Assembly (NCBI GenBank): GCA_902576125.1
Contig: CACGUF010000005.1
Coordinates: 18,657-82,656 of the forward strand
Length of the DNA stretch: 64,000 nucleotides
DNA from: an uncultured Alphaproteobacteria bacterium
Lineage (GTDB): Bacteria; Pseudomonadota; Alphaproteobacteria; HIMB59; GCA-002718135
Direction of reading: 5' to 3'
The notes beneath the pieces are model-generated. The model saw nothing but the letters and a program-made list of their open reading frames with translations. It was not told the origin of the DNA and did not search any database. Numbering within the stretch: the stretch's first letter is position 1; every line of letters starts with the position of its first letter. Below, piece by piece: positions 1 to 64,000 of the stretch. Position numbers and translations under genes: made by a program.

Positions 1-447
<447 letters not shown>

Positions 448-483
448 CTAGCGAAAGCAAAGAAAAATTAGACGCACTTACCC

Positions 484-894
484 CTAGGAAATATCAAAAT
501 TTATAGGTTTCCATTTAGCTGGTGCTAACTCAAAATCTTTGTAATCAAAACCTGGAGCAACAGTGCACCCTATTAGACTGTATTGCCCATTTGACTTCAT
601 GGCAAACCAGTTATAAGCCTTAACTGTATAATGAAAATTATCATCTTCTCCTAAAGTTACCGAATTATAATCTATACCATCTTTTGAAATATAAATTGTT
701 AAAGGGTCCCCTTTATAAAAATGTAATGTTTCATTTTTCGTTAAACGGTGCCAATGAGACCATTCATTTTTTTTAAGCAAATAATAAATTAAACTAATAT
801 TATTATTGTTGTCACGAAATGATTCTGAAAAATGACCTCCCTCTGGGTGGGCTATCAAATTTAATTTTTTAATTAAATCTTTAGGAGCAGTCAT
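484..894 (-). CDS. cupin, DUF985 (Cupin_5) family
   Basis: HPEGGHF, IYYLL, SHWHRL, GCTVAPGFDYKDFEL motifs. Confidence 0.85.
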   Translation of the reverse strand: MTAPKDLIKKLNLIAHPEGGHFSESFRDNNNNISLIYYLLKKNEWSHWHRLTKNETLHFYKGDPLTIYISKDGIDYNSVTLGEDDNFHYTVKAYNWFAMKSNGQYSLIGCTVAPGFDYKDFELAPAKWKPINFDIS

Positions 895-900
895 GAAAAC

Positions 901-1491
901 TTAAATTAAGTGACCAAGCTTTTTTATTTTTGTTGATATATATTTTTCGTTATACTTATTTGTATTTGATGAAAGCGGTACACGCTGATTAATTTTAACA
1001 CCCATTGCTTCAAGTGCTTTTAATTTTTTTGGATTATTAGTCATAAGGTCAACTTCTTTTATTCCAAGAAAATTAACCATACCTGATACTATTTCATAAC
1101 CTCTTTCATCTTCTTTAAAGCCTAAATGATGGTTTGCTTCTACAGTATCTAAACCTTTATCCTGAAGGTTGTAAGCTCTAATTTTATTTGATAGACCTAT
1201 ACCTCTTCCTTCTTGTTGAAGATAAAAAACAACTCCACGGCCTTTTGCTGCAATTTGATTTAGTGACTCAGTTAATTGAAACCGACAATCACATCTCATA
1301 CTAAAGAAAGACTCACCAGTTATACATTGTGAATGAATCCTGCACAAAACAGGTTCATTGGTTAACAAGTCACCCATACCTATGGCTAAATGATCTTTGG
1401 AGTCTTTTTCATCTGTAAACGCATGAACAGTAAACTCCCCTACGTCAGTTGGTAGTTTGCTTGTTTCAATAAATTTCAATGTAGATGTCAT
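901..1491 (-). CDS. ribA: GTP cyclohydrolase II
   Basis: RIHSQCITGE..S.RCDC, QEGRGIGL, LMTNNPKK, K..KLGH; stand-alone (not RibB-fused). Confidence 0.96.
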   Translation of the reverse strand: MTSTLKFIETSKLPTDVGEFTVHAFTDEKDSKDHLAIGMGDLLTNEPVLCRIHSQCITGESFFSMRCDCRFQLTESLNQIAAKGRGVVFYLQQEGRGIGLSNKIRAYNLQDKGLDTVEANHHLGFKEDERGYEIVSGMVNFLGIKEVDLMTNNPKKLKALEAMGVKINQRVPLSSNTNKYNEKYISTKIKKLGHLI

Positions 1492-1536
1492 AAATAGAGT
1501 ATTGCTTTATCTCTTTAAATTTAATTGTAAATAATA

Positions 1537-2010
1537 TTATACTTTTGTTGGATTAGGGGCGTCACCATATACCTTTTTTGGATCAAAAACCTTTTCTTTT
1601 TCTTCAAATTTTAAAATTGTAGTAGAGCTATTTTCTCCAAAAGGAATACTTCTATAAAAGCAAGATCTATAACCTACATGACAACTTGCTCCACCCTGAA
1701 CGTCAACTCTCAACCACACACAATCCTGATCGTCATCAATTCTTATTTCTTTAATTGTTTGTACAAGCCCGCTAGTCTTACCTTTGTGCCATAATGTTTG
1801 TCTGCTCCGTGAATAATAAACTGCCTCCCCTAAAATTATTGTTTTTTTTAGCGCTTGTTTATTCATGTAACCCTGCATTAATACTTCGCCAGAATTAAAG
1901 TCAGTAGTTACAACAGGTATTAAACCGTCCTGATCAAATTTAGGGGCTAATTCAGTTGATTCTTCTATCTGTTCAACTGTTTTTCTTTTTTCAAACTTTA
2001 CTTCATTCAT
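1537..2010 (-). CDS. hisI: phosphoribosyl-AMP cyclohydrolase
   Basis: [33 protein letters not shown]; start moved to Met11 of the ORF (2010), overlapping the hemB stop. Confidence 0.93.
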
Positions 2011-3007
2011 TTCGTAATTCCTCTGCAATTTCTTTTGCAAAATATGTTAAAATACCATCTGCACCAGCTCTTTTGAATGACAAAAGAGATTCTTTAATAA
2101 CTTTTGACTCTAGCCAGCCATTTATAACAGCGCCTTTTATCATAGAATATTCTCCTGATACCTGATAAGCAAATGTAGGAACTTTAAACTCTGATTTAAC
2201 ACGCTGAATTATGTCAAGGTAAGGCATGCCTGGTTTAACCATAACTATATCTGCACCTTCATTTATATCCATCGCAACCTCTCTTAAAGCTTCATTACTA
2301 TTTGCAACATCCATTTGATAGGAAGATTTGCTTCCTCCTTTTAAATTTCCAGAAGAGCTAATGGCATCTCTAAATGGGCCATAAAATTTTGATGCATATT
2401 TTGCTGCATACGAAAGAATCAAAGTATTTTCAAATTTATTTTGATCCAAAATATTTCTTATTCTTCCAATTCTTCCATCCATCATATCAGACGGAGCAAT
2501 AATATCACAGCCTGCAGCTGCTTGAACAAGTGCTTGCTTTTCTAATATATCTAGTGTTGCATCGTTATTAACAATGTCATCAATAATAATACCATCATGC
2601 CCATGGTTTGTGTATGGATCAAGCGCAACATCACAAATAATTCCAATATCAGGAAAATTTTGTTTTATAAATTTTATAGTTCTGCATATTAAATTATTTT
2701 CATCAATTGCTTGAGATCCATTTTCATCTTTTAATGAATTATCAATTTGAGGAAATAATGCAATTGCAGGTATTTTTAATTTAACAACAGCTTCCAGTTC
2801 TTTTAAGATATTATCTATTGAATATCTAAAAACACTTGGCATAGATTTTATTTCATCAGCAATGTTATCCCCCTCACACACAAATATTGGCCATATTAAA
2901 TCATTTACTGATAGATTATTTTCACTAATCATTCTTCTTGAAAAATCTTTCATACGAAGTCTTCTTAGTCGTGTTGATGGAAACTGTCCTACTTTTATAT
3001 TTGTCAT
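2003..3007 (-). CDS. hemB: porphobilinogen synthase (delta-aminolevulinate dehydratase)
   Basis: [43 protein letters not shown]. Confidence 0.97.
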
Positions 3008-3008
3008 A

Positions 3009-4934
3009 TTAATTTATTGGAGAAAGAGATTCTTTTTGAAGGCTCTCTATTAATTCATCAAGCTTAATAGTTGATGTATTTTGACTGCCTAGTCTTCGAA
3101 CAGAAACAGTTTTATCATCGGCTTCTTTTTTTCCAACAGCAAGAATCACAGGCACTTTTGCATTACTGTGTTCACGAATTTTATAACCTATTTTTTCATT
3201 TCGTACATCTGCATCTGCTATTAATCCATTTTTAGTTAATTGATCCTTAACTTCATAAGCATAGTTATCAGACTCAGATGTTATTGTAGCAACTACAATT
3301 TGTAAGGGTGATAACCACAGCGGTAAATGTCCAGCATAGTGTTCAATTAAAATGCCAGTAAATCTCTCTAAAGAGCCAAAAAGAGCTCTATGTAACATCA
3401 CAGGCACTTTTTTCTGACCATCTTCACCCACATAGGTTGCGCCCAGTCTGTCCGGTAAATTCAAATCAACTTGAAGAGTTCCACACTGCCAGTCTCTTCC
3501 AATGGCATCACGAAGAACAAACTCTAGTTTAGGGCCATAAAAAGCACCTTCGCCTGGGTTGAGAGTATACTCAAGTCCAGTTGCTTCCATAGCCTGCATT
3601 AATGCTGCCTCAGCCTTATCCCAAACAGCGTCATCTCCTACCCGTTTTTCAGGTCTGTCAGAAAATTTAATTCTAACATTATCAAAGCCAAAATCTTTAT
3701 AGATACTAAGTATTAAGTCACATACGGTTTTACTTTCTTGAGTTATTTGATCTTCTGTACAAAATATATGTGCATCATCTTGTGTAAATGCTCTCACTCT
3801 CATTAAGCCATGCAGAGCACCAGAAGGTTCATATCGGTGTACTTTACCAAACTCAGATAAGAGAAAAGGAAGGTCACGATAACTTTTTAAACCTTGTTTA
3901 AAAATCTCTACAGCACCAGGACAGTTCATTGGTTTTATAGCGTATATTTTTTCATCTTTTGCTTCAGTTCTAAACATCATCTCACTAAACTTATCCCAAT
4001 GACCTGAGGCCTCCCAAAGAGATTTATCCATCATGTCAGGCGTGTTTGTTTCTACATAACCAGCTTTATCTTGTCTTTTTCGCATATAATTTATTAATGA
4101 TTGAAATAACCGCCATCCCTTAGGGTGCCAAAAAACTGCGCCAGGAGCCTCTTCCTGAAAATGAAATAAATCCATTTCTTTTCCAAGTTTGCGGTGATCT
4201 CTTTTTTCAGCTTCCTCAATCTGAAGTAAATGATTTTCTAATTCTTTTTCATTTCTCCAAGCCGTTCCATAAATGCGTGTTAGCATTGTATTATTTGAGT
4301 CACCTCTCCAATATGCTCCAGCAACTTTCATTAACTTAAAGCCTTTACCAATTTGTTTAGTGCTCAACATATGAGGACCACGACAAAGATCTAACCACTC
4401 TCCTTGTTTATAAATAGTTATTTCTTCATCGCCATTTAAATCTTCAATCAGCTCAACTTTATAGTCTTCACCTTTATTTTTAAAAAATTTTATAGCTTTA
4501 TCTTTTGACCAGACTTCTCTTGTAAATTTTTCATCCTTATAAATGATCTCATTCATTTTCTTTTCTATTTTTGGTAAGTCTGCAATTGTAAAAGGTTCAT
4601 TCCGAGCAAAGTCGTAATAAAAGCCATTTTCAATTGAAGGGCCAATTGTAACTTGTGTGTCTGGATATAAAGATTGCACAGCCTCTGCCATTACATGTGC
4701 ACAGTCATGTCTTATTATATCAAGAGCTTCATCATTTTCTCTTTTAATAATAACAACTTTGCAGTCATTATTAAGTGGAAGAGATAGATCGCAAATCTTT
4801 CCATCAATTTTTATAGCAACTGACTCTTTAGAAAGTGATTTAGAAATTTGACTTGCTAGTTCAAACCCTGAAATTCCTTTTTCTACTGATTTAGTCTTTC
4901 CATCAGGAAAGGTAATTATAATGTTGTTACTCAT
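3009..4934 (-). CDS. thrS: threonyl-tRNA synthetase
   Basis: N-terminal TGS domain, [36 protein letters not shown]. Confidence 0.98.
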
Positions 4935-6313
4935 GAGTCTTTACGCCAAATAGTCCCATTTTTTGTGTCCTCAATTTCTACACCCTTAGATTTAAGTTTA
5001 CCCCTTATTTGATCGGCTAATTTAAAATCTTTACTGCGTCTAGCTTCATTGCGCTGATTTATCAACCCTTCTATCTCCTCTTTTTCAGGATTTGCTGATT
5101 GATTATAGCCTAGCCACATGTTGGGATCTTCTTGCAATACACCAAGAATTTTTCCTACAGCTATTAAATTATTTTTAATATTCCTTTTTTCATCACTATT
5201 AGCTGATGATAATGTGTTAGATAATGTGTTAAGTTTAGCTAAAACTTTGGGTGTGTTAAGATCATCCAACAAACTTTCCATGATATCTTCCGATACACTC
5301 TCTGAAGAAATTTCTATATCTTGCAGATCTTTTAAAGAGCGATAAAAACGATCAAGCATTTTGCTGTTTTGATCTATAATTTCTTTTGTCCAGTTCAAGG
5401 GCTGTCTATAATGAGCAGACAAAAGAGTTAATCTTAATACCTCTCCCTTGTATTGTTTTATAAGGTCGTGTACTAATTTTATATTTCCAATAGATTTAGA
5501 CATTTTTTCACCCTCAACATTTACAAAACCATTATGAAACCAAAACTTTGCAAAACTCTCTGGCTCATGATTATCATCTAAAGAGCAGGTTTGAGCTATT
5601 TCATTTTCATGGTGTGGAAAAACTAAATCCATCCCTCCACTATGAATATCAAAAGGTAATCCTAGCGTCTTTTCAGACATTGCAGAACACTCAAGATGCC
5701 AACCCGGACGACCAAAACCCCAAGGCGAGTCCCAACCCGGTAAAGGGTCTGGCGATGGCTTCCACAAAATAAAATCAGCAGGATCTTTTTTGAAAGGCGC
5801 TACCTCTACTCTACTTCCTGCAATTTGTTCGTCACGATTTCTTTTTGATAAAACCCCATACTTTGAAAAGCTCGGCACATGAAAAAGAACATGTCCATCT
5901 TTTTCGTAAGCATAATTATTTTCAATTAGTTTTTTTATTAGCTCTATCATTTCACTGATGTGGTCAGTAGCGTGAGGCTGTATATCTGGAAGCTTAACAT
6001 TTAAATAACCCATATCTTCGTTATAAATTTTGGTATATTTTGTTGTTAAGTTTTTTATTGGCTCGTTTAGTTCATGGGCAGCATCTATAATTTTATCATC
6101 AATATCTGTTATATTCGATACATAGGTAACTTTATTGAACTGTGTTTTTAAAACATTAACTAAGAGATCATTCACAACGGCCATTCTTGCATTTCCAATA
6201 TGTGCAAAATTATAAACTGTTGGACCACATGCATAAATTCGAACGTTATCTCTATCAACAGGTTTAAAAGTTTCTTTTTTTCCAGATAAAGTGTTGTGAA
6301 TTTTAAAGATCAT
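4931..6313 (-). CDS. cysS: cysteinyl-tRNA synthetase
   Basis: [34 protein letters not shown]. Confidence 0.98.
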
Positions 6314-6330
6314 AAATTTTTTTATTGTTG

Positions 6331-6753
6331 TTAATATTTTAACTCAATCTCTACAGGTACACCGTGTTCTAATATGATTGCTGCTTTCTTAAATTTTGGC
6401 GGTCCTTTTGGAGAATAGTTATTGCTGAAAGCAAAACCTTCTTTTGGCCTCCAAAACATACCTGTCTTTAATTCGCCATTACCATCTTCATCATGATAAA
6501 CAACAATTGCTATTTCACCTTCATGGATTTTAGATAACGGAACTTCAACTTTCCCTTTTTTAACTTTTTTTCTAACTATCTCAACTGCCTCATCCTCTTT
6601 TAAAAAACTATCTTTTGAGTCATAAATTTTAACATCTATATAGCCATCATCATGCTCTACATTTGTTATAATAACAGTCCCATGCGATAAAACTACGCTG
6701 GAGAAAAATAATACAAGCAAAAAAACAATTTTTCGAATAAAAGTATTTTTCAT
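6331..6753 (-). CDS. secreted DUF2141-family protein
   Basis: Signal peptide; YHDEDGNGEL...PKEGFAFSNN...GPPKF. Confidence 0.8.
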   Translation of the reverse strand: MKNTFIRKIVFLLVLFFSSVVLSHGTVIITNVEHDDGYIDVKIYDSKDSFLKEDEAVEIVRKKVKKGKVEVPLSKIHEGEIAIVVYHDEDGNGELKTGMFWRPKEGFAFSNNYSPKGPPKFKKAAIILEHGVPVEIELKY

Positions 6754-6781
6754 ATTTTTTACCTAATTATAATAGATTTCT

Positions 6782-7993
6782 GTGCTGAACAATAAAGAAT
6801 ACCTCAATAAGATTTTTCAATCCAATAAACCACTAATAATTTATAAAACTATTGGTGGATTTGATGTTTATACAGATTTCAAAGAAAGAATTGTCCTTAA
6901 CTCAAAGAATTTTAAAAGTTTTTTGAACATCAAATGTAATAAATTAAATTCAAAAATCAGAGAACTTAACTGCTACGTTGGCTTTTTTGGTTATGAGCTT
7001 TTATGTGAGAATATTAATATTAAGCTACCAAAACAAGAAACTTTGAATTTTTATCCCGGTTTAGTTTACAAACCTCAGACCATAATAAAAATAAGAAAAA
7101 ATATAACTATTAAAAGTTTATTAAAAGATTTTAGAAAAAAAATACCCTCACAAAAAAATTATAACTATTTCTATGAAAAAAAATTTAATTTAAATTTAAA
7201 TGAGGTACAGTATTCAAATCTCTTTAAGTATTTCTCTAAAAAAATTAAAATGGGAGAAACTTATCAAATTAAGATATGTCAAACCTATTCAAATAAATCA
7301 AATATTGATTCTGTTAATTTTTTTTGGAAACTGATGAGTATTAATGAGTCACCGGAGAGTTTTCTCATACGTGACAAAGATTATAGTATTATAAGTTGTT
7401 CCCCAGAGATGCTTATTAAAAAAAAGAAAAATACAATTATTACAAAACCTATTGCAGGAACTCTAAATCGTACTAAGAAAATGACAACTAAATATGCAAG
7501 AAGTTATTTTAAAAAAAATGAAAAAGAAAGCAAAGAACATAATATGATTGTGGATATGGAAAGAAATGATTTATCTCGCATATGTAGATCTGGTAGTGTC
7601 AAAATTTCAAAATTAAAGAGTGTAGAAAAATATAGAGATCTTTATCATTATGTAACGGAGATAAAAGGCTTACTTAAAGACAAGACTACTAATCATGATA
7701 TAATTTCAGCAATGATGCCTGGTGGCTCAGTAATCGGTTGTCCAAAAATTAATACGCTAAAACTTTTAAATAGTCGGGAAAGATTAAATCGAAATATTTA
7801 TACTGGTAGTTTTGGCTATATAAATGCAAATGGAGATATGCACTTTAGTATTATTATTCGTTCTATTTTGAATTTCAAAAAACGCTCAGAAATTTCTGCT
7901 GCAAGCGGTGTGGTAATTGATAGTAAACCAAAAAAAGAATACAAAGAAAATTATATCAAAGCAAAGTCACTTTTAGATTTATTTAAATTATGA
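6782..7993 (+). CDS. pabB: aminodeoxychorismate synthase component I (chorismate-binding enzyme)
   Basis: SPE, PIAGT, EHNMIVDMERNDL, PGGSVIGCPK, YTGSFG; in an operon with folP/folB/folK. Confidence 0.85.
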   Translation: MLNNKEYLNKIFQSNKPLIIYKTIGGFDVYTDFKERIVLNSKNFKSFLNIKCNKLNSKIRELNCYVGFFGYELLCENINIKLPKQETLNFYPGLVYKPQTIIKIRKNITIKSLLKDFRKKIPSQKNYNYFYEKKFNLNLNEVQYSNLFKYFSKKIKMGETYQIKICQTYSNKSNIDSVNFFWKLMSINESPESFLIRDKDYSIISCSPEMLIKKKKNTIITKPIAGTLNRTKKMTTKYARSYFKKNEKESKEHNMIVDMERNDLSRICRSGSVKISKLKSVEKYRDLYHYVTEIKGLLKDKTTNHDIISAMMPGGSVIGCPKINTLKLLNSRERLNRNIYTGSFGYINANGDMHFSIIIRSILNFKKRSEISAASGVVIDSKPKKEYKENYIKAKSLLDLFKL

Positions 7994-8547
7994 TTTACGT
8001 AATTGATCACGAAGACTCTTTCACTTATAACTTGGTGCATCTTTTTGAAAATTTTGGACAAACTTATGTTTCAAACTACTTTAATATTGATAAAAAAAAA
8101 TTGGACGCATGTAAGATTATTGTTTTTTCTCCTGGGCCGGGTGAACCATCTCACTATCCAGAAACACAGAAAATTTATTATCAATACAGGGGTTTAAAAA
8201 AAATAATTGGTATTTGCTTAGGATATCAACAGATTTTGTATGCTGAAAAAGGGCAGATAATTCCCCAAAAAAAAATATATCACGGATACCAATCAAGAAT
8301 AAAAGTCTTAAGAGAAAGTTTGATATTTAAGCCTAATAAAATCTTAATAGGAGGCCGTTACCATTCTTTAAAGCTAAAAGAGCCTTTTTCTAGTAAAACT
8401 CTTAAAATAACAATGAGATGTGTTGAAACTAATGTTGCTATGGCGATAGAAGATACTATTAATAGTGTTTATGGATTTCAATTTCACCCTGACTCTTTTT
8501 TGACAGTTGATGGCAAATTTCTTATTCAAAAAATCTTACAAGCTTAG
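7990..8547 (+). CDS. pabA: aminodeoxychorismate synthase glutamine amidotransferase subunit
   Basis: DSFTYNL, SPGPG, GICLG, RYHSL, GFQFHPDS (HPD instead of the usual HPE). Confidence 0.87.
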   Translation: MIYVIDHEDSFTYNLVHLFENFGQTYVSNYFNIDKKKLDACKIIVFSPGPGEPSHYPETQKIYYQYRGLKKIIGICLGYQQILYAEKGQIIPQKKIYHGYQSRIKVLRESLIFKPNKILIGGRYHSLKLKEPFSSKTLKITMRCVETNVAMAIEDTINSVYGFQFHPDSFLTVDGKFLIQKILQA

Positions 8548-9262
8548 TAATTTTCAGCAAGTCAAATATGATCATTTGTGGGGATCAACAGGTGTCTTCA
8601 CTACTATTCGTGTGTATGGAAATAGGCCTAAATATATTTTAATAAATGAACATATATCTCAACTTAATAAGAGTTTAAAAAAATTGAATATCCCCTTTTC
8701 ATTAACCCAAAACAAATTTTTGGACTTAATGCCAAATAATTTAAGAATAAAAAAATATGACCACTTATTAAGAGTTGCAATTAAAAAAAATATTTTATCA
8801 TTATCGCTACGTTTACGCCTAAAACCAAAAAAGAATTTTCAATGCAAGCTCGTAAATTATCAGAGATCAAACGCATTTATTAAAAATTTACAATATAAAA
8901 AAATATTATCGATGCAAAAAAAAATCGATATGCAAAAAGAAGAAATATTATTTTTCAAAAATCAAAATTTACTTGAGGGCTCAACCACAAATATAATAAT
9001 GATAAAAAGCAATAAAATTATTCTACCCAAAGGCAGTGTCTACAAAGGTATAACTTTACAATTTCTTCTGTCTAAAATAGGCAAAAATTATAGAAGTAAG
9101 TTTATTAAGTTTTCAGACCTAGAAAGAGCAGATGAAATAATATTAGTTGGTTCAGGAAAAGGAGTTATAAAAGTATCATCTATTCCTTCAATAAAATGGT
9201 TTAGCTCTTCTTCAAAAATGTTTAATAAGTTATTTTCTATATACAAAAATAAATTAAAATAA
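8510..9262 (+). CDS. pabC: 4-amino-4-deoxychorismate lyase (PLP class IV)
   Basis: GVFTTIR, EGSTTN, GIT motifs; lies between pabA and folP. Confidence 0.75.
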   Translation: MANFLFKKSYKLSNFQQVKYDHLWGSTGVFTTIRVYGNRPKYILINEHISQLNKSLKKLNIPFSLTQNKFLDLMPNNLRIKKYDHLLRVAIKKNILSLSLRLRLKPKKNFQCKLVNYQRSNAFIKNLQYKKILSMQKKIDMQKEEILFFKNQNLLEGSTTNIIMIKSNKIILPKGSVYKGITLQFLLSKIGKNYRSKFIKFSDLERADEIILVGSGKGVIKVSSIPSIKWFSSSSKMFNKLFSIYKNKLK

Positions 9263-10080
9263 TGAAATTAAATAATTCTGAATTTTCAATCCTTTCACCT
9301 GCGATTATGGGTATATGTAATGTTACCAAAGATTCATTTAGTGATGGTGGAAAAAATTATAAAACATCTAATGCATTAAAATCAATAAACCTAATGCTAA
9401 ATAATGGTGCACAAATAATCGATATTGGTGCGGAGAGCACTAGGCCGGGTAGTGACTCAATTAGTTACAAAGATGAAATTAAAAAACTTTCACCAATTCT
9501 AAAAAAATTACCAAAAGACCAATTTATAATATCCATTGATTCTTCAAAAATTGAAACCCAAGAATTTGCTTTAGAAAATGGAGCTCATATTATTAATGAT
9601 ATATTCGGCGGTTCAGACGATCTTTTTCAGCTTACTAAAAAATACAAGAATGGGTTAGTACTTATGCATACACCCGCTCCACCTAAAATAATGCAATCAA
9701 AGGTAAATTCTTATAAAAATGTAGTAAATGACATCAGAAAAATTTTTAAATCTACGTTAAAAAAAACAGATAAATATAAAATACCTCAATCTAAAATATG
9801 GTTTGATCCTGGAATTGGATTTGGCAAAAATCTTGCACAAAATTTGGAAATTATGCAAAATATTGAAAAGTTTAAAATAAATAATTGTGGCATTTTATTA
9901 GGTTCATCAAGAAAAAGCTGGATTAGTGGAATAGATAAAAGCGATGCTAGCAATCGTCTCGGTGGATCAGTCGCATCTGCCCTTTATTGCTATAAAAAAG
10001 GAGTAAATATGTTTAGAGTCCACGATGTAAAGGAAACTTACCAGGCACTGAAAGTTTATAAAAATTTATGTTTAATGTAG
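9262..10080 (+). CDS. folP: dihydropteroate synthase
   Basis: MGICNVTKDSFSDGG, DIGAESTRPG, DPGIGFGK, SRKS, RVHDV. Confidence 0.96.
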   Translation: MKLNNSEFSILSPAIMGICNVTKDSFSDGGKNYKTSNALKSINLMLNNGAQIIDIGAESTRPGSDSISYKDEIKKLSPILKKLPKDQFIISIDSSKIETQEFALENGAHIINDIFGGSDDLFQLTKKYKNGLVLMHTPAPPKIMQSKVNSYKNVVNDIRKIFKSTLKKTDKYKIPQSKIWFDPGIGFGKNLAQNLEIMQNIEKFKINNCGILLGSSRKSWISGIDKSDASNRLGGSVASALYCYKKGVNMFRVHDVKETYQALKVYKNLCLM

Positions 10081-10412
10081 AAATAAAGAGTCTAAAAGTT
10101 TTTGCCAATATTGGAATTACTGCAGGAGAAAGAAAAAAAAAGCAATTATTAAAGGTTACATTAAACTTTAGTTATACTGTATCTAAAGGGAAAGGTTTAG
10201 AGTCAATGTCAAATCTTAAAGACTATTCTGGTATTACTAAATCATTAAAAGAGTATATTAACAAATCAAAGTACTCTACCTTGGAAAGATTGATCACCTC
10301 TTCCTCTCATATGTTAGAAAAAAAATTTAAATTAAACAAAGTTAAAATTAAGATTAATAAAACAGAAGTTGCAAAACGATACGGCGCAGAGTCAGTAAGT
10401 GTATCCAACTAA
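10068..10412 (+). CDS. folB: dihydroneopterin aldolase
   Basis: IGITAGER..KQ, DY, LERL pattern, ~114 aa, between folP and folK. Confidence 0.82.
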   Translation: MFNVEIKSLKVFANIGITAGERKKKQLLKVTLNFSYTVSKGKGLESMSNLKDYSGITKSLKEYINKSKYSTLERLITSSSHMLEKKFKLNKVKIKINKTEVAKRYGAESVSVSN

Positions 10413-10899
10413 TTATTATATAGCTCTTGGAACTAATGTAGGAAATTATAAAAATAATTTTTCTGCTGCAATTAATGAATTAGATAAAATAGGCAAAATT
10501 TCTAAGATTGCTAATATTTATAAATCAAAACCATACGGTTACTTAAATCAAAACTATTTTTATAACAGTGTGCTTGAACTTAAATCAAAAATGATGCCAA
10601 TACAATTAATGAAAAGCATTCATCTTATTGAAAAAAAATTAAAAAAAAATAAAAGAATAGTTAATGGCCCAAGAAAGATTGACCTAGATATAATTTTTTG
10701 GGGTAAAAAAAAATTTAGAAATCAAAATTTGTATATCCCGCATCCTCGAGCAAAAGAAAGAGATTTTGTGTTACTTCCTCTTATTGATCTAAATCCTTTT
10801 TTTAGAGATCCAGAAACTAAACTATCAATAAAAGATTTATTAAGTAGCTTGAAAGATCATTATGTGATTAAAAAATTAAGCTACAGCAATTTCTTTTAA
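10399..10899 (+). CDS. folK: 6-hydroxymethyl-7,8-dihydropterin pyrophosphokinase
   Basis: YIALGTN, GPRKIDLDI, IPHPRAKERDFVL. Confidence 0.95.
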   Translation: MYPTNYYIALGTNVGNYKNNFSAAINELDKIGKISKIANIYKSKPYGYLNQNYFYNSVLELKSKMMPIQLMKSIHLIEKKLKKNKRIVNGPRKIDLDIIFWGKKKFRNQNLYIPHPRAKERDFVLLPLIDLNPFFRDPETKLSIKDLLSSLKDHYVIKKLSYSNFF

Positions 10900-11526
10900 G
10901 AAATTTTTTAATTTCTTTGAAGAAATTATATTTTTAGTATTTTTAAGACTTCGTGAAACATCTATACCATCAGGTTTTAGTAAATTAATTATTTGTTTTG
11001 CTTTAGCTTGATTAATTCCCCCACCTATAAAAACTGGAATTGATAAGTTTTTAATTGATTTAATTTGCTTAACACACTTATTTAATGAATATGTTTTAAT
11101 GCTCTTTTTTTTGTACACGTTCATATCAAAATAGATAATATTTATTAAATTTTTGATATTTTTAATATATTGCAAATTAAAATTCTCAGGATTAATTGAA
11201 ATTCCAATTTTAAGTCTTTTAAAAGTTTTGCGTAACATTTGTAATTCATACTTACTAAAATGGTAAGAGCATGAAATAGTTTTAGGTTTAGTAAAGTCTA
11301 TTTGTTGAATTAATTTATCTAGTGAAACGTAACGACTAAGTAAAACTGACTCAATTTTGTAATTTTTGCATTCTTTAATTAATGACTGAATCTTTTTATC
11401 TGATGCAGTATTAGGACCATTTAAATTATTGCTTGCAAAACCAAGATATTTTATTTGATTTTTGTGTGCAGTTTTAACTGATAATCTATTAGTTATTCCA
11501 CAAATTTTTAGTGACACTTTATTCAT
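10876..11526 (-). CDS. trpF: divergent phosphoribosylanthranilate isomerase (TrpF)-like protein
   Basis: LKICGITN N-terminus, FIGGGIN and GIDVS motifs; no other trp genes nearby; converges on and overlaps folK. Confidence 0.72.
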   Translation of the reverse strand: MNKVSLKICGITNRLSVKTAHKNQIKYLGFASNNLNGPNTASDKKIQSLIKECKNYKIESVLLSRYVSLDKLIQQIDFTKPKTISCSYHFSKYELQMLRKTFKRLKIGISINPENFNLQYIKNIKNLINIIYFDMNVYKKKSIKTYSLNKCVKQIKSIKNLSIPVFIGGGINQAKAKQIINLLKPDGIDVSRSLKNTKNIISSKKLKNFLKEIAVA

Positions 11527-11578
11527 TAATATAAATATTTTATTATTAAAAAATACATGTAAACTACTTTGTTGTTCT

Positions 11579-13015
11579 ATGTCATTAAATTTTTATAGAA
11601 GAGTTGCATTCGGTTTATCACCGACAGATGATCTTCCTCAAGAACCTCTTAAATGGGCATTAAACCAATTAAATTCTATCCCTGATTTTTTATGGCAAGG
11701 CTCTATTCCAACAGAAAAAGAATTAAGAAAAAAATACGGAGAATGGGTATATGGAGATAGAAAAGTATTAAGAAAAAAATTTAAAAATGACAAAACTTCT
11801 TACAGAAAAGCAAAAGATGAATTGAGAATAGAAACTGGTGAAAGATATTTTGAGTTAAATGAACACGCTATTCGGCATTATCAAACAAAGTATGGAACTC
11901 AACCTGTATTTGAGCGCTTCTGGCTATTTTGGGGAAATCATTTTGCGATAAGTGAAAAAGATTCTTTACCAGAGTTCAGTACCGGCCCTTATCAACGTGA
12001 AATTATAAGACCCAACATGGTTAAAAATTTTGAAGAGATGGTTCAGGCTGTTACAACTTCGTGGAGCATGATTCATCACCTTGACAACTCAGAATCTGTT
12101 GGCCCCAATTCTAAAAAAGGAATTGAATGGAGGGAAACTATAAACGAAAATCATGCAAGAGAATTGTTAGAACTCCATACTGTATCTCCAAGTGCGGGAT
12201 ATACGCAAGAGGATGTAATCCAATTAGCATATATAATGACTGGTTGGGGTCACAAGTGGAGTAGGAAAAATCTAGAAACAGGGGATGTCTGGTTTGATCA
12301 AGAAAAGCATCAAAAAGGTGATAAGGTAGTTTTAGGTATCAATTATAAAAATGATGCAAAAAGGGAACTTGCAAAAGTAATCCATGATTTAGCTACACAC
12401 CCGATTTGTATTAAGTTTGTCTCAACTAAATTATGTAGGCACTTTATCACTGATGAACCAACGCAAGAAATGATAGACCCAGTAATTGAGGCATGGAATA
12501 AATCTAATGGTAATTTAATTGAAATTCATAAAGCTGTTGTTACTCAAGCTTTTAAATACAATGACAATACTCATAAATTTCATCCACCTGAAATCTGGTT
12601 AATGCAGTTATCTAGAATGTTCGATTTAAATATTCCTCTTTCAGCTGAAAAGATGAGCTATACCTTTAAACACAAACCAAATAATAAACAAAAAAAACTA
12701 TCGTGGATTCTGCGCGAACTAGGCAATTCACCTTATAGAGCTAAACAACCTAATGGTTGGAGTGATTTTGAAGTAGATTGGGTATCGCCAGAATTGTTAT
12801 TAAGACGTTTTTGGTTTGCTTCAGTTGAATTGCCATATCTAGTTAAATCACAAAATAAATCACATGATTTTATTTTAAGTTGTTTGAAAAATAATTTTGA
12901 AGATCATGAAAAAATCGCCTCTCTAATTGATCAATTTAGGTTCGGCACTACAGATAAAGATTTAGGGAGAAAATATGGAATTATATGCAATTTACCAGGA
13001 GTATTAAAGGTATGA
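11579..13015 (+). CDS. DUF1800-family protein
   Basis: FWGNHF, LDN, NENHARELLELHT, YTQEDV, TGW motifs; start refined to ATG 11579 to avoid overlap with trpF-like gene. Confidence 0.88.
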   Translation: MSLNFYRRVAFGLSPTDDLPQEPLKWALNQLNSIPDFLWQGSIPTEKELRKKYGEWVYGDRKVLRKKFKNDKTSYRKAKDELRIETGERYFELNEHAIRHYQTKYGTQPVFERFWLFWGNHFAISEKDSLPEFSTGPYQREIIRPNMVKNFEEMVQAVTTSWSMIHHLDNSESVGPNSKKGIEWRETINENHARELLELHTVSPSAGYTQEDVIQLAYIMTGWGHKWSRKNLETGDVWFDQEKHQKGDKVVLGINYKNDAKRELAKVIHDLATHPICIKFVSTKLCRHFITDEPTQEMIDPVIEAWNKSNGNLIEIHKAVVTQAFKYNDNTHKFHPPEIWLMQLSRMFDLNIPLSAEKMSYTFKHKPNNKQKKLSWILRELGNSPYRAKQPNGWSDFEVDWVSPELLLRRFWFASVELPYLVKSQNKSHDFILSCLKNNFEDHEKIASLIDQFRFGTTDKDLGRKYGIICNLPGVLKV

Positions 13016-14163
13016 ACTGTACAAGAAGAAATTTTTTAATTGGAGGATCAACAACATTATTTCTCTCAGGATTTTTCCCTAAAATTAGCTTTTCTTCCAT
13101 GAAGAAGAAAAACCTAATAATTATTTCACTTCGTGGGGGAATGGATGGACTAACAGCAATACCAATAATTGGAGATAAGCGATTAAAGAAGTTAAGAAAA
13201 AAACTAATCTTAGAGGATGTTTTAAAATTAAATAATGATTTTGGTCTTCATCCTAAATTAGAAATTTTTCATCGACTTTGGAAAGATGATAAGGCAGCAT
13301 TTGTTCATGCAACTAATATTCCTTATACAGGTAGATCACATTTTGATGGACAAAATCTAATGGAAACAGGGGCTCACATTCCATACAAAGAAAAGACCGG
13401 ATGGCTTGGGAGGGGGTTGTTAGCATCAGATATTGTTGGAAAGGGTCTTGCAATATCTTTGCCTATGCCACTTTTATTAAGAGGAGTTCCTCAAAACAAT
13501 AACTTCTTTCCATCTCCAGATTTTGTTGAAAAAAAATTGATAGATAAAATTTATAATGAGTTTAAAGGTGATCATAATGAGCTCATCAAATCTACATTAG
13601 ATACAATCAGGCAAAGACCATTATCAATGCAAATTGCAACAGACTCAGGAGATAGAAAAAAACTTGCTCTTGAGGCTGCAAAACAATTAAAAGATCAAAG
13701 TGGTCCAAGAGTAGCTGTTTTTGAATTAGATGGTTTTGATACTCATGCAGCACAGGGAGGTGTGGATGGAGCTCATGCTGATGAATTAGAAGAGGTAAAT
13801 GAAATTGTAAAAATTCTAAGCGAAAATCTGGGCAATGCTTTTGATAATACTCTTATTTTGACCTTAACAGAATTTGGAAGAACAATAAAACAAAATGGAG
13901 GTTATGGAACAGAACACGGTTATGGTAGTGCAATATTAATGGCAGGTGGTTTGTTAAAAAAATCACAGGTGTATACAGATTGGCCTGGTTTAAAAAAGAA
14001 AGAATTATTTGAAGGTAGAGATCTAAATTCCACTATTGATTCAAGAGCTGTTTATAATTCAGCCATGTCTATTTGTTTTGATAAGGATCCGGAATTTTTA
14101 CGCCGAGAAGTTTTTTGGGGAGATGATTTGCCAAATTTAACTGAAGAATTGTTTAAGATTTAG
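13012..14163 (+). CDS. DUF1501-family protein with Tat signal
   Basis: TRRNFL twin-arginine signal, LRGGMDGL, RSHFDGQ, GFDTHA, EFGRT, GTEHG; ATGA overlap with DUF1800 stop. Confidence 0.88.
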   Translation: MNCTRRNFLIGGSTTLFLSGFFPKISFSSMKKKNLIIISLRGGMDGLTAIPIIGDKRLKKLRKKLILEDVLKLNNDFGLHPKLEIFHRLWKDDKAAFVHATNIPYTGRSHFDGQNLMETGAHIPYKEKTGWLGRGLLASDIVGKGLAISLPMPLLLRGVPQNNNFFPSPDFVEKKLIDKIYNEFKGDHNELIKSTLDTIRQRPLSMQIATDSGDRKKLALEAAKQLKDQSGPRVAVFELDGFDTHAAQGGVDGAHADELEEVNEIVKILSENLGNAFDNTLILTLTEFGRTIKQNGGYGTEHGYGSAILMAGGLLKKSQVYTDWPGLKKKELFEGRDLNSTIDSRAVYNSAMSICFDKDPEFLRREVFWGDDLPNLTEELFKI

Positions 14164-14189
14164 AAATAAATAATTTTTTTTGATTTTTC

Positions 14190-14606
14190 ATGATAAATGA
14201 TCATATGATTTCAGAAAATTTTGAAAAGCTTTTTCAAGCTGCAAAAGATGTTCGAGATAATGCGCATGTTCCTTATTCAAAGTTTAAAGTAGGCGCTGCA
14301 TTTCTTACAGAGGACAATTCGATTGTTGCGGGGTGCAATGTTGAGAATGCGGCATACCCACAATCACAATGTGCAGAAGCAAGTGCAATAGGAAACCTTG
14401 TAGCAAAGGGTTTTACAAAAATTAAAGAAGTAGTTGTTATTGGTTCAGGTGAATTGTTATGTTCTCCGTGTGGAGGATGCAGGCAAAGATTAAGAGAGTT
14501 TGCAGCACTCGATGTTAATATTCATATGTGTAATATTAATGGACATATTAAAACATCAACACTAGAAGATTTACTTCCTGACTCCTTTGGTCCAGAAAAT
14601 TTATAA
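14190..14606 (+). CDS. cdd: cytidine deaminase
   Basis: PYSKFKVGAA, GCNVENAAYP..QCAE, SPCGGCRQ. Confidence 0.95.
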   Translation: MINDHMISENFEKLFQAAKDVRDNAHVPYSKFKVGAAFLTEDNSIVAGCNVENAAYPQSQCAEASAIGNLVAKGFTKIKEVVVIGSGELLCSPCGGCRQRLREFAALDVNIHMCNINGHIKTSTLEDLLPDSFGPENL

Positions 14607-15433
14607 TGTATTCCTCATCAAAATCTTTTTTAGAACAAACAAATACACAGCCAGAAGTTGCTGTTATTTTAGGATCGGGTTTAACAAATTTTTTTGAAAC
14701 GCAAAATATTATTAAAGAAATACCCTATACTGATCTTCCAGAATTTCCTCAACCTACAGTAAAGGGACATGCAGGCAAATTAGTTTTAGGTGAGATTGCT
14801 GATAAAAAAATAGTTTGCATGTACGGTAGATCACATATCTATGAAGGGCATGAACCAAATAGTCTTGCTAAACCAATTCGCGTATTAAAAGACATAGGAT
14901 GTAAACTTTTAATAGTTACTAATGCAGCAGGAAGCCTTGATGAAAATATGCCAGCTGGAAGTTTAATGGCAATATCCGATCATATTAATTGGAGTGGCTA
15001 CAATCCTTTAATTGGAAAAAATCAAGATGAGTACGGACCTAGATTTCATGATATGAGCGATGGTTACCATAAATATTACCGTCATCAATTGCTGGAAATT
15101 GGCAAAAAAAATAATCAACAAATCTTTGAAGGTATTTACTGTATGTATTCTGGTCCAAATTTTGAAACGCCTGCAGAAATTAATGCTCTAAAAGTAATCG
15201 GTGGTAATGCCGTAGGCATGTCAACAGTTCCAGAAGTATTAGTAGCTAATCATTGTAATCTTCCTGTTATTGCAATTAGTGTCATAACGAATTTAGCTGC
15301 AGGGATGAATAAAACAAAACTAAGTCATAAAGAAACATTGGAAAACGCTAGTCTTGCTGAACAAAATATTGTTCAACTAATTAAAAACTTTATTACAGAA
15401 GTGAAATTTAATGATCCCACAGGAAATAATTAG
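14606..15433 (+). CDS. punA: purine-nucleoside phosphorylase (trimeric PunA/XapA type)
   Basis: ILGSGL, GHAG, GRSHIYEG, TNAAG, GPNFETPAE, VGMSTVPE. Confidence 0.93.
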   Translation: MYSSSKSFLEQTNTQPEVAVILGSGLTNFFETQNIIKEIPYTDLPEFPQPTVKGHAGKLVLGEIADKKIVCMYGRSHIYEGHEPNSLAKPIRVLKDIGCKLLIVTNAAGSLDENMPAGSLMAISDHINWSGYNPLIGKNQDEYGPRFHDMSDGYHKYYRHQLLEIGKKNNQQIFEGIYCMYSGPNFETPAEINALKVIGGNAVGMSTVPEVLVANHCNLPVIAISVITNLAAGMNKTKLSHKETLENASLAEQNIVQLIKNFITEVKFNDPTGNN

Positions 15434-16724
15434 AAGAAAGAGAGATAAGAAAGTTCTTTCAAAAGAAGAAATCTCTCTTTTTGTAAAAGGTTTAACGGAT
15501 GGATCTTTTTCAGATTCACAAGTTGCTGCAATGAGTATGGCTATTTTTTTAAATGGCATGATACCAGAAGAAACAGTTAATTTAACTGAAGCAATGACAA
15601 CTTCGGGAGAGACAATAAATTGGGAAGGTGTCGTTGATACAGATTTAGTCTGTGATAAACATTCTACTGGCGGTGTTGGAGACAAAACCAGCATTATTCT
15701 TGCGCCTATTTTAGCAGCTTGCGGATTATTCGTTCCAATGATTTCAGGACGAGGTCTTGGACATACTGGAGGGACTCTTGATAAATTTGATTCTATCTCA
15801 GGCTACAATACTCAACCTGATCTAGACACATTTAAGAGAACAGTGAAAGAAGTTGGCTGCGCGATTATAGGACAAACTGCAAACTTAGCACCCGCAGATA
15901 AAAAACTATACTCAATTAGAGACATTGTTGGCACTGTAGAATCTTTGCCATTAATTACATCATCTATTTTATCAAAAAAAATTGCATCAGGCTTAAGGAC
16001 ATTGGTATTGGACGTTAAGGTCGGTAATGGTTCATTTAATAGCACTATAGATATAGCAAGAGATTTATCCCATTCTCTTGTAAGAGTAGCAAAAGGTGCA
16101 GGTTTACAATGTGAGGCTATTATAACTGATATGAATCAGGTTTTAGGAAAAAGTGCAGGCCATATTTTAGAGATATCAGAATGTATTAGTTTTCTAAAAA
16201 ACCAAGAAAAAGAAACAAGACTTGAAAAAATTACGTATGAATTAATAGCTTCAATTTTAATGATGTCACAAAAGCTTTCCAAAGAAGCTGCTCTTGAAAA
16301 AATTAATAGCGTAATGTCAAATGGAGAAGCAGCAGAAAAATTTGAAAAAATGGTCCATGCTTTAGGAGGCCCTTCTGATATTTTATCCTCACATGAAAAA
16401 CATTTAAAGATTAATGCTATAAGGAAAGATATTTTTCCAACAAAATCTGGTTGGGTAGAGAAAATTAAAACAAGAGATTTAGGATTGATTCTTATTGAGT
16501 TAGGTGGAGGAAGAAAACAAGTTACGGATAAAATTAATTTTAATGTAGGTTACAATAATATTTTACGGGTTGGTGATAAGGTTGATCCAAGCCTTCCTCT
16601 TTTAAGTGTTTTTATAAAATCAGCAGATGATTATGAAACTGTTAGCAAAAAAATACAGGACTGTTTTATTATAGCTGATTCTGAAGTATCTGAACTTCCC
16701 TATACCTATGAAGTAATAAACTAA
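15411..16724 (+). CDS. deoA: thymidine phosphorylase
   Basis: DKHSTGGVGDK, ISGRGLGHTGGTLDK, SILSKK, LDVKVGNG. Confidence 0.94.
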   Translation: MIPQEIIRRKRDKKVLSKEEISLFVKGLTDGSFSDSQVAAMSMAIFLNGMIPEETVNLTEAMTTSGETINWEGVVDTDLVCDKHSTGGVGDKTSIILAPILAACGLFVPMISGRGLGHTGGTLDKFDSISGYNTQPDLDTFKRTVKEVGCAIIGQTANLAPADKKLYSIRDIVGTVESLPLITSSILSKKIASGLRTLVLDVKVGNGSFNSTIDIARDLSHSLVRVAKGAGLQCEAIITDMNQVLGKSAGHILEISECISFLKNQEKETRLEKITYELIASILMMSQKLSKEAALEKINSVMSNGEAAEKFEKMVHALGGPSDILSSHEKHLKINAIRKDIFPTKSGWVEKIKTRDLGLILIELGGGRKQVTDKINFNVGYNNILRVGDKVDPSLPLLSVFIKSADDYETVSKKIQDCFIIADSEVSELPYTYEVIN

Positions 16725-17380
16725 TGAGCACACAGATAGAAATTGATGAAGATCTCATAAAATATTTACAAAATCTAGGGTACCGAAAAGATAAAGTTGT
16801 CGATGATTTAGAGAGGGAGACCAAGGCACTAGGCAGTGTAGCTCAAATGCAAATTGCTAAAGAGCAAGGTCAATTTTTAGAAATCATTGTCAAAACATCA
16901 AAAGCTAAATCATGTTTAGAGATTGGAAGGTTTACTGGTTTAAGTACATTATATATGGCGCGAGGACTTCCATCTGATGGCAGAATAGTTACGGTTGATA
17001 ATTCTGAAGAATTTTTACCATTAGCACAAAAATATTGGGACGAGGATGGTCTGACATCTAAAATTGAATCCATAATTGGAACGGGCACTGATGTGATGCA
17101 AAGTTTAATTGATCGCCAACATACATTTGATTTGATTTTTATTGATGCCGATAAAAATAATTATCCAAATTATTATGAATTATCTTTAAGTTTAGTTCCT
17201 TCAAATGGCATTATTATTATTGATAACATGCTATGGCACGGAGATGTGGTCGATAAAAAGAAAACTGATTCACAAACGAACACTATTCGTGATTTAAACC
17301 TAAAGATTAATCAAGATGATAGAGTGGAGTTTTCTTTATTGCCACTGTCTGATGGTCTCTCATTTGTTCGAAAAAAGTAA
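16724..17380 (+). CDS. class I SAM-dependent O-methyltransferase (caffeoyl-CoA OMT family)
   Basis: LEIGRFTGLS, FDLIFIDADK, IDNMLWHG. Confidence 0.9.
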   Translation: MSTQIEIDEDLIKYLQNLGYRKDKVVDDLERETKALGSVAQMQIAKEQGQFLEIIVKTSKAKSCLEIGRFTGLSTLYMARGLPSDGRIVTVDNSEEFLPLAQKYWDEDGLTSKIESIIGTGTDVMQSLIDRQHTFDLIFIDADKNNYPNYYELSLSLVPSNGIIIIDNMLWHGDVVDKKKTDSQTNTIRDLNLKINQDDRVEFSLLPLSDGLSFVRKK

Positions 17381-17387
17381 TATCTTA

Positions 17388-17415
17388 CTTGAAAAAATTT
17401 CATTAATCCCCATAT
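17388..17415 (+). promoter_or_regulatory. sigma32 (RpoH) heat-shock promoter
   Basis: CTTGAA (17388-17393), 14-nt spacer, CCCCATAT (17408-17415), directly upstream of the Hsp20 gene. Confidence 0.88.
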
Positions 17416-17420
17416 TTTTA

Positions 17421-17478
17421 ATGTTAGTATGCCATTATGGGTGCTGACATTTAACTTGCTTAATAAGGAGTTTTTATG
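17421..17478 (+). ncRNA. ROSE-like RNA thermometer in the hsp20 5' UTR
   Basis: 5' hairpin ATGTTAGTA...TGCTGACAT, then AACTTGCTT-AAT-AAGGAGTT in which the UUGCU motif pairs with the AGGAG Shine-Dalgarno. Confidence 0.72.
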
Positions 17479-17913
17479 ACAAGAAACCTATCCGTATGGA
17501 ATTCGCTTAGACCATTTTCAGTTGGATTTGACTCAATTTTTGAAGAATTTGATAGAATGCTAGAGTCAACTGAGCGGCACAATTCAAATTATCCACCCTA
17601 TAATATTCACAGAATAAATGAGAATAATTATAAAATTGAAGTAGCATTAGCTGGGTATTCAAAAGATGATATTGAATTAGAGCTTAAAGAAAATAATCTT
17701 ACTGTTCGCAACCGACAAAAAGAGAAAGTTGTGAATGAAGAAGGAAATGGCGTTATTCATAAGGGAATTTCAACCAGACAATTTGAAAGATCATTTACTA
17801 TCTCAGAAGATATAAAGGTTAAGAATGCTGAATTGTTGAATGGTCTGTTAAATATTGATTTAGAGCGCATCATACCTGAGGAAAAAAAGGCTCGCTTAAT
17901 AGAAATTAAATAA
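17476..17913 (+). CDS. ibpA: small heat-shock protein (Hsp20, IbpA family)
   Basis: NYPPYNI, IEVALAG, HKGISTRQFERSF, NGLLNIDL, IPEEKKARLIEI. Confidence 0.93.
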   Translation: MTRNLSVWNSLRPFSVGFDSIFEEFDRMLESTERHNSNYPPYNIHRINENNYKIEVALAGYSKDDIELELKENNLTVRNRQKEKVVNEEGNGVIHKGISTRQFERSFTISEDIKVKNAELLNGLLNIDLERIIPEEKKARLIEIK

Positions 17914-17947
17914 TTTATAAGTATTATAAAGATATTTAATAAGGATA

Positions 17948-17972
17948 GGGGCCCAATGTGGCCCCATTTTTA
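17948..17972 (+). terminator. intrinsic terminator after hsp20
   Basis: GGGGCC-CAATGT-GGCCCC followed by a T-rich tract. Confidence 0.75.
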
Positions 17973-18012
17973 TTTTATTGGAAAATGACAAAAGCTAAAC
18001 TATAATTAATTA

Positions 18013-18714
18013 ATGAAGTTAATTGTAATTATTATCTTTTTATTTAGTTCTCATCTATTTGCTCATCAGCCAAAGTTAATTAATTATTCACCCTCAATTG
18101 ATAATCCTCATCAAGTCATAGATCCAGAAATATCCAAAGCATATTATGGCAAGCTTGATGGTGAACCGCACTATTATATAATTAATAGTGAAGAAGAATT
18201 TTTATTTTATACTGGAATTTTAAGCCCTAAAGTTGATGATGATTACTTATGGTTATCGATTGCTGTGTATTCGATAAATGAAAAAAATAATAAAATTTTA
18301 AAATTTTTTGCTGACGGTCAGAACTTTAAATGGGAAGCTTGGTATGAACCATATGCTAGAGATTGGTATTGGAAAGGTCCTGAAATAGGAGCTGACGTAA
18401 ATGAAGATACAGGCTTTAAGAGAAGTTTTAATTTGGATGCAGGTTCTTACATGATACAAATTTTTAATCAGAATAATACAGGCCATTATTCTCTTGCTGT
18501 TGGAGAAGCAGAATTTTTTGGATCTAATTTGTGGGAGCAAATTTTAACATGGGCGCCTATCCTTTTATATATTGGACCCGCTATGGATATAGCGCATTGG
18601 CAAAAATTTGATATTCGCGCTTATATTCCTCACATAGCTCTAGTGGTTATAATATTCCTAATTTATTTTATTATTAAAAAGTTATTTTTTAGAAAACAAA
18701 AAAGATTTGTATGA
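18013..18714 (+). CDS. hypothetical exported, C-terminally membrane-anchored protein
   Basis: Signal peptide ending LFA-HQP; hydrophobic C-terminal helices; ATGA overlap with hupE/ureJ. Confidence 0.7.
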   Translation: MKLIVIIIFLFSSHLFAHQPKLINYSPSIDNPHQVIDPEISKAYYGKLDGEPHYYIINSEEEFLFYTGILSPKVDDDYLWLSIAVYSINEKNNKILKFFADGQNFKWEAWYEPYARDWYWKGPEIGADVNEDTGFKRSFNLDAGSYMIQIFNQNNTGHYSLAVGEAEFFGSNLWEQILTWAPILLYIGPAMDIAHWQKFDIRAYIPHIALVVIIFLIYFIIKKLFFRKQKRFV

Positions 18715-19313
18715 AATCAAATTTAATTTTATTTTTTTTATCTTTTGTACTTTTTGCCCCTTCAGTGCACGCACATACTTTTACCGGCATGGTAGGTTTT
18801 TATGATGGTCTTTCTCATCCAGTATTAGGAATAGATCATTTTTTAGCAATGGTTAGTGTTGGTGTTGTAAGCGCCCAAATAGGGGGGAGAGCAATTTGGA
18901 CTATTCCTGCAACCTTTGTTTTAATGATGATTATTGGCGGAACCATTGGTATGCTTATTGAAGTCTTTTTTTTTAACCTTGAAGAATCTGCCTTTGTAGT
19001 TGTTGAATATGGGATAGTTTTTTCTGTCATTTTATTGGGTTTAGCAATTGCTATAGAAAAAAAAATTGCCACTAACATTATAATGATTTTCATTTGCATT
19101 TTTGGAATGTGTCACGGATTAGCTCACGGCATGGAGATGCCATGGGCAGTAAATCCAATTTTATTTGCTCTTGGCTTTGCTTCTGGAACAGCAACATTAC
19201 ATTTATTTGGTGTGGGAATAGGAAGTCTAGCTATTAAGACCAAATTTTCATCGATTGTTCTAAGAATTGTTGGATTCGGATGTGCGCTGTTCGGTTTTTC
19301 TTTATTAATTTAA
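18711..19313 (+). CDS. HupE/UreJ-family Ni/Co transporter
   Basis: AHT after signal peptide, GLSHPVLGIDHFLAMV, HGLAHG, LH motifs. Confidence 0.9.
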   Translation: MKSNLILFFLSFVLFAPSVHAHTFTGMVGFYDGLSHPVLGIDHFLAMVSVGVVSAQIGGRAIWTIPATFVLMMIIGGTIGMLIEVFFFNLEESAFVVVEYGIVFSVILLGLAIAIEKKIATNIIMIFICIFGMCHGLAHGMEMPWAVNPILFALGFASGTATLHLFGVGIGSLAIKTKFSSIVLRIVGFGCALFGFSLLI

Positions 19314-19330
19314 ATTAGAATAATTCTAAA
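19314..19330 (+). promoter_or_regulatory. Irr-binding ICE-like box upstream of the Fe3+ ABC operon
   Basis: ATTAGAA-TAA-TTCTAAA versus alphaproteobacterial ICE consensus TTTAGAA-N3-TTCTAAA (one mismatch). Confidence 0.6.
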
Positions 19331-19489
19331 AAAGTATGTTTTTTAGCAATTACTGTGATTTTCTAAATTAAATATTTAATTACTATTTTTTAAGAATATT
19401 TATTCATAAGATTCTCAATAAGAGAACAAGAGGGTTGATGATGTTAGGTATCAGCAACCCTCCAACAACATATAATTGAAAGTTTAATT

Positions 19490-20512
19490 ATGAAAAACTA
19501 TTTTCTCAAACTCTTAGCAACTTTTTGTTTTATTTTTTGTTTTACTGAGACTGTTTATGCAAAAAGTGAAGTAAATGTATATTCTTACAGACAACCAATA
19601 CTTATAGACCCTTTTTTTGATGAGTTTACAAAAACCACTGGAATAAAAGTAAATGTTCTTCATGCTAAAAAAGGTCTTTTAGAAAGGGTAATTTCAGAAG
19701 GAGCTAATACGCCTGCAGATTTAGTTTTGACAGTAGATATTGCTAGATTGAGTCAATTTGTTCAAAAAGATTTATTAATGGAAGTGAGTTCTGATATTCT
19801 AAATAAAAATATTCCTTCACATCTTAGAGATAGTAACAATAAATGGTTTGCACTATCAAAGAGAGCAAGGATATTAGCAGTATCAAAAGACAGAGTTTCT
19901 AATAATTCTATTAAGAATATAGAAGACCTCGCTGATCCAAAATGGAGAGGAAAAATATGTACAAGACCTGGCAGTCATGACTACAATAGATCTTTATTAG
20001 CATCAATTATTGCTGCTAATGGAGAACAAAAAGCAGAAGAGTGGGCATCGAATTTAGTTTTAAACTTAGCAAGAAAACCAGAAGGAAATGACAGAGCACA
20101 AGCTAAGGCAGTCCATGAAGGCGTTTGTGACATTGCTGTGATGAATACTTATTATTTTGGTAAGATGAAATTTAATGAAAAGAATCCAGAACAAAAAGAA
20201 TGGGCAAAATCCATTAACTTAATATTTACTAATCAAGATAACAGAGGAAATCATATAAACGTTGCAGGTGGTGGTGTTGTAAAATATTCAAAAAATAAGG
20301 ATAATGCTATAGCTCTACTTGAGTTTTTAACTCAGCCAGAGGCACAAGTATTATACTCAAAAATGAATTATGAATATCCAGTAAATCCAAACGTTGAACC
20401 CTCTGAAGAGCTAAGCTCCTGGGGAGTTTTTAAAGAAGACCAATTGCCCGTTGAGCGACTTGCAGAACTTGCACCTACTGCACAAAAAATTATTGATAGA
20501 GTTGGTTGGTAG
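19490..20512 (+). CDS. Fe3+ ABC transporter substrate-binding protein (FutA/FbpA/Sfu family)
   Basis: VNVYSYRQ, EGANTPADL..TVD, GNDRAQ, NTYY (Fe-ligand Tyr pair), GNHINVAG. Confidence 0.92.
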   Translation: MKNYFLKLLATFCFIFCFTETVYAKSEVNVYSYRQPILIDPFFDEFTKTTGIKVNVLHAKKGLLERVISEGANTPADLVLTVDIARLSQFVQKDLLMEVSSDILNKNIPSHLRDSNNKWFALSKRARILAVSKDRVSNNSIKNIEDLADPKWRGKICTRPGSHDYNRSLLASIIAANGEQKAEEWASNLVLNLARKPEGNDRAQAKAVHEGVCDIAVMNTYYFGKMKFNEKNPEQKEWAKSINLIFTNQDNRGNHINVAGGGVVKYSKNKDNAIALLEFLTQPEAQVLYSKMNYEYPVNPNVEPSEELSSWGVFKEDQLPVERLAELAPTAQKIIDRVGW

Positions 20513-22125
20513 CCTATAAGGGCTTTATCGTGTCTAGTTGGAATATTTGGTCAGTACCGGTTGGAATTATATCTTTAGTTATAATTTCTCCAGTACTGGC
20601 TATTTTTTATTCAGCCCTTTTGGGGGACACAACTTTATGGCCACATCTTTTTTCAACAGTCTTACCAAGATATCTCCTCAATACTTTATTATTAATGTTA
20701 GGTGTTGGAAGTTTAAGTTTGCTCTTTGGTATATCTACTGCATGGCTTGTATCCAGATATGAATTTCCAGGAAGGTCTATTTTTGAATGGGCCCTTTTAT
20801 TACCTGCCGCAGTCCCAGCTTATATCATTGCTTATACTTATACGGATCTCTTAGAATATGCCGGTCCTGTGCAAGGTTATTTAAGAGAAATTTTTAATTG
20901 GCAAAACTCACAAGATTATTGGTTTCCTAATATAAGATCATTGGAAGGAGCTATCCTAGTTATGTCATCAGTGCTGTATCCATACGTTTATTTATTAACT
21001 CGGGCATCATTCATGACTCTTCCTATTTCATATTTTCAAACAAGTGCAATTTATGGTCGAAAACCTTTTTTTGCTGTTGCACTTCCATTGGCAAGACCAG
21101 CAATAATTGCTGGTTTGGCTTTAGTCTTGATGGAAACAATTTCTGATTTTGGCACTGTAGATTATTTTGCAATAGAGACTTTAACTCTGGGTGTTTTTAA
21201 TGTGTGGCTCGGAATGAACAGCTTATCTGGTGCAGCTCAAATATCTTCAATATTATTTTTTATAGTAGTAATACTTCTAACTTTAGAATTAATAGCAAGG
21301 CGAAATCAGAGATTTTATGAAAAACATAGCAGACAAGAATCAATAGATTTAGAAGAGATTTCAAAATTTAAAAAAATATTATTTTTTATAACCTGTTTAA
21401 TTCCACTGATACTTGGTTTTATTATTCCAGTATCTGTTTTATTCAACTTTGTTTTAAAGGGTTATGCTGTTGTTAATATAAGTGAAGTTGTAGATACGGC
21501 TATTACAAGTATTTCTATTTCATTTGTTGCATCTACAACAATCATGCTTTTATCTTTTCTTATGGTAGTTGTTGCAACATACAAATCTAACACTTTTCAG
21601 AAATTACTAATTTTTTTAGCATCTTGTGGATATGCATTTCCTGGTACAATTTTAGCTGTTGGTGTTGTTGTTTTTGTAGGATGGTTAAATGATATATTTT
21701 ATTTTCACATGAGTTATTTTATTGGGGGTTTTTTGGTATTAATTTTTGCTTATACATTAAGGTTTTTAGCTATTGGCAATGGATCAATAAGATCAGGTAT
21801 TATAAGAATTAACCCAAACCTTATTGACGCTTCAAGAACAATGGGCAGAAGTTTTTTAACAACAATGAAAAAAGTTATATTACCCCTTACGTACACAAAT
21901 ATATTGGTTGGTGGAATTTTAGTTTTTGTAGATATTTTAAAAGAACTTCCAATTACTCTTTTATTAAGACCTTTTAATTTTGAAACCCTTGCAACATATG
22001 TCTATCAATATGCATCAGATGAAATGTTGGAAGAGTCATCATTTGCGGCTCTAATAATTGTATTAGCGGGTCTTGGCCCAGTTATTTTTTTAAGTAGAAC
22101 AATAAAAAATATTCTAGTAAAATAA
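20506..22125 (+). CDS. Fe3+ ABC transporter permease (FbpB type)
   Basis: Duplicated permease domains; LYPYVYL, PLARPAI, DFG, KELP..LLLRPFNFETLA. Confidence 0.92.
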   Translation: MVAYKGFIVSSWNIWSVPVGIISLVIISPVLAIFYSALLGDTTLWPHLFSTVLPRYLLNTLLLMLGVGSLSLLFGISTAWLVSRYEFPGRSIFEWALLLPAAVPAYIIAYTYTDLLEYAGPVQGYLREIFNWQNSQDYWFPNIRSLEGAILVMSSVLYPYVYLLTRASFMTLPISYFQTSAIYGRKPFFAVALPLARPAIIAGLALVLMETISDFGTVDYFAIETLTLGVFNVWLGMNSLSGAAQISSILFFIVVILLTLELIARRNQRFYEKHSRQESIDLEEISKFKKILFFITCLIPLILGFIIPVSVLFNFVLKGYAVVNISEVVDTAITSISISFVASTTIMLLSFLMVVVATYKSNTFQKLLIFLASCGYAFPGTILAVGVVVFVGWLNDIFYFHMSYFIGGFLVLIFAYTLRFLAIGNGSIRSGIIRINPNLIDASRTMGRSFLTTMKKVILPLTYTNILVGGILVFVDILKELPITLLLRPFNFETLATYVYQYASDEMLEESSFAALIIVLAGLGPVIFLSRTIKNILVK

Positions 22126-22126
22126 A

Positions 22127-23176
22127 TTAATTAGCAGGAAAAATAAAAGCCTGCTCTTTATCTATCTCTATGCCTACTGCACTGGATTGATTTGGTAAAA
22201 AATTTGGTGGCATGTGACTATGAACGTGAACAATTTCATTATCATTATTTAATACTGATAAATGAACAAAACTATATCCGCCCATTAATTTTGAAGCCAT
22301 TACCGTTCCTTTAATTCCATTAACAGGAGTTTGTGCTTGATTTAATTTTACTGCTTCAGGCCTAATGTATACATCTACATTTTTAGACTCTAGGCTGTCA
22401 TCAACTTTAAACTCTCCAACAGGTGTTTCAACGGTTTTGTTTTTTACTATTCCACTAAATTTATTTGTTTCTCCAAAAAAATTTGCAACATATGATGAGT
22501 TTGGAAGATTATATAATTCTTTTGGAGATCCAGATTGTACTATCTTGCCTTCTTTATTCATAATATAAATTTTATTAGAAATAAACATAGCTTCAAAAGG
22601 ATCATGAGTAACAATTAAAACTGAAATATTAGACTTTTGAAGTAGATGTAAAGTATCATCCCTAACCTCTTCTCTTAAATTTAAATCTAGACTTGAAAAT
22701 GGTTCATCAAGTAACAAAATATCTGGTTTTGAAATAATTGAACGTGCCAAAGCTACTCTTTGTTGTTCACCACCACTTAATTCGTGTGGATATTTATTTA
22801 AAGAATCCGATAGTTTAATTACATCTAGTATTTCCTGAATTGTATGTGAGGTAGATTTATTTTTGATAGCAAATTGCAAGTTTTCTTTTACTGTTTGGTG
22901 TGGAAACAAAGCATAGTCTTGAAATAAAAAACCTATTTTTCTTTTTTCTGTTTTTAAATGAACATCATTTGAACTTACTAGATTGCCATTTAAAAAAATT
23001 TCTCCATCTTGGACATGCGATAAACCTGCAATGAGTTTTAATAAAGTTGTTTTTCCACACCCTGAAGGGCCAAGAATGCAGGCAATAGAATCTTTTTTTA
23101 ATTCAAAATTAACATGATTTAAAATTGGTTTATTATTAATTTTGTGACTAAGTTTTTTTATATTTACTGCCAACAT
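22127..23176 (-). CDS. ABC transporter ATP-binding protein (FbpC-like)
   Basis: GPSGCGKTT, FQDYALFPH, LSGGEQQRVALAR, LLDEPF. Confidence 0.9.
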   Translation of the reverse strand: MLAVNIKKLSHKINNKPILNHVNFELKKDSIACILGPSGCGKTTLLKLIAGLSHVQDGEIFLNGNLVSSNDVHLKTEKRKIGFLFQDYALFPHQTVKENLQFAIKNKSTSHTIQEILDVIKLSDSLNKYPHELSGGEQQRVALARSIISKPDILLLDEPFSSLDLNLREEVRDDTLHLLQKSNISVLIVTHDPFEAMFISNKIYIMNKEGKIVQSGSPKELYNLPNSSYVANFFGETNKFSGIVKNKTVETPVGEFKVDDSLESKNVDVYIRPEAVKLNQAQTPVNGIKGTVMASKLMGGYSFVHLSVLNNDNEIVHVHSHMPPNFLPNQSSAVGIEIDKEQAFIFPAN

Positions 23177-24000
23177 TAAGTGCTTATAGCAGGGTACTTT
23201 GCATTAACAAGAGGTATCCATTCTTTTAGTTTTTTGATTCTATTATCGGGAGACGGGTGAGTGCTAAAAAATTCAGAAGGTCCAGAACCACCCATATCTT
23301 CTTTCATACGTTCCCAAACTTTATATGATTCATGTATATCATAACCTGCTAAGCTAGAAAAAATTAAACCTAGATAATCTGCTTCCGACTCTTGTTTTCT
23401 ATTGAACGGAAGATCTAGTCCAAATTGACGAACATACCCAGTTGCTTGAGGAAGTCTTTGTCCTAATACTAATTTTTCTAACGCCATTATTCCAAGATCA
23501 GTTACCATAGCGGTACTTGCTCTTTCCGCTGAGTGTCTTGCGACAGCGTGAGCTATTTCATGGCCCATTACAGATGCTACTCCATCTTCATTTTTTAGAA
23601 TTGGTAAGATACCAGAATAAAACGCAATTTTACCACCAGGCATACACCATGCGTTTTTTGTTTGATCATCATCAACGAGAACAAATTCCCATTGAAAGTT
23701 AGATGTAGGATCTTCCTGAGAATTAGTTTCATAATAAATATTTATTGCATCACGAATTTTAAATCCAATATCAACAATTTGATTATACTCTGAAGTACCA
23801 GTGATTAGCTTAGATTGGGCTTTAAAATTATTGTATGCAGGAAAAGTTCTTGAATATAAAAAATCGTCTGAGAGAATATTTAATTGTTGCCGATCAGATA
23901 AAGCAACTTCAGTGCAAGATGGAAGAATTAAAGATGAAGCACACACGCATGAGCATCCATAAATAAATTTTCTTCTTGATATGTTATTAAAAACTGACAT
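23176..24000 (-). CDS. M48-family metallopeptidase (Tat/lipoprotein)
   Basis: SRRKF signal, NAWCMPGG, HEIAH, ESEAD, STHP. Confidence 0.9.
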   Translation of the reverse strand: MSVFNNISRRKFIYGCSCVCASSLILPSCTEVALSDRQQLNILSDDFLYSRTFPAYNNFKAQSKLITGTSEYNQIVDIGFKIRDAINIYYETNSQEDPTSNFQWEFVLVDDDQTKNAWCMPGGKIAFYSGILPILKNEDGVASVMGHEIAHAVARHSAERASTAMVTDLGIMALEKLVLGQRLPQATGYVRQFGLDLPFNRKQESEADYLGLIFSSLAGYDIHESYKVWERMKEDMGGSGPSEFFSTHPSPDNRIKKLKEWIPLVNAKYPAIST

Positions 24001-24026
24001 TAATTTCTAAATATAAAAAAAACATA

Positions 24027-25007
24027 ATGAACTCAACCCTTCATATACCAAAAGCAGAAATTCATGTCCATCTTGAGGCAACAATAACTCCCTCTTTATG
24101 TAGAAAATTTGCTGAGCGAAATAAAGTTAAGCTATCTGAGGATATTTTTGGCTCTGAGTATGCATATCAATGGGAGGATTTTTATGATTTCATTAAAAGA
24201 TACGACATTGTGACTGGCGTTATTTATACTCCAGAAGATTATTATGAATTAACTTATGAATATCTAAAAGAATGCGCTTCTTACAATGTGCTTTATGTTG
24301 AGGCGATGGTTTCTTCAACACATGCTAAAGCTAAGGGTATGACTTATCATTCCTTTTTAGACAGTGTTCATCAGGCTTCTCAAGATGCAGAAAAAGATTT
24401 TGGTATTGTTTCAAGATATTTAATGAATGGAATAAGACATTTAGGCGCTGACTCTGTTCAAGAAACGGCAGAAGAAGTTCTTAATAATCCTCATCCAGCA
24501 CTTGTGGGATTTGGTTTGGCAGGTGACGAACTACATTTTCCACCCGATTTATTTACCAAAACATTTGATATGTTAAAGCAAGAGTCATATCCTATCACTG
24601 TTCATGCTGGAGAATGGGATGGTCCAGAAAATATACGTAATGCTATTCATCTCTTACATCCAACTCGTTTAGGTCATGGCGTTCGCTCCATAGAGGATTT
24701 AGATTTAGTAAAAGAAATTGTGGAGAAAGATATTGTTTTAGAAACTTGTCCTACAAGCAATATTGCAACAAAAATTTATGAGAATTATGAATCGCATCCT
24801 GTGAAAAAACTACATGAGTTAGGGGCAAGAGTAACTGTTAACTCTGATGATCCTCCTTTTTTTAATGCAACAATCCAAGGTGAGTATGACGCTATGGCTG
24901 ATATAGGTTTTTCTGAGCAAGAACTTTTATCAATGACGCGTAATGCAATTGAATCTTCTTTTCTCCCAGAAGATAAAAAAACAGAAATATTAACTAAATT
25001 AAATTAG
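24027..25007 (+). CDS. add: adenosine deaminase
   Basis: PKAEIHVHLE, HAGE, RLGHG, CPTSN, NSDDPPFF. Confidence 0.92.
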   Translation: MNSTLHIPKAEIHVHLEATITPSLCRKFAERNKVKLSEDIFGSEYAYQWEDFYDFIKRYDIVTGVIYTPEDYYELTYEYLKECASYNVLYVEAMVSSTHAKAKGMTYHSFLDSVHQASQDAEKDFGIVSRYLMNGIRHLGADSVQETAEEVLNNPHPALVGFGLAGDELHFPPDLFTKTFDMLKQESYPITVHAGEWDGPENIRNAIHLLHPTRLGHGVRSIEDLDLVKEIVEKDIVLETCPTSNIATKIYENYESHPVKKLHELGARVTVNSDDPPFFNATIQGEYDAMADIGFSEQELLSMTRNAIESSFLPEDKKTEILTKLN

Positions 25008-25968
25008 ATAGTTTAACCAAAGGTCTTGCGCCGTAATGGGAGATAATCTCTGCTGCTGCAATGGACGCATAGTTTCCGCAGGTAGCAAGATCTTTTTCTT
25101 TTGCCATGCCAAATAAAAAACCACCTGCATATAAATCTCCAGCACCTGTTGTATCCACAACTCTGTCAACTTGCACAGGCTTAACTTCAATAACCTCATC
25201 ATTGTTAATAATAACTGATCCATCTGCAGCTTTTGTGATAGCAACAATCATGTTTAGTGACTTTGCATATTCAACAGCTTTATCAAAACTATCACTTTCA
25301 CACTGAGCTTTAATTTCATCTTCATTGGCAAATAAAATATCTACATCATTTTCAATAAGCTCTTTGAAGGAGTCTCTATGTCTATCAACACAAAACAAAT
25401 CTGATAAAGTAAACGCAATTTTTTGATTATCTGATTTACATATATCAACCATTTTCTTCATAGCCATTTTAGCATCTTGATTGTCCCACAAATAACCTTC
25501 TAGATAAGCAATTTTATGACTAGTTATGTGTTCTGGATGAATATCTTCAGGCCCAATTAGGGTTCCCGCTCCTAAAAATGTACACATGGTTCTTGTTCCA
25601 TCGTCTTCAACAAAAATAGTACAACAACCAGTGGAGATATCAGGAGAAGTGAAACCAAGCGGGAATTGTAATCCCTCTCTAACCATATCTTTTTGAAGAA
25701 ATACTCCTACTTCATCATTTTTTATTTTTCCTATAAAACTTCCATTTCCACCAAATGAGGTAATACCAAACATCGAATTTCCTAGAGAGCCACCTCCAGC
25801 CATTTCTTTGATAGAATAATTTTGATGGAGAGAATTTTTTAAATCTTCATCAATTAAATTCATCGAGTCACGATTTAAATTATTTTTTTCGACCTCTTGT
25901 TTATTTGATGGAATAATGGCATCAACCATAGCATTTCCAATGCCTACAATATCTAATTTTTCACTCAT
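24994..25968 (-). CDS. adenosine kinase-like PfkB carbohydrate kinase
   Basis: GIGNAMVD, RTMCTFLGA, YLEGYLWD, FANEDE, DTTGAGD. Confidence 0.88.
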   Translation of the reverse strand: MSEKLDIVGIGNAMVDAIIPSNKQEVEKNNLNRDSMNLIDEDLKNSLHQNYSIKEMAGGGSLGNSMFGITSFGGNGSFIGKIKNDEVGVFLQKDMVREGLQFPLGFTSPDISTGCCTIFVEDDGTRTMCTFLGAGTLIGPEDIHPEHITSHKIAYLEGYLWDNQDAKMAMKKMVDICKSDNQKIAFTLSDLFCVDRHRDSFKELIENDVDILFANEDEIKAQCESDSFDKAVEYAKSLNMIVAITKAADGSVIINNDEVIEVKPVQVDRVVDTTGAGDLYAGGFLFGMAKEKDLATCGNYASIAAAEIISHYGARPLVKLSNLI

Positions 25969-26849
25969 TTTTGCTTAATTATTATTGGTACTAATTGCAC
26001 TATAATGACTCCCGCAAATATTGCAAGACATCCTAGTATTTTTTGAGTGTCTAAAACTTGATTTAATAATATCCAACCAGCTATTACTGCAAAAACTGAT
26101 TCCATTGATAGAATAATTGCAGCTGGCGCAGGATTAACTTTATGTTGAGCTATAATTTGAAGCGTATAACCAATTCCTGCAGAAAAGATTCCTGTATACA
26201 ATATTTCAAACCATTCAATTTGCATATTTGATAATTTTGGATCTTCCCAAGTAAAAGCTAAAAACATTGAGAGAATAAAGACTATGAAGTACTGAATACT
26301 TCCAAAAAGAAAGGGGCTGTTTAATTTTTTTATAAAAATATCAATACAGATAATATGTAAGGCAAAAAATAAAGCGGCGATGAACAGGAGTGAATCTGAT
26401 TGTTGCATTTCTATTGATTGGTTAGAAGACAATAAGTAGGATCCATAAAGACAGAGCAATATGGCGATCCAAACTATCCAATGAACTTGTTTTTTAATAA
26501 TAAATCTAGAGATAATACCAACAAATGGAACATAAAGTGTACTTAAAAAAGCAGCATTAGAAATCATTGATTTTTGTAAAGCATATTGCTGTAAACCCAT
26601 CCCACCGAATAAAAAAAAACCAGTCGCTATACAAAGATAAATTTTTGTCCTATCACTTAATATTTTAGAAATATTGTTTCTTTCTAAATAAATTGCAAAT
26701 GGCAACACTGTAAGAAATGCAAAGAAGAATCTACCAAAGCTAAATGTAAAAGGTCCAATAGCGCCCATACCTGTTGTTTGACTAACAAAAGCAGTTCCCC
26801 AAATTAGGGTAGCAATAAGCATAAGAATATTTGCTCTAGTGTGACTCAT
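25965..26849 (-). CDS. DMT/EamA transporter
   Basis: About 10 TM helices, IWGTAF, duplicated EamA domains. Confidence 0.85.
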   Translation of the reverse strand: MSHTRANILMLIATLIWGTAFVSQTTGMGAIGPFTFSFGRFFFAFLTVLPFAIYLERNNISKILSDRTKIYLCIATGFFLFGGMGLQQYALQKSMISNAAFLSTLYVPFVGIISRFIIKKQVHWIVWIAILLCLYGSYLLSSNQSIEMQQSDSLLFIAALFFALHIICIDIFIKKLNSPFLFGSIQYFIVFILSMFLAFTWEDPKLSNMQIEWFEILYTGIFSAGIGYTLQIIAQHKVNPAPAAIILSMESVFAVIAGWILLNQVLDTQKILGCLAIFAGVIIVQLVPIIIKQK

Positions 26850-26866
26850 TGAAAATAATTAAAAAT

Positions 26867-28654
26867 TTATTGTTTGTCTTTATTAACCCACCAGGATTCA
26901 ATTACAATTCCATAAAGTGGTATTTTATCTGGATATTCAAAAAAATCCCAATAAGCAATCCTATCTTTATTACTATGATACAAAGGTACAACATAGTGCC
27001 CCCATAACAAAACTCTATCTAGCGCGTGAATTGCAGTTGTTAACTCTTCTCTATTTTTTGCACTAATTAATTTTTCAATTAACGCATCAACGGCAGGACT
27101 ATTAATACCAGGATAATTTCTACTTCCATCTTTTTTACCTACCTCTGAACCCCAATAAAACTGTTGTTCGTTTCCTGGACTCAAACTAACACCCCAGTAT
27201 CGTTTAATCATGTCAAAATCATAGTTTAGAAGTCGTGCTTGATACTGAGATGAATCAACGGTCCTAACTTCCATTGTAATACCAAGTTTTTTTAAATTAC
27301 TTTGGTAAGCTAGTGCTATTTTTTCATCTGATGGACTTACTATTAAAAATTCAAATTTAAATTCATCACCATCTTTTGTAAGTTTGTTATTTTTAATAAT
27401 CCATCCTTCTTTTTCTAAGATTTCTTTTGCTTTCAGCAAATTTTCTCTTGCATTACCACTACCGTCTGTTTTGGGAGGTGTAAATGTTTCTGTAAATATT
27501 TCAGATGGAATTTGATCTCTCCATGGATTAAGTAATTTAAGCTCAGCATCAGAGGGAAGACCAGTAGAAGAAAGAGGAGAATTATCAAAGAAACTATCAG
27601 TTCTTACATAAGCGTTTTGATAAATTGTTTTGTTAATCCATTCATGATCATAAGCATAACTTAACGCCAATCTTACATTCCTGTTATTAAAGATATTTTT
27701 TCTTGTATTCATGACAAGACCATTCATTCCAACAGGTCTATCGTTATTCATTTCTTCTAATATAACCTCTCCAGAGTCTACTGCTTTAAAATTATATTCA
27801 GATAACCATCTCTTAACATTATATTCTCTTCTAAAATCATATTCTCCCACTTTAAATGCTTCCACTAATACATTAGAGTCTTTGTAGTAATCATAGATTA
27901 TTGTATCAAAATTATAGAGACCTTTATTTACAGGTAAGTCTTTTGCCCAATAGTTTTTTACTCTTTTATATTTTATTTGACGTCCTGGATCTAAACTTTC
28001 AATTGTATATGGACCACTTCCCAGAGGAATGTCTAAAAATGTTTTTGTAACATCAATATTTTCATAATATTTTTTTGGAATTATTGGTAAGAAACCCGCT
28101 ACAATAAGTGGAAGTTCTTTATCTTCATTATTAACAAAAACCATTTTGATACCATTGTTGCCAATTAATTCTGTTGAAATAATTTTTCCATAAGTTTTTT
28201 TCTGATTAGGAGTTCCTTTTGTTTGAAACGTTTCAAGGCTAAATAATACGTCATCTCTAGTAATAGGTGATCCATCATGAAAAGTTGCTTTAGGATTTAA
28301 ATAGAAAGTAACAGAAGATCTATCTTCAGGCATCTCAACAAATTCAGCAATTAGTCCATATAATGAAAATGCTTCATCCCAAACTCTACGCATTAATGTA
28401 TCGTTTACATAACCAAGTCCTGCAGCTTTTGATCCCTTAAACGCTACTCTATTTAAATTATCAAATGAACCATATGATCCAAATTTAACCACTCCACCCT
28501 TTGGTGCACTAGGATTCACATAATCTAAGTTTGAAAAATTACTTTCATATTTTGGCTTGCCATGCATTGCAATGCCATGGGTTTTATTAGCAAATGCATT
28601 AGAGTTAAGAAATATTAGAAATATACTAAAAAAGATTATGTATTTAAGATTCAT
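26867..28654 (-). CDS. family-5 ABC substrate-binding protein (YejA-like)
   Basis: HGIAMHG, YVNPSAPKGG, FHDG, PLGSGPY, SPGNEQ, ALDRVL. Confidence 0.88.
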   Translation of the reverse strand: MNLKYIIFFSIFLIFLNSNAFANKTHGIAMHGKPKYESNFSNLDYVNPSAPKGGVVKFGSYGSFDNLNRVAFKGSKAAGLGYVNDTLMRRVWDEAFSLYGLIAEFVEMPEDRSSVTFYLNPKATFHDGSPITRDDVLFSLETFQTKGTPNQKKTYGKIISTELIGNNGIKMVFVNNEDKELPLIVAGFLPIIPKKYYENIDVTKTFLDIPLGSGPYTIESLDPGRQIKYKRVKNYWAKDLPVNKGLYNFDTIIYDYYKDSNVLVEAFKVGEYDFRREYNVKRWLSEYNFKAVDSGEVILEEMNNDRPVGMNGLVMNTRKNIFNNRNVRLALSYAYDHEWINKTIYQNAYVRTDSFFDNSPLSSTGLPSDAELKLLNPWRDQIPSEIFTETFTPPKTDGSGNARENLLKAKEILEKEGWIIKNNKLTKDGDEFKFEFLIVSPSDEKIALAYQSNLKKLGITMEVRTVDSSQYQARLLNYDFDMIKRYWGVSLSPGNEQQFYWGSEVGKKDGSRNYPGINSPAVDALIEKLISAKNREELTTAIHALDRVLLWGHYVVPLYHSNKDRIAYWDFFEYPDKIPLYGIVIESWWVNKDKQ

Positions 28655-28742
28655 TTAAACTTTTTATCAACTAAATATGGTATTTTGAAGAGGAAGTTCT
28701 TTGAAACTACTCTTTTTCTAATTACGATATATATAGAATAAA

Positions 28743-29660
28743 ATGAAAATTTTACCCTCAGAAATAACTTCTTACAAAAATTACTTGAATAGGAGAAAAT
28801 TCATTAAATCTTCTATAGCAAGTAGCCTAGTAATAGCAGCGTCAACAGGCCTTAAAGCTAACCACACATCAAATAAAAATATATATGATAATCAACTTGA
28901 TGAAAATGACTCACTAAATAGCTTTGAGGAAATAACTACTTATAATAATTTTTATGAATTTGGTATGGGTAAGACTGATCCTTCTGAAAATTCTAGTGAT
29001 TTTAAACCAAAACCATGGTCTATATCTCTTGAAGGTTTAATCAATAATCCTCAAGTTCTTGATTTGGAAAAACTTTTACAACAGGTAACTATTGAAGACA
29101 GGGTATATAGATTAAGATGTGTTGAAGCTTGGTCCATGGTAATTCCTTGGCAAGGGTTTCCTTTATCAGAATTAATTAAAATTGCTGACCCACTATCATC
29201 TGCAAAATTTATTCAATTCGTTACAGTATTTAGACCCGAAGAAATGCCTGGTCAAAAAAGAAGATTGCTACCCTGGCCCTATGTAGAAGGTTTACGCATG
29301 GATGAAGCGATGCATCCTTTAACTATATTATCATCAGGATTATATGGACATGATTTACTTAATCAAAGCGGTGCTCCACTTCGATTAGTTGTGCCGTGGA
29401 AGTATGGTTTTAAATCTATTAAATCGATTTCCTCTATTCGTTTTGTTGATAAACAGCCTGAGGCTACATGGTCTATGTTGGCCCCTAGTGAATATGGTTT
29501 TTATTCTAATGTAAATAATCTTGTTGATCACCCTAGATGGAGTCAGAATACCGAAAGACGCATTGGTGAATTTAAAAGACGTAATACTCTAATGTATAAT
29601 GGATACGAAGAAGAGGTTAGTTATTTATATGAGGGAATGGATTTAGAAAAATATTATTAA
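28743..29660 (+). CDS. msrP: protein-methionine-sulfoxide reductase catalytic subunit
   Basis: RRKF Tat signal, [43 protein letters not shown]. Confidence 0.96.
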
Positions 29661-29663
29661 TTA

Positions 29664-30269
29664 ATGATACCCACTCAATCATTTAAAAAAACTAAACCAA
29701 TCATATTTTTAGCATTCCTACTTCCAAGTATGTTTTGGTCTTATCAATTTATTATTGGCTCTTTAGGTGTAAATCCAATTGAGAAATTAATGGATAATAT
29801 GGGGGAAATGGCTTTACGCTTAATAGTATTAACATTATTTATTTCTTCTTTAAGTGAATTCAAAAAATTTCGTTTTTTAATTGAAGTAAGAAGAATGATA
29901 GGATTATTTGCTTTCTTTTATGTGTCTTTGCATTTTTTAACTTACATAGCTCTAGATCATTTTTTTGATATGACGTTTATTATTAAAGATATAATAAAGA
30001 GACCCTTCATCACTTTTGGATTTATTAGTTTTATTTTTTTAATTCCCTTAGTTATTACTTCACCAAAAAAAATGTTAAAAAAATTAGGATTCAAAGTATG
30101 GAAAAGAATTCATTATTTAATTTACCCAGCTGCAATTTTATCCAGTGTACACTTTTATATGTTGGTTAGGGCAAATAAAATTGAACCAGCAATTTATATT
30201 TTTTTAATCTTATTACTGCTACTTTATAGATTGTACTTTAAGATTATTCTTCCTCAATTGGCTCGGTAA
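29664..30269 (+). CDS. msrQ: MsrPQ heme-binding membrane subunit
   Basis: RRMIGL..FFY..LH, KRPFIT.G, WKRIHYLIY, H ligands; follows msrP. Confidence 0.93.
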   Translation: MIPTQSFKKTKPIIFLAFLLPSMFWSYQFIIGSLGVNPIEKLMDNMGEMALRLIVLTLFISSLSEFKKFRFLIEVRRMIGLFAFFYVSLHFLTYIALDHFFDMTFIIKDIIKRPFITFGFISFIFLIPLVITSPKKMLKKLGFKVWKRIHYLIYPAAILSSVHFYMLVRANKIEPAIYIFLILLLLLYRLYFKIILPQLAR

Positions 30270-31482
30270 TAGGATTAAGCTCCATACCTGCAGGTGTAAT
30301 ATTGCGAGGAAGGGGAACATATTGTGACTCACTATCTGCAGGTATAGCTCTTTTTGTTATACGATATAAGCCAAATAGCCCAAGTAAAGTATGTACTAAT
30401 AGCAGAAATATATGAAAGCCGTTAGGACCTGTGAGATTCATTATTGCTGAAACTATAAGAGGCCCTAAAATAGAACCTATTCCAATAAGTCTTACAAACG
30501 CAGAGCTTGCAGCAACAATTTCATTTTGCTCGAGGAAATCGTTTGTATGAGCTATAGCTAAAGAATACATTGGTAAAGATACACAGGAATAAAGTGCTGT
30601 CAAAATGAAAAACAAGGTTAAAGAAATATATGAAGAGCCAATAATAAGCACACACAAACCTGCAGCTATAAAAGTAACCCCTATTAAGATTATGCGCCGA
30701 TCCATCTTATCTGATAAATAACCAATCGGCCATTGAGATAAGGCACCAAAGGATGTGATAATAATCATAAAAATTGAAACTTCTAAAACACTTAGTCCTT
30801 TTGCTGTCGCATAAACAGCGCCATATCCGAATACCACACTATGGGCTAAACCTGTAAACAATGCGCCAACAAAACCCAAAGGGGAAACTGCATAAAACTC
30901 TGATAGAGAAAAACTTTTTGTATTATTAGTGTTGGGTTGTTCTGTTGAAGAGAGAAGAATGGGTAATAAAGCAAAAGACAATAAAACAGATACTAAGATG
31001 AATAAATCAACTTTTAGAGGATCACTAATATTCAAAAATAATTGTCCCAAACCAAGAAACACAAAAGTGATAATCATATAAATAGATAAGAGTTTACCGC
31101 GCGTTTGATTTGTTGATTTATCATTTAACCAACTCTCCATAATAATATAAATCCCAGACAAACTTATTCCAGAAAAAATTCTAATTATGAACCACGAAAA
31201 TGGATCTAAAAATATAGAATGAAGCAAGATAGCAATTGATGCTAAAGAAGCAAGCGCAGCAAATACACGGATATGTCCAACACGTTTTAAAAAGATAGGT
31301 ATAAGAGTAGAACCTGTTAAAAAGCCAGTATAATAACCAGCGATAATTAATCCTGTAGAGATAAAACTAAAGCCTTCGAGAACAGACCTAACACCGATTA
31401 AACTACCTTGAAGTCCGTGACCTATACAAATGATCCCAAAACCAAAAAAAAGAGCCCAAGTGTTGCGCAGCACAGTTAACAT
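30244..31482 (-). CDS. MFS transporter (YcaD-like)
   Basis: RVGHIRVF, ESWLN, QWPIGYLSD..DRR, AHTND. Confidence 0.87.
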   Translation of the reverse strand: MLTVLRNTWALFFGFGIICIGHGLQGSLIGVRSVLEGFSFISTGLIIAGYYTGFLTGSTLIPIFLKRVGHIRVFAALASLASIAILLHSIFLDPFSWFIIRIFSGISLSGIYIIMESWLNDKSTNQTRGKLLSIYMIITFVFLGLGQLFLNISDPLKVDLFILVSVLLSFALLPILLSSTEQPNTNNTKSFSLSEFYAVSPLGFVGALFTGLAHSVVFGYGAVYATAKGLSVLEVSIFMIIITSFGALSQWPIGYLSDKMDRRIILIGVTFIAAGLCVLIIGSSYISLTLFFILTALYSCVSLPMYSLAIAHTNDFLEQNEIVAASSAFVRLIGIGSILGPLIVSAIMNLTGPNGFHIFLLLVHTLLGLFGLYRITKRAIPADSESQYVPLPRNITPAGMELNPITEPIEEE

Positions 31483-31504
31483 TGTATTTTATTTTAATTA
31501 AAAA

Positions 31505-31861
31505 TTAGTATTCTTCTTCGCCTTCATCAGGTGTTACTATACCTGCATCAGCAGCTGGATCAATTTCTGTTTCATCTTCGAGAAGCACAGTATCATCCTC
31601 AAGATTATCCTCATTATTTTCTATATCCAAGTTTTCGATATCTAATTCATCATCTTTTTCTTTTGGTTTTGCAGGAATTGGATTTACTAAAGGAGCAGCA
31701 TTTGTACTACCTGGTTTTCTGCCTCGTCTTGGTCTAGACATTGTGGTAACTTCGATTTCTTTACCACATTCTGGACATTCTAACTCTGTTCTTCCTAAGT
31801 CGTAGTATTGTTTACTACACATCGGACAAATTCTTTTCTCTCCCCAAGATTCTTTGTACAT
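31505..31861 (-). CDS. FYDLN_acid (TIGR02300)-family protein
   Basis: WGEKRICPMC...YYDL...CPECG zinc ribbon and acidic tail. Confidence 0.8.
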   Translation of the reverse strand: MYKESWGEKRICPMCSKQYYDLGRTELECPECGKEIEVTTMSRPRRGRKPGSTNAAPLVNPIPAKPKEKDDELDIENLDIENNEDNLEDDTVLLEDETEIDPAADAGIVTPDEGEEEY

Positions 31862-31866
31862 ATTAA

Positions 31867-32025
31867 TTATTCTTTTTCTCTAATAAAAATTTTACCACAG
31901 TAACCACAGACAACTTTATCATGATTATCAAAACTATAATAAACTGCCGGGTGTCCTAAACCATCTTGACCACCATCGCAACAAATAGTTTCAGTATTTG
32001 TAGGCACTTTTTCTATTTCTGCCAT
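31867..32025 (-). CDS. zinc-finger CHCC-type small protein (52 aa)
   Basis: Missed by ORF track. MAEIEKVPTNTETICCDGGQDGLGHPAVYYSFDNHDKVVCGYCGKIFIREKE has the C-DGG...GHP.VY...CxYC signature. Confidence 0.88.
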   Translation of the reverse strand: MAEIEKVPTNTETICCDGGQDGLGHPAVYYSFDNHDKVVCGYCGKIFIREKE

Positions 32026-32083
32026 CTTGACCTTTCTATAGGAAATTTATGATTTGATGTCCAATACTAATTAACTTCTATCT

Positions 32084-32926
32084 TTAAATTTGAAAGTATA
32101 GGAGACATATACCCACTACCACAAATATCGAAGGAACTATTCTTTTAGATGCTTTTTTTTCTTTTAAAATAAGTAGGCCAATTAAAGTGGCAAATATTAT
32201 ACTAGTCTCCCGCATCGAAGACACATAGGCAATGGGTAAATATTGCATACACCAAACAGCTAACCCATAAGCTAAAGGTGCCAAAATTCCAAATGCAAAT
32301 CCTGGGAAAAAAAGATCTTTACTAATTATTCTTAAACCGTTCTCTTTAAATAAGAAGGACGCAATTAATGTTGGTACTCCATTAAGCAAAAGCATCCAAT
32401 ATAGAAAAGTGTAAGGATTTTCAGAATGTCTAACACCGATGCCATCTACCAAAGTATAAGTAGTAATCATAATAGCTGTTAACAAACCAAGAATAAGGGC
32501 CGAATAATTAAACTTTAATTTGTCAGAGTAAGAAATTAAAAATAAACCTGCACAGACAATCAAAATAGCAATGAATCCAAATAATGAAATTTTATCAGTT
32601 AAATAAATTAAACTTATTATAGCAAGTAATAAAGATGAACTTCCTCTAGCTATAGGATAAATGAAAGATAGATCCCCATACTTATAAGAGAAGATTACAA
32701 GCAATCTATAAAAACCATGAAGAAGAGCTGATATAATAATTAATATCCAAATATAGGTAGTTGGGTAAGGAACGCTTAAAACAAGAGGGGTGAAAATAAT
32801 AATTTCAACAACAGATGTAATACCTAAAACACCAAGTGGGTTTTTATTATATTTAAGAATGCTATGACAGGCTGCATGCGATAATGCAGCAATAAATAAA
32901 AGTAAAAATAAAAAATTAACTGACAT
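32084..32926 (-). CDS. DMT/EamA transporter, phosphonate-associated type
   Basis: AAL.HA, YKYGDLSFIYPIARG, YTLVDGIGVR, RETSIIF; last gene of the ABC operon divergent from phnA. Confidence 0.8.
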   Translation of the reverse strand: MSVNFLFLLLFIAALSHAACHSILKYNKNPLGVLGITSVVEIIIFTPLVLSVPYPTTYIWILIIISALLHGFYRLLVIFSYKYGDLSFIYPIARGSSSLLLAIISLIYLTDKISLFGFIAILIVCAGLFLISYSDKLKFNYSALILGLLTAIMITTYTLVDGIGVRHSENPYTFLYWMLLLNGVPTLIASFLFKENGLRIISKDLFFPGFAFGILAPLAYGLAVWCMQYLPIAYVSSMRETSIIFATLIGLLILKEKKASKRIVPSIFVVVGICLLYFQI

Positions 32927-32949
32927 GAGACAAAACTAGAAAATTTAGT

Positions 32950-33843
32950 TTACTTCATACCTGTAAGAGTAATTCCTTCAATAAATCTTTTTTGTGCAAT
33001 TATAAAAGCAACAATTAAAGGAACTGTGACAGTAACAATTGATGCCATCATTGGGCCAAATTCATCACTGTCTATACCTCCTCTAAATTCTCTAATTCCA
33101 AGAGGCGGTGTAAAGAGATCTCTATTTCCAGTAATAACCATTCGTGGCCAGAAGTAATCATTCCAATGGGCAACAACTGAGAATATTGCAAATGCCAGTA
33201 ATGCGGGTATTGCTGTAGGCAACATAACCTTCCATACTATTGAATATTCTCCCATGCCGTCCATCCTGGCGGCATCAATTAATTCATCTGGAACTGTCAT
33301 AAAAAATTGCCGCATGAGAAAAATTCCAAATACAGATATTGTCCAGGGGAGTATTAAGGCGGAATAGGTATCAACGAGCCCGGCCTGGGCTAGCATTACA
33401 TAAAGAGGAAGTGCAATGCCGTGAACTGGTATTAGAAGACAAAATAATACCATCGAAAATACAAATTCCCGTCCATAAAATCGAAGTTTGGCAAGTGCAT
33501 AAGCACATGGTAAGGCGACAAGAACTTGAATGATAAAAATCGATAAAGTTACTATAACTCCATTCATTAAGTATCTAGGAATGGGAGCTTTTTCAAAAGC
33601 AAACCAGTAATTATAAATATACGGCTTGGTCGTACATGTTTCCTCGGAATAACCAGTTTTGACACATACTGGAAATGTTTGCACTTCTTGTGCACCTATT
33701 AAACCTCCAGAAATTGATTGAATTTCTTGTTGAGATTTTAGTGACATTGAAACCATCATATAAAATGGAAGTAAAACAAGGATTGCACCAACAATTAAAA
33801 TGCCATGTTTCCAGCTCTCACCAATATATTGTTTAGCTTGCAT
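32950..33843 (-). CDS. CUT1 (UgpE-like) ABC permease
   Basis: FLMRQFF, ELIDAARMDG EAA loop, HWNDYFWP. Confidence 0.9.
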   Translation of the reverse strand: MQAKQYIGESWKHGILIVGAILVLLPFYMMVSMSLKSQQEIQSISGGLIGAQEVQTFPVCVKTGYSEETCTTKPYIYNYWFAFEKAPIPRYLMNGVIVTLSIFIIQVLVALPCAYALAKLRFYGREFVFSMVLFCLLIPVHGIALPLYVMLAQAGLVDTYSALILPWTISVFGIFLMRQFFMTVPDELIDAARMDGMGEYSIVWKVMLPTAIPALLAFAIFSVVAHWNDYFWPRMVITGNRDLFTPPLGIREFRGGIDSDEFGPMMASIVTVTVPLIVAFIIAQKRFIEGITLTGMK

Positions 33844-34799
33844 TAATAATGAACCCTCTTCTCAATGATATATCTTTGGAAAAAAGTTAATATCAATATA
33901 AAACCAATAAAGACAACAGTAATAGCTGCTCCTATACTCGTTAAGTTTTGTTGGATAGCTTTTTCAAAAATTGCATACATCATAACGTAGGTAGTTTTAG
34001 ATGGGCCGCCCTTAGTAAGTATTTCAATTGTATCAAAAACTTGAAATGTTCTAATTGTTGTAATTGTTACTACAAACAAAGTTGTAGGTCCAAGCATTGG
34101 CCAAGTTACAAGTTTAAATTGTTCCCAGGTTGATTTAGCTCCATCCATTTCTGCTGCGTGATATAATTCTCGAGGTATACCTGTAAGGCCTGCTAAATAT
34201 AAAACCATATTAAAACCAAATGCTTGCCAAATTCCTATAAAACATATTGTCCAAATTGCTGTATTTTTTTGCTTCAGCCAATAAGGAAAATCCATATTAT
34301 TTGCACATGCCACATGATACCAGCTTTGTTGTGAGTCAACCCATGGTAACCAATGAAAACCAAGAATAAATTCTCTTACACCTCCGCAACCATTAGCTAA
34401 AAAACTATTTACTATACCAAGTGTTGGGTGAAGAGTGAATTCCCATGCAATTGCCATAGCAAGAAGAGTTGCCATAACAGGAAGAAAGAAAATTGTTTTA
34501 TAAATATCGGCTCCAAACCTTAGTGAATTTAATAGCATAGCAGCACACAAACCAAGTACAACGGAGATAGGAACTACAACAATTACATAAGTTGCTGTAG
34601 CCCAAATCATTTTTACATATGTTTTTCTTGAAAACATTTTTTCATAATTTTCAAGTCCGATCCATTCGAGAGATTTATTACCTAAATTATAATCAGTAAA
34701 AGAAATTCCACCTGCAAGAAATAAAGGAAAAATTAATATAATAATCATTAATATTATTGCAGGTGCAATAAACCAAATATGTGCTTTGGAATTATGCAT
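33843..34799 (-). CDS. CUT1 (UgpA-like) ABC permease
   Basis: GLENY, FFLP, IPRELYHAAEMDGA, TWPML, GGP. Confidence 0.9.
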   Translation of the reverse strand: MHNSKAHIWFIAPAIILMIIILIFPLFLAGGISFTDYNLGNKSLEWIGLENYEKMFSRKTYVKMIWATATYVIVVVPISVVLGLCAAMLLNSLRFGADIYKTIFFLPVMATLLAMAIAWEFTLHPTLGIVNSFLANGCGGVREFILGFHWLPWVDSQQSWYHVACANNMDFPYWLKQKNTAIWTICFIGIWQAFGFNMVLYLAGLTGIPRELYHAAEMDGAKSTWEQFKLVTWPMLGPTTLFVVTITTIRTFQVFDTIEILTKGGPSKTTYVMMYAIFEKAIQQNLTSIGAAITVVFIGFILILTFFQRYIIEKRVHY

Positions 34800-35925
34800 T
34801 ATTAAATTGAACCCTTTTTCCTTCTTTATTAAATAATAAAGCTTTATTAGAAACTCTTCTAATGTTTACTTTTGAACCACTAGAAATCTCATGTGTTAAT
34901 TGTGGTATACCTCTGACAATTATTCTATTCATTCCATCTTCTGTATTTACATGAAAGAAAATATCTGACCCTAAATTCTCTCTATAAGAAACTGTTGCAC
35001 TAAAAGTATTTTCATCACTTTGATTCGTAATTTCTAAATGTTCAGGTCTAATACCAATATTTAGCTCTAGATTTGTTTCTGAACTTTTTCTTTTTAAGGT
35101 GAGATTTAGTAAGCTTACAGCCCCACTTGAGTCTGATGAACCTCTAAAAATATTAATTTTAGGACTGCCGACAAATTGAGCCACACTTAGTGATGAAGGG
35201 TTATCATATACTTCTTGGGGCGTATCAAGCTGTAATAAATTTCCATCAATCATAACAGCCATACGAGAAGACATTGTTAATGCTTCAGCTTGATCATGTG
35301 TTACATAAACAAATGTAGTTTTAAGAGAATTGTGAAGCTCTGATAACTCTGATCTCATATGAACCCTAAGTGCCGCATCTAAATTTGATAGAGGCTCATC
35401 CATCAAAAATGCAACAGGCTCTCTCACCATTGCTCTACCAAGAGCTACTCTCTGTCTTTGACCACCAGATAGTTGACCTGGCTTTCTATCAAGTAGCTCA
35501 GAGATTTTAAGTGTCTCAGAAGTTTTACTGACTAATTGATTTATAGATTCTGTTTTTTGTTTCTTATTTGGAGACAAATTTCCAATTAAAGGTAATCTTT
35601 CAAATGTACTATAATCTCTAAGTCTAAGAGGGGTTTCTAAATTTCTTCTTACTGTGAGATGAGGATACAGAGCATAAGACTGAAACACCATTGCTAGGTC
35701 TCTTTCACTAGCTCTAATTCTGTTTACATTTTTATTATCAATTAAAACATCACCAGAAGTTTGTTGCTCAAGACCTGCTATAATTCGAAGTAAGGTAGAT
35801 TTGCCACAACCAGACGGACCAACTAATGTTAAAAATTCACCTTCTATTATATCTACGTTTAGATCTTTTAATACCTGGGTAGATCCAAATGATTTTGAAA
35901 TATTTTTAAGTGATATTGTGCCCAT
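34792..35925 (-). CDS. CUT1 (UgpC/MalK-like) ABC ATP-binding protein
   Basis: GPSGCGKST, VFQSYALYPH, LSGGQRQRVALGR, DEPLSNLDA. Confidence 0.92.
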   Translation of the reverse strand: MGTISLKNISKSFGSTQVLKDLNVDIIEGEFLTLVGPSGCGKSTLLRIIAGLEQQTSGDVLIDNKNVNRIRASERDLAMVFQSYALYPHLTVRRNLETPLRLRDYSTFERLPLIGNLSPNKKQKTESINQLVSKTSETLKISELLDRKPGQLSGGQRQRVALGRAMVREPVAFLMDEPLSNLDAALRVHMRSELSELHNSLKTTFVYVTHDQAEALTMSSRMAVMIDGNLLQLDTPQEVYDNPSSLSVAQFVGSPKINIFRGSSDSSGAVSLLNLTLKRKSSETNLELNIGIRPEHLEITNQSDENTFSATVSYRENLGSDIFFHVNTEDGMNRIIVRGIPQLTHEISSGSKVNIRRVSNKALLFNKEGKRVQFNNA

Positions 35926-35957
35926 TTGCCCCCCCTTTTTTTATATATACTTTGTAG

Positions 35958-36012
35958 TAAATTTTATGATTTTTTAAAATGAATTTATTTCATTTTTATC
36001 TAAATTTTATGA
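35958..36012. promoter_or_regulatory. candidate operator in the divergent ABC/phnA promoter region
   Basis: Inverted repeat AAAATGAA-TTTAT-TTCATTTT (35976-35996) flanked by direct repeats TAAATTTTATGA (35958-35969, 36001-36012); AT-rich background weakens it. Confidence 0.35.
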
Positions 36013-36088
36013 ACAAAAACTTAAATTATTATTGAGTTTAAGGAACATATAACTATAAATTCAATTTTTAAATTATTTATTAATCATT

Positions 36089-37330
36089 GTGTCTGAAAAT
36101 TTAGTAATTAATAACAGAGAATATCCAAGCACATTTTCTAAGACAGCTATAGTTATTTGTCTTGATGGAAGCCAAAAAGAGTATCTCGAAGAGGCATCAA
36201 AACTAAATCTTACACCTAATATTGATGCATTAATTTCTAATGGACAGAGTTTACTTGTTCATAGCGCTATCCCAAGTTTTACAAATCCAAATAATATATC
36301 AATTGTAACAGGGCAACCTAGCTCTGTTCACGGCATATGTGGTAATTTCTTTTACACTCCTGAAACAGGGGAAGAAGTTATGATGAATGATCCAAAATAT
36401 ATGCGTGCGCCAACAATATTTGAAAAATTTTATAATTCTGGATCAAAGATTGCTCTTGTTACTGCAAAAGATAAACTCAGAACTCTTTTGGGCAATGGTT
36501 TAGGATTTGATGATAATCGAGCAATATGTTTTTCGGCGGAAAAATCTGATCAGGCAACAAAAGAACATAATGGTATTGATAATGTTAATGAATGGTTAGG
36601 AATGCCTGTACCGGAAGTATACTCTCAGGGTCTTTCCGAATTTGTCATGGCAGCTGGAGTAAAATTACTTGAGGAATTTAAACCAAAAATAATGTACTTA
36701 TCTACGACAGATTATATTCAACATAAGTATGCACCAGGAAATGAAGTGGCTAATAAGTTTTATGCTATGTTTGATAAATATATTGGCCTTTTAAATAAGG
36801 GCGATGTATCAATAATTATTACGGCTGATCATGGTATGAAACCTAAATCAAAAGACGATGGTTCACCCAATGCAATTTTTTTACAAGACTATCTGGATAA
36901 AAAATTTGAACCAAATGTAGCAAAAGTTATTTTACCAATAACTGATCCTTACGTTGTTCATCATGGATCATTAGGTTCATTTGCAACAATTTATCTTGAA
37001 GATAAAACTAAAGTTAATGACGTTATAGAATCAATTAAAGAAATTAAGGATATAGAGGTAGTTTTAACTAAAGACGAAGGTTGCAATACATACAATCTAC
37101 CACCTGATCGCATGGGTGATATAATATGTATGTCCTCAGAATTTATGACCATTGGATCATCGGAAGATAAACATAATCTTTCCGGATTAAATGAACCTTT
37201 ACGTTCTCACGGTGGTTTGCATGAGCGAGAGGTGCCTTTTATATCAAATCTAAAAATTCAAAATTACAATAATGAAAAACAGCTATATAATTATGATGCA
37301 TTCTACTATGCAATTAATGGAGCTCTGTAA
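36089..37330 (+). CDS. phnA: phosphonoacetate hydrolase
   Basis: [53 protein letters not shown]; GTG start. Confidence 0.95.
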
Positions 37331-38769
37331 TGGAAAAGAAAATGATTAATGAAGCTATGCGAATTGCTGGCAAAAAAGTAACTTTTGAAAAAACAATTGA
37401 TGTTGAGTATCCTTTTACGGGTGAAGTCATTGGTACGGTTCCTGCAGGAAATGCTGAACATGCAAAACAAGCTCTTGAAATTGCAGCAAACTATCAACCT
37501 AAGTTGACAAGATATGAAAGACAAAAGATTCTTCAAACAGCCGCAGAGGTACTTGTAAAAAGAAAAGAAGAAATCTCTGATATCATTACTTTAGAGCTTG
37601 GGATTTCAAAACAAGACTCTCTATATGAAGTCGGTAGGGCATTTGATGTTTTTTCTTTAACTGCACAACTTTGTATTCATGATGACGGAGAAATTTTTTC
37701 TTGTGATTTAACTCCTCATGGAAAAGCGAGAAAAATATTTACAATAAGAGAACCATTAACAGCAATTTCTGCAATTACTCCTTTTAATCATCCGTTAAAC
37801 ATGGTGGCGCACAAAATTGCTCCTTCTATTGCAACGAATAATTGTACTGTTTGTAAACAGACAGAGTTAACTCCATTAACAGCAATGGTTCTTGCGGATG
37901 TTTTATATGAAGCTGGTCTACCTCCTGAAATGTTTTCTGTTGTTACAGGATGGCCACAAGATATTGGTTCAGAAATGATAAAGAATTCAAATATTGACCT
38001 TATTACTTTTACAGGAAGTGTTGGAGTTGGAAAACTAATTGCTGAACAAGCAGGATATAAAAGAACCGTTCTTGAACTTGGTGGAAATGATCCTCTAATT
38101 GTTTTAAATGATTTAGATTCAGATGATTTAAAGAAAGCTGTTGAATTAGCAGTAACTGGGGCAACAAAAAATTCAGGACAACGCTGTACAGCAGTTAAAA
38201 GAATACTTGTACAAGAAAAAATTGCTGATCAGTTTGTTGAACTGGCTTTGGAAAGAGCTAAAAAAATTAAGTTCGGAGACCCAATGAGCATGGAAACTGA
38301 TTTAGGTACCGTTGTTAATGCTCAAGCAGCTGAACTGTTTGATAAAAGAGTTTCAATGGCAGAAGGAGATGGTGCGAAAATTTTATATCATCCTGGAAGA
38401 AAAGATGCGTTATTGCCTCCTATAGTAATTGATAATGTTGATCCTAAAAGTGAATTAGTATTGGAAGAAACTTTTGGACCTGTCATTCCAATTATACGCG
38501 TTCCAAATGATGATGAATCTGTCATCAAGATCTCAAATTCAACTGCTTTTGGATTATCTTCCGGTGTGTGTACCAATAATTTTATGAGAGCAAAAAAATA
38601 TATTCAAAACTTAAATGTTGGAACTGTCAATATTTGGGAAGTACCTGGATATAGAATTGAAATGTCTCCTTTTGGGGGAATTAAAGACTCGGGACTGGGA
38701 TACAAAGAGGGTGTTATTGAGGCGATGAAGAGTTTTACTAATGTGAAGACTTTTTCACTTCCTTGGTAA
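37330..38769 (+). CDS. phnY: phosphonoacetaldehyde dehydrogenase (NAD-dependent)
   Basis: ALDH motifs [28 protein letters not shown]; [10 protein letters not shown]; coupled to phnA. Confidence 0.92.
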
Positions 38770-38824
38770 AAACCTAGGCGTTCTCTAAAATCTAAAAATT
38801 TCTGTGGAAAAAAATAGTTATTTA

Positions 38825-38853
38825 TTGAAATATTTGTTTAATAAATTTGTAAC
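38825..38853 (+). promoter_or_regulatory. Pho-box-like triple repeat upstream of the SBP gene
   Basis: TTGAAAT-ATTT-GTTTAAT-AAAT-TTGTAAC with 11-bp period; resembles boxes at 55389, 63299 and 63316. Confidence 0.5.
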
Positions 38854-38911
38854 GATTTTATTCTACGTGTTAGATTGAATTAAAATTTATATTAATAATT
38901 GGGAGGATTAA

Positions 38912-40165
38912 ATGAGAAAATTAATTACAGGATTAGCAGCTATATTAGCTTTTGGCTTCTATGGTTCTGTTAATTCAGCTAAATCTATTGAAATAGAAGT
39001 AGCTTATCCTTACTCAGGTTTATTTGATGTTACTTATCAAGCTATTATGCCAGAGTTTGAAAAAGCACATCCAGATATTCAAGTAAAGTTTAGAGCAACT
39101 TACGAAAACTATGAAGATGCAACTGCTACAATTTTAAGAGAAGCAACTTCTGGTAATCTACCTGATGTTACAATGCAGGGTCTTAACAGACAAGCTCCTC
39201 TAGTAGATAAAGGTATTGCAAAATCTTTAGAACCATTCATTGCAAAAGAAGCTGATTTTGAAAAAGACGGTTACCATTCTGCAATGTTAAGTCTTTCAAC
39301 ATTTGGTGGAGAGGTTTATGGTTTACCATTCTCTGTATCAACTCCTGTTGGATACTATAACATGGATCTCTTAGCTGCAGCAGGCATAGATAGCATTCCA
39401 ACTAACTGGGATGAAGTTATTGATGCTTGTGGAAAATTAGAAGCAGCTGGAAGTGGAACTTTATATTTCGGTTGGAACATTACAGGTAACTGGTTCCACC
39501 AAGCATTAATGCATACTCAAAATGTTAAAATTGTTGAAGATGGAAAAGTTAACTTAGGCGGAGATGCTGGTTTAGCAACTTTACAACAAATGCATGATAT
39601 TATGAGCGGATGTAATATGCCTAACTATTCAATTGCTGATGGTCAAGCGGCATTTAATGCAGGTACTATTGGCATGATGTTCTGGTCAACTTCAAGCTTA
39701 GGTTCAGTAAATGCTGCAAAAGCAGATTTCGTTCTTAAGACGGCTCCATTTCCTGGAATGGCAGGCGTAAACAATGGAACTCCAGCAAGATTACCAGCAG
39801 GTGGAAATGCAGCAATGTTAACTTCTACTTCTGATGATCCAGCAAGAGTTGATGCGGCTTGGACATTCTTGAAGTTTATTACTTCTGGTATTGGCGCAGC
39901 ATTAGTTGCGGAGACAACTGGTTATGTTCCACCAAACAAAGCAGCTAACGATTTATTAGGTGATTTCTATAGTGCAAATCCAAATAAACTTACTGCGGTT
40001 GAACAGCTTCCACTCTTAGCAGATTGGTTCGCATATCCTGGTGAAAACGGACTAGCAATTACTCAAGTAATCTATGATTACACTGAGGAAATTGCTACTG
40101 GTAGTGCTGATGATATGGGTGATCTTCAAGAAGAGATGATGGAAGAAATAAACGATCTTCTGTAA
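38912..40165 (+). CDS. CUT1 (UgpB-like) ABC substrate-binding protein
   Basis: Signal peptide; YGLPFSVSTPVGYYN, PAGGNA, AAWTFLKF, TGYVP; strong GGGAGG RBS; partner of 32950-35925. Confidence 0.88.
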   Translation: MRKLITGLAAILAFGFYGSVNSAKSIEIEVAYPYSGLFDVTYQAIMPEFEKAHPDIQVKFRATYENYEDATATILREATSGNLPDVTMQGLNRQAPLVDKGIAKSLEPFIAKEADFEKDGYHSAMLSLSTFGGEVYGLPFSVSTPVGYYNMDLLAAAGIDSIPTNWDEVIDACGKLEAAGSGTLYFGWNITGNWFHQALMHTQNVKIVEDGKVNLGGDAGLATLQQMHDIMSGCNMPNYSIADGQAAFNAGTIGMMFWSTSSLGSVNAAKADFVLKTAPFPGMAGVNNGTPARLPAGGNAAMLTSTSDDPARVDAAWTFLKFITSGIGAALVAETTGYVPPNKAANDLLGDFYSANPNKLTAVEQLPLLADWFAYPGENGLAITQVIYDYTEEIATGSADDMGDLQEEMMEEINDLL

Positions 40166-40197
40166 ACAAAGATCATTTAATTATTAACTTTTTAATG

Positions 40198-40225
40198 CAG
40201 CGGCTTTATAAAAGCCGCTGTTTTT
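40198..40225 (+). terminator. terminator or mRNA-stabilising hairpin after the SBP gene
   Basis: CAGCGGCTTT-ATA-AAAGCCGCTG followed by TTTTT. Confidence 0.85.
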
Positions 40226-40252
40226 ATTTAAAAAAAAACTGATGGAGGAAAA

Positions 40253-41332
40253 ATGCCACTTATAACAACTACAATAGGCGCTTATCCAAAACCTAAAAAT
40301 ACCCCAATTAATGATTGGTTTTTAGGCACTAAATCTGAAGAAGAAAAAAAAGCTGCTAAAGGATTATTGGCAAACTGGTCACCTGGTGCTTACGAAAAAG
40401 CAATAGAGAAAGCTGGTGATAATGTAGAAAATTTATTTTTAGATGCAATTAAAGAAGTTATACTTGATCAAGTCAGTGCTGGCATTGATGTTCCAACAGA
40501 TGGTGAAGTAAGAAGAGAAAGTTATGTTTTTCACCAATGTCGTTTTTTAAATAATATAAGCTTTGAAGAAGTAACTCATAAGTCAGTAAGACAAGGAGCC
40601 TTTGAAGCAAGTGTTCCAACAATAATTGGTCCAGTTTCAAGCAAAGAGATACGTATGCCATTAGATTGGAAAAGTGCTCAACAATTTACTAAAAATCCGG
40701 TAAAGATTACCCTTCCTGGTCCAATGACGATAACTGACTCAATTGCAAACAACTACTATGATGATCTTAAAAAACTGGGCTTTGATTTAGCATTAGCTCT
40801 AAACGAAGAAATAAAAGCACTAGTTGATGCTGGTTGTAAATATATTCAAATTGATGAACCAGTTTTTGCAAGAAAACCAGAAGAAGCTAATACATATGGC
40901 ATGGAGAACTTAGAGAGAATGATGCATGGAATTCCCAAAGATGTGCAAAGAGTTTGTCATATTTGTTGTGGTTATCCAAACTGTCTTGATTCTGAAGGAT
41001 ATAAAAAAGCAGACTTAGATGCATATGATAGAATTGCTACTTTAGTTGATGACTCTACTATTGATGAAGTATCTTTAGAGGACTCTCACAGACATAATGA
41101 TTTAAATCTTCTAGAAAAATTTAAAAAAACAAAAGTTATTTTTGGATTTATTGACATTGCTAAAAGTAGAATGGAGTCTGTAGAGGAAGTGAGAACTAGA
41201 ATGAAAGACTCTTTAGAACATATTGATGAGCATCGTTTAATTGCTGCCCCAGATTGTGGTTTAGGATTCTTTACAAGAGAGCAAGCAATTGAAAAAATGA
41301 CAATCTTATCAAAAGCAGCAAAATCAATTTAA
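40253..41332 (+). CDS. cobalamin-independent methionine synthase II family protein (MetE catalytic core only)
   Basis: IGAYPKP, TDGE.RR, LPGPMT, IQIDEP, HIC and PDCG Zn ligands; 359 aa, lacks the N-terminal folate-binding barrel. Confidence 0.85.
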   Translation: MPLITTTIGAYPKPKNTPINDWFLGTKSEEEKKAAKGLLANWSPGAYEKAIEKAGDNVENLFLDAIKEVILDQVSAGIDVPTDGEVRRESYVFHQCRFLNNISFEEVTHKSVRQGAFEASVPTIIGPVSSKEIRMPLDWKSAQQFTKNPVKITLPGPMTITDSIANNYYDDLKKLGFDLALALNEEIKALVDAGCKYIQIDEPVFARKPEEANTYGMENLERMMHGIPKDVQRVCHICCGYPNCLDSEGYKKADLDAYDRIATLVDDSTIDEVSLEDSHRHNDLNLLEKFKKTKVIFGFIDIAKSRMESVEEVRTRMKDSLEHIDEHRLIAAPDCGLGFFTREQAIEKMTILSKAAKSI

Positions 41333-41336
41333 AATA

Positions 41337-42449
41337 ATGTGGAACTACTATAATCCTGTAGAAATCATCTTTGGAGAAAATAAATTTAAAGAAGTACATT
41401 CAGCACTTAAAAATAAATCCTATATAATTATTACTCACCCTGAAGAAATTTTTAAAAAATATAGTGATGAGTTGAATTCTTCTTCTAATCCACCACTGTC
41501 TATTATGACGGATGTTCAACCTAATCCGGATTATAAAGATATTTTAGAACTCCAAAAAAAATTTTCTCATATTAAAGAAAATGTTGAATATATTTTAGCA
41601 ATTGGCGGAGGTTCTGTAACAGATACAGCAAAAGCTATTGCTGCTTTTAAAGATAAACAAGAATACTTAACAGATTTTGTAAGAAATAAAAAAAGTCCAC
41701 AAGTTGAAAACCCTATAAAAATCATTGCTGTTCCCACAACATCTGGAACATCCAGTGAGCTTACTTGTTGGGCTACAATCTGGGATAAAGAAAAAAATAA
41801 CAAACTCTCTTTAGCTCATAAAACACTTTATGCAGAAAAAACAATTATCGATCCATCTATTATGATTGATAAACCTCTTGGTCTCACAATATCTACTGGC
41901 CTTGATGCTTTATCTCACTCTATGGAAAGTATTTGGAATGTAAATGCTAACCCAGTTTCAGCTTCACATGCGATTCAAGCTTCGAAGTTAGTTTTAGATA
42001 ATTTACCTTTGCTAGCCAAAGATTTAAATAATATTGAGTTACGTTCTAACATTGCACTTGCATGCGTTCATGCAGGTTTGGCTTTTTCAAATACAAAAAC
42101 AGCCATTGCTCATAATCTCTCTTACCCTATTACACTTAATTATGGAATCCAACATGGTATTGCTTGTTCATTTACACTCCCTATTATTACAAGAAGCATG
42201 ATTGGTATTGATCAAGTTGCTGAGGAAAGATTACAATTAATTTTCAATAATAACTTAGAAGCTGGGTCATCAAAATTGAGTGAAATTATGCGCTCTTTAA
42301 ATGTTCCTTTAAATTTAAATGAAATAAAAGTTCCTGTTCAAGAATGGAATAATATAGTAGATGATGCTTTTTTAGGAGAACGTGGTAAAAACTTTATTGG
42401 TAATAAAGAATCTTTTACTAAATCTGCTCAACAAATGGGTTTATATTAA
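41337..42449 (+). CDS. iron-containing alcohol dehydrogenase, phosphonate-associated (hydroxyethylphosphonate dehydrogenase/PhpC-like)
   Basis: GGGS..DTAK, PTTSGTSSE, DALSH..ES.W, AH..SY, HGIAC; context inside phn cluster. Confidence 0.8.
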   Translation: MWNYYNPVEIIFGENKFKEVHSALKNKSYIIITHPEEIFKKYSDELNSSSNPPLSIMTDVQPNPDYKDILELQKKFSHIKENVEYILAIGGGSVTDTAKAIAAFKDKQEYLTDFVRNKKSPQVENPIKIIAVPTTSGTSSELTCWATIWDKEKNNKLSLAHKTLYAEKTIIDPSIMIDKPLGLTISTGLDALSHSMESIWNVNANPVSASHAIQASKLVLDNLPLLAKDLNNIELRSNIALACVHAGLAFSNTKTAIAHNLSYPITLNYGIQHGIACSFTLPIITRSMIGIDQVAEERLQLIFNNNLEAGSSKLSEIMRSLNVPLNLNEIKVPVQEWNNIVDDAFLGERGKNFIGNKESFTKSAQQMGLY

Positions 42450-42451
42450 AC

Positions 42452-43558
42452 ATGAAAAAAAATTTTAGATTTTATGACAATAGACAAAAATATTTGTTAT
42501 TTGTTACAACAACAAATGAAAAAAATCAAATTGCTGATGCTATTCGTCCTCATGTAAATAGAATCAAACCACAAAAACCTGGAATAAAATTATTTGATGC
42601 GGGTATGGGTGATGGATCATTATTAATGAATGTTATGCGTCAATGTCATTCTGCAAACCCTACCATTCCATTATTGGTTGCAACAAAGGAAATTAGTATA
42701 GAAGATGTAAGATTAGGTTTAGAAAAATTACCAGACAGATTTGTCGAACATAAAAATACTGTTTTTGTAATTTCAAATTTACATTATGCAGAAGCTGCAA
42801 ATTTAAAATCTAAAAATGAAAAGAAACAACAAAAAATTAATTGGAATGTTATAAAACTTAAAGGAGATACTTCACTTGAGTTTGCACAGCAGTTAAGAAA
42901 ACAAAATGAATTCTTAGAAAAAAAATGGAACATAGAAATTAATGAAAAAACAGGAAACCCAACTTATAAAGAACCTTCCGTTATGGTTATTTATAGAGAA
43001 GACCAAGAATTCAATGTAAATGAATTAATTCCGATAAAAAATAATTCTGAAAATAAATTTGATCTCATAATTGCATCCCAGCCTTATAGATCACGAATTT
43101 CAGCTGAAAAAAAGGTAAAATATGTTATTGAGCCTATGATTAGGGCTTTAAAATCAAAGGGAAAGTTATTAACCATTCATGCTGCTGGAAAAGATCCAGC
43201 AAATGACATTGTTAAAAAATTATGGCCAAAAGAAAAACCCTTTCCTTCTCTTGGTAACAGCATAATTTCATATTTAAAGAAAAATTTAGATAAAGATTTA
43301 CTAAATAAATTATTTTTTGGTGAAAAAAGAAACATTAAATGTAGACTAAGAGCTTTGCCTAATGAAATCAGTGGAAGTATTGCAACATCATTAATTTTTT
43401 CAGCATGGAATGCCTCAATATATGTTAATCAAATGGATGACGACAAAGTCATGAAAGTTGAGAAAACAAAAAATTATGAAAAAATTGTTCAAAATGTTGT
43501 TGCAAAGAATAAAGGTCTTTATTTTAATAATGAAATATTTGTAATTGGAAAAAAATAA
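42452..43558 (+). CDS. uncharacterised SAM-dependent methyltransferase-like protein
   Basis: LFDAGMGDG (motif I-like) and FDLIIASQ (motif IV-like). Confidence 0.55.
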   Translation: MKKNFRFYDNRQKYLLFVTTTNEKNQIADAIRPHVNRIKPQKPGIKLFDAGMGDGSLLMNVMRQCHSANPTIPLLVATKEISIEDVRLGLEKLPDRFVEHKNTVFVISNLHYAEAANLKSKNEKKQQKINWNVIKLKGDTSLEFAQQLRKQNEFLEKKWNIEINEKTGNPTYKEPSVMVIYREDQEFNVNELIPIKNNSENKFDLIIASQPYRSRISAEKKVKYVIEPMIRALKSKGKLLTIHAAGKDPANDIVKKLWPKEKPFPSLGNSIISYLKKNLDKDLLNKLFFGEKRNIKCRLRALPNEISGSIATSLIFSAWNASIYVNQMDDDKVMKVEKTKNYEKIVQNVVAKNKGLYFNNEIFVIGKK

Positions 43559-43560
43559 AT

Positions 43561-44358
43561 TTACTCACTCTCAAACCAGTTTACTTCTGATTTTAAAAAA
43601 TCTTCACTATGAACAATTATAGAGTCGTCTGATAATAAAATAACATTATAATTAGGATCTGTATTTGCAGTTCCAAGTCTGTATTTATCAATAAAGTTAG
43701 AAACTAGGGGCTGCCAAGTACTTCGAGGAGAAGAAAAATTTATACCTAAATATTGCCCAGAGCTTGTAATATGTTGATGACCAAAAAAAATATGCTCAAT
43801 AGAATTTTTAAATTGTAATAAAATTTTTTTAAACTCTTCTCTTTGTACAAGGCCAATAGAGTCACTTTTTTTATGACCTAACGCCAAGGGATTATGATGC
43901 ATAAATAAAAAAATTTTATTTTGTTTTTCTTTTTGTAATATATCTATTAACCAGTGTTGTCTTTTTTCACATAAGTAACCTTCATCTTTACCTGCTAAAT
44001 TTGTATCTAGGAAAATAAATGTTTTATCATTATCTTTTTCTACATACTGAACAAAACCATTTTTATCAGTTTTGATATCTGGAAAATTTTTTTTGAAATT
44101 TTCTCGGTTATCATGATTACCTAAAATTAATTTAGGTTTTAGATGTTTAGGTAAATTTATCTCTACTAATATATCTTTAAAAATTTGGTAAGAGTTGTTC
44201 TGTCCAAAATGTGTTATATCTCCTGTAATTATAAAATGATCAGCATTTATGTGATTTTCTTTAATATGTTCTAATGCCAATTTAAATCTTTGTTTTGAAT
44301 CAATCCCATGTAGTAATTTAGGCTCAATATGCGGATCAGATAAATGTATAATTTTCAT
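43561..44358 (-). CDS. metallophosphoesterase, GpdQ/CpdA-like phosphodiesterase
   Basis: SDPH, TGD, LGNHD, MHH, FGHQH. Confidence 0.88.
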   Translation of the reverse strand: MKIIHLSDPHIEPKLLHGIDSKQRFKLALEHIKENHINADHFIITGDITHFGQNNSYQIFKDILVEINLPKHLKPKLILGNHDNRENFKKNFPDIKTDKNGFVQYVEKDNDKTFIFLDTNLAGKDEGYLCEKRQHWLIDILQKEKQNKIFLFMHHNPLALGHKKSDSIGLVQREEFKKILLQFKNSIEHIFFGHQHITSSGQYLGINFSSPRSTWQPLVSNFIDKYRLGTANTDPNYNVILLSDDSIIVHSEDFLKSEVNWFESE

Positions 44359-44467
44359 AAAAACTTGATATTTTTTTTAAATTATTCACATTATCAATTT
44401 GAGAGTTGACTATGTAAATATTGATCAACCAATTTTATTTTCAGAATTATATAAAAAACAATTTGAA

Positions 44468-45100
44468 TTATAAAGTGGTTTTAAAATAAATATATTTTTT
44501 AAACTCTTTTTGTAAATCAATACTTACTCTAGCATGCACTTTTCCTTGTCTACCTTGAAAAGAGCTTTTTTCTTCAATTGGAAAAACTCCTTCATGCCAA
44601 ATATTTGGGTGTATATAAAGTCCCTGTGATCCATCAAAATAAAACGCCTTAAAATCACCAACTTGTACGTCATCTCCAGGTAAAGCTAATGGTGAAATAA
44701 AAGGGCTTTTAGTGGAGGGATAAAAGAGCTGTCCACCATCAGGGTGGTAATTCACATGCCAGATATATATATGGTCAGGTTTTTTATATTCTGTTGCTGG
44801 ATCACTCGTTGGTGGTAAAGCATGTCCTAGTATATATTTACCATCTACTTCGTAGTCACTATTGTTATGTTGAACAGCATTATTTTGTCCCCACAAAGTA
44901 CTACCTTCCCACCAAGTATCAAAAGATCCTTCCGTACTCCCTCCTTCATTTCCTGTTCCTTTATCAATCTCTCGCCAACCTTTTTTAGGCCACGTTACAA
45001 TTTCAATGTCACTATTTTCATAGGAGTCAATTAAGTATCCATATCCTTTAAGTGTTTCATTGGTCGCTTTAACTAGAAGAATTTCAACAGCATCACTCAT
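44468..45100 (-). CDS. ureidoglycolate lyase (AllA)-like cupin
   Basis: ATNETLKGYG, HPDGGQLFYP, GLYIHPNIWH pattern typical of the AllA fold; directly downstream of phnW. Confidence 0.65.
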   Translation of the reverse strand: MSDAVEILLVKATNETLKGYGYLIDSYENSDIEIVTWPKKGWREIDKGTGNEGGSTEGSFDTWWEGSTLWGQNNAVQHNNSDYEVDGKYILGHALPPTSDPATEYKKPDHIYIWHVNYHPDGGQLFYPSTKSPFISPLALPGDDVQVGDFKAFYFDGSQGLYIHPNIWHEGVFPIEEKSSFQGRQGKVHARVSIDLQKEFKKYIYFKTTL

Positions 45101-45106
45101 AGGAAA

Positions 45107-46210
45107 TTAATTTTTAACATTAATATTTAATTCACTTACTACTTCTTTAACAGCTGTGATTGTATCTGTCATATCTTGTTGATTTAAATTACCAATGCAT
45201 CCAATACGAAAAGTATCAGCCACGGTTAATTTTCCAGGATAGATTAAAAAATCTTTATCACTTAACGCATTATAAAATTGATGAAAATTAAAATTAGGAT
45301 CATTCGGTTGTTTGAATGTAATGATAATTGGTGCTTGCAGTTCATCAGGTAGTAATTGCTCAAACCCAATTTCTTTCATACCATCACAAATAATTTTACA
45401 ATTATTTTTATATCGTTCATGTCTTCCTGCAACACCACCTTCCTTTTCATGTTCAGCAATTGCTTGATTGAAAGCTGCCAAGACATGTGTTGGTGGGGTA
45501 AAACGCCATTGTTTATTTTTTTCCATTGCTGTCCATTGATCATACAAATCTAAACTTAAGGAATGACAATTTCCTTTTGCATTTTCAATTACTTGGTTCT
45601 TCATTAAAATAAATCCAACACCAGGCACACCCTCTAAGCACTTATTCGATGAAGCGGCAACAGCATCAAAAGTAACATTTTTACTGCTAAGTGGCAGGGC
45701 TCCAAAGGCACTCATAGCATCAATAAACAAGGATAAGTTTTTTTTCTCAACCAAGCTCGCAATATCCTCAATAGGATTAAGAATTCCTGATGTTGTCTCA
45801 CAATAAACAGCAAAAACATGTGTTAATTGTGAATTCGCATCAATGATATCTTCTAATTTTTTTATATCATGAGGCTCATGTTCAGCAACCTCATATTCAA
45901 TTGTGTTTCGACCTAAATAAGAGCACATTTTTTTCATTCGTTGTCCATATGCACCGTTAATTAAAATTAAAATATTTGCATCTTTTGGTGTCAGTGAACT
46001 TATCATGGACTCAACAGCAAAAGTTCCACTTCCCTGCATAGGGACACACTGATACTTTCCTTCTCCATCAATCAATTTAATTAAAGAGTCTCTGATGGAT
46101 TGATTTAAATCTATAAATTTTTGATCACGTGAACCCCAGTCATGAAGCATTGCCTCTTTTGTGCTCATAGAAGTTGTTAGTGGCCCAGGTGTTAATAATT
46201 TTTTATCCAC
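45107..46210 (-). CDS. phnW: 2-aminoethylphosphonate--pyruvate transaminase
   Basis: LLTPGPLTTS, DWGSRD, QGSGTFAVE, CETTSGILN, SSNKCLEGVPG, WRFTPPTH, IYPGKLT; GTG start. Confidence 0.96.
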   Translation of the reverse strand: MDKKLLTPGPLTTSMSTKEAMLHDWGSRDQKFIDLNQSIRDSLIKLIDGEGKYQCVPMQGSGTFAVESMISSLTPKDANILILINGAYGQRMKKMCSYLGRNTIEYEVAEHEPHDIKKLEDIIDANSQLTHVFAVYCETTSGILNPIEDIASLVEKKNLSLFIDAMSAFGALPLSSKNVTFDAVAASSNKCLEGVPGVGFILMKNQVIENAKGNCHSLSLDLYDQWTAMEKNKQWRFTPPTHVLAAFNQAIAEHEKEGGVAGRHERYKNNCKIICDGMKEIGFEQLLPDELQAPIIITFKQPNDPNFNFHQFYNALSDKDFLIYPGKLTVADTFRIGCIGNLNQQDMTDTITAVKEVVSELNINVKN

Positions 46211-46231
46211 AATGATAAAATAAAGTAATAT

Positions 46232-48220
46232 TTATTTGATTCCATATTTATTTTTAAGTTTATTACTTCCAGCTTTTATAATTCTGTCAGCAATTATAGA
46301 TATAAAAGCTACACACAAACCAGCAACTAAACCCCTTCCTATATCTGCTTTAGTAAGACCTATGTAAACTTCTTGACCAAGATCTCTAGTTCCTACCAAT
46401 GCAGTAATTACTAACATAGATAAGGCAAGCATTATAGTTTGGTTTATGCCTAATAAAATTTCTGGTAAAGCCAAAGGTAGTTTTATTTTAAATAATAATT
46501 GCCTTTGAGAACATCCACTAATTAATGCTGCTTCTACAATTTGACTATTAATATTTCTTACACCATGAGCAGTATATCTTACCGCAGGAGCCAGTGCATA
46601 AAGTATCACAGCAATCATTGCTGTAAAATCGCCAACACGAAAAAGCATTACAACCGGTATTAAGTATACAAAACTTGGCAAAGTTTGAAGGGTATCAATA
46701 AAGGCCGTTAAAATTTTATTTGCTCTGTCGTTTAAACCTGCCCATACTCCAAGTGGGATACCTATAATAGAAGCAATGATTACACTAGAACCACACAAAT
46801 AAAGCGTTATCATAGCTTTTTCCCAGAGACCTGTAGTAACTATAAAAATTGACATTAATAGGCATAATAATGCTAATTTTAATTTTCCAAAATACCATCC
46901 GATAATTGTAATAATAAAAATAAACCAAGGCCATGGGATCCCCAGAAAGAATTTTTTTATCGGCAGCATAAAAAAAGTTAACAAAGTTATTTTAAAACTC
47001 TCTAGATTATCAAAATAATTAATATTTATATATTTGACCAATTCCTCCCAGAATAATGAAGTATTAATCATTAACTCTTTTGGAAATAACTTAAAAAAAG
47101 TAAAAAAAGTACCCAGAATATAAATTCCAATTATATATAGAATTAATAAAATTATTTTTTTATATTTATTATAAAAAGTTTGCTGAGTTTTTTTTGAGAG
47201 AGTTGGTAAATTAGCAAAAGATTGACTTAGACGATCTAAAGCAATTGCTATAACAACAATTGCTATTCCTGATTCTATACCTCCGCCAATGTCTAATCTT
47301 CTTAGTGAGGCTAATACATCATAGCCCAATCCACCTGCACCAATCATAGAAGCTATGATAACCATATTAAGTGATAGCATAATCACTTGATTTACACCTA
47401 TAAGTAAAGTTGGTTTAGAGACTGGGATTAGCACCTTCCACATTAATTGTCTTTCTGTGCAACCAGACATGAGCCCACTCTCTTTTAATTGTGGATCAAT
47501 GTTGTTAAGTGCTAGAAGTGTAGTTCTAACCATTGGGGGCATTGCATATATTATTGTGGCAATTAATGCAGAAACTGGCCCAAAACCAAACATTACAAGT
47601 ATTGGAACTAAATAAGCAAAGACTGGAACTGTTTGCATGAGGTCTAATATTGGGGTTATAATTTTTTCTAAAATTTTTGACTTATAGGACAATATCCCTA
47701 ATAATATCCCTAGGACAACCCCAATTGGCACAGCAATAATGATTGAAGATAATGTAATCATTGAACTTTGCCATTGATCAAATACAGCCAAATAAACTAT
47801 TGATAGAACAACGAGTATTATTAAAAACTTATCTCTTGTATAAAGCGCAAGGGTAAAAAAAATACCAACAACTGAAATCCAACTTAGTGGTTCCATTATT
47901 TGGATTGCATCTTGACCTTGTCCTTTTAATATTCCTTTAGAAAATATAGCTAAAACTATATTGTAAGGCTGTTCTATAATCCAAGCAAAGAAACGAGTAA
48001 GATCATTAAAAGTAAATAACCAAAAATGTGCTTCGTTAATTAACCATTTAACAAATGTTGTAGTATAAATAGCAAAAGGAAATGAATAATGCTTTGGATA
48101 TTTTACTAACCATTTACTATCAAAGTAGTTTGCTATTTCTTTGCCATACCAATACAAAAGAAACGTTAAGAAAGTTAGAGAAATAAAAATAATTTTATTT
48201 GATATTTTTTTATTCTGCAT
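46232..48220 (-). CDS. ProW-type ABC permease with duplicated domain (quaternary-amine family)
   Basis: Two copies of QT.P.F.YL.P and G.NQ.IML.L.M.VI; 662 aa. Confidence 0.9.
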   Translation of the reverse strand: MQNKKISNKIIFISLTFLTFLLYWYGKEIANYFDSKWLVKYPKHYSFPFAIYTTTFVKWLINEAHFWLFTFNDLTRFFAWIIEQPYNIVLAIFSKGILKGQGQDAIQIMEPLSWISVVGIFFTLALYTRDKFLIILVVLSIVYLAVFDQWQSSMITLSSIIIAVPIGVVLGILLGILSYKSKILEKIITPILDLMQTVPVFAYLVPILVMFGFGPVSALIATIIYAMPPMVRTTLLALNNIDPQLKESGLMSGCTERQLMWKVLIPVSKPTLLIGVNQVIMLSLNMVIIASMIGAGGLGYDVLASLRRLDIGGGIESGIAIVVIAIALDRLSQSFANLPTLSKKTQQTFYNKYKKIILLILYIIGIYILGTFFTFFKLFPKELMINTSLFWEELVKYININYFDNLESFKITLLTFFMLPIKKFFLGIPWPWFIFIITIIGWYFGKLKLALLCLLMSIFIVTTGLWEKAMITLYLCGSSVIIASIIGIPLGVWAGLNDRANKILTAFIDTLQTLPSFVYLIPVVMLFRVGDFTAMIAVILYALAPAVRYTAHGVRNINSQIVEAALISGCSQRQLLFKIKLPLALPEILLGINQTIMLALSMLVITALVGTRDLGQEVYIGLTKADIGRGLVAGLCVAFISIIADRIIKAGSNKLKNKYGIK

Positions 48221-48230
48221 ATTTTAAATT

Positions 48231-48254
48231 TAAAAGGGGGATATAAATCCCCCT
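48231..48254 (-). terminator. hairpin after the betaine-type SBP gene
   Basis: AGGGGGAT-N4-ATCCCCCT stem with a T run on the minus strand, between SBP and permease. Confidence 0.7.
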
Positions 48255-48275
48255 AGAAAAATTAAGATTAAAGGA

Positions 48276-49223
48276 TTATTTTATCCACGTACCCCATCTA
48301 TCTTTATTGTTAGACATCCATTCAGCTACTACAGCCTCTACTGTATTACCATCAAGATCTACAGCAGCAACTAGATTGCCCATTTCATTACTATCAAGTG
48401 TAAAAGCTTCTACTGCATCGTAAGCACCTGGCCATTTGTCTTTAAGCATGCTTGAAGCTACTTTCCAAATAGGACCTCTTGGTTTACCACAATCATAAGC
48501 AGCATTTTTATTTATACCCCAAGACGGATCTGTATAACACTCAGTCGTGTATGGTGGAAATTCTACAAATTCTCCATCATATTTAGAAGGTGCCCAATGT
48601 GGAGCATATACCCAAAGCATTATAGGTGCTTTTCTTTGATATGCAGATTCTAATTCACCAAAAAGCGCTCCATCAGTTCCTGCATGAATTACTTCCCAAT
48701 CTAACCCAAGAGCTTCAACGCGCTCATCATCATATCCACCCCAAGTTACAGGACCACCTAGATATCTTCCTTTTGGAGATGTTTCTGGTGTAGAAAAAGC
48801 TTCTGCACAATCGTTAAGAGCTTCCCAATTTGGAAGTCCAGGACATTTGTCTTTCATGTAAGATGGATACCACCATTCCTCAATAGCATCCATTCCAGTA
48901 GTTCCTACATTAACTACTCTTCCATCAGCTGTATATTCGTCAATGGCATCACGACCAGTTGTTTCCCACATCTCCATTGCTACATGCAGATCCCCTGTTT
49001 GAAGGCCAGCAAATTGAGCAATATAATCGGCAGGAACTAGCTCAACATTGTATCCAGCTTCTTTAAGAACTTCAGCCATAATGTTAGTTGTGATTAATTG
49101 ACCAGTCCAGTCATGCAAAGTAAGCTTGATAGGATCTTTTGATTCCACCGCATAAATATTTTGTGCAAATAGAATAAAAATAAAGCTTAATAGAATATTA
49201 AATTTATTTTTAAGAATTTTCAT
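48276..49223 (-). CDS. glycine betaine/TMAO (TmoX-like) ABC substrate-binding protein
   Basis: DPI....HDW.GQ, EEWWYP...KDKCPGLPNWEALNDC, KGRYLGGPVTW, YDCG.P, KWP pattern similar to TmoX-family SBPs. Confidence 0.82.
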   Translation of the reverse strand: MKILKNKFNILLSFIFILFAQNIYAVESKDPIKLTLHDWTGQLITTNIMAEVLKEAGYNVELVPADYIAQFAGLQTGDLHVAMEMWETTGRDAIDEYTADGRVVNVGTTGMDAIEEWWYPSYMKDKCPGLPNWEALNDCAEAFSTPETSPKGRYLGGPVTWGGYDDERVEALGLDWEVIHAGTDGALFGELESAYQRKAPIMLWVYAPHWAPSKYDGEFVEFPPYTTECYTDPSWGINKNAAYDCGKPRGPIWKVASSMLKDKWPGAYDAVEAFTLDSNEMGNLVAAVDLDGNTVEAVVAEWMSNNKDRWGTWIK

Positions 49224-49348
49224 TTTACCTCCCAGTAATAAATTTTATTAAAACATTAAATAAAACTAATGAATAAAACTACTAAAAACGAACAATTATT
49301 CTTAAATTTTCTAATAATTATTAAGTTTATTAATAAATTTTACAATAT

Positions 49349-50359
49349 TTAATTATTAATAAATTTTGAGACCGTTTCTTTATTAAGTGAGCCAACTATA
49401 TTATTTGATCTATCAATAACTGAAACTGATCCTTCAGAGAGAACTTTTTCGAGAATTGAAAATATTTTTTCATCTTCATAAACTGTTGTGGAATTATTTG
49501 TTACTTTTTTATTATCCATTATACTTTTTACAGATAATAATCTCTCCCTTGGGAGGTCTTCAGTAAATTCTTTTACATAATCATCTGCAGGCTTCATAAT
49601 TAAATCTTCAGGACTTCCAATTTGTACTATTCTTCCTTCATTCATAATAATGATTCTATCTGCTAATTTAATTGCTTCATCAAAATCATGAGTTATAAAA
49701 ATAATAGTTTTTTTAAGTGAGTTTTGAATTTTTAAAAACTCATTTTGCATTTCTTTTCTTATTAACGGATCTAAAGCAGAAAATGGTTCATCTAAAAACC
49801 ATAACTCTGGTTTAACAGCCAGAGAGCGACCAATACCAACTCTTTGTTGTTGTCCTCCTGATAGTTCTTTTGGAAAATAGTTTTCTCTTCCTTGTAGTCC
49901 TACCAGTTCAATTATTTCTAAAGCAGATTTCTCTCTTTCTTTTTTACTAATGCCCTGTACCTCTAAAGGAAATGCTATATTTTCTATTACTGTTCTATGA
50001 GGAAAAAGAGCAAAGTGTTGGAACACCATACCCATCTTATGTCTTCTAATTTCTATTAATTCATTTTTTGTTAATTTTCCCATATCAATATTTTCAAAAA
50101 AAATTTCTCCAATTGTTGGATCAACTAATCTAGACATACATCTTACTAAAGTTGATTTTCCTGAACCACTTAGACCCATTATTACAAGAATCTCATTTTC
50201 ATAAACTTCTAATGAGGCATTTCTAATTGCTTGTATATAACCACTTGCTTCTATTGTTTTTTTATCAGGGTTATTATTATGAAGTTGTAAAAATTCTTTT
50301 GGCTTATCCCCATATAATTTCCAAACATTTTTACATACAAGTTTAGGTGACTTATTCAT
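49349..50359 (-). CDS. ProV-type ABC ATP-binding protein
   Basis: MGLSGSGKST, FQHFALFPH, LSGGQQQRVG, DEPFSALDPLIR. Confidence 0.92.
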   Translation of the reverse strand: MNKSPKLVCKNVWKLYGDKPKEFLQLHNNNPDKKTIEASGYIQAIRNASLEVYENEILVIMGLSGSGKSTLVRCMSRLVDPTIGEIFFENIDMGKLTKNELIEIRRHKMGMVFQHFALFPHRTVIENIAFPLEVQGISKKEREKSALEIIELVGLQGRENYFPKELSGGQQQRVGIGRSLAVKPELWFLDEPFSALDPLIRKEMQNEFLKIQNSLKKTIIFITHDFDEAIKLADRIIIMNEGRIVQIGSPEDLIMKPADDYVKEFTEDLPRERLLSVKSIMDNKKVTNNSTTVYEDEKIFSILEKVLSEGSVSVIDRSNNIVGSLNKETVSKFINN

Positions 50360-50361
50360 CT

Positions 50362-51126
50362 TTATCCTTTAGCGTACCATCCATTATCTACATACAAAGC
50401 TGTTCCATTAACAAAACTAGATTCATCAGAAGCTAAATATAACACAGCGGATGCAACTTCTTCTGGCTTACATATTCTTCCCTGTACAGAATGCAAATCA
50501 TTTTCATTCCAATTTTGCCCTTGCTCATCTAATTCCTTAATCTCTCTTAATCCATGATTTGTTTTAACAAAACCAGGACATATCGCATTACATCTAATTC
50601 CTTGATCTCTGTATTCAACAGCGATTGATCTAGCTAATTGTAAAACAGCACCTTTGGTCATGCAATATAATGACTCTAGGGCAAAACCTTTTTCCCCTCC
50701 TATTGATGAAGTAATAATAATATTTCCTCCTTTATTATTGAGCATTGAAGGAATCACTTCATTACAAACAAGAAATGCGGATCGAACATTTATATCCATT
50801 AAATAATCATAATCTTTTTCAGAAGACTCATGAAGAGGTTTAACTATGATAGTCCCAGCATGATTAAATAAAATATTAACTGTGCCAAATAAATCCATAA
50901 TTTGACTAATTGATTTTTTTACTTCACTAGATTTTGTTAAATCAGTATGAAAGAAAAATGCTTTTTCACTATTTGTATTAATTTTATTTACAGTTTTTTC
51001 ACCCTCAGATTTATTTATATCCATTATAGCAACTAGAGCACCTTCATTACAGAATAATTCTGCTGTAGCTTTGCCCATTCCAGAAGCGCCACCTGTAATA
51101 ATTACTTTCTTATTTTTTAATTTCAT
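50362..51126 (-). CDS. short-chain dehydrogenase/reductase
   Basis: TGGASGMG, NHAG, YCMTK, ICPG. Confidence 0.92.
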   Translation of the reverse strand: MKLKNKKVIITGGASGMGKATAELFCNEGALVAIMDINKSEGEKTVNKINTNSEKAFFFHTDLTKSSEVKKSISQIMDLFGTVNILFNHAGTIIVKPLHESSEKDYDYLMDINVRSAFLVCNEVIPSMLNNKGGNIIITSSIGGEKGFALESLYCMTKGAVLQLARSIAVEYRDQGIRCNAICPGFVKTNHGLREIKELDEQGQNWNENDLHSVQGRICKPEEVASAVLYLASDESSFVNGTALYVDNGWYAKG

Positions 51127-51190
51127 TTTATTATGTATGTTTAATAAGTATAATGCAAAATGGTCAATAAAAAACTATTATATAAAATTT

Positions 51191-51205
51191 TTATGTTAAA
51201 CATAA
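51191..51205. promoter_or_regulatory. palindromic candidate operator in the SDR/kinase divergent region
   Basis: TTATGTT-A-AACATAA perfect inverted repeat. Confidence 0.35.
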
Positions 51206-51248
51206 TTGTAAAATATATTTTAAAAAGTTAGAAGTTTAAAAGGTTTTT

Positions 51249-52172
51249 ATGGATACATATATTGATAAAGTTTTTTCAATTTTAAATAATATTAAGGGAT
51301 ATGAAAAAATTTCAAGAGAAAATAGTAACCTGAAGCGCCTTGGCGGAATGACTAATATTGTTCATTTAGTAGAAGCTGAAAATATTAATCTCATAGTTCG
51401 TATCCCTGGAAAAGGAACAGAAGATTATATTAATCGTACTTTTGAATATAATAATGCAATGGCGGCATGGCGGGCTGGTATATCAGCAGAGATTATATGG
51501 GCAGATGTTGAGAATGGAATAATGGTTTCAAAAGCAATTAATGGAATAGAAACTATGACTCCAAACCTTTTTACTTCAAGAGAAGGCTCACCAGCTAGAG
51601 CAGGTTTAGCTTTGGCAAAGCTTCATAATTCTGGAGAGACTTTTGATTTTCACTTCGATCTTTTTAATATGATTGATGATTACTTAAATATTCTATCTTC
51701 TAAAAATGCTGAATTACCGGAAGGATATCATGATATAGTAGAAGCAGCAAAACCAGTAAAAGAAGCACTGGTTGCTAATCCTATGCCATTAGCTCCTAGT
51801 CATTGTGATCCTCTTTGTGAAAATTTTTTAGATGATGGAAATAATATGTGGATTGTAGATTGGGAATACTCGGGAATGAATGATCCCATGTGGGATCTTG
51901 GAGATCTTTCTGTTGAAGCAGGCATGGATGAGAATCAAGAGAATGAAATGTTGATAGCATATTTTGGTAAAGATCCAACTGCAGCTCAAAAAGGAAGAGT
52001 TATAATTTATAAAGCAATGTGTGATTTACTCTGGACTTTATGGGGCTTGATTCAGCATGCAGATAAAAATCCAGCTGAAGATTTCTGGGCTTATTCAATA
52101 GAACGTTTTGAACGTTGTAAAAAATTGATGCAAAAATCTGAATTCGCTATTCATATAAATGCTATTAAATAA
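51249..52172 (+). CDS. choline/ethanolamine kinase (APH-superfamily phosphotransferase)
   Basis: LGGMTN, RIPGKGT, HCDPLCENF (Brenner-type motif), IVDWEYSGMND. Confidence 0.87.
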   Translation: MDTYIDKVFSILNNIKGYEKISRENSNLKRLGGMTNIVHLVEAENINLIVRIPGKGTEDYINRTFEYNNAMAAWRAGISAEIIWADVENGIMVSKAINGIETMTPNLFTSREGSPARAGLALAKLHNSGETFDFHFDLFNMIDDYLNILSSKNAELPEGYHDIVEAAKPVKEALVANPMPLAPSHCDPLCENFLDDGNNMWIVDWEYSGMNDPMWDLGDLSVEAGMDENQENEMLIAYFGKDPTAAQKGRVIIYKAMCDLLWTLWGLIQHADKNPAEDFWAYSIERFERCKKLMQKSEFAIHINAIK

Positions 52173-52178
52173 AATAAG

Positions 52179-52502
52179 CTAATCTTTTATTCTATCTACT
52201 CTTCCAATTGACGTTGCTAGTTTTGCAAGCTGTTGATCAATCCAATTAGGATTTCTATCATACATGCTTCCTAATAGAATAAAATATAGACTATGTAATA
52301 AGAATGAACAGGTTATATAAAACCATGTTATTCCTTCTGGAAAAGGGACAAAAAAAATAATTGGAAAAAAAATAATACTTTGAAAAAAAACTTTTACGGC
52401 AATCCCCGCTAATGAGTAATCAAGTGATTTAATAATTATATTCCATAAAGCATGTAAAAATGCTGCAAAAAAAATTAAAAAATATATTGATGCACTTGTC
52501 AT
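52179..52502 (-). pseudogene. truncated EamA/DMT paralog of 32084..32926 with unrelated C-terminal tail
   Basis: First ~82 aa align by eye with the N-terminus of 32084..32926 (AAFLHALWN, LLH..Y); similarity stops where GDLS should follow, then a 25-aa hydrophilic tail. Confidence 0.65.
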
Positions 52503-52546
52503 TAGTAATTGTTTTGATATAAATTAATTTTACTAACTAATTTTAT

Positions 52547-53107
52547 ATGAAAAACAATATCATTAATGAACTTTTGAATTTACTTAAGATAAAAGGTGCT
52601 GATATTCAATACGGGAATGAAGATGTTACCCAGTTAGAACACGCCCTTCAATGTGCTGAACTAGCTGAGCACAATAATAAATCAGACGCATTTATTACAG
52701 CTGCATTACTTCATGATATTGGTCATCTAATATATGAAGACAAAGATCCTATTCATGAGGGAAAAGATGGCGTGCATGAAGATTTAGGAGCTGATTATTT
52801 AGCAAAATATTTTGGTGAAGAAGTAACACTTCCTATTCGAGCACACGTTGCATCAAAGCGATATTTGGCGGCTGTAGAAGATGGGTACTATGATCAACTA
52901 TCTGAAGCATCAAAAGAGTCACTTAAAGTACAGGGTGGTATTTTCACAAAAGAAGAAGCAGAGGAGTTTATCAATAAACCTCAGATGAAAGAAGCCGTTG
53001 AAATGCGTCGTTATGATGATCAGGCAAAAATACTTAATAAAGAAACACCGTCTGTAGAGCATTTCAGAAAATACGTAGAAAATTCATTTCAAGCATCTGC
53101 AAACTAA
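52547..53107 (+). CDS. phnZ: HD-domain C-P cleaving diiron oxygenase (PhnZ/TmpB family)
   Basis: YG.E.VTQLEHALQ, AALLHDIGH, HEDLGA, HV..KRYL, LSEASKESL..QGG, RRYDD.AK. Confidence 0.88.
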   Translation: MKNNIINELLNLLKIKGADIQYGNEDVTQLEHALQCAELAEHNNKSDAFITAALLHDIGHLIYEDKDPIHEGKDGVHEDLGADYLAKYFGEEVTLPIRAHVASKRYLAAVEDGYYDQLSEASKESLKVQGGIFTKEEAEEFINKPQMKEAVEMRRYDDQAKILNKETPSVEHFRKYVENSFQASAN

Positions 53108-53109
53108 TA

Positions 53110-53631
53110 ATGTTCGATGCATATGATTTTATCGATTCAAATAAATTTAATGGCAAAATAGTTTTAACTTCTTTTCCAGGTTTAAATGATGAAGGAAAAT
53201 TTGATTACAAAATTCTTACATCTCAACTCGAATTATTTTCAAAAAAACAATGTAGCTCGATTACTTCTTTTGTGGAAGATAAAGAATTTGAAAAGTTATG
53301 TGATAAAAAATTGTTTGTTGAAAAAATTTATCGACATCATTTAAAATGGTATCACTTACCTATTCAAGATTTAGGAGCACCCAACCAGGATTTTAAATTC
53401 AAATGGGAGACAACAAAAGTATTACTTAAAAATGAACTTATAGAGGGATCGAACGTTGTATTTCATTGTCGAGGTGGCAAAGGACGAGCAGGAACAATTG
53501 CAGCAATATTATTAGTTGATTTTGGCTATGAAAAAAAAGATGCTATTGAACTTGTGAGAGAGAGAAGAAAAGGGGCAATAGAAACGAAAGTTCAAGAAGA
53601 TTTTATCACTGCGTACCGAGCAGTAAATTAA
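53110..53631 (+). CDS. protein-tyrosine/dual-specificity phosphatase (CDKN3-like)
   Basis: WYHLPIQD, HCRGGKGRAG (CX5R), R.GAIET..QE. Confidence 0.87.
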   Translation: MFDAYDFIDSNKFNGKIVLTSFPGLNDEGKFDYKILTSQLELFSKKQCSSITSFVEDKEFEKLCDKKLFVEKIYRHHLKWYHLPIQDLGAPNQDFKFKWETTKVLLKNELIEGSNVVFHCRGGKGRAGTIAAILLVDFGYEKKDAIELVRERRKGAIETKVQEDFITAYRAVN

Positions 53632-54680
53632 AACGATACGGTTAAATTAAAAATATTAGATAGAATAAATAAAAGTATCATTGATATTAATGCTGCAATT
53701 ATAGGAAGCGTAAACCAACCAATTGTAATTCTACCAGCAACTGACCATTGCACTTCTTTCCCTCCCTTTAATAATCCTATTCCAATTACAGCCCCAACAA
53801 CTGCTTGGGAACTGGAAACAGGAACAAGAGGAATTGAGGGTAAATTTATTGATTGTAAAAAATTGCTAATTCCTTGAGAGGCAAACAAAAATAAAACAAT
53901 AGAATGAGAGATAACAACAATAAAAGCGGCAACTGGAGACATTTTCAATAGATCATTACCTACGGTAAACATCACTTTTTTTGAGTAGGTGAAAACACCA
54001 ACGGCAATCGCTAATCCACCCAGTAAAAATAATTGCTCCTTTGAGCTAAAAACAAAAAAACTAGAAATAGAAATATCAGTAAACGGCGATATAGGAACAA
54101 ATACACCCATCACATTAGCAATATTGTTTGCCCCTAAACTGTATGCACCAAAAGCACCTGCTAATAAAAGAGCTGTTCGTGTATATGCATCTAGTCGTAG
54201 AATATGAAGCTTTCTTTTCAAAATAAAATTTTTTGTAAATTTGAAAAAACCCATAGCAATTAATCCTGCTATCACAGGACACAAAACCCAGGTGCCCAAA
54301 ATCGTAATGAGAACTTTTATATTAGTTGCTGATCCCGTGTATAAATTCCATCCAACAATAGCACCAACAATTGCTTGCGTTGTAGATACAGGTAAGCCTG
54401 CTTTCGTCATTAGATAAACCGAAATGCCTGCAGCAATACAAGCAGCAAAAGCACCAGGCAGTGCATTGATGGCACCAAGCTTACCTAATGTTTCGGTAGT
54501 TCCCGCCCCGCTAATGATGGCACCTAATATAACAAAGATACTACAGATGATAGCAGCGGTTTTAAAACGCACCATTCGTGTTCCAACTGCTGTACCAAAA
54601 ACATTTGCGGCATCATTTGCTCCTAAAGACCACCCAAGAAATAATCCACCTAAGAGAAAAATAATAATGGAGATGTCCAT
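53628..54680 (-). CDS. pit: PiT-family inorganic phosphate transporter
   Basis: GANDAANVFGTAVG, GLPVSTT, GANNIAN, PVSSSQ. Confidence 0.92.
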   Translation of the reverse strand: MDISIIIFLLGGLFLGWSLGANDAANVFGTAVGTRMVRFKTAAIICSIFVILGAIISGAGTTETLGKLGAINALPGAFAACIAAGISVYLMTKAGLPVSTTQAIVGAIVGWNLYTGSATNIKVLITILGTWVLCPVIAGLIAMGFFKFTKNFILKRKLHILRLDAYTRTALLLAGAFGAYSLGANNIANVMGVFVPISPFTDISISSFFVFSSKEQLFLLGGLAIAVGVFTYSKKVMFTVGNDLLKMSPVAAFIVVISHSIVLFLFASQGISNFLQSINLPSIPLVPVSSSQAVVGAVIGIGLLKGGKEVQWSVAGRITIGWFTLPIIAALISMILLFILSNIFNLTVSF

Positions 54681-54686
54681 TAGTTA

Positions 54687-55349
54687 TTAAACGGATCTTT
54701 TAATTGCATAGATCTGAACTTCATCAGCAATATCTTCTGCTTGATCACAAATACGATCGATCTTTTCAACAAAATATCGAAGATGCATTTTTTGATCTAA
54801 AGGCAATTCTGAATCAAAAATTCGTCGTGCAAGGGAACTAAATTTTATGTCTGATTCTTTTTCATAAAATGTAACTTTATGCGCGTTGTCTCTAACTGTT
54901 TTAATATCACGAAAGAATGAACGAACGGTTATGCACAATGCTTCAACACAATTAACGACGGTTTCAGTGAGCTCGATAAGATCTTGATGAAACTCTTTTG
55001 GAAAGTTAGGTTTTTGTATTGAAAAGTGATAACAATTACCTTGGTACATACCAATTAATTCATCCATATGTTCGAGGAGACGTAACACATCACTTCGTGC
55101 ATCAGGGATGAGCGTTTCCTCATATAATGTGTGCTCTACTTCTTTTGTTATTTTATCTGCTTTACTCTCCATTTCTTTAACTTTTTCAACCATTTCATCA
55201 AATTTACCATTGGCTGAATGGTTGAGATAGGTTGGTACAATACTTTTAAATACTAAGCCAACCTCAGAGAGAATATCGACAAATCCATCAATTTCTCGCT
55301 CAAGTTTTTTTGTATCACTGAATAATGAGCTTTTATTTAATCCAAACAT
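54687..55349 (-). CDS. DUF47 (PhoU-like) Pit accessory protein
   Basis: ESKAD, EKESD, DQAED helical repeats; directly upstream of pit. Confidence 0.88.
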   Translation of the reverse strand: MFGLNKSSLFSDTKKLEREIDGFVDILSEVGLVFKSIVPTYLNHSANGKFDEMVEKVKEMESKADKITKEVEHTLYEETLIPDARSDVLRLLEHMDELIGMYQGNCYHFSIQKPNFPKEFHQDLIELTETVVNCVEALCITVRSFFRDIKTVRDNAHKVTFYEKESDIKFSSLARRIFDSELPLDQKMHLRYFVEKIDRICDQAEDIADEVQIYAIKRSV

Positions 55350-55388
55350 TGGGCGCTTATAAAACTTTTAATTAAAAAAGAAAGAAAT

Positions 55389-55406
55389 GTTACAAATATG
55401 TTACAT
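55389..55406 (-). promoter_or_regulatory. Pho-box-like direct repeat upstream of DUF47-pit
   Basis: Minus strand ATGTAAC-ATAT-TTGTAAC, 11-bp period, ~40 nt before the start codon. Confidence 0.68.
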
Positions 55407-55472
55407 TTAAACAAAAATTTCAAATTACTGTAATATAAGAAATATATTAAACTTATACATTCAGGAGCATCA

Positions 55473-55700
55473 ATGAATCTCATTTCAATAAATAACTTAA
55501 AGTGGTTAAGCACTTTTTTAATTTTAACAGGTATACTTCTTACTAATTTAAATAATTATCCAGTTAATATTTTCATTCATGGTCTTGGCGCTGTTGGGTG
55601 GTCTATTGCTGGCTTAATAACGAAAGATAGAGCGTTAATGACTAACTTTGGTTTACAAATTCCACTTTTTGTAATTGGATACACCTATTACTTGTCATAG
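55473..55700 (+). CDS. small hypothetical membrane protein
   Basis: 75 aa, three hydrophobic segments (KW......G..LT..N.YP.N), AGGAG RBS. Confidence 0.75.
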   Translation: MNLISINNLKWLSTFLILTGILLTNLNNYPVNIFIHGLGAVGWSIAGLITKDRALMTNFGLQIPLFVIGYTYYLS

Positions 55701-55706
55701 TTTAAC

Positions 55707-56120
55707 ATGAAAAAAATTTTATTTATGTGTGTAGCGAATTCAGCGCGAAGTCAAATGGCTGAGGGTATTGCAAAACATTTGTATCCTAAAATTGAGGTTC
55801 AAAGTGCGGGATCAATACCTTCCAAAGTTAATCCTCTTGCTATTCAGGTTATGGAAGAAATAAATATTGATATCACTGATCATTTTTCAAAAGATTTTGA
55901 AAGTTTAGACAACAAATTTAGAGATGAATTAAAAACTGTTTTTACACTTTGTAAGGAAGAAGTATGTCCAGTTTTAAATTCTAAAGCTCAGATACTTTCA
56001 ATTCCATTTGATGATCCGGCATCAGATCATTTTAGTTCAAACCAATTAGATAAATTTAGAGAAGTAAGAGATTCAATTTTTAATAAATTGAAAGAACTAA
56101 AAAATTTATTTGAGAACTAA
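55707..56120 (+). CDS. arsC: arsenate reductase, thioredoxin-type (LMW-PTP fold)
   Basis: ILFMCVANSARSQMAEG, SAGS, TLC....CP, DDPA, FREVRD. Confidence 0.88.
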   Translation: MKKILFMCVANSARSQMAEGIAKHLYPKIEVQSAGSIPSKVNPLAIQVMEEINIDITDHFSKDFESLDNKFRDELKTVFTLCKEEVCPVLNSKAQILSIPFDDPASDHFSSNQLDKFREVRDSIFNKLKELKNLFEN

Positions 56121-56203
56121 TGAAATTTAAAAATTAGTTTAATTTATTAAAATTTAATATTCTATTAATACGTCTGTAAAAAATAAAATTTAAATGCTTT
56201 TTA

Positions 56204-56252
56204 CCACTCACAGTATTAATTCCTCCTGAATATGTCCAATAGTTGTGAGTGG
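56204..56252. ncRNA. candidate structured RNA: hairpin with CCTCCT (anti-SD) loop
   Basis: CCACTCACA...TGTGAGTGG 9-bp perfect stem extended by TATT/AATA; loop contains TCCTCCT. Confidence 0.35.
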
Positions 56253-56285
56253 GATTAAGTTCTTATTTCTCATTTTTTATCAACC

Positions 56286-56303
56286 CTTTAACAATATTTT
56301 AAC
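56286..56303 (+). promoter_or_regulatory. Pho-box-like direct repeat upstream of the acyltransferase
   Basis: CTTTAAC-AATA-TTTTAAC, 11-bp period. Confidence 0.45.
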
Positions 56304-56335
56304 ATTTTAATATTAAGAAATCTAAAGTAGATTTT

Positions 56336-57178
56336 ATGAAAATTGATAAACCAGCATTTTCCTTTTCTAACTCCGAAGTTAATCCTATTGGAAAGATTAT
56401 AATTCAATTAACCGAATTGGGAACGGGTAAAATTAAGTTACGTAAGTTATATGACCAATATTTAAGAGAAAGTTTACCCCCAGAGAATTTTTGGCATGAT
56501 GCAATTGATAGATTAGATCTCCGTGTTCAGGCCCATTATCATTCTAAAAGTAATATTCCTGAAAATGGCAGGCTTGTAGTAATCGCTAACCATGCATTTG
56601 GTATTGCAGACGGGCTTACGATATGTTCTTTAATTAGTAAAATCAGACAAGATTATAAAATTATTACGCATAAAGTTTTACAAGGAGCAGATTTTATTAA
56701 GGAAAATATTATTCCTCTTGATTTTTCAAAAAATAAAAATGCTTTAATAAATAATATCGCTGCACGTAAAGAAAGTGAAGAACACTTAAGAAATAATGGA
56801 GTACTTATTATTTTTCCATCAGGATCAGTTTCAACTAAACCAAAATTAAAAAAAGGAATCAAAGCAATAGATGGTGATTGGAAACAATTTACTTCTAAAA
56901 TAATAATGAAAACTCAATCACCTGCCCTCCCCATTTTTTTTGAAGGACAAAATAGTGAACTTTTTCATTTTGCTGATAAACTTGGGCAAGTTTTTCGATA
57001 TTCTTTAATGATGTATGAACTTAAAAGAAGAATCGGAAAAAAAATTGATGTTCATATTGGAAAAAAAATACCTTTTGAAACTATAAAAGAAATTGGCAAT
57101 CTTATTGAGATTACAAAATTTTTAAGAGATAGTACTTATAGATTAGATCCTAGTAATAAAAACTCAATATTCAATTAA
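56336..57178 (+). CDS. lysophospholipid acyltransferase family protein (PlsC fold, OlsA/OlsF-like)
   Basis: ANHAFGIADG (HX4D), IFPSG, P.LPIFF.GQNS. Confidence 0.83.
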   Translation: MKIDKPAFSFSNSEVNPIGKIIIQLTELGTGKIKLRKLYDQYLRESLPPENFWHDAIDRLDLRVQAHYHSKSNIPENGRLVVIANHAFGIADGLTICSLISKIRQDYKIITHKVLQGADFIKENIIPLDFSKNKNALINNIAARKESEEHLRNNGVLIIFPSGSVSTKPKLKKGIKAIDGDWKQFTSKIIMKTQSPALPIFFEGQNSELFHFADKLGQVFRYSLMMYELKRRIGKKIDVHIGKKIPFETIKEIGNLIEITKFLRDSTYRLDPSNKNSIFN

Positions 57179-57260
57179 ATAGTCAGATCTATTTCTTCAA
57201 GTATCACAGATGGATTTGATATAGAAGGCGTTGAGTCGATTAATAAAAAATTAAATTCTT

Positions 57261-57283
57261 GAAGCTGGATATATTCCAGCCTC
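57261..57283 (-). terminator. hairpin after ppk
   Basis: GCTGGA-TATAT-TCCAGC core at the ppk stop codon; AT-rich tail on the minus strand. Confidence 0.5.
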
Positions 57284-59381
57284 AAATTTTTAAATTAGAC
57301 TTAGCTCTAGATTTGAGTTTTGCTGAACCCCTTCCAGATAAGCTTGGATTTTTGATAAAAAAATTGTGAGAAGAAAAATTTTTCTCTTTGCTTGATATTT
57401 CTTTTCTCTGATAATTGCCATTACTTAACATTTGCCAAGAATTGGTATTATCTGTCATACTGGCAATTAAGATCTGATTTAATATTTGTTCATGCACAGT
57501 TTCATTTTCGATAGGAATAAATGTTTCAACCCGCCTATCTAGATTTCTTTGCATTAAATCCGCAGAAGAAATAAACAAGATATTTTTTTTATGAGGAAAT
57601 TTATGACCATTATAAAAACAATATATTCTCGTATGTTCTAAAAAACGACCGATTATACTTTTAACAACTATATTTTCTGATAGATTTTCTTTACCAGGAA
57701 TTAGAGAGCAAATTCCTCTAATTAACAATTCAATTTTTACATTTTTTTGAGATGCTTTATAAAATTCATCAATAATTTGTTTATCAACAAGAGAATTACA
57801 TTTACACACTATTCCAGATGGCTTATTTTTTCCGGCATTTGTAATTTCATTTCTGATTAGTTCATTTAATTTGTTTCTTGCTGTTATTGGAGAATATACT
57901 ACTTTTTTTATTGTTGTTGGTTCTGAATAACTAGTTAAATAATTAAACATTTTTGCTGCATCATTTGTTAATGTTTTATCACAGGTGAAATAAGATAAAT
58001 CCATATAAATTTTTGCATTTCTCGGGTGATAATTACCTGTCCCATAGTGTGCGTAATTTATAACAGAATTCATTTGCTTCCTTGTTACAAGTGTAATTTT
58101 TGCATGAGTTTTCATATTGATATTACCAAAAATTACTTGCGCCCCAGCTAATTCTAATTCTTTTGCCCATTTTAAGTTACGCTCTTCATCAAAACGTGCT
58201 TGCAACTCTATAATGACAGTTACCAATTTCCCTTTTTGTGCTGCTCGAACTAAACTAGTTTCTATCGGTGAGTCATCAGTAGTTCGATATAAAGTATGTT
58301 TTATTGATAAAACTTTTGGATCATCTGCAGCTTGATCAATAAACTGAGTTACTACTTCAAAAGATTCAAAAGGGTGATGAATAACAATATCTTTATTTGT
58401 TATAGCTTTAAAATAATCACTTTTAAAATCTTTAATTCTTTCAGGAAATCGTACCTTAAATTTTGGAAAAAATAATTTCTTAAAATCTTTTAAAAAAATT
58501 GACTCTATACTAGAAAGATTAATGGGTATTGGAAGTTTATATGTATTTACATCCTTATAGTTAAGTTTTTTATTTATGAATTTAATTAAGTGACTAGATA
58601 TATTTTCATCAAAATCAATTCTTATTACCTCTTGCCTTCTTCTCTCAAAAATTGCTTTCTGAAATACTAAAAATAAATCCTCTCCTTCACCCCCTAACTC
58701 TAATTCACTATTCCTAATTGGTCTAAAAACACCTTTATCTAAAACTCTATCACACTGGAAAATTTTTTTTAAAAAAATAAGTAAGGCTGTCTCCATAGAT
58801 ACAAAACGTGTTTTTTTACTTGGTAATTTAATAAATTTTTCTAATCCTTCTGGCACTCTCAGTATTCCATAAAAAGTTTTTTTATTATTTATTAAACGAC
58901 ATACCAAAGTTGTTTCTTTGTTTGGTATAAAAGGAAATGGGTGAGATGGATCAATAATAATCGGCGTTAAAACCCCCCAATTATTTTCTTCTAAATAATT
59001 TTTAATAAATGTTTTATCTTTTATTTTAAGCGTTTTTTCTACATCTATATGAATCTTATTTTCTGAGAGCTCTCTTAGTAAATCTATCCATATTGATTTT
59101 ATATTTGAAATCATCTTCGATGTTTCTTTATCTATGAGTTTGAGTTGTTGTTGTGGTGTTAATCCATCAAAACTTTTAATTCGTGAAAATTTTTGAACAT
59201 TTAATCCTGCCACTCTAACCATAAAAAATTCATCTAAATTAGAGAATGCTATTGATAAAAACCTAACTCTTTCTAATAGTGGAATTTTACTATCAGTTGC
59301 TTGGCTTAAGACTCTTTCATTGAATTTTAGCCAAGATAATTCTCTGTTTACATAGTTATAAGAGATATTTTTCTTTAACAT
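57282..59381 (-). CDS. ppk1: polyphosphate kinase 1
   Basis: NRELSWL.FN.RV, NLDEFFMVRVAG, HPFP, HHPFESF, ARFDE, KTHAK, GRFLEH.R, SADLM.RNLDRRVE. Confidence 0.97.
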   Translation of the reverse strand: MLKKNISYNYVNRELSWLKFNERVLSQATDSKIPLLERVRFLSIAFSNLDEFFMVRVAGLNVQKFSRIKSFDGLTPQQQLKLIDKETSKMISNIKSIWIDLLRELSENKIHIDVEKTLKIKDKTFIKNYLEENNWGVLTPIIIDPSHPFPFIPNKETTLVCRLINNKKTFYGILRVPEGLEKFIKLPSKKTRFVSMETALLIFLKKIFQCDRVLDKGVFRPIRNSELELGGEGEDLFLVFQKAIFERRRQEVIRIDFDENISSHLIKFINKKLNYKDVNTYKLPIPINLSSIESIFLKDFKKLFFPKFKVRFPERIKDFKSDYFKAITNKDIVIHHPFESFEVVTQFIDQAADDPKVLSIKHTLYRTTDDSPIETSLVRAAQKGKLVTVIIELQARFDEERNLKWAKELELAGAQVIFGNINMKTHAKITLVTRKQMNSVINYAHYGTGNYHPRNAKIYMDLSYFTCDKTLTNDAAKMFNYLTSYSEPTTIKKVVYSPITARNKLNELIRNEITNAGKNKPSGIVCKCNSLVDKQIIDEFYKASQKNVKIELLIRGICSLIPGKENLSENIVVKSIIGRFLEHTRIYCFYNGHKFPHKKNILFISSADLMQRNLDRRVETFIPIENETVHEQILNQILIASMTDNTNSWQMLSNGNYQRKEISSKEKNFSSHNFFIKNPSLSGRGSAKLKSRAKSNLKI

Positions 59382-59441
59382 AATTTTTTTTTATATTTTT
59401 TAGATATAAAAAAAACTCTTTCACAAAAAATTCATATTTCT

Positions 59442-59900
59442 TTAATAATTTTTATTTTTTGGTTTTAAAATTTCATTAATAATCCAGCTATTTTTAAAGG
59501 ATATTATGGCAAAAGCACAAGTTGGAAAATGTTCAATATTTGAATTACATAAAACATTAATTGATTCTATTAAACCAGGGTTATGACCAATGATAAGCGT
59601 ATTTTTTTTTAATTTTTTAATTTTTCTTACAAGTAAATTTGGCGGACATTCATAAATACCGTTATCAACTGTAAACTTTACTGAGCGATCAAAAGAACCA
59701 GAAATTATATCATATGTGCTTGTTGTTCTTTTAGAAGGAGAACATATTATCTGACTAATTTGAAATTTTCTTTTATCTAATATTTTAGAAAATTGTTTTG
59801 CATTTCTCATACCTCTTTTATTCAGAGGCCTATCAATGTCATCAAGTTCTAAATTATCCCAACTGGATTTGGCGTGACGTAATAAATAGACTTGTAGCAT
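59442..59900 (-). CDS. sixA: histidine phosphatase, SixA-like
   Basis: LLRHAKSSW, DRPLNKRG, SPSKRT, IGHNPG. Confidence 0.85.
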   Translation of the reverse strand: MLQVYLLRHAKSSWDNLELDDIDRPLNKRGMRNAKQFSKILDKRKFQISQIICSPSKRTTSTYDIISGSFDRSVKFTVDNGIYECPPNLLVRKIKKLKKNTLIIGHNPGLIESINVLCNSNIEHFPTCAFAIISFKNSWIINEILKPKNKNY

Positions 59901-59932
59901 ACGAGTTTAATACTTTAGATGTATACATTACC

Positions 59933-60838
59933 ATGGTTAAAAAAAAAAATATAAATCCCATAACAGTGATTGATCTAGGCTCTAATACATTTAGACTAGT
60001 TATATATGAGCAAGCTATTTATCCTTTTCCAATACTTTATCAAAAAAGAGAATTTTTAAAATTAGGTGAAAGTATTAAAACAGGTAAAATCCCATCGATG
60101 AAAATAAAAGAAGCTATAAAATGCTTAAAAGAATATATTAAGATTGCAAAAGATTATGAGTCTTTAGATATTCATATGATTGCTACTGCCGCAATTCGTG
60201 AAACAATAAATGGAAAAGAAATTATTGAACCCTTCAAGAAAAAAAAGTCAGTTAGAGTAAAAGTGCTCTTACCAAAAAATGAGGCTAAATGCGGATGCCT
60301 AGGTGTAATTAGTTCAATTAAAAATCCAATAGGTTTAGTCGCTGACTTGGGAGGTGGAAGTTTAGAACTTAGTACTATAAAAAATAAGAACATACTTGAG
60401 ACTAAAAGTTTAAAAATTGGCATCTTAAGAAGTGAATCTGATATGTACAAAACTACTAAAATTAAATTTGATAATTTTTTATTTTCGAAATTCAAAAACC
60501 AATCTCTTAAATTTTCTAAAAACGCAGGAAATATTTATGTTATTGGAGGTATGTGGCGCAATCTTGCAAAACTTCATTTACATCTAAATGGCATCAAGAA
60601 AAAAAAACTACATGGCTACCTGATACCATTTTCAGAGCTAGAAATATTTTACCACAAATTATACTCTATGGAAAAAAAACAAATTCAAAAATTGAATGTT
60701 GTTCAACCCAATCGATTAGATAAATTAAAATTATCTACATGTATTTTATTTAGCCTTGCATCATTTTATGAAATTAAAAATATTATTTTTGTAAGATATG
60801 GAATTCGAGAAGGCTACTTATATGATAAGTTGAACTAA
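59933..60838 (+). CDS. ppx: exopolyphosphatase Ppx/GppA (N-terminal domain only)
   Basis: IDLGSNTFRL, ATAAIR, DLGGGSLEL, GG.WR.LA, GIREG; start refined to ATG 59933 to avoid overlap with sixA. Confidence 0.88.
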   Translation: MVKKKNINPITVIDLGSNTFRLVIYEQAIYPFPILYQKREFLKLGESIKTGKIPSMKIKEAIKCLKEYIKIAKDYESLDIHMIATAAIRETINGKEIIEPFKKKKSVRVKVLLPKNEAKCGCLGVISSIKNPIGLVADLGGGSLELSTIKNKNILETKSLKIGILRSESDMYKTTKIKFDNFLFSKFKNQSLKFSKNAGNIYVIGGMWRNLAKLHLHLNGIKKKKLHGYLIPFSELEIFYHKLYSMEKKQIQKLNVVQPNRLDKLKLSTCILFSLASFYEIKNIIFVRYGIREGYLYDKLN

Positions 60839-61488
60839 TTTTTATAAAACAATCTAACAATAATTGTAGCAATAAGAGCACCAATAATTTGTGCTAAAAT
60901 AAAATATATAACGCTTCCTGGATGTATGCCTGTAAAAGTATCAGTAAACATTCTAGATATAGTTACTGCTGGGTTAGCAAAACTTGTAGAAGATGTGAAC
61001 CAATAACCTGCTGTTATATACAGAGCTACAGCAATTGATATTTTTTCTTTACTAATTGATCCAATAATTATTATTACCAAAACTAGACCAAAAGTTGCAA
61101 TTATCTCTGAGATAAAAGTTAATGTACTGTATCGCTGGTTAGAAGAAAATTCTACTAACTCATTTCCAAAATATAAGTTAGCAATAATACAACCTAATAT
61201 GCCTCCAGATACCTGAGCAATAATAAAACCAAATGACAATGCTATGTCTATCTTTTTGTTAATTAAATCACTTAGCACTACTATTGGATTAAAATACGCC
61301 CCAGAAATATTAATAAACATACTAATGATTACATATAAAATTGCACCAGTTGCTAATGAATTAGCAAGAAGAGTAATAGCATTATTATTAGATAAGTTTT
61401 CTCCCATTATTCCACTTCCAACAATAGTTAAAACAAGAAAAAAAGTTCCTATAAATTCTGATAAAATTTTTGTATAATTGTTACTCAT
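60835..61488 (-). CDS. aquaporin/MIP channel, AqpS-like (arsenite-permeable type)
   Basis: EFIGT...VGSGIM, SGAYFNPI, YWFTSSTSFANPAVT; start refined to 61488 (TAATG overlap). Confidence 0.85.
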   Translation of the reverse strand: MSNNYTKILSEFIGTFFLVLTIVGSGIMGENLSNNNAITLLANSLATGAILYVIISMFINISGAYFNPIVVLSDLINKKIDIALSFGFIIAQVSGGILGCIIANLYFGNELVEFSSNQRYSTLTFISEIIATFGLVLVIIIIGSISKEKISIAVALYITAGYWFTSSTSFANPAVTISRMFTDTFTGIHPGSVIYFILAQIIGALIATIIVRLFYKN

Positions 61489-62486
61489 TACTCTTTTGCC
61501 ATTACCATATGTGAGATAAAATCTTGAGAACATTGTTTCCAAGTAAACTGCATGGCAAAATCTCTACAATCACTTCTTTTTATTTTTAGAGCTTTTTCTA
61601 GGGATTTTTCCAAATTTTCATCAAGTGCATCAACTTTTGTATCTTTCATAATATCCAGAGGTCCTACTACTGGAAAAGCCGCAACTGGTGTTCCTGATGA
61701 AAGAGCTTCTAATATAACATTTCCAAAAGTATCAGTCTTGGAAGGAAACACAAACACATCTGCATTAGCATAGAATTGTGCCAGCTCATCCCCTTTTTTT
61801 AGCCCTACAAATTTTACATCTGGATATTTTTTTTTAAGTTTTTGTAACTCTGGTCCATCCCCGACAACAGTTTTTTTCATTGTAGTTTTTAGTTCTAAAA
61901 AAGCTTTGATATTCTTTTCAATTGAAACTCTTCCAATATAGGTAATGTTTGTTTCATTATCTTTCCTTGTCCTTTTAGAAGGGTTAAATAAATTTGTGTC
62001 TACACCTCTTGCCCAAACTTTTAAATTTTGAAATTTGTATTTTGATAATTCGTTTATCATTGATTGAGTGGGCACTAACACTTTATCTGCATTTTTGTGA
62101 AAATTTCTTAAGTACCAATATGTAAGTTTACGAGGAACATAAATCCTTTTTTCAATATATTCAGGAAAGCGAGTATGAAATGATGTTGTATATTTCCATT
62201 TATGTTGATTGCAAAATGCAATCCCTGCTCTGCCAACCGGACCTTCAGTTAAGATATGAACTATGTCAGGGTTAAAAGAATAAAAAAAAGAACTTGTAAT
62301 TTTTTTTGTATTATAAGCAATTTTTATTTCTTTATACCATGGATACGAGAAATTTTTAAACATGCCTGGATGCAAAACTTTAACAATATATTTTTTTTCA
62401 ATACGAGGAATTATACTTAGAAAAGTATTCACTACTCCATTTATTTGAGGCAACCAAGCATCTGTAATTAAAGCAATTTTTTTCAT
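61488..62486 (-). CDS. GT4 glycosyltransferase (Agt-like glycolipid synthase)
   Basis: TDAWLPQINGVV, TEGPVG, SFHTRFPEY, RGVD, GRVSIEKN, FPSKTDTFG; coupled to plcP. Confidence 0.87.
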   Translation of the reverse strand: MKKIALITDAWLPQINGVVNTFLSIIPRIEKKYIVKVLHPGMFKNFSYPWYKEIKIAYNTKKITSSFFYSFNPDIVHILTEGPVGRAGIAFCNQHKWKYTTSFHTRFPEYIEKRIYVPRKLTYWYLRNFHKNADKVLVPTQSMINELSKYKFQNLKVWARGVDTNLFNPSKRTRKDNETNITYIGRVSIEKNIKAFLELKTTMKKTVVGDGPELQKLKKKYPDVKFVGLKKGDELAQFYANADVFVFPSKTDTFGNVILEALSSGTPVAAFPVVGPLDIMKDTKVDALDENLEKSLEKALKIKRSDCRDFAMQFTWKQCSQDFISHMVMAKE

Positions 62487-63272
62487 TTAATGCTCAAATT
62501 TCACTTTTCGTAATTTTTCTCGCTCCACAGGCCAATTAATCAATGATAGATTTCCAATGTCATCTTCAGCTAGAGCTGTACAACTCTCTACCCAGTCACC
62601 ATCATTGCAGTATAGAACTCCATTAAGCTTTTTTATTACCGGACGGTGAATATGCCCACATATTACAACATCTACCTTAGCCTTTTTAGCACTGTTAGTA
62701 ACTGCAAATTCAAAATTACTTATAAAGTTAGTAGCTCTTTTAGTTTGGCCTTTAAGATACTGAGACAAAGACCAATAAGATAAACCTAACTTTCTTCTCA
62801 AGTAGTTTACGACGTTGTTCATTTTTAATATCAATTCATAGAGCGCTGAACCGAGCTTTGCTAACCATTTTGCATTTAAAATTACAGCGTCAAACTCATC
62901 CCCATGGATTACAAGCGCTTTTCTGCCATCAGCTAGAATATGCTTATATTTTTTTTTAAAAGATATTTTACCAAAAGAAAAGTCGGCAAAGTCTTTCAAA
63001 ATCTCATCATGATTTCCAGGAATAAGTACTACCTTGGTTCCCTTTCGTGCTTTTCTTAATATTTTTTGAACAATATCATTATGTTCTTGGCTCCAATATA
63101 ATTTTTTTTTCATACTCCAACCATCAATGATATCACCCACTAAAAATAAATATCTAGACTCTGTGTTTTTGAGAAACTCTAAGAGCATTTCACTTTTACT
63201 TCCCTCTGTCCCAAGATGAAGGTCAGATATCCAAATAGATCTATAATTTTTATGAAAATTATTTTTTTTCAT
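62487..63272 (-). CDS. plcP: PlcP-like phospholipase C (LpxH/UDP-2,3-diacylglucosamine hydrolase family)
   Basis: ISDLHLG, LVGDIIDGW, PGNHD, HGDEFD, YWSLS, GHIH, NDGDWVESCTA; paired with the GT4 gene. Confidence 0.83.
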   Translation of the reverse strand: MKKNNFHKNYRSIWISDLHLGTEGSKSEMLLEFLKNTESRYLFLVGDIIDGWSMKKKLYWSQEHNDIVQKILRKARKGTKVVLIPGNHDEILKDFADFSFGKISFKKKYKHILADGRKALVIHGDEFDAVILNAKWLAKLGSALYELILKMNNVVNYLRRKLGLSYWSLSQYLKGQTKRATNFISNFEFAVTNSAKKAKVDVVICGHIHRPVIKKLNGVLYCNDGDWVESCTALAEDDIGNLSLINWPVEREKLRKVKFEH

Positions 63273-63298
63273 TAAGTTTCTCTAAATAAAAAAAAATT

Positions 63299-63333
63299 AT
63301 GAAACATTTATTTCAATGTAAAAAATTTGTAAC
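63299..63333. promoter_or_regulatory. back-to-back Pho-box-like repeats between plcP and the SET gene
   Basis: Minus strand TTGAAAT-AAAT-GTTTCAT (63299-63316) and plus strand ATGTAAA-AAAT-TTGTAAC (63316-63333). Confidence 0.6.
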
Positions 63334-63390
63334 AATAATTGAGTGGTATTAATTAGTTGTTTTAAGGCTAAATTTATTTATTAGATAAAT

Positions 63391-63888
63391 ATGCAAAAAC
63401 TTTGGTACAAAAAAAAATCAACCCTTCATGGCTCAGGACTGTTTGCTATTTCAAAAATAAAAAAAGGTGAAAAAATCATCCAATATATTGGAGACAAGGT
63501 TACAAAAAAAGAAGGAGATCGCCGTGCGGACATTCAGTTAAAAAAAGCTGAAAAGAATAAGAAAAACGGCATGGTGTATGTTTTCGAACTAAATACAAAA
63601 TACGATATTGATGGTGGGGTTGTAAGGAATTATGCAAGATTCATTAATCATTCTTGTGATCCAAATTGTGAAGTAGATATAACCAATAATGAAATTTGGA
63701 TATCTGCGATAAAGAATTTAAAAAAAGACACAGAACTAACATATAACTATGGCTATCCTTTTGATAGCGATTTTGAGGATCATATTTGTAAATGTGGATC
63801 CAAAAAATGCGTAGGCTATATTTTAAGTGATGATGATTGGCCTAAATTAAAAAAATATGAAAAAAAACATAAAAAAAGCACTAGATAA
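63391..63888 (+). CDS. SET-domain protein (lysine methyltransferase fold) with post-SET Cys motif
   Basis: HGSGLFA, ARFINHSCDPNC, ELTYNY, CKCGSKKCVG. Confidence 0.92.
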   Translation: MQKLWYKKKSTLHGSGLFAISKIKKGEKIIQYIGDKVTKKEGDRRADIQLKKAEKNKKNGMVYVFELNTKYDIDGGVVRNYARFINHSCDPNCEVDITNNEIWISAIKNLKKDTELTYNYGYPFDSDFEDHICKCGSKKCVGYILSDDDWPKLKKYEKKHKKSTR

Positions 63889-64000
63889 AACACCTTTAAT
63901 TACAATTGTTATCGATATTGATAGGAATGTCACTTACTATAATAATTTTGCTAAACAAAAATTTCTTTTTCTTGAAGAAGGAAGGGATATCAATGCTGTA
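63857..64000 (+). CDS. 5' end of a PAS-domain protein, possibly sensor kinase PhoR (runs off the window end)
   Basis: Not in ORF track. Open frame MKKNIKKALDKTPLITIVIDIDRNVTYYNNFAKQKFLFLEEGRDINAV resembles a PAS N-terminus (LD..P..I.V.D....V.Y.N..A); phosphate-regulon context. Confidence 0.45.
   Translation, partial: MKKNIKKALDKTPLITIVIDIDRNVTYYNNFAKQKFLFLEEGRDINAV

Follow-up and report, generated by a model that had tools for sequence, protein, structure and literature searches.

To our knowledge, Chlamydia is so far the only case in which experiments have explained how folate is made without FolE: an ordinary TrpF moonlights there. The step at issue, formation of a dihydroneopterin phosphate precursor from GTP, is the pathway place of FolE (PF01227) and FolE2 (PF02649); FolE alone carries out ring opening, deformylation, Amadori rearrangement and ring closure, and yields the triphosphate. 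In Chlamydia trachomatis, TrpF turns the RibA product into dihydroneopterin monophosphate and rescues E. coli from the loss of folE (Adams et al. 2014, mBio, PMC4161248). Chlamydia has a single ordinary TrpF, which keeps its isomerase activity for tryptophan synthesis and lies outside the folate cluster (PMC4161248). PriA of Actinobacteria is described in the literature as a dual-substrate HisA/TrpF isomerase (PMC4161248, PMC5445326).

Here we describe a locus within a 64,000-nucleotide stretch of DNA (the window) that would embody a hitherto undescribed variation on the RibA+TrpF route of Chlamydia. As in Chlamydia, FolE and FolE2 were not found, folB, folK, folP and GTP cyclohydrolase II are present, and the Amadori step that completes the pterin precursor and bypasses FolQ can be tentatively assigned to a TrpF-family barrel. 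Unlike in Chlamydia, this barrel, whose activity is putative, is a separate, strongly diverged paralog lying against folK, with a canonical trpF in the trp cluster, and its host is not an intracellular parasite but a free-living marine bacterium that carries pabABC. The paralog has no homology to FolE or FolE2; whereas FolE works alone, two enzymes would here split the work and end at the monophosphate. As with PriA, a barrel Amadori isomerase would have been recruited to a second ribosylamine substrate, but PriA is bifunctional and belongs to the HisA family, whereas here a duplicate appears specialised. We consider it likely, on balance, that the paralog is a folate-dedicated Amadori isomerase acting between the GTP cyclohydrolase II product and dihydroneopterin phosphate. 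The original prediction had proposed a RibA+TrpF route through such a paralog, and the absence of FolE, the separate trpF and the linkage reported below support it.

A pab/fol operon in a lineage without FolE

The relevant features of the window are as follows.

901-1491, minus strand: stand-alone ribA, GTP cyclohydrolase II (PF00925, 208 bits; TIGR00505, 243.9 bits, cut-off 205.85)
6782-7993, plus strand: pabB, 403 aa (Chorismate_bind PF00425, 251.8 bits)
7990-8547, plus strand: pabA, glutamine amidotransferase component (GATase PF00117, 113 bits)
8507-9262, plus strand: pabC-like, aminotransferase class IV (PF01063, 95.4 bits)
9262-10080, plus strand: folP, dihydropteroate synthase (PF00809, 236.8 bits; TIGR01496, 273.4 bits, cut-off 162.6)
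10068-10412, plus strand: folB-family gene, dihydroneopterin aldolase type (PF02152, 59.4 bits)
10399-10899, plus strand: folK (HPPK), last gene of the operon (PF01288, 114.6 bits; TIGR01498, 121 bits, cut-off 54.1)
10876-11526, minus strand: TrpF-like paralog, 216 aa (PRAI, 22.2 bits)

The genes pabB-pabA-pabC-folP-folB-folK form a tightly packed plus-strand operon (6782-10899), in which adjacent open reading frames, as listed from their first possible starts, overlap by 1 to 41 bases. The cluster contains no FolE gene. Open reading frame and family calls bear out the predicted overlapping pab/fol operon without folE. Several assignments draw on context. The best NCBIfam match of pabB is PabB-clade2 (246 bits, below cut-off), with trpE models scoring about equally, and its assignment as an aminodeoxychorismate synthase component I type is based on length and context; pabA reaches 108.5 bits against the trpG/papA subfamily model, under the cut-off of 121.05; and the pabC-like gene, whose top NCBIfam match is an aminodeoxychorismate lyase model below cut-off, is assigned to that type by context. 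The folB-family gene passes the FolB domain cut-off (58 bits; cut-off 45) and falls short of the folB equivalog cut-off (43 versus 72). The downstream enzymes FolB, FolK and FolP are all encoded in the window, and they are kept in relatives.

Searches for FolE (PF01227) and FolE2 (PF02649) came up empty in the window's genome, which is 72% complete, and in all 41 relatives, of which 10 reach at least 90% completeness. FolE likewise went undetected in all 52 genomes of the order (51 at least 85% complete, 22 at least 90%, one closed). Both families were detected in well-known genomes used as controls; these absences are HMM results, which would miss a GTP cyclohydrolase I of unrelated origin or one that has diverged beyond recognition. 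Because no genome of the order has FolE, the order offers no internal contrast of FolE absence against paralog presence. Forty of the 52 FolE-less genomes hold folK, together with folP, folB and pabABC.

GTP cyclohydrolase II genes occur in 39 of the 41 relatives, and the stand-alone ribA of the window is a likely source of the proposed substrate; in the ribBA gene of the riboflavin operon, which lies elsewhere in the window's genome, the cyclohydrolase half is degenerate (33 bits). The original prediction had pointed to a nearby ribA. A full GTP cyclohydrolase II gene does lie 5.3 kb from pabB, with hisI, hemB, thrS, cysS and a DUF2141 gene in between, but nothing links this particular gene to the cluster, since the second family of the order retains the paralog without a stand-alone ribA.

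A diverged TrpF-like gene convergent with folK

The TrpF-like gene and folK stand tail to tail, their 3′ ends overlapping by 24 nt. The overlap had been noted, with the minus-strand orientation left unstated; lying on the opposite strand, the gene is outside the fol transcript. Its PRAI score (PF00697, 22.2 bits) is just under the Pfam cut-off of 22.7, which orthologs of the same family pass (23.1 bits in relative G022, 31.0 bits in G031), and no NCBIfam TrpF equivalog model gives it more than 38 bits, where 172-232 would be needed. The retained KICG and altered GIDVSRSLK noted earlier were found at residues 6-12 (LKICGIT) and 187-195; five canonical TrpFs of relatives read D(L/I)(S/N)SGVE at the latter position.

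The predicted likeness in composition to the AT- and Lys-rich fol genes agrees with the figures. The TrpF-like gene has 23.0% GC and encodes 16.7% Lys, compared with 24.6-30.1% GC and 10-18% Lys for the six pab/fol genes and 30-36% GC and 6-13% Lys for the genes flanking the cluster. GC3 is alike across genes, and the shift therefore sits in the amino-acid make-up. The paralog is under purifying selection, as are the fol genes (median pN/pS 0.27, compared with 0.30 for folP, 0.32 for folB and 0.49 for folK).

A separate canonical TrpF in the same genomes

Relatives carry a canonical trpF in a pyrF-trpF-trpB-trpA cluster, the second trpF in a trp context that the proposal called for. In G022, for example, a canonical trpF (PRAI, 150.9 bits) lies between pyrF and trpB-trpA, in addition to the fol-linked paralog (23 bits). 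A single query detected both types in 8 genomes, and profile scores were bimodal, with full-length paralogs at 258 bits or more and canonical TrpFs at 64 bits or less. In the window's genome the TrpF-like gene is the sole PRAI match, because the rpsA-pyrF-trpF-trpB-trpA-accD-folC region is unassembled: none of 12 genes of a relative's region was matched there at E ≤ 1e-8, and a positive control worked. Unlike canonical trpF, which lies beside trpB-trpA in relatives, the paralog has no trp neighbours, as predicted for the window genes flanking it and as found at all 80 loci described below.

These data bear on whether the paralog might be a second, fast-evolving phosphoribosylanthranilate isomerase for tryptophan synthesis. 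Homology to TrpF by fold and sequence, and the public annotation of some members as phosphoribosylanthranilate isomerase, speak for it. Against this, the same genomes hold a canonical trpF in the trp cluster, the paralog is lost with the fol block where trpFBA stays, the SPR and PGGN..W motifs of canonical enzymes are missing from it, and the equivalog cut-off is far from reached (38 versus 224 bits); we regard this reading as highly improbable. Alternatively, the canonical TrpF of these genomes could itself be the promiscuous enzyme, as in Chlamydia, with the paralog serving another role.

Linkage and joint loss with the folate genes

At 76 of 80 public-genome loci, folK and the paralog are direct neighbours, tail to tail; the remaining four loci break off within the paralog, which leaves 76 of 76 informative loci with this arrangement. 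Four more genera show the same pairing, and so does the second family (35% identity), in which katG rather than DUF1800 occupies the other flank; the pairing so holds from 94% to 35% protein identity while that flank changes. Co-occurrence follows the same pattern, in line with what had been predicted: the paralog is present in 40 of the 40 folK-holding genomes (of 52), and of the 12 folK-less genomes, 11 lack it and one has an N-terminal piece only, at a contig end. In G025, which is a closed genome, and in G037, an ABC transporter replaces seven genes between katG and a binding-protein gene, namely the paralog, folKBP and pabCAB. G025 keeps its canonical trpF-trpB-trpA and has the paralog nowhere else. 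The paralog and the pab/fol genes come and go together, as a single block of seven genes. In the second family, the only gene of the block besides pabABC and folPBK is the paralog. Three same-genus genomes that lack the cluster also lack cysS, so their missing cluster reflects an assembly gap and gives no evidence of loss. All linkage and co-occurrence data come from kin genomes of one order, in which independent events may be few.

The linkage might be accidental, with the paralog unrelated to folate and dihydroneopterin-type pterins, or the pathway's first product, taken from the environment. The convergent gene is not co-transcribed with the fol operon, the evidence comes from a single lineage of related genomes, and members of the order without the cluster evidently survive without folate synthesis. 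However, the pairing persists down to 35% identity with a changing flank, a closed genome has lost the paralog and the fol genes together, the selection on the paralog resembles that on the fol genes, and the keeping of folB and folK in a streamlined genome implies an internal source of dihydroneopterin. Coincidence is, in our estimate, quite unlikely.

Fold and active site of the paralog

The AF2 model of the TrpF-like protein is a (beta-alpha)8 barrel (pLDDT 94.3, pTM 0.90). With this model, TrpF structures made up the entire Foldseek top 10 and the top 8 in VIA (Z 21.4-23.4; rmsd to solved TrpFs 2.1-2.9 Å over 189-202 residues), and the next barrels in VIA, 3-keto-L-gulonate-6-phosphate decarboxylase (Z 20.8) and ribulose-phosphate epimerase (Z 20.4), scored slightly lower. 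The best matches of the protein in Pfam, NCBIfam and PDB were TrpF models, the top PDB sequence match being TrpF 4aaj (E 4e-9), whose 'KICG' and 'LLD' align with the KICG Cys and the 'YYD' Asp of the paralog.

Among 19 paralog sequences, down to 34% identity, C9, D134, G168-G169, D189 and S191 are invariant. In the model, strands 1 and 6 comprise residues 4-8 and 130-134, with C9 and D134 at their ends, and the invariant polar residues lie at the C-terminal strand ends; in TrpF, the corresponding Cys and Asp are the catalytic acid-base pair. The phosphate loops after strands 7 and 8 are kept: G168 and G169 are invariant, G170 occurs in at least 90% of sequences and G(I/L)D(V/I)S is conserved at 187-191. 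The barrel, the strand-1 Cys, the strand-6 Asp and the GG and D-x-S phosphate loops are thus shared with canonical TrpF (4aaj, 1nsj/1lbm, 5lhf, 1v5x).

Unlike canonical TrpF, the paralog clade, besides scoring below the Pfam and NCBIfam cut-offs, has an invariant GPNT in place of the SPR that follows strand 2 in the five canonical TrpFs of the order, and 'N(V/I)Y' without their PGGN..(F/W)(D/N/E)W loop after strand 6; its strand-8 loop carries an added R and K. An Arg of TrpF presumably binds the anthranilate carboxylate, and we assume that the SPR motif and the PGGN..W loop have a role in binding the anthranilate part. Judged from the sequences, the motif changes may reflect a changed specificity. 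Identity is 13-20% to solved TrpFs and 20-25% to canonical TrpFs of the same order, and in a tree with 74 other TrpF-type proteins the paralog forms a narrow, long-branched clade, confined to one order, on a stem of 1.47 changes per site.

Because linkage and block gain or loss show a folate connection and not the exact reaction, the paralog might act in pterin or folate metabolism at another step or on another substrate, with the ring begun by an unrecognised enzyme; examples are a ribosylamino-pyrimidine intermediate that is formylated or otherwise altered, an epimerisation, or some further conversion of a side chain made of a phosphorylated sugar. Several ribulose-phosphate-binding barrels of other chemistry have a similar fold (Z 20.4-20.8 versus 21.4-23.4 for TrpF), and the active-site surroundings are strongly unlike those of TrpF. 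Yet the residues matching the 'KICG' Cys and 'LLD' Asp are invariant, TrpF models lead the sequence matches in all three databases, and the block of the second family carries no other candidate for the missing first step. Such a different role is, in our view, unlikely.

Proposed function and implications

For the folate-dedicated isomerase that we favour, we infer the substrate, product and physiological role as follows. A diverged TrpF paralog would have been recruited to folate synthesis. RibA would open and deformylate GTP to 2,5-diamino-6-ribosylamino-4(3H)-pyrimidinone 5'-phosphate, which the TrpF-like barrel would then rearrange as TrpF rearranges phosphoribosylanthranilate, by an Amadori reaction in which the conserved Cys and Asp at the ends of strands 1 and 6, respectively, would serve as acid/base pair. 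The resulting 2'-keto compound would close onto the 5-amino group to give 7,8-dihydroneopterin 3'-phosphate, and the dephosphorylated product would enter FolB, FolK and FolP, encoded next door. RibA and the paralog would together replace FolE, missing lineage-wide, and make FolQ unnecessary, with tryptophan synthesis left to the separate canonical trpF. A broader claim strikes us as evenly balanced: that in an abundant group of marine bacterioplankton the function of GTP cyclohydrolase I is split in two, with a new, lineage-restricted enzyme family derived from TrpF dedicated to the second part, and that the whole seven-gene 'make folate' block, this enzyme included, alternates with an ABC transporter at one chromosomal site.

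If true, a paralog fixed beside the folate genes of free-living, streamlined ocean bacteria would mean that the bypass is no parasite oddity and that it was stabilised in evolution by duplication and specialisation. The canonical and specialised enzymes would offer a clean pair for studying substrate change in a barrel isomerase. Each member of the group would then either make folate by an unconventional route or import a folate-type compound, and pipelines that demand FolE would miscall all of them as auxotrophs. The finding also matters for the ecology of vitamin exchange. A 2026 survey scoring FolK and FolP predicts that folate auxotrophy is extensive in these marine groups (PMC13408713). 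The cluster is missing from part of the lineage (12 of 52 genomes), in agreement with the survey; the cluster-bearing rest may be true folate producers despite a seemingly incomplete pathway.

In public annotation, members of the paralog family appear as 'hypothetical protein' or 'phosphoribosylanthranilate isomerase'; the latter label is probably wrong.

A TrpF-like gene adjoins a folate operon

The assembly that holds the window (contig C5 of 37; 1.26 Mb, estimated 72% complete, approximately 31% G+C) carries the following features at and near its folate genes.

Features of the folate region, in window positions
901–1491: ribA, encoding a complete GTP cyclohydrolase II; hisI, hemB, thrS, cysS and a DUF2141 gene lie between it and the pab/fol operon
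6782–10899, forward strand: pabB-pabA-pabC-folP-FolB-family gene-folK, assigned with Pfam and NCBIfam; adjacent frames, as listed, share 1 to 41 bases
10876–11526, reverse strand: TrpF-like gene of 216 codons (the paralog), convergent with folK and sharing 24 bases with the folK 3′ end

The sole family match of the paralog was phosphoribosylanthranilate isomerase (PRAI), at 22.2 bits versus a Pfam cut-off of 22.7, and NCBIfam TrpF models reached at most 38 bits versus cut-offs of 172–232. Public annotation names the family either ‘hypothetical protein’ or ‘phosphoribosylanthranilate isomerase’. The sequence details reported for this gene in the original prediction, among them a retained KICG motif, were correct when the open reading frame was re-read, and so was the remark that it shares the composition of the folate genes: G+C is 23–30% and lysine 10–18% across the paralog and the pab/fol genes, versus 30–36% and 6–13% in the flanks. 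Within window positions 6001–12000, the G+C content of this block lies 4–10 points below that of the flanks. Third-position G+C is similar in block and flanking genes; the low G+C is therefore due to a Lys/Asn/Ile-rich protein composition and not to third codon positions, a look typical of weakly constrained, probably low-expression genes in an A+T-rich genome. A promoter and terminator scan of window positions 6200–12200 returned fewer promoter-like sites than shuffled sequence, and none at the folK/paralog junction. Next to the paralog on the forward strand comes a DUF1800/DUF1501 gene pair (11462–14163), whose DUF1800 frame, listed from its first possible start, overlaps the paralog 5′ end by 65 bases. 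This pair occupies the site in most, not all, loci of the same family and is absent from the sister genus.

No FolE was found across the order

The original prediction noted the lack of folE in the operon and proposed a wider search. With Pfam models, neither FolE nor FolE2 was matched in the window’s genome or in 41 genomes of its genus and the sister genus (completeness 90% or more in 10), and FolE was found in 0 of 52 genomes across the order (one closed; completeness 85% or more in 51 and 90% or more in 22). Applied to 14 control genomes, the same searches recovered FolE in 11 of them and FolE2 in 5. Because folK was present in 40 of the 52 genomes, incompleteness does not account for the FolE gap. 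The window’s genome gave no QueD/PTPS match either.

The paralog is distinct from the tryptophan-pathway trpF

In the window’s own assembly, the paralog is the only PRAI match. However, a relative’s rpsA-pyrF-trpF-trpB-trpA-accD-folC region comprises 12 genes, and no counterpart of any of them was found there in a search whose positive control worked, indicating that the region holding canonical trpF is unassembled in this genome. A second, canonical trpF in a trp context, the other genomic check proposed originally, was indeed found in relatives: in G022, of the same genus, pyrF and trpB-trpA flank a canonical trpF (PRAI, 150.9 bits), and the paralog (23 bits) adjoins folK. Both types were seen in eight genomes with a single protein query, and a paralog profile separated them cleanly, with full-length paralogs at 258 bits or more and canonical TrpFs at 64 bits or less. 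The paralog is not the organism’s trpF.

The paralog keeps the TrpF catalytic pair in altered surroundings

An AlphaFold model of the paralog (pLDDT 94.3, pTM 0.90) is a (βα)8 barrel. Foldseek placed TrpF structures at ranks 1–10, and the first eight VIA-align matches were TrpF (Z 21.4–23.4, r.m.s.d. 2.1–2.9 Å over 189–202 residues). Other ribulose-phosphate-binding barrels followed closely (Z 20.8 and 20.4), so the fold by itself does not distinguish TrpF from these families; the sequence does. The best PDB sequence match was the TrpF 4aaj (E = 4e-9), in whose alignment the paralog’s KICG cysteine falls on the TrpF ‘KICG’ and its ‘YYD’ aspartate on ‘LLD’.

Across 19 paralogs, down to 34% identity, C9, S32, G37–T40, S87, N112, Y132, D134, N136, Y138, G168–G169, D189, S191 and K195 are invariant. 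Most lie at or just past the C-terminal ends of predicted strands, where barrels of this type have their catalytic face. The cysteine, the aspartate and two phosphate loops are kept as in five canonical TrpFs of the same order. By contrast, the paralog has GPNT where those five have SPR, lacks the canonical PGGN..W loop after strand 6 and gains an Arg and a Lys in the strand-8 loop. The SPR and PGGN..W elements of TrpF hold the anthranilate part of the substrate. Median ratios of non-synonymous to synonymous differences, computed from ungapped pairs against the window and with synonymous sites mostly saturated, were 0.27 for the paralog, 0.30 for folP and 0.49 for folK, placing the paralog alongside its folate neighbours. 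The fold and the public annotation would suit a plain second TrpF, but we consider this reading very improbable given the missing SPR and PGGN..W motifs, the wide shortfall against the TrpF cut-offs, the canonical trpF in the trp cluster of the same genomes and the loss of the paralog with the fol genes from a genome that retains trpF-trpB-trpA.

The family was found in one marine lineage only

A search of 1.84 billion representative proteins yielded, besides fragments, just three full-length paralog clusters (327, 285 and 260 bits); the next full-length protein scored 82 bits. P0162, P0165 and other proteins at or below 82 bits were rejected as remote members, as they keep the GG(T)G..(H/N)(D/N)W loop and cluster with ordinary TrpFs, apart from the paralog clade. 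In a class-wide even draw of 401 genomes, only three genomes reached E ≤ 1e-20, all in the window’s own order, and the ESM Atlas returned only clusters automatically named phosphoribosylanthranilate isomerase. We recovered 80 public loci, titled as marine single-cell or metagenome assemblies and labelled Alphaproteobacteria, Pelagibacterales, Pelagibacteraceae or MarineAlpha5, a lineage that looks like HIMB59, or AEGEAN-169, a group related to SAR11.

A tree of 84 proteins groups the ten paralogs in a single clade (SH-aLRT 100), whose stem measures 1.47 changes per site and within which the order’s two families separate. This topology, from a quick search with SH-aLRT support only and sampling the 69 of 110 representatives P0162–P0271 that are 195–240 amino acids long, fits an origin of the paralog before the two families diverged and does not settle whether it descends from the lineage’s own trpF.

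The paralog is inherited and lost with the folate genes

Of the 80 public loci, 76 have folK as the immediate convergent neighbour of the paralog, with folB, folP, pabC, pabA and pabB next in order; the remaining four end inside the paralog and carry no linkage information. Four further genera, at 52–54% identity, keep the folK–paralog arrangement, as does the second family, at 35% identity, in which katG instead of DUF1800 occupies the other flank. The 52 genomes of the order are kin within one lineage and represent few independent events; among them, all 40 with folK carry the paralog, and it is absent from 11 of the 12 without folK, the twelfth having no more than the first 62 codons of it where a contig ends. 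Co-absence in the same-genus genomes G021, G057 and G019 was rejected as evidence, cysS being missing too and the region unassembled; G021 and G057 are accordingly discounted from the 11. In G059 and G061, from other genera, cysS sits in a different neighbourhood with no fol genes, which is compatible with real absence but is not proof of it.

The strongest case for joint gain and loss comes from the sister genus, where the interval between katG and a binding-protein gene is filled by a three-gene ABC transporter in G037 and the closed genome G025, and by the paralog and folK-folB-folP-pabC-pabA-pabB in G031. As G025, without the block, retains canonical trpF-trpB-trpA, the paralog comes and goes with folate genes and not with tryptophan synthesis. 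A reading in which the paralog has an unrelated function and the pterin is salvaged sits poorly with this shared fate; we regard it as improbable.

The transporter (7387–9932 of locus L121 from G025 and 11806–14358 of L122 from G037; the block occupies 8715–13492 of L015 from G031) comprises an NMT1/THI5-like binding protein, an ATPase and a permease with no assignable substrate. It and the fol block are mutually exclusive at the sister-genus slot. In a draw of 61 genomes it occurred in 11, including all 7 known to lack folK and none of 15 with folK, and it lay beside the same flanking gene in all five cases checked. It may be an uptake system standing in for folate synthesis; that it imports a folate-type compound is speculation. 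Separately, in G071, also of the sister genus, the paralog was matched as two overlapping pieces, one with a TAA stop, beside an intact folK (C3:43942–44575), a pattern that a frameshift, pseudogene formation or faulty assembly could explain.

GTP cyclohydrolase II is available but not folate-specific

A riboflavin operon, ribD-ribE-ribBA-ribH, lies elsewhere in the window’s genome (contig C1, about 228040–230750; locus L112, 40–2749; loci L115, L117 and L118 in relatives). Its RibBA has a degenerate cyclohydrolase half (TIGR00505, 33 bits), which makes the window’s stand-alone ribA a real source of the diaminopyrimidine intermediate. The nearby ribA of the original prediction stands as a full GTP cyclohydrolase II, but not as a specific partner of the fol cluster: the second family has the paralog without a stand-alone ribA, and a folate-dedicated role for this gene is not supported. 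What that family has is a RibA form of 372 aa and a RibBA whose cyclohydrolase half is degenerate. The sister genus, which lacks the stand-alone form, holds two cyclohydrolase II genes. Same-genus genomes have up to three, of approximately 198 aa (stand-alone), 385 aa (PRK08815-like) and 368 aa (RibBA). The G017 contig stops short of the fol position.

A candidate isomerase for a FolE bypass

As described in PMC4161248, Chlamydia TrpF converts the RibA product to dihydroneopterin monophosphate, rescues E. coli lacking folE and makes FolQ unnecessary. The paralog would act on the RibA product in the same way, yielding dihydroneopterin monophosphate. It fits this chemistry in being a ribosylamine-phosphate isomerase scaffold with an intact catalytic pair in altered surroundings, in belonging to a lineage with RibA, FolB, FolK and FolP but without FolE, and in being inherited and lost within the folate block. 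The RibA-plus-TrpF bypass predicted originally gains support from the FolE absence, the folate-block linkage and the catalytic pair, and we consider it reasonably likely that the paralog is the dedicated isomerase of such a route. Catalysis of another reaction within pterin metabolism would share the linkage and the altered surroundings, with the kept catalytic pair pointing to the Chlamydia-type step; this alternative appears unlikely, if slightly less so than salvage with an unrelated paralog. The Chlamydia bypass is of a known kind, whereas here the candidate enzyme would be dedicated and specialised, and in free-living bacteria.

We found no description of a fol-linked TrpF paralog or of a FolE bypass in marine Alphaproteobacteria in the literature, supplementary files aside: the available part of PMC5445326 has TrpF and FolE only in other contexts, and that of PMC10308909 has no occurrence of ‘folate’. 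A 2026 survey requiring FolK and FolP (PMC13408713) predicts that folate auxotrophy is extensive in HIMB59 and Pelagibacterales. The block polymorphism agrees with that prediction for genomes without the fol block; in the remaining genomes the pathway looks incomplete by standard rules, but is probably complete.

Phosphorus genes elsewhere in the window

A large phosphonate-use gene set occupies window positions 19490–23176, 32084–38769, 41337–42449, 45107–46210 and 52547–53107. It includes parts of a 2-aminoethylphosphonate-type ABC transporter, phosphonoacetate hydrolase PhnA, phosphonoacetaldehyde dehydrogenase, a phosphonate-type iron alcohol dehydrogenase, PhnW transaminase and an HD-domain phosphonate oxygenase. 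Together with divergent genes for polyphosphate kinase 1 and an exopolyphosphatase-type protein (57282–60838), it is a phosphorus-acquisition region.

What the first reader, a model, noticed from the sequence alone, without database searches (positions are those of the whole stretch)
32084..53631. Extended ~21 kb phosphonate catabolic island funnelling several substrates into PhnY-PhnA
Seen: phnW, phnY, phnA and phnZ interleaved with two complete ABC importers, an Fe-ADH, a GpdQ-like phosphodiesterase, MetE-core, SAM-MT-like, AllA-like, SDR, choline-kinase-like and PTP genes, with EamA paralogs near both ends. Established: PhnW-PhnY-PhnA degrades AEP via phosphonoacetaldehyde and phosphonoacetate to acetate + Pi; PhnZ/TmpB cleave 1-hydroxy-phosphonates. 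No phnX, C-P lyase, phnCDE, PhnY*/TmpA or FAD amine oxidase genes are recognisable. Inference: the accessory genes form undescribed upstream branches for esterified, hydroxylated or N-methylated phosphonates.
Basis: partly seen in the sequence, partly recalled or inferred. Interest (0 to 1): 0.85.

Follow-up and report, generated by a model that had tools for sequence, protein, structure and literature searches.

The report
Modular phosphonate-use island in SAR11
This is a conserved, mix-and-match gene cluster in an abundant small-genome ocean bacterium that breaks down carbon-phosphorus compounds with known enzymes, but it always carries a few enzymes that nobody has characterised.

Summary
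Window 32084-53631 encodes PhnW, PhnY and PhnA, all above their curated cut-offs. The second "EamA" is only a 107-aa fragment.

The locus lies at one fixed chromosomal site. I found it in 20 of 24 genomes of the window's genus. The other 4 assemblies also lack the flanking gene I searched for.

The locus is modular:
- **Core:** EamA, phnA-phnY-methyltransferase, phnW-AllA-like and phnZ-phosphatase.
- **Common insert:** Ugp-like ABC importer, binding protein, MetE-core and Fe-ADH.
- **Rare insert:** ProVWX-like importer, SDR and choline-kinase-like gene, seen in 2 of 80 related loci.

The Fe-ADH branch (2-hydroxyethylphosphonate to phosphonoacetaldehyde) was published in 2026, so it is no longer undescribed.

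The best lead is the AllA-like gene:
- It lies directly downstream of phnW in 58 of 80 loci and forms its own clade.
- It coexists with a canonical allantoicase-linked AllA in 13 genomes of the genus.
- It is therefore a diverged paralogue, not the purine-pathway lyase.

The 368-aa protein has a histamine-N-methyltransferase-like fold. Its relatives elsewhere sit in MetE-like/MetK/AhcY operons.

Verdict: a known pathway in a new, ecologically abundant variant with three or four uncharacterised recurrent enzymes. Interest 0.55.

The parts
32084..32926 (-). EamA/DMT-family permease. It is the last gene of the ugpC-A-E-eamA transcription unit and the only transporter in the minimal form of the island.
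   Evidence: PF00892. TIGR03340 'phosphonate utilization associated putative membrane protein', 118 bits against a cut-off of 288. Found beside phnA in the minimal islands G005, L035 and L036.
32950..35925 (-). Ugp-like (CUT1-type) ABC importer: ATPase 34792-35925, permeases 33843-34799 and 32950-33843.
   Evidence: Best NCBIfam hits are UgpC 388 bits, UgpA 102 and UgpE 128, all below their cut-offs. The genes overlap or lie 23 nt apart. Relatives are 88-100% identical.
35926..36088 (.). Divergent intergenic region with a conserved promoter-like motif (TTGAGT-N16-TATAAA) upstream of phnA.
   Evidence: The motif was read by eye from an alignment of phnA upstream regions. It is conserved in the window and in L041, L042, L043, L045, L047 and L065 (7 of the 12 regions aligned). 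It is a consensus match only; the whole-region promoter scan found no more matches than shuffled sequence.
36089..37330 (+). PhnA, phosphonoacetate hydrolase.
   Evidence: TIGR02335, 469.9 bits against a cut-off of 407.55.
37330..38769 (+). PhnY, phosphonoacetaldehyde dehydrogenase.
   Evidence: TIGR03250, 785.6 bits against a cut-off of 635.65. It overlaps phnA by 1 nt.
38912..40165 (+). Family-1/8 solute-binding protein, the partner of the Ugp-like importer. A strong hairpin follows at 40197-40221.
   Evidence: PF13416/PF01547. UgpB only 62.7 bits against 411. Hairpin of 11 pairs. It is not in PF13343, the family of the known AEP binders AepX, AepS and PhnS (PMC8316502 passages).
40253..41332 (+). 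MetE-core: a single-domain, Zn-type homocysteine (thiol) methyl/alkyl-transferase homologue.
   Evidence: PF01717. Best solved relative is 3rpd, 160 bits. HICCGYP aligns with HICYGY and PDCGL aligns with NCGM of that chain. PRK09121 scores 197.5 against a cut-off of 392. A 49%-identical copy sits in the separate phn cluster L097.
41337..42449 (+). PhpC-type Fe-ADH, probably a 2-hydroxyethylphosphonate dehydrogenase.
   Evidence: TIGR03405 Phn_Fe-ADH scores 363.7 against a cut-off of 423.7; the next family scores 155.8. The function of this class was shown in PMC13576164.
42452..43558 (+). 368-aa small-molecule SAM-dependent methyltransferase with a histamine-N-methyltransferase-like fold. It is the last gene of the phnA-phnY operon.
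   Evidence: No Pfam or NCBIfam hit. AF2 model pLDDT 76.8. Foldseek 1jqe, E 9.9e-10. VIA Z 15.5, rmsd 3.9, 257 residues aligned. The sequence shows FDAGMGDGS and ASQPY. Found in 19 of 24 genomes of the genus.
43561..44358 (-). Metallophosphoesterase, GpdQ-like by closest solved structure. Probably a (phosphono)diesterase.
   Evidence: PF00149. 2zo9/2dxl/3d03, E 9e-18. SpdA model 178 against 400. Present in 53 of 80 loci.
44468..45100 (-). AllA-like cupin protein, 210 aa, lying 6 nt downstream of phnW. A diverged paralogue of ureidoglycolate lyase with unknown activity.
   Evidence: PF04115, 41.6 bits, covering only model positions 73-139. PDB 1xsr E 4e-10. The model is low-confidence (pLDDT 53.8) but matches AllA 1yqc at Z 11.7, with the next match at 7.9. 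phnW-adjacent in 58 of 80 loci. It forms its own clade. It coexists with a canonical AllA in 13 genomes of the genus.
45107..46210 (-). PhnW, 2-aminoethylphosphonate-pyruvate transaminase.
   Evidence: PRK13479, 522.4 bits against 296; TIGR02326, 477.4 against 400.8.
46232..50359 (-). ProVWX-like ABC importer: fused double ProW 46232-48220, OpuAC binding protein 48276-49223 (hairpin at 48254-48235), ProV ATPase 49349-50359.
   Evidence: ProV TIGR01186, 339.6 against 326.6; ProW-type permease with two domains. Hairpin. Rare in the island. Orthologous modules occur elsewhere.
50362..51126 (-). Short-chain dehydrogenase/reductase, the first gene of the SDR-proV-opuAC-proW-phnW-allA-like string. 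Substrate unknown.
   Evidence: PF13561/PF00106; only generic NCBIfam hits, all below cut-off. Present with the importer in G010 and L034.
51249..52172 (+). Choline/ethanolamine-kinase-family protein.
   Evidence: PF01633/PF01636. Solved relative 3dxq, E 1.8e-109. Orthologues of 49-67% identity occur in 10 of 400 sampled genomes.
52179..52502 (-). 107-aa N-terminal remnant of a second EamA gene.
   Evidence: TIGR03340 matches only model positions 4-87. The tail is not membrane-like. G010 has a match of about 260 aa to EamA at this position.
52547..53107 (+). HD-domain oxygenase of the PhnZ/TmpB type.
   Evidence: TIGR03276, 206.4 against 214.6; PhnZ1 model 162.3 and TmpB model 156.1, both against 300. 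Solved TmpB 6npa 118.9 bits and PhnZ 4mlm 109.8 bits, both full-length.
53110..53631 (+). Dual-specificity/PTP-type Cys phosphatase lying 2 nt after the HD gene.
   Evidence: PF22784. HCRGGKGR motif. Closest solved structure is SsoPTP 2i6i, E 5e-11. Follows phnZ in 51 of 80 loci.

Best explanation
The region is a real, conserved and modular organophosphonate-scavenging locus of a SAR11-type (Pelagibacterales-like) genus. It sits inside a phosphorus-stress neighbourhood.

Shown by sequence:
- PhnW, PhnY and PhnA form the hydrolytic route from 2-aminoethylphosphonate (AEP) through phosphonoacetaldehyde and phosphonoacetate to acetate + Pi.
- A PhnZ/TmpB-type HD oxygenase gives a second, oxidative C-P cleavage for 1-hydroxy-2-amino(alkyl)ethylphosphonates.

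Inferred from a family with published function:
- The PhpC-type Fe-ADH oxidises 2-hydroxyethylphosphonate (HEP) to phosphonoacetaldehyde. HEP and AEP therefore share PhnY-PhnA.

Inferred from context only:
- The Ugp-like importer and the GpdQ-like metallophosphoesterase bring in and de-esterify phosphonate (or phosphate) esters.
- The ProVWX-like importer, SDR and choline-kinase-like gene are a separately mobile module for a choline-like amine. It has been spliced in front of phnW in a few strains.
- The AllA-like protein is a diverged lyase-fold enzyme that works with PhnW, on phosphonoacetaldehyde or on the product of a substituted AEP.
- The histamine-N-methyltransferase-like enzyme and MetE-core carry out a methyl-transfer step on a pathway substrate.
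For: Core enzymes are above curated cut-offs.

Fixed site and modular forms:
- The methyltransferase is present in 19 of 24 genomes of the genus.
- G004 also has the island; its contig ends inside MetE-core.
- The other 4 assemblies also lack the flanking MFS gene.
- Minimal, common and extended forms were seen in 6 fetched genomes and in 80 loci.
- Of the 39 loci that show PhnA, PhnY, PhnW and PhnZ together, 28 carry methyltransferase + binding protein + MetE-core + Fe-ADH + metallophosphoesterase + phosphatase.

Operon embedding: the gaps are phnW to AllA-like 6 nt, Fe-ADH to methyltransferase 2 nt, and SDR to ProV 2 nt.

Fe-ADH: the best family is Phn_Fe-ADH, by more than 200 bits. The function of that class is published (PMC13576164).

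AllA-like:
- 58 of 80 loci have phnW on the same strand within 300 nt.
- Five more loci are cut at the contig or locus edge.
- The phnW-linked copies form a clade (SH-aLRT 99).
- They include a second Pelagibacteraceae cluster type (L096/L097).
- An AllA-like gene also lies in an Arenicellales cluster with true PhnW (560 bits) and PhnY (813 bits).
- A canonical AllA lies right after allantoicase in 15 genomes of the genus, and 13 of them also carry the divergent copy.

Ester branch: in L097 a PehA-like hydrolase occupies the position of an ester hydrolase (440 bits against 900).

Methyltransferase: in two other Alphaproteobacteria (L142, L137) a relative sits in an operon with a Liv-type ABC importer, a MetE-like gene, MetK and AhcY. 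This supports a real SAM-dependent activity coupled to a MetE-type enzyme.

RNA libraries: contigs from 4 marine metatranscriptome runs of 4 studies cover island genes at 90% identity or more. Some pieces are near-identical: 1 mismatch in 824 nt over the Fe-ADH, and 1 mismatch in 323 nt over the kinase gene.

Neighbourhood: PHO4 + PhoU-like, ArsC-like, OlsF-like, Ppk1, Ppx, and a GT4 + metallophosphoesterase pair.
Against: - No biochemistry exists for any protein of this locus.
- The Fe-ADH (363.7 against 423.7), the HD oxygenase (206.4 against 214.6) and EamA (118 against 288) are below their curated cut-offs.
- No PhnY*/TmpA-type dioxygenase lies in the island. The nearest candidates are on other contigs, below the TmpA cut-off (343 and 277 against 400), and sit in betaine-type contexts without an HD gene. 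The source of the HD enzyme's substrate is therefore open.
- The ProVWX/kinase module occurs without phn genes in 3 of 4 other genomes examined and is rare in the island.
- Methyltransferase relatives at 38-42% identity in 11 fetched loci have no phn gene nearby.
- Ugp-type importers and GpdQ-type esterases classically serve glycerophosphodiesters, not phosphonates.
- The RNA evidence is assembled contigs only. These cannot show strand or expression level, and DNA carry-over is not excluded.
- The loci are mostly close kin, so the counts are not independent events.
Confidence: 0.7

Rival explanations
1. Only phnW/Y/A, phnZ and the Fe-ADH deal with phosphonates. The other blocks are independent nutrient-scavenging genes that gathered in a phosphorus-stress hot spot and share promoters for economy. 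On this view the Ugp-like importer and esterase serve glycerophosphodiesters, the ProVWX/kinase/SDR block serves choline-like amines, MetE-core and the methyltransferase serve the methionine/SAM cycle, and the phosphatase serves phosphate esters.
For: - The ProVWX + kinase module is a conserved unit with a DeoR regulator and dimethylglycine-dehydrogenase-like genes. It has no phn gene within 20 kb in L161, L163 and L164.
- Methyltransferase relatives lie in MetE-like/MetK/AhcY operons without phn genes.
- The closest characterised families for the importer and esterase are Ugp and GpdQ-like.
- The flanks hold Pi transport, polyphosphate and lipid-remodelling-type genes.
- Neither binding protein belongs to a known phosphonate-binding family.
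Against: - The accessory genes are inside phn operons, not beside them (gaps of 2-6 nt).
- The binding protein, MetE-core and Fe-ADH were inserted as one block between phnY and the methyltransferase.
- MetE-core and an ester hydrolase recur in an independent phnA/phnW cluster (L097).
- The ProW/kinase/DMGDH-like module abuts phnW-phnY-AllA-like in an Arenicellales genome (L101).
- The phnW-linked AllA-like clade cannot be explained this way.
Confidence: 0.3
2. The AllA-like protein is simply the cell's ureidoglycolate lyase from purine/allantoin catabolism. It supplies glyoxylate, perhaps as an amino acceptor for PhnW.
For: - It is a true AllA homologue (PF04115; 1xsr E 4e-10; fold Z 11.7).
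- Its more distant relatives (52-56% identity) sit beside allantoate-amidohydrolase-family M20 enzymes (687-691 bits) and a dihydropyrimidinase.
- The genus has allantoicase in 16 of 24 genomes.
- SAR11 purine/allantoin catabolism ending in glyoxylate + urea is published (PMC11698098 passages).
Against: - Thirteen genomes of the genus carry both a canonical 170-177-aa AllA (121-136 bits, full model) directly after allantoicase and the divergent 210-214-aa copy by phnW (38-41 bits).
- The two share only 26% identity over 58 residues.
- The phnW-linked copies form a separate clade with their own insertion near residues 78-86.
- The window's assembly has the island copy but no allantoicase, though it is only 72% complete.
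Confidence: 0.08
3. Methylation-dependent oxidative route. The histamine-N-methyltransferase-like enzyme N-methylates AEP (or its 1-hydroxy derivative). A TmpA-like dioxygenase encoded elsewhere and the island's TmpB-like HD oxygenase then release glycine betaine + Pi. MetE-core recovers methionine.
For: - The HD protein scores slightly higher against solved TmpB than against PhnZ (118.9 against 109.8 bits).
- A TmpA-best-hit dioxygenase exists on contig C1 (343 bits).
- The methyltransferase fold is closest to an N-methyltransferase.
- Relatives lie in SAM-regeneration operons, which suggests high methyl flux.
- MetE-core lies two genes upstream.
Against: - The TmpA-like gene is below its cut-off (343 against 400) and sits with creatinase-like, aldehyde dehydrogenase and Rieske genes, without an HD gene.
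- The NCBIfam TmpB model (156 bits) scores lower than the generic PhnZ model (206 bits).
- Three SAM per phosphonate is costly when PhnW already handles AEP.
- Nothing shows whether the enzyme methylates N or O.
Confidence: 0.1

Closest known systems
PhnW-PhnY-PhnA hydrolytic AEP pathway (phnWAY clusters of marine Alphaproteobacteria)
   Same: All three enzymes are present above their equivalog cut-offs. phnAWYZ reads in ocean metagenomes are already attributed largely to Pelagibacterales, among others, and increase in the mesopelagic (PMC9381506 passages; PMC6852614 passages).
   Different: - The island has no LysR-type or other regulator and no AepXVW/PhnSTUV/AepP-type importer.
- phnA-phnY and phnW are in separate, convergent operons.
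- phnW is always followed by an AllA-like gene, and phnY (directly, or after the inserted block) by a methyltransferase.
PhpC-type HEP dehydrogenase clusters (Piazza et al. 2026, PMC13576164)
   Same: An Fe-ADH of the Phn_Fe-ADH family is associated with phnY-phnA and transporter genes.
   Different: - That paper says phpC homologues seldom occur in clusters that also hold phnW. Here they routinely do.
- Here the gene was inserted together with a CUT1-type binding protein and a MetE-core gene.
- The score is below the curated cut-off (363.7 against 423.7).
- I could not see the paper's Tables S1/S2 because supplements are closed, so I cannot say whether Pelagibacterales clusters are listed there.
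PhnY*/PhnZ and TmpA/TmpB oxidative C-P cleavage
   Same: The HD-domain protein aligns full-length with solved TmpB (6npa) and PhnZ (4mlm). The Tyr and Glu of the N-terminal ...Y-x-x-E... stretch are aligned. Their role in binding the substrate amine is recalled from memory, not tested.
   Different: - No 2-oxoglutarate dioxygenase partner is adjacent.
- The conserved partner gene is instead a Cys-phosphatase.
UgpBAEC + glycerophosphodiesterase (UgpQ/GpdQ) systems
   Same: A CUT1-type ABC importer occurs with a metallophosphoesterase whose closest solved relatives are 2zo9/2dxl/3d03.
   Different: - All scores are far below the Ugp equivalog cut-offs (binding protein 62.7 against 411).
- The importer and the esterase are gained and lost independently among relatives.
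- Both are embedded in phn operons.
AllA ureidoglycolate lyase (E. coli 1xsr/1yqc)
   Same: The fold matches (Z 11.7). The core motifs align...HP.G.Q.F... and ...G..YH.N.WH....
   Different: - About 50 extra residues, 21% identity, and only half of the Pfam model matched.
- It is not next to allantoicase.
- A canonical AllA is present separately in the same genomes.
'Phosphonate breakdown factors' PbfA-G (accessory enzymes found through recurrence in AEP clusters)
   Same: The logic is the same: genes of unknown role that recur inside AEP-degradation clusters (PMC12366243 section 6; PMC13576164).
   Different: None of the Pbf families whose Pfam family or enzyme class is given in the texts I read is in the island. 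These are PbfF pfam02826, PbfG pf00107, the FAD-dependent enzymes studied in PMC10590968 and the PLP-dependent lyase PbfA. The AllA-like, methyltransferase, MetE-core and Cys-phosphatase families are not mentioned in those texts.

Membership tests
PhnW (2-aminoethylphosphonate-pyruvate transaminase) | Whole-protein score above the curated equivalog cut-off | tested here: met
   PRK13479 522.4 against 296; TIGR02326 477.4 against 400.8
PhnY (phosphonoacetaldehyde dehydrogenase) | Score above the TIGR03250 cut-off | tested here: met
   785.6 against 635.65
PhnA (phosphonoacetate hydrolase) | Score above the TIGR02335 cut-off | tested here: met
   469.9 against 407.55
PhnW/PhnY/PhnA pathway | Catalytic activity on AEP, phosphonoacetaldehyde and phosphonoacetate | not testable with these tools
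   Needs enzyme assays or growth tests.
PhnZ/TmpB HD-domain oxygenases | Score above a curated family cut-off | tested here: not met
   TIGR03276 206.4 against 214.6; PhnZ1 162.3 against 300; TmpB 156.1 against 300. This is a near miss. Full-length alignment to solved TmpB and PhnZ at 118.9 and 109.8 bits supports superfamily membership.
PhnZ/TmpB HD-domain oxygenases | Adjacent 2-oxoglutarate/Fe dioxygenase (PhnY* or TmpA) that makes the 1-hydroxy substrate | tested here: not met
   None in the island. PhyH/TauD hits lie only on contigs C1, C3, C10, C11 and C31. The best TmpA-model score is 343 against 400.
PhpC-type HEP dehydrogenase (Fe-ADH, pf00465) | Fe-ADH domains and best hit to the phosphonate-associated Fe-ADH family | tested here: met
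   PF00465 + PF25137. TIGR03405 is the top hit at 363.7; the next family scores 155.8.
PhpC-type HEP dehydrogenase (Fe-ADH, pf00465) | Score above the TIGR03405 curated cut-off | tested here: not met
   363.7 against 423.7
PhpC-type HEP dehydrogenase (Fe-ADH, pf00465) | Clustering with phnY-phnA (or phnX) | tested here: met
   Same operon as phnA-phnY. Fe-ADH is present in 46 of 80 loci.
AllA ureidoglycolate lyase | Full-length match to PF04115 or the NCBIfam equivalogs | tested here: not met
   Only model positions 73-139 match, 41.6 bits. The best equivalog scores 35.2 against 230.
AllA ureidoglycolate lyase | AllA fold | tested here: met
   1yqc_A Z 11.7, rmsd 3.2, 138 of 160 residues aligned; next match Z 7.9. 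The model is low-confidence (pLDDT 53.8).
AllA ureidoglycolate lyase | Genomic association with allantoicase or allantoin catabolism | tested here: not met
   The canonical AllA holds that position, and the divergent copy lies by phnW.
Cobalamin-independent methionine synthase MetE | Two-domain architecture of about 750 aa | tested here: not met
   359 aa with the C-terminal catalytic domain only.
Cobalamin-independent methionine synthase MetE | Zn-ligand motifs of the catalytic domain | tested here: met
   H-x-C and a C-terminal Cys align with 3rpd and 1t7l. That these residues are the Zn ligands is recalled from memory.
Class I SAM-dependent methyltransferase | Rossmann-like methyltransferase fold with a glycine-rich SAM motif | tested here: met
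   Foldseek found 292 matches at E of 0.001 or lower; the 36 rows displayed were all methyltransferases, apart from one mitoribosome entry in complex with two methyltransferases, and 1jqe was the top hit. VIA Z 15.5. The sequence has FDAGMGDGS; the motif definition is recalled from memory.
Known phosphonate importers (PhnCDE; PhnSTUV/AepXVW/AepSTU; AepP) | Binding protein in PF12974 or PF13343, or a GlpT-like MFS | tested here: not met
   The island's binding proteins are PF01547/PF13416 and PF04069. The families of the known binders come from PMC8316502. A PF13343 system lies outside the island at 19490-23176.
C-P lyase pathway | PhnJ present | tested here: not met
   No PF06007 match in the 72%-complete assembly; the control rang in E. 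coli.
GpdQ-type glycerophosphodiesterase | Sequence relationship to the solved enzyme | tested here: inconclusive
   68 bits, E 9e-18, over residues 3-209. No curated model for the family was available to test membership.

The most novel reading that the evidence does not exclude
The genes that always travel with the SAR11 phn core would be new, dedicated phosphonate-processing enzymes. These are the phnW-coupled AllA-like clade, the histamine-N-methyltransferase-like enzyme (with MetE-core) and the phnZ-coupled Cys-phosphatase.

In the boldest form:
- The AllA-like cupin is a new lyase acting on phosphonoacetaldehyde or on a 1-hydroxy or N-substituted aminoethylphosphonate product of PhnW. 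It would cleave a C-N bond, or even a C-P bond, in analogy to the release of urea from ureidoglycolate.
- The methyltransferase/MetE-core pair runs a methyl-transfer step on aminophosphonates.

Much of the ocean's phnA/phnZ signal would then depend on chemistry that has not been described.
Probability: 0.3. Interest if true: 0.8.

Novelty: new variant of a known kind. Interest (0 to 1): 0.55.

Why it matters
Published surveys place phnA in 30-57% of mesopelagic organisms (PMC6852614). They also attribute 45% of marine phnZ reference sequences to Pelagibacterales (PMC9381506). The locus described here is a form in which SAR11-type genomes carry these genes.

If the recurrent unknown genes act on phosphonates, current gene-marker budgets (phnW/X/A/Z/J) miss part of the substrate range. 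HEP esters from dissolved polysaccharides, phosphonolipid head groups and N-methylated AEPs would all be candidates.

The two binding-protein genes would also become new transporter markers, because neither belongs to a known phosphonate-binding family.

The phnW-linked AllA-like clade is a compact, well-defined target. At 50% clustering it has 105 representatives at E of 1e-30 or lower. It suits the kind of context-guided enzyme discovery that produced PbfA-G.

If the rival reading is right, the locus is an ordinary known pathway sitting among unrelated scavenging genes.

Tried and rejected
- **PbfE search.** A paper search for 'PbfE' or 'phosphonate breakdown factor' returned only materials-science hits among the 15 of 227 papers listed.
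- **AllA-like gene in print.** I found no paper in the held library that links an AllA-like or ureidoglycolate-lyase gene with phnW.
  - Searching 'phosphonate' + 'ureidoglycolate' + 'phnW' gave one unrelated Pantoea study.
  - Searching 'ureidoglycolate'/'Pelagibacter'/'SAR11'/'phosphonate' gave two relevant hits, both about purine catabolism only.
- **RNA families.** Rfam at gathering thresholds over 28-60 kb found nothing.
- **Promoter and terminator scan.** Counts were no higher than in shuffled sequence: 89 against 101 and 8 against 8.6. Only the two hairpins after the binding-protein genes are worth noting.
- **AllA-like structure.** The AF2 model was poor (pLDDT 53.8), so I drew no active-site or metal-site conclusions. 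An idea that the cupin replaces the missing PhnY*-type hydroxylase could not be tested.
- **PhnW + AllA-like complex.** No verdict: score 0.00 against a mark of 0.32, and the controls were not run. This is no evidence either way.
- **Empty site.** I looked for an empty insertion site in the five genomes of the genus that lacked a methyltransferase match. Four also lack the flanking MFS gene. The fifth (G004) has the island, cut at a contig end. No empty site was seen.
- **TmpA-like and BBOX-like dioxygenases.** I examined the copies on other contigs as possible partners of the HD enzyme. Their neighbourhoods look like betaine or carnitine-type catabolism, so I dropped them as direct evidence.
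- **ArsM-type arsenic methyltransferase.** I considered this role for the 368-aa protein and rejected it, because no cysteine is among the columns invariant across its 15-sequence alignment.
- **Depth in RNA contigs.** The two binding-protein genes had the highest depth. The tool warns that contig depth cannot rank genes, so I do not use it as evidence of expression level.

Full report
**What is there.** The window is AT-rich, about 31% G+C. It lies on contig C5 of a 1.26-Mb assembly that is 72% complete. Close protein hits are named 'Candidatus Pelagibacter sp.' or 'Alphaproteobacteria bacterium'. Related loci come from records titled 'Pelagibacteraceae bacterium' or 'uncultured Alphaproteobacteria bacterium'. 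I therefore treat the organism as a SAR11-type (Pelagibacterales-like) bacterium. That is an inference.

- PhnA, PhnY and PhnW are above their curated equivalog cut-offs.
- The HD oxygenase (206.4 against 214.6), the phosphonate-type Fe-ADH (363.7 against 423.7) and the EamA permease (118 against 288) are best hits to phosphonate-associated families but fall below their cut-offs.
- Both ABC importers are complete.
- The second 'EamA' is a 107-aa remnant.

**Transcription units.** Gene spacing suggests four units:
- ugpC-A-E-eamA on the minus strand.
- phnA-phnY-SBP-MetE-core-Fe-ADH-methyltransferase on the plus strand, divergent from the first unit.
- SDR-proV-opuAC-proW-phnW-AllA-like(-esterase) on the minus strand, convergent with the second unit.
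- The kinase gene and phnZ-phosphatase on the plus strand.

Strong hairpins follow both binding-protein genes.

**Absences.**
- No PhnJ in the assembly.
- No PhnX above its cut-off.
- No PhyH/TauD dioxygenase in the island.
- Two TmpA/BBOX-family dioxygenases lie on other contigs. They are below the TmpA cut-off (343 and 277 against 400) and sit in betaine-like contexts.

**Conservation and modularity.** The 368-aa protein is found in 19 of 24 genomes of the genus at 71-93% identity over the part matched, with three matches cut by contig ends. A further genome has the island cut at a contig end. The remaining four lack the flanking gene as well. I saw no empty site.

The locus always lies between the same two sets of flanking genes:
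- FYDLN/MFS/MsrQP/SBP5 on one side.
- PHO4/PhoU-like/ArsC-like/(OlsF-like)/Ppk1 on the other.

The forms of the island are:
- **Minimal:** EamA, phnA-phnY-methyltransferase, (esterase), AllA-like-phnW and phnZ-phosphatase (G005, L035, L036).
- **Commonest:** adds UgpCAE plus SBP-MetE-core-Fe-ADH. This accounts for 28 of the 39 loci that show all four phn genes.
- **With a second Ugp-like system:** some loci, such as G014 and L049.
- **With ProVWX + SDR:** only the window, G010 and L034, and G010 lacks the kinase gene.

The loci were cut at 10 kb either side of the AllA-like gene and are mostly close kin. The counts are therefore lower bounds and are not independent events.

**What is already known.** PhpC-type Fe-ADHs oxidise HEP to phosphonoacetaldehyde and occur with phnY-phnA (PMC13576164). 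That paper notes they seldom share clusters with phnW, whereas here they regularly do. Other published points:
- Pelagibacterales account for 45% of marine phnZ reference sequences, and phnAWYZ increase in the mesopelagic (PMC9381506 passages).
- phnA occurs in 30-57% of mesopelagic organisms (PMC6852614 passages).
- The known AEP binding proteins belong to pfam13343 (PMC8316502 passages). Neither island binding protein does.

**The AllA-like gene.**
- It lies 6 nt after phnW in the window. It is on the same strand within 300 nt of phnW in 58 of 80 loci, and five further loci are cut at the edge.
- It is a true but divergent AllA homologue. Half of PF04115 matches, 1xsr scores E 4e-10, and the fold match is Z 11.7 against 7.9 for the next hit (on a low-confidence model).
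- A maximum-likelihood tree of 36 sequences separates two groups. One clade of 20 holds 18 phnW-adjacent copies, plus one truncated contig and one lone Njordibacter copy. The other 16 copies lie elsewhere.
- In the three loci of the second group that I annotated, the neighbours are allantoate-amidohydrolase-family M20 enzymes in L110 and L100 and a dihydropyrimidinase in L100, whereas L112 has unrelated neighbours.
- The split has SH-aLRT support of 99. This was a quick search without bootstraps and with a midpoint root.
- The decisive result is that genomes of the genus carry two PF04115 genes. A canonical 170-177-aa AllA lies directly after allantoicase in 15 genomes. The divergent copy lies by phnW. 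Both are present in 13 genomes.
- The two share 26% identity over 58 residues.
- SAR11 purine/allantoin catabolism is published (PMC11698098 passages), and the canonical copy accounts for it.
- The phnW-linked copy is therefore a specialised paralogue.
- Its conserved core (H115, N117-Q124, H164, W168, H169, Q185, H189, R191) is shared with the other group. An insertion near residues 78-86, K151 and G183 are specific to the phnW-linked clade.
- Its reaction is unknown.

**The methyltransferase and MetE-core.**
- The 368-aa protein folds as a capped class-I methyltransferase. The closest structure is histamine N-methyltransferase.
- Relatives at 38-42% identity occur in 11 of 400 sampled Pseudomonadota genomes, and none is near phn genes.
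- In L142 and L137 the relative sits between a MetE-like gene (PRK06520, 678 bits, scored for the L142 copy only) and MetK-AhcY, after a Liv-type ABC importer. That amounts to a complete SAM cycle.
- In Pelagibacter a 33% paralogue sits beside a creatinase-like M24 protein, a few kb from AhcY-MetK.
- The island's MetE-core keeps the H-x-C...C motif. A 49% homologue lies in the independent cluster L097, which runs PehA-like hydrolase, MetE-core, PhnA, aldehyde dehydrogenase, PhnW, AllA-like and EamA.
- A methyl-transfer step tied to the pathway is plausible. Its substrate is unknown.

**The ProVWX/kinase block.**
- The kinase is 49-67% identical to genes in 10 of 400 sampled genomes. It scores E 1.8e-109 against the solved but uncharacterised 3dxq.
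- In L161, L163 and L164 it belongs to a module of DeoR, dimethylglycine-dehydrogenase-like gene(s), two kinases and OpuAC-ProV-fused ProW, with no phn genes within 20 kb.
- In an Arenicellales genome (L101) the same type of module abuts true PhnW, PhnY and an AllA-like gene.
- The block is therefore a mobile amine-uptake module. It has been joined to phn genes at least twice, but it is not intrinsically phosphonate-specific.

**RNA libraries.** Contigs from four marine metatranscriptome runs of four studies cover 15 to 29 of the 30 depth bins over 34000-53900 at 90% identity or more. Some pieces are near-identical. Contigs cannot show strand, expression level or the absence of DNA.

**Verdict.** The backbone and the HEP branch are known chemistry. 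The island's modular architecture in SAR11-type genomes and its recurrent unknown enzymes are a new variant worth experimental follow-up. Those enzymes are the AllA-like paralogue, the methyltransferase with MetE-core, and the phnZ-linked phosphatase.

Statements about PhnY*/PhnZ and TmpA/TmpB chemistry, the GpdQ identity of the PDB entries, methyltransferase motifs and MetE Zn ligands are recalled from memory and were not seen in any call.

Noticed in passing
window 19490-23176: An ABC system made of a PF13343 (SBP_bac_6) binding protein, a fused 539-aa permease and an ATPase on the opposite strand. Its best NCBIfam hits are the AEP binders and permeases PhnS/PhnU, but they are weak (63.5 bits against 310). 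It could be an AepXVW-like AEP importer serving the island from 9-12 kb away.
   Followed up: partly
window 53628-63272: Downstream of the island lies a run of phosphorus-related genes: PHO4-type Pi transporter + PhoU-like, ArsC/LMW-phosphatase-like, OlsF-like acyltransferase, Ppk1, SixA-like, Ppx/GppA, an aquaporin-family gene, and a GT4 glycosyltransferase + metallophosphoesterase pair. The last pair recalls the SAR11 lipid-remodelling PlcP/Agt genes (recalled from memory, not tested).
   Followed up: partly
L142:3256-15109 and L137:5525-16910 (large alphaproteobacterial genomes G363, G330): A conserved operon of a Liv-type ABC importer, a MetE-like gene (PRK06520, scored in L142 only), a homologue of the 368-aa methyltransferase, MetK and AhcY, followed by an FMO-like gene in L142. 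This is a self-contained SAM-cycle operon of unknown purpose.
   Followed up: partly
L161, L163, L164 (and L101:1-4501): A conserved module of a DeoR regulator, one or two 806-818-aa dimethylglycine-dehydrogenase-like proteins, two choline-kinase-family proteins and OpuAC-ProV-fused ProW. It is seen in three alphaproteobacterial loci from three families, and in part in an Arenicellales genome. The substrate is unknown.
   Followed up: partly
G009:C1:14953-16337 and 14 other genomes of the genus: An allantoicase gene followed directly by a canonical AllA. Allantoicase is present in 16 of 24 genomes of the window's genus and in 0 of 16 sampled genomes of the sister family. It was not found in the window's own 72%-complete assembly.
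   Followed up: yes
L031:7986-10377 and L032:9152-11546 (sister-family genomes G034, G026): A 33-37% paralogue of the 368-aa methyltransferase is paired with a creatinase/prolidase-type M24 protein. In G026 the pair lies next to BHMT-like, DAO, DHDPS-like and aldehyde dehydrogenase genes.
   Followed up: partly
L094 (3.8-kb contig of a MAG titled Methylococcales): Its AllA-like gene is nearly identical to that of a Pelagibacteraceae MAG (L095). It is followed by PHO4/PhoU-like genes 82-83% identical to the window's. The contig looks mis-binned.
   Followed up: no
window 40197-40221 (+) and 48254-48235 (-): G+C-rich hairpins with T-runs lie immediately after each of the two binding-protein genes. 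This pattern would fit partial termination after those genes inside the operons.
   Followed up: no
G000 contig C1:51747-56802 (L147:7747-12802): A dioxygenase whose best NCBIfam hit is TmpA (343 bits against 400) sits between a Rieske oxygenase and a creatinase-like M24 protein, with an aldehyde dehydrogenase after the M24 gene. This looks like a betaine-type catabolic cluster without an HD oxygenase.
   Followed up: partly

Follow-up and report, generated by a model that had tools for sequence, protein, structure and literature searches.

The window, a stretch of 64,000 nucleotides from an uncultured alphaproteobacterium, contains what is most likely a phosphonate module for phosphorus scavenging in a SAR11-type genome, that is, the genome of a small marine bacterium (Table 1). 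Three importer genes on the minus strand are divergent from phnA and phnY on the plus strand. The genes for the binding protein and for a MetE-like protein are placed within the direction of transcription that leads from phnA to a dehydrogenase (ADH), with gaps of 87 nt and 4 nt. The ORF listing contains, at matching positions, every gene cited in the first-pass annotation (importer genes, phnA, phnY, binding protein, Fe-ADH and esterase). Two ORFs within the same interval, 32950..44358, had been left out of that gene list, namely the MetE-like gene and a gene for a methyltransferase-fold protein. Between the divergent genes lies a probable promoter region, in which the block TTTTATGAACAAA was found by aligning eight orthologous spacers; the rest of the window shows no enrichment of this motif.

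Table 1. Features in and around the probable phosphonate module, with positions counted from the first nucleotide of the window.
Feature	Position	Strand	Basis
EamA/DMT membrane protein	32084..32926	-	Pfam EamA; TIGR03340 118 bits (cut-off 288)
ABC permease, UgpE-like (CUT1)	32950..33843	-	BPD_transp_1; UgpE 128 bits (cut-off 297)
ABC permease, UgpA-like (CUT1)	33843..34799	-	BPD_transp_1; UgpA 102 bits (cut-off 335); synteny
ABC ATPase with TOBE domain, UgpC/MalK-like	34792..35925	-	ABC_tran + TOBE_2; UgpC 388 bits (cut-off 432)
Divergent intergenic region of 163 nt, probable promoter region	35926..36088	.	Block TTTTATGAACAAA, largely conserved between both families
PhnA, phosphonoacetate hydrolase (predicted)	36089..37330	+	TIGR02335 470 bits (cut-off 407.55)
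PhnY, phosphonoacetaldehyde dehydrogenase (predicted)	37330..38769	+	TIGR03250 786 bits (cut-off 635.65)
Periplasmic solute-binding protein, CUT1 (SBP_bac_1/8)	38912..40165	+	UgpB 63 bits (cut-off 411); signal-peptide-like N-terminus by inspection
MetE-like catalytic-domain protein, 359 aa	40253..41332	+	Meth_synt_2 PF01717 9.7e-34
Group-III alcohol dehydrogenase (Fe-ADH family), PhpC-type	41337..42449	+	PF00465 1.1e-34; ADH_Fe_C 3.2e-32
Class-I SAM-methyltransferase-fold protein (predicted)	42452..43558	+	AF2 model pLDDT 80.5; Foldseek matches; synteny
Cytoplasmic metallophosphoesterase, GpdQ/SpdA-like	43561..44358	-	Pfam Metallophos PF00149 1.8e-16; last of minus-strand series after phnW and cupin
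Cupin-like protein	44468..45100	-	PF04115 1.3e-10; weak ureidoglycolate-lyase similarity
PhnW, 2-aminoethylphosphonate-pyruvate transaminase (predicted)	45107..46210	-	NF010006 522 bits (cut-off 296); TIGR02326 477 bits (cut-off 400.8)

PhnA, PhnY and PhnW score above the equivalog cut-offs and belong to these families; the activities are predicted. The PhnA match is near full-length (residues 7-411 on positions 3-406 of the 408 in the TIGR02335 model). The protein falls in Pfam Phosphodiest and shares 47-53% identity with the products of phnA genes that other Proteobacteria carry in clusters with phnY and/or a PhpC-type ADH. For PhnY the next aldehyde dehydrogenase family scores 422 bits and betaine-aldehyde dehydrogenase (BADH) only 307 bits. 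A search of the whole assembly (72% complete) gave neither PEP mutase nor PhnJ, in agreement with the first-pass statement that pepM is absent. Marine metatranscriptome contigs (4 runs from 3 studies, at least 90% identity) map onto the permease, ATPase, phnA, phnY, binding-protein and MetE-like genes, with all four runs represented on the binding-protein gene, although libraries of this kind can contain DNA. Two of these contigs cross the phnA/phnY junction, and a two-gene contig does not prove one transcript.

Family scans agree with the first-pass annotation in that the importer is a CUT1 system with best matches to UgpE, UgpA, UgpC and UgpB, and that its parts are not of the PhnD, PhnS or AepX types. 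The scores of all four Ugp equivalog models are below cut-off, and the importer is therefore Ugp-like rather than Ugp. The binding protein is 87-94% identical across two SAR11 families, and the UgpE-like permease 88-97% among the seven compared SAR11 loci with a full core. Because the binding protein is only distantly similar to solved structures (at most 66 bits, with both sugar and G3P binders among the matches), the ligand is not readable from the sequence; the glyceryl-AEP and sugar-HEP esters put forward in the first pass would be candidates.

The best family of the dehydrogenase is TIGR03405, Phn_Fe-ADH (364 bits, below the cut-off of 423.7); the next family is more than 200 bits lower (156 bits), and the choline dehydrogenase model GbsB also gives a match of 123 bits. 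Of nine loci that hold the nearest homologs outside SAR11 (35-42% identity), three have phnA and/or phnY next to the homolog. In SAR11 the gene adjoins phnA-phnY in each of the ten loci showing both. Piazza et al. (2026, PMC13576164) showed that PhpC-type enzymes oxidise 2-hydroxyethylphosphonate (HEP), and that the phosphonoacetaldehyde formed is passed to PhnX or PhnY-PhnA; they interpret clusters with phnY-phnA and without phnW as specific for HEP. HEP oxidation by this class is thus already known, the PhpC-type assignment made in the first pass is upheld, and the enzyme in the window is a candidate HEP dehydrogenase.

The MetE-like protein has the "core" cobalamin-independent methionine-synthase fold without the folate-binding N-terminal half. 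It is not a full MetE: TIGR01371 gives 87.5 bits against a cut-off of 929.95 and is matched only at model positions 457-750. Alignment with 3rpd, which is the best solved relative (E 7e-46), brings the zinc-ligand positions of MetE (His-x-Cys, Glu and Cys) into register, and the protein would act as a Zn-dependent thiol (homocysteine) alkyl or methyl transferase. The gene is found only together with the importer. Among 61 genomes searched the binding protein is present in 36, the MetE-like ortholog in 34 and the ADH in 37, and all 34 genomes with the MetE-like ortholog hold both the binding protein and the ADH. In the two genomes with a binding protein and no MetE-like gene, the genes are at contig ends. 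There is no corrinoid protein or MesX-type partner beside the gene in the annotated loci, and no gene of the BHMT family in the 72%-complete assembly. Relatives of the gene adjoin TmpA/TmpB, PhnS2 or PhnA genes, and elsewhere the subfamily neighbours genes for trimethylammonium compounds (TmpA/TmpB, choline sulfatase, BetA, GcvT/DAO). "Core" folate-independent methionine synthases, MesA-D, were reportedly described by Price et al. in 2021. The protein resembles these and betaine-homocysteine methyltransferase in its single MetE catalytic domain, its zinc-ligand positions and the absence of a folate-binding half, but differs in that its subfamily is embedded in uptake clusters for phosphonates or quaternary amines.

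The gene that follows the ADH encodes a protein without a match in Pfam, NCBIfam or PDB sequence searches. Its structural model gave at least 500 PDB matches at E <= 0.001 with Foldseek, those listed being methyltransferases. The best match among those listed is histamine N-methyltransferase (1jqe, E 5.7e-11, TM 0.66 normalised to target), and HvrF with pantaphos (9e72) is also among the matches. The protein is accordingly modelled as having a Rossmann-like class I methyltransferase fold. In the genus the gene comes after the ADH whether the importer is present or not. At the other end, the EamA/DMT protein weakly resembles the "phosphonate utilization associated" DUF6 family (TIGR03340, below cut-off); its gene adjoins phnA in the genus loci L017-L019, L060 and L061, and is not beside the module in L013 of the second family. 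The cupin gene always lies between phnW and the esterase gene in genus loci showing both (L017-L019, L060, L061 and L063).

The best solved relative of the esterase is GpdQ of Enterobacter aerogenes (2zo9), but the kinship to GpdQ/SpdA is not close (E 9e-18 for GpdQ; 178 bits for SpdA against a cut-off of 400). The motifs that we take to be those of metal binding in metallophosphoesterases can be read in the translation: DxH (DPH), GD, GNHD, H (HH) and GHxH (GHQH). The gene is 3.4 kb from the binding-protein gene, on the opposite strand and downstream of phnW and the cupin gene. Among genus relatives it is only 55-74% identical, against about 88-96% for its neighbours. In the second SAR11 family it does not stand next to the module, and two of the five genomes of that family (86% and 92% complete) gave no homolog. 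The esterase, which had been presented as part of the system, thus falls outside the SAR11 conserved core.

This core comprises eight genes, i.e. the UgpC-, UgpA- and UgpE-like ABC parts, phnA, phnY, the CUT1 binding protein, the MetE-like putative Zn alkyltransferase and the ADH, and is found in two SAR11 families. It is complete in seven of eight loci fetched from the 36 positive genomes, three from this genus and four from the second family; the eighth locus is a 5.2-kb contig bearing ABC genes only. In the second family the core is a stand-alone island with housekeeping genes at its flanks and with neither phnW nor the esterase beside it. The five module genomes of this family have no true PhnW (only matches of 22-23% identity, in four of them) and no PhnS2 above cut-off, and a PhnD-family protein is found in one, which leaves the CUT1 system as the sole recognisable candidate importer in the other four. 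Two variant clusters within the genus (G019 and G035) keep phnA-phnY-ADH without the importer or the MetE-like gene, so the phosphonate enzymes are independent of this importer. The G019 cluster has its own PhnS2/T2/U2, above cut-off, and a putative aminophosphonate oxidoreductase that narrowly misses its cut-off. In another relative, G029, a further UgpBAE set that is closer to Ugp (UgpB 135 bits) is inserted beside the esterase gene.

Outside SAR11, binding-protein orthologs of 43-65% identity head ABC operons with an esterase. The orthologous operon ends directly with the esterase ortholog in 9 of 12 alphaproteobacterial outgroup loci, and the outgroup esterase is the genome-wide best match to the window esterase in all five genomes tested. 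This adjacency supports an ancestral importer-esterase unit and gives comparative backing to the link between importer and esterase drawn in the first pass. No phosphonate gene was found within about 9 kb of the outgroup operons, and their flanks are not conserved (four loci annotated); their ligand may be an ordinary phosphodiester.

UgpQ, the diesterase of the Ugp system, is a GDPD-family enzyme. The system in the window is built like Ugp (UgpBAEC + UgpQ), with a MalK-like ATPase that bears a TOBE domain, a pair of permeases and a binding protein of the SBP_bac_1/8 type. In 9 of 12 outgroup loci the operon also encodes a cytoplasmic diesterase. Unlike Ugp, it misses the four equivalog models, its esterase is a metallophosphoesterase and, in SAR11, it is joined to C-P hydrolase genes. 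HEP-degradative clusters combining a PhpC-type dehydrogenase with PhnY-PhnA were described by Piazza et al. (2026, PMC13576164), with an earlier hint by Lockwood et al. (2022, PMC9381506). As compared with the main text sections of the former, the module is similar in its pf00465 dehydrogenase beside phnY-phnA, in the lack of phnW in the second SAR11 family and in the lack of pepM. It differs in the CUT1/Ugp-like importer and the embedded MetE-like gene, and the SAR11 ADH is 35-42% identical to those homologs. In nine examined homolog loci the neighbouring ATPases are 26-33% identical to the module ATPase and there is no CUT1 system. The PhnW-PhnY-PhnA pathway for 2-aminoethylphosphonate, with an AepXVW/PhnS2T2U2 importer (sections of Murphy et al. 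2021, PMC8316502), is matched by the presence of all three enzymes in this genus and by the PhnS2/T2/U2 of G019. It is not matched in the importer, since phnA-phnY in the window come with a CUT1 system and the site has no importer of the AepX type, nor in the second family, where the module occurs without PhnW. The eight-gene core in two SAR11 families, the co-occurrence of the MetE-like gene with the importer, the outgroup importer-esterase unit and the phn/Tmp neighbours of the MetE-like relatives are new.

A reading in which the module converts an imported C2 phosphonate to acetate and phosphate is moderately probable. The CUT1 system would import a small C2 phosphonate, most likely HEP, either as such or in the form of a small ester or head-group derivative. 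The PhpC-type dehydrogenase would oxidise HEP to phosphonoacetaldehyde, PhnY would convert this to phosphonoacetate, and PhnA would split the C-P bond to give acetate and phosphate. In this genus PhnW would provide a second entry by turning 2-aminoethylphosphonate into the same phosphonoacetaldehyde. The GpdQ-like esterase, as the ancestral partner of the importer, could unmask phosph(on)ate esters, and the MetE-like enzyme may strip the imported compound, or a by-product of it, of an alkyl (methyl) group, or harvest that group, by passing it to a thiol, e.g. homocysteine.

Some observations speak against this reading. The ADH is under the TIGR03405 cut-off and shares no more than 35-42% identity with homologs from other phn clusters, the distant similarity of the binding protein to solved structures points to no ligand, and a plain HEP route leaves the MetE-like enzyme without a task. 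The esterase missing beside the second-family module, the outgroup operons without phosphonate genes and the lack of the importer in G019 and G035 also count against it. In an alternative reading, two independent phosphorus-scavenging functions are interleaved within one operon, the ABC system and esterase serving glycerophosphodiesters (e.g. glycerophosphocholine), the MetE-like enzyme harvesting methyls of choline or betaine, and phnA-phnY-ADH(-phnW) acting on phosphonates that enter otherwise. The outgroup operons without phosphonate genes and their unconserved flanks, the G019 and G035 clusters without the importer, the separate PhnS2/T2/U2 of G019, the second UgpBAE set beside the esterase in G029 and the trimethylammonium neighbours of the MetE-like subfamily agree with such an arrangement. 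It is nevertheless rather unlikely, given that the eight genes form a closed island in the second family, where four of five genomes have neither a PhnD nor a PhnS2 importer and no esterase stands beside the module. The binding-protein and MetE-like genes are moreover inserted in the phnA-to-ADH direction with short gaps, and genes for the conversion of choline to betaine are absent from the module.

In outgroups the importer is paired with the esterase, in SAR11 with the MetE-like gene, as though one had taken the place of the other. The imported compound could then be an O-alkyl (e.g. O-methyl) phosph(on)ate ester, cleaved by the GpdQ-like esterase in most Alphaproteobacteria, while in SAR11 the MetE-like enzyme, with its zinc-ligand positions intact, would move the methyl to homocysteine, giving free HEP and methionine. 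Dimethyl phosphate and methylphosphonate monoesters are substrates of GpdQ, and DhpI is an O-methyltransferase that acts on phosphonates. This O-alkyl reading is improbable, as the genus retains both the esterase and the MetE-like gene, the relatives of the latter go with N-methylated, not O-methylated, substrates, and natural O-methyl HEP in seawater was not found in the literature consulted. A role for each of the eight genes is also obtained if the whole module is a glycerophosphocholine route misnamed by homology, in which the PhnA-like enzyme of the NPP family would split the diester, choline and betaine aldehyde would be oxidised by the ADH and the PhnY-like enzyme, respectively, and betaine would lose a methyl group to the MetE-like enzyme; the Phosphodiest domain of PhnA and the GbsB (123 bits) and BADH (307 bits) matches would be as expected. 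That PhnA and PhnY score above equivalog cut-offs designed to set them apart from relatives and are 47-63% identical to genes of bona fide phnA/phnY clusters, and that the phosphonate-linked model gives the ADH three times the score of GbsB, makes such a route highly improbable.

The MetE-like protein might found a distinct lineage of folate-independent homocysteine methyltransferases. The methyl group would come from a methylated organophosphorus compound taken up by the cell, e.g. N-trimethyl-2-aminoethylphosphonate or a choline-type head-group ester. This is a tentative and on balance doubtful proposal. If it is true, SAR11, reported in parts of PMC12366255 to be without MetE and MetH, would couple the scavenging of phosphonates or phosphodiesters directly to methionine synthesis, and the same enzyme family would perform the betaine-demethylating step in the TmpA/TmpB clusters for trimethyl-aminoethylphosphonate of other marine Alphaproteobacteria.

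The eight-gene core of the module is conserved in the window's genus and in a second SAR11 family. The CUT1 (sugar-type ABC importer) binding protein was found in 36 of 61 related genomes, with an identity of 87-100% except for one variant of 59%, and eight of these 36 loci were fetched for synteny. Seven of the eight agree in content and order over the whole core, permE-permA-ATPase being divergent from phnA-phnY-SBP-MetE-like-ADH, where SBP is the solute-binding protein gene; the eighth is a 5.2-kb contig holding ATPase-permA-permE-SBP only. The core is followed by a methyltransferase-fold gene, an esterase, a cupin gene and phnW in the three genus loci. None of these comes after the core in the four loci of the second family, where an M24 peptidase is found on one side and thioredoxin and other housekeeping genes on the other. 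Five genomes of the second family were searched further for PhnW, PhnS2, PhnD and the esterase. A true PhnW was absent from all five, four of them giving only matches of 22-23% identity, and PhnS2 was over the cut-off in none; a PhnD-family protein was found in one, and three have an esterase homolog of 34-35% identity at another place in the genome. The eight-gene set can therefore be regarded as self-contained, and in the second family the CUT1 system is its sole recognisable importer.

Features of the module, its surroundings and the MetE-like loci (L-numbers, fetched loci; G000:C2 and G000:C7, contigs of the window's own genome; scores in bits/cut-off)
Feature	Location	Coordinates	Strand	Score or identity
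EamA membrane protein	window	32084-32926	-	
UgpE-, UgpA-, UgpC-like ABC parts	window	32950-35925	-	
phnA	window	36089-37330	+	
phnY	window	37330-38769	+	
CUT1 binding protein	window	38912-40165	+	
MetE-like gene	window	40253-41332	+	
Fe-ADH	window	41337-42449	+	
Gene without family match	window	42452-43558	+	
Metallophosphoesterase	window	43561-44358	-	
Cupin-like gene	window	44468-45100	-	
phnW	window	45107-46210	-	
OpuA/ProU-type ABC system	window	46232-50359	-	
PhnZ/TmpB-like HD-domain oxygenase and 173-aa ORF	window	52547-53631	+	TIGR03276 206/214.6
Pit-like permease and PhoU-like, ArsC, OlsF-like acyltransferase, Ppk1, Ppx, MIP channel, glycosyltransferase, LpxH-like metallophosphoesterase	window	53628-63272		
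MetE paralog	L031 (G000:C2)	28175-29215		48% identical
MetE paralog	L038 (G000:C7)	49668-50519		36% identical
MetE-like neighbour phnA	L021			49.5% identical
MetE-like neighbour PhnS2	L030			493/392.75
MetE-like neighbours TmpA, TmpB	L034	8026-14437		TmpA 528/400, TmpB 313/300
MetE-like neighbour TmpA	L035	6209-9050		578/400
MetE-like neighbours TmpA-like, TmpB-like	L028	6525-9025		under cut-off
MetE-like neighbour TmpA-like	L033	6393-9038		under cut-off
MetE-like neighbour TmpA-like	L037	6531-9000		under cut-off

Among the 61 genomes the binding protein was found in 36 (E <= 1e-30), the ADH in 37 (E <= 1e-100) and the MetE-like ortholog in 34 (E <= 1e-130), and all 34 genomes holding the MetE-like ortholog have both the binding protein and the ADH. 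The two genomes with the binding protein only are contig-edge cases, the gene lying 611 nt from the contig end in G004 and the contig stopping 8 nt past the gene in G024. Three genomes have the ADH only; one of these, G018, is cut off at the contig start. A variant cluster, with EamA followed by phnA-phnY-ADH-methyltransferase and by esterase-cupin-phnW, is found in G019 and G035 and contains no ABC genes, binding protein or MetE-like gene. The phnW series of G019 opens with PhnS2, PhnT2 and PhnU2, all over cut-off, followed by a putative aminophosphonate oxidoreductase (602 bits, cut-off 632.8). From the variant clusters and the genome counts it follows that the ADH, and in the genus the methyltransferase-fold gene, travel with phnA-phnY, and that the ATPase, the two permeases, the binding protein and the MetE-like gene are five travelling together as one set. 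G029 has an additional UgpB/A/E set (L019:4658-7670) that is closer to Ugp (UgpB 135 bits) and lacks an ATPase of its own; inserted divergently and adjoining the esterase, it could share the MalK-like ATPase of the module.

Every ORF named in the first-pass annotation was recovered in place in the ORF listing. PhnA, PhnY and PhnW all score over their NCBIfam equivalog cut-offs (470 bits against 407.55, 786 against 635.65 and 522 against 296). The Ugp models are the best matches for all ABC parts, each under cut-off (UgpB 63/411, UgpA 102/335, UgpE 128/297 and UgpC 388/432), and the description of the importer as Ugp-like holds in this sense. Reading the ligand of the binding protein from its sequence is ruled out, since PDB sequences gave only distant matches, sugar and G3P binders mixed. 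For the ADH, TIGR03405, the model of phosphonate-associated Fe-ADHs, gives 364 bits (cut-off 423.7), and the family second to it 156 bits. The esterase had been called a cytoplasmic GpdQ-like enzyme, in agreement with GpdQ as its closest solved relative (E 9e-18; SpdA score 178, cut-off 400) and with a translation that, by inspection, has intact metal-binding motifs and no signal peptide. The MetE-like protein consists of the catalytic domain only; among solved structures 3rpd is nearest to it (E 7e-46), and the zinc-ligand positions of the two align. No PEP mutase, as the first reading had claimed, and no PhnJ or BHMT-family gene were found in the assembly (1.26 Mb), which is 72% complete and does not prove absence. 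The genomes of relatives are 1.0-1.6 Mb. The G+C content of the window is about 31%, homologs of one of its proteins carry the source name 'Candidatus Pelagibacter sp.', and its DNA recurs in marine metagenomes from 14 studies; on these grounds the host is called SAR11-type.

In most of the alphaproteobacterial loci compared outside SAR11 the importer is coupled to the esterase. At class level, the binding protein was detected in 15 of 401 alphaproteobacterial genomes (E <= 1e-40), and 12 outgroup loci were fetched, omitting the two weakest matches (35% and 30% identity). Nine of the 12 have the operon ATPase-permA-permE-SBP-esterase, with binding proteins 43-65% identical and esterases 30-38% identical to those of the window; no esterase is shown in the other three (L050, L058 and L059). 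Neither phnA, phnY nor the ADH was found within about 9 kb in any of the 12, and the sole MetE-like match nearby is weak (22%, in L058). The flanking genes differ among the four annotated outgroup loci. When the window's esterase was compared with five whole outgroup genomes, the best match in each was the gene right behind the binding-protein ortholog. Because of the nine operons and the five best matches, importer and GpdQ-like esterase can be described as an evolutionarily conserved unit, which bears out the pairing proposed initially. The coupling points to phosph(on)ate esters as the cargo of the importer family. In SAR11 the importer-esterase unit is taken apart and wired into phnA-phnY. 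The nearest homologs of the ADH outside SAR11 were found in 16 of the 401 genomes; of the best nine loci, which were fetched, three have phnA and/or phnY close by, and none of the nine has the CUT1 binding protein or the MetE-like gene.

The class-level search with the MetE-like gene yielded 19 places, one of them the window's own gene, and the relatives are 46-54% identical; the tally takes in the unpublished genome G299 among the weaker matches, and no result rests on it. Annotation of the surroundings of the 17 places fetched gave phosphonate-family neighbours at seven. In L028, L033, L035 and L037 the TmpA or TmpA-like genes (in L028 also the TmpB-like gene) lie immediately upstream of the MetE-like gene, accompanied by Opp-like or PotD-like importers and choline sulfatase, BetA, GcvT/DAO or BKACE genes. 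Counting L034 with these four, the TmpA(-like)/MetE-like pairing recurs in five alphaproteobacterial loci besides the window (MetE-like 46-53% identical), and no description of it was found in the literature examined. TmpA and TmpB, as their function is named by NCBIfam, convert trimethyl-aminoethylphosphonate to glycine betaine and phosphate. The simplest reading is that betaine-type compounds would serve the MetE-like subfamily as methyl donors for homocysteine. The SAR11 module copies group together with good support in a tree of 21 MetE-like sequences, and their clade lies outside the TmpA-linked and PhnA-linked ones; the methyl donor may therefore differ from that of these groups, and transfer of a donor from the neighbours to the SAR11 copies was rejected. 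The window's genome has two more core-MetE paralogs on other contigs, of which the more similar adjoins an Opp-like importer, a CehA/McbA-type metallohydrolase, alanine racemase, an arginase-family gene and AlaDH.

The gene directly behind the ADH gave no match in Pfam and NCBIfam scans. Its product folds as a class-I methyltransferase in the predicted structure (pLDDT 80.5), the top Foldseek match among those listed being histamine N-methyltransferase. The gene holds this position in every genus locus, importer present or absent, and the protein is very common in marine data (6027 of 8000 scored candidates at E <= 1e-5). In the second family a homolog with 33% identity is encoded 1.7 kb away from the module. 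The cupin-like protein (210 aa) is found between phnW and the esterase in all six genus loci showing both.

The plus-strand series from phnA to the methyltransferase-fold gene has intergenic gaps of 0, 142, 87, 4 and 2 nt. Convergent with this series, the esterase is the terminal gene of the minus-strand one, behind phnW and the cupin gene. Marine metatranscriptome contigs (four runs, three studies, at least 90% identity) match the permease, ATPase, phnA, phnY, binding-protein and MetE-like genes and are consistent with expression at sea; the libraries may hold DNA. Two contigs span the phnA/phnY junction, although a two-gene contig is not equal to one transcript. The region 41210-46000, from the ADH to phnW, is almost without contigs, which proves nothing, and its genes are also less conserved. 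Contig depth, which cannot rank genes, climbs sharply at the binding-protein gene, just past the 142-nt gap (38770-38911) in an elsewhere tightly packed series; an internal promoter or processing site in the gap is possible. The block TTTTATGAACAAA is largely conserved in the divergent spacer, yet it was rejected as a regulatory motif, being without enrichment in the window (26 matches with up to two mismatches against 17.5 +/- 4.6 expected, 26 being reached in 5 of 100 shuffles), and no Pho-box reading of it is claimed.

The module sits inside a phosphorus-stress island, to which the PhnZ-like gene and the genes tabulated at 53628-63272 belong. Behind the PhnZ-like gene comes a conserved 173-aa ORF that matched no family, and no TauD-type partner gene is nearby; the pair is kept in relatives, divergent from phnW. 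The glycosyltransferase and LpxH-like metallophosphoesterase further on resemble the SAR11 lipid-renovation pair. Between phnW and the PhnZ-like gene, 46232-52502 is an insertion with the OpuA/ProU-type ABC (fused double permease), an SDR, a kinase-like gene (GntI model 129 bits, cut-off 357) and a 107-aa ORF. Six relatives examined (G022, G015, G029, G019, G035 and G018) lack it at this place, and the OpuA-type ABC was rejected as a conserved importer of 2-aminoethylphosphonate (AEP). A further ABC system, at 19490-23176, has a fused permease; its SBP shows weak similarity to the AEP-binding PhnS type (63 bits), and its ATPase matches PhnT2 best (298 bits, cut-off 457.7).

Gene content, family membership of PhnA, PhnY and PhnW, synteny and co-occurrence are observed directly. 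The best explanation, in which we have moderate confidence, is that the CUT1 system would import 2-hydroxyethylphosphonate (HEP) or a small HEP/AEP derivative, to be processed by the ADH, then PhnY and then PhnA, yielding acetate and phosphate. In the genus, PhnW would be a second entry and the esterase would unmask esters; the MetE-like enzyme may handle a methylated portion of the cargo. We infer the ligand of the importer and the activities of the ADH, the esterase and the MetE-like enzyme; these three soluble enzymes, like the binding protein, are small. The module could also combine two independent, interleaved functions in phosphorus scavenging, glycerophosphodiester uptake and phosphonate hydrolysis, which we regard as unlikely. 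De-alkylation of O-methyl phosph(on)ate esters by the MetE-like enzyme is distinctly less probable again, and least probable of those listed is a mis-named route from glycerophosphocholine to dimethylglycine; the scores of PhnA and PhnY with their equivalog models speak against this route. The rest of the probability is reserved for explanations outside these.

The HEP oxidation step of this scheme is known in principle. Piazza et al. (Protein Sci 2026, PMC13576164) demonstrated oxidation of HEP to phosphonoacetaldehyde by a PhpC-type pf00465 enzyme and by the unrelated PbfG enzyme, and showed that phpC often accompanies phnX or phnY-phnA in degradative clusters, without phnW. The proposal that the Fe-ADH works oxidatively and feeds PhnY-PhnA is therefore already in print there as a general principle. 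Occurrence of phpC genes outside biosynthetic clusters is noted earlier in a passage of Lockwood et al. (2022, PMC9381506). The survey of SAR11 binding proteins (PMC11485210) contains no mention of phosphonate, aminoethylphosphonate, glycerol-3-phosphate, UgpB, HTCC7211 or glycerophospho. No description of the module was found in the main texts on SAR11 phosphonoacetate hydrolase and PsrA/phosphonate alcohol dehydrogenase, which does not prove absence. What is new is that a CUT1 importer is the phosphonate-linked transporter in SAR11, that it was ancestrally coupled to a GpdQ-like esterase and that the MetE-like gene was found only with the importer. What the first-pass annotation observed is confirmed, and its interpretation, a pathway for phosphonate esters and HEP, is supported in part only.

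The frequency of phnA in the ocean is far above what cultured marine strains explain. Passages of earlier work place it among the commonest phosphonate genes of ocean metagenomes, in about 11% of genome equivalents in GOS (PMC3266647), and in 30-57% of mesopelagic organisms (PMC6852614). The module, present in more than half (34/61) of the sampled genomes of SAR11 type, that is, the host and its relatives, could account for much of the marine phnA. The MetE-like gene hints that the scavenging of organophosphorus compounds is tied to methyl/methionine metabolism in a way not recognised so far. Should the CUT1 system import HEP or its small esters, it would represent a class of phosphonate transporter unlike PhnD, PhnS and AepX, and would give the most abundant marine heterotrophs a concrete route to the HEP pool of dissolved organic phosphorus. 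HEP would then be used without C-P lyase, so that no ethylene or methane would be made.
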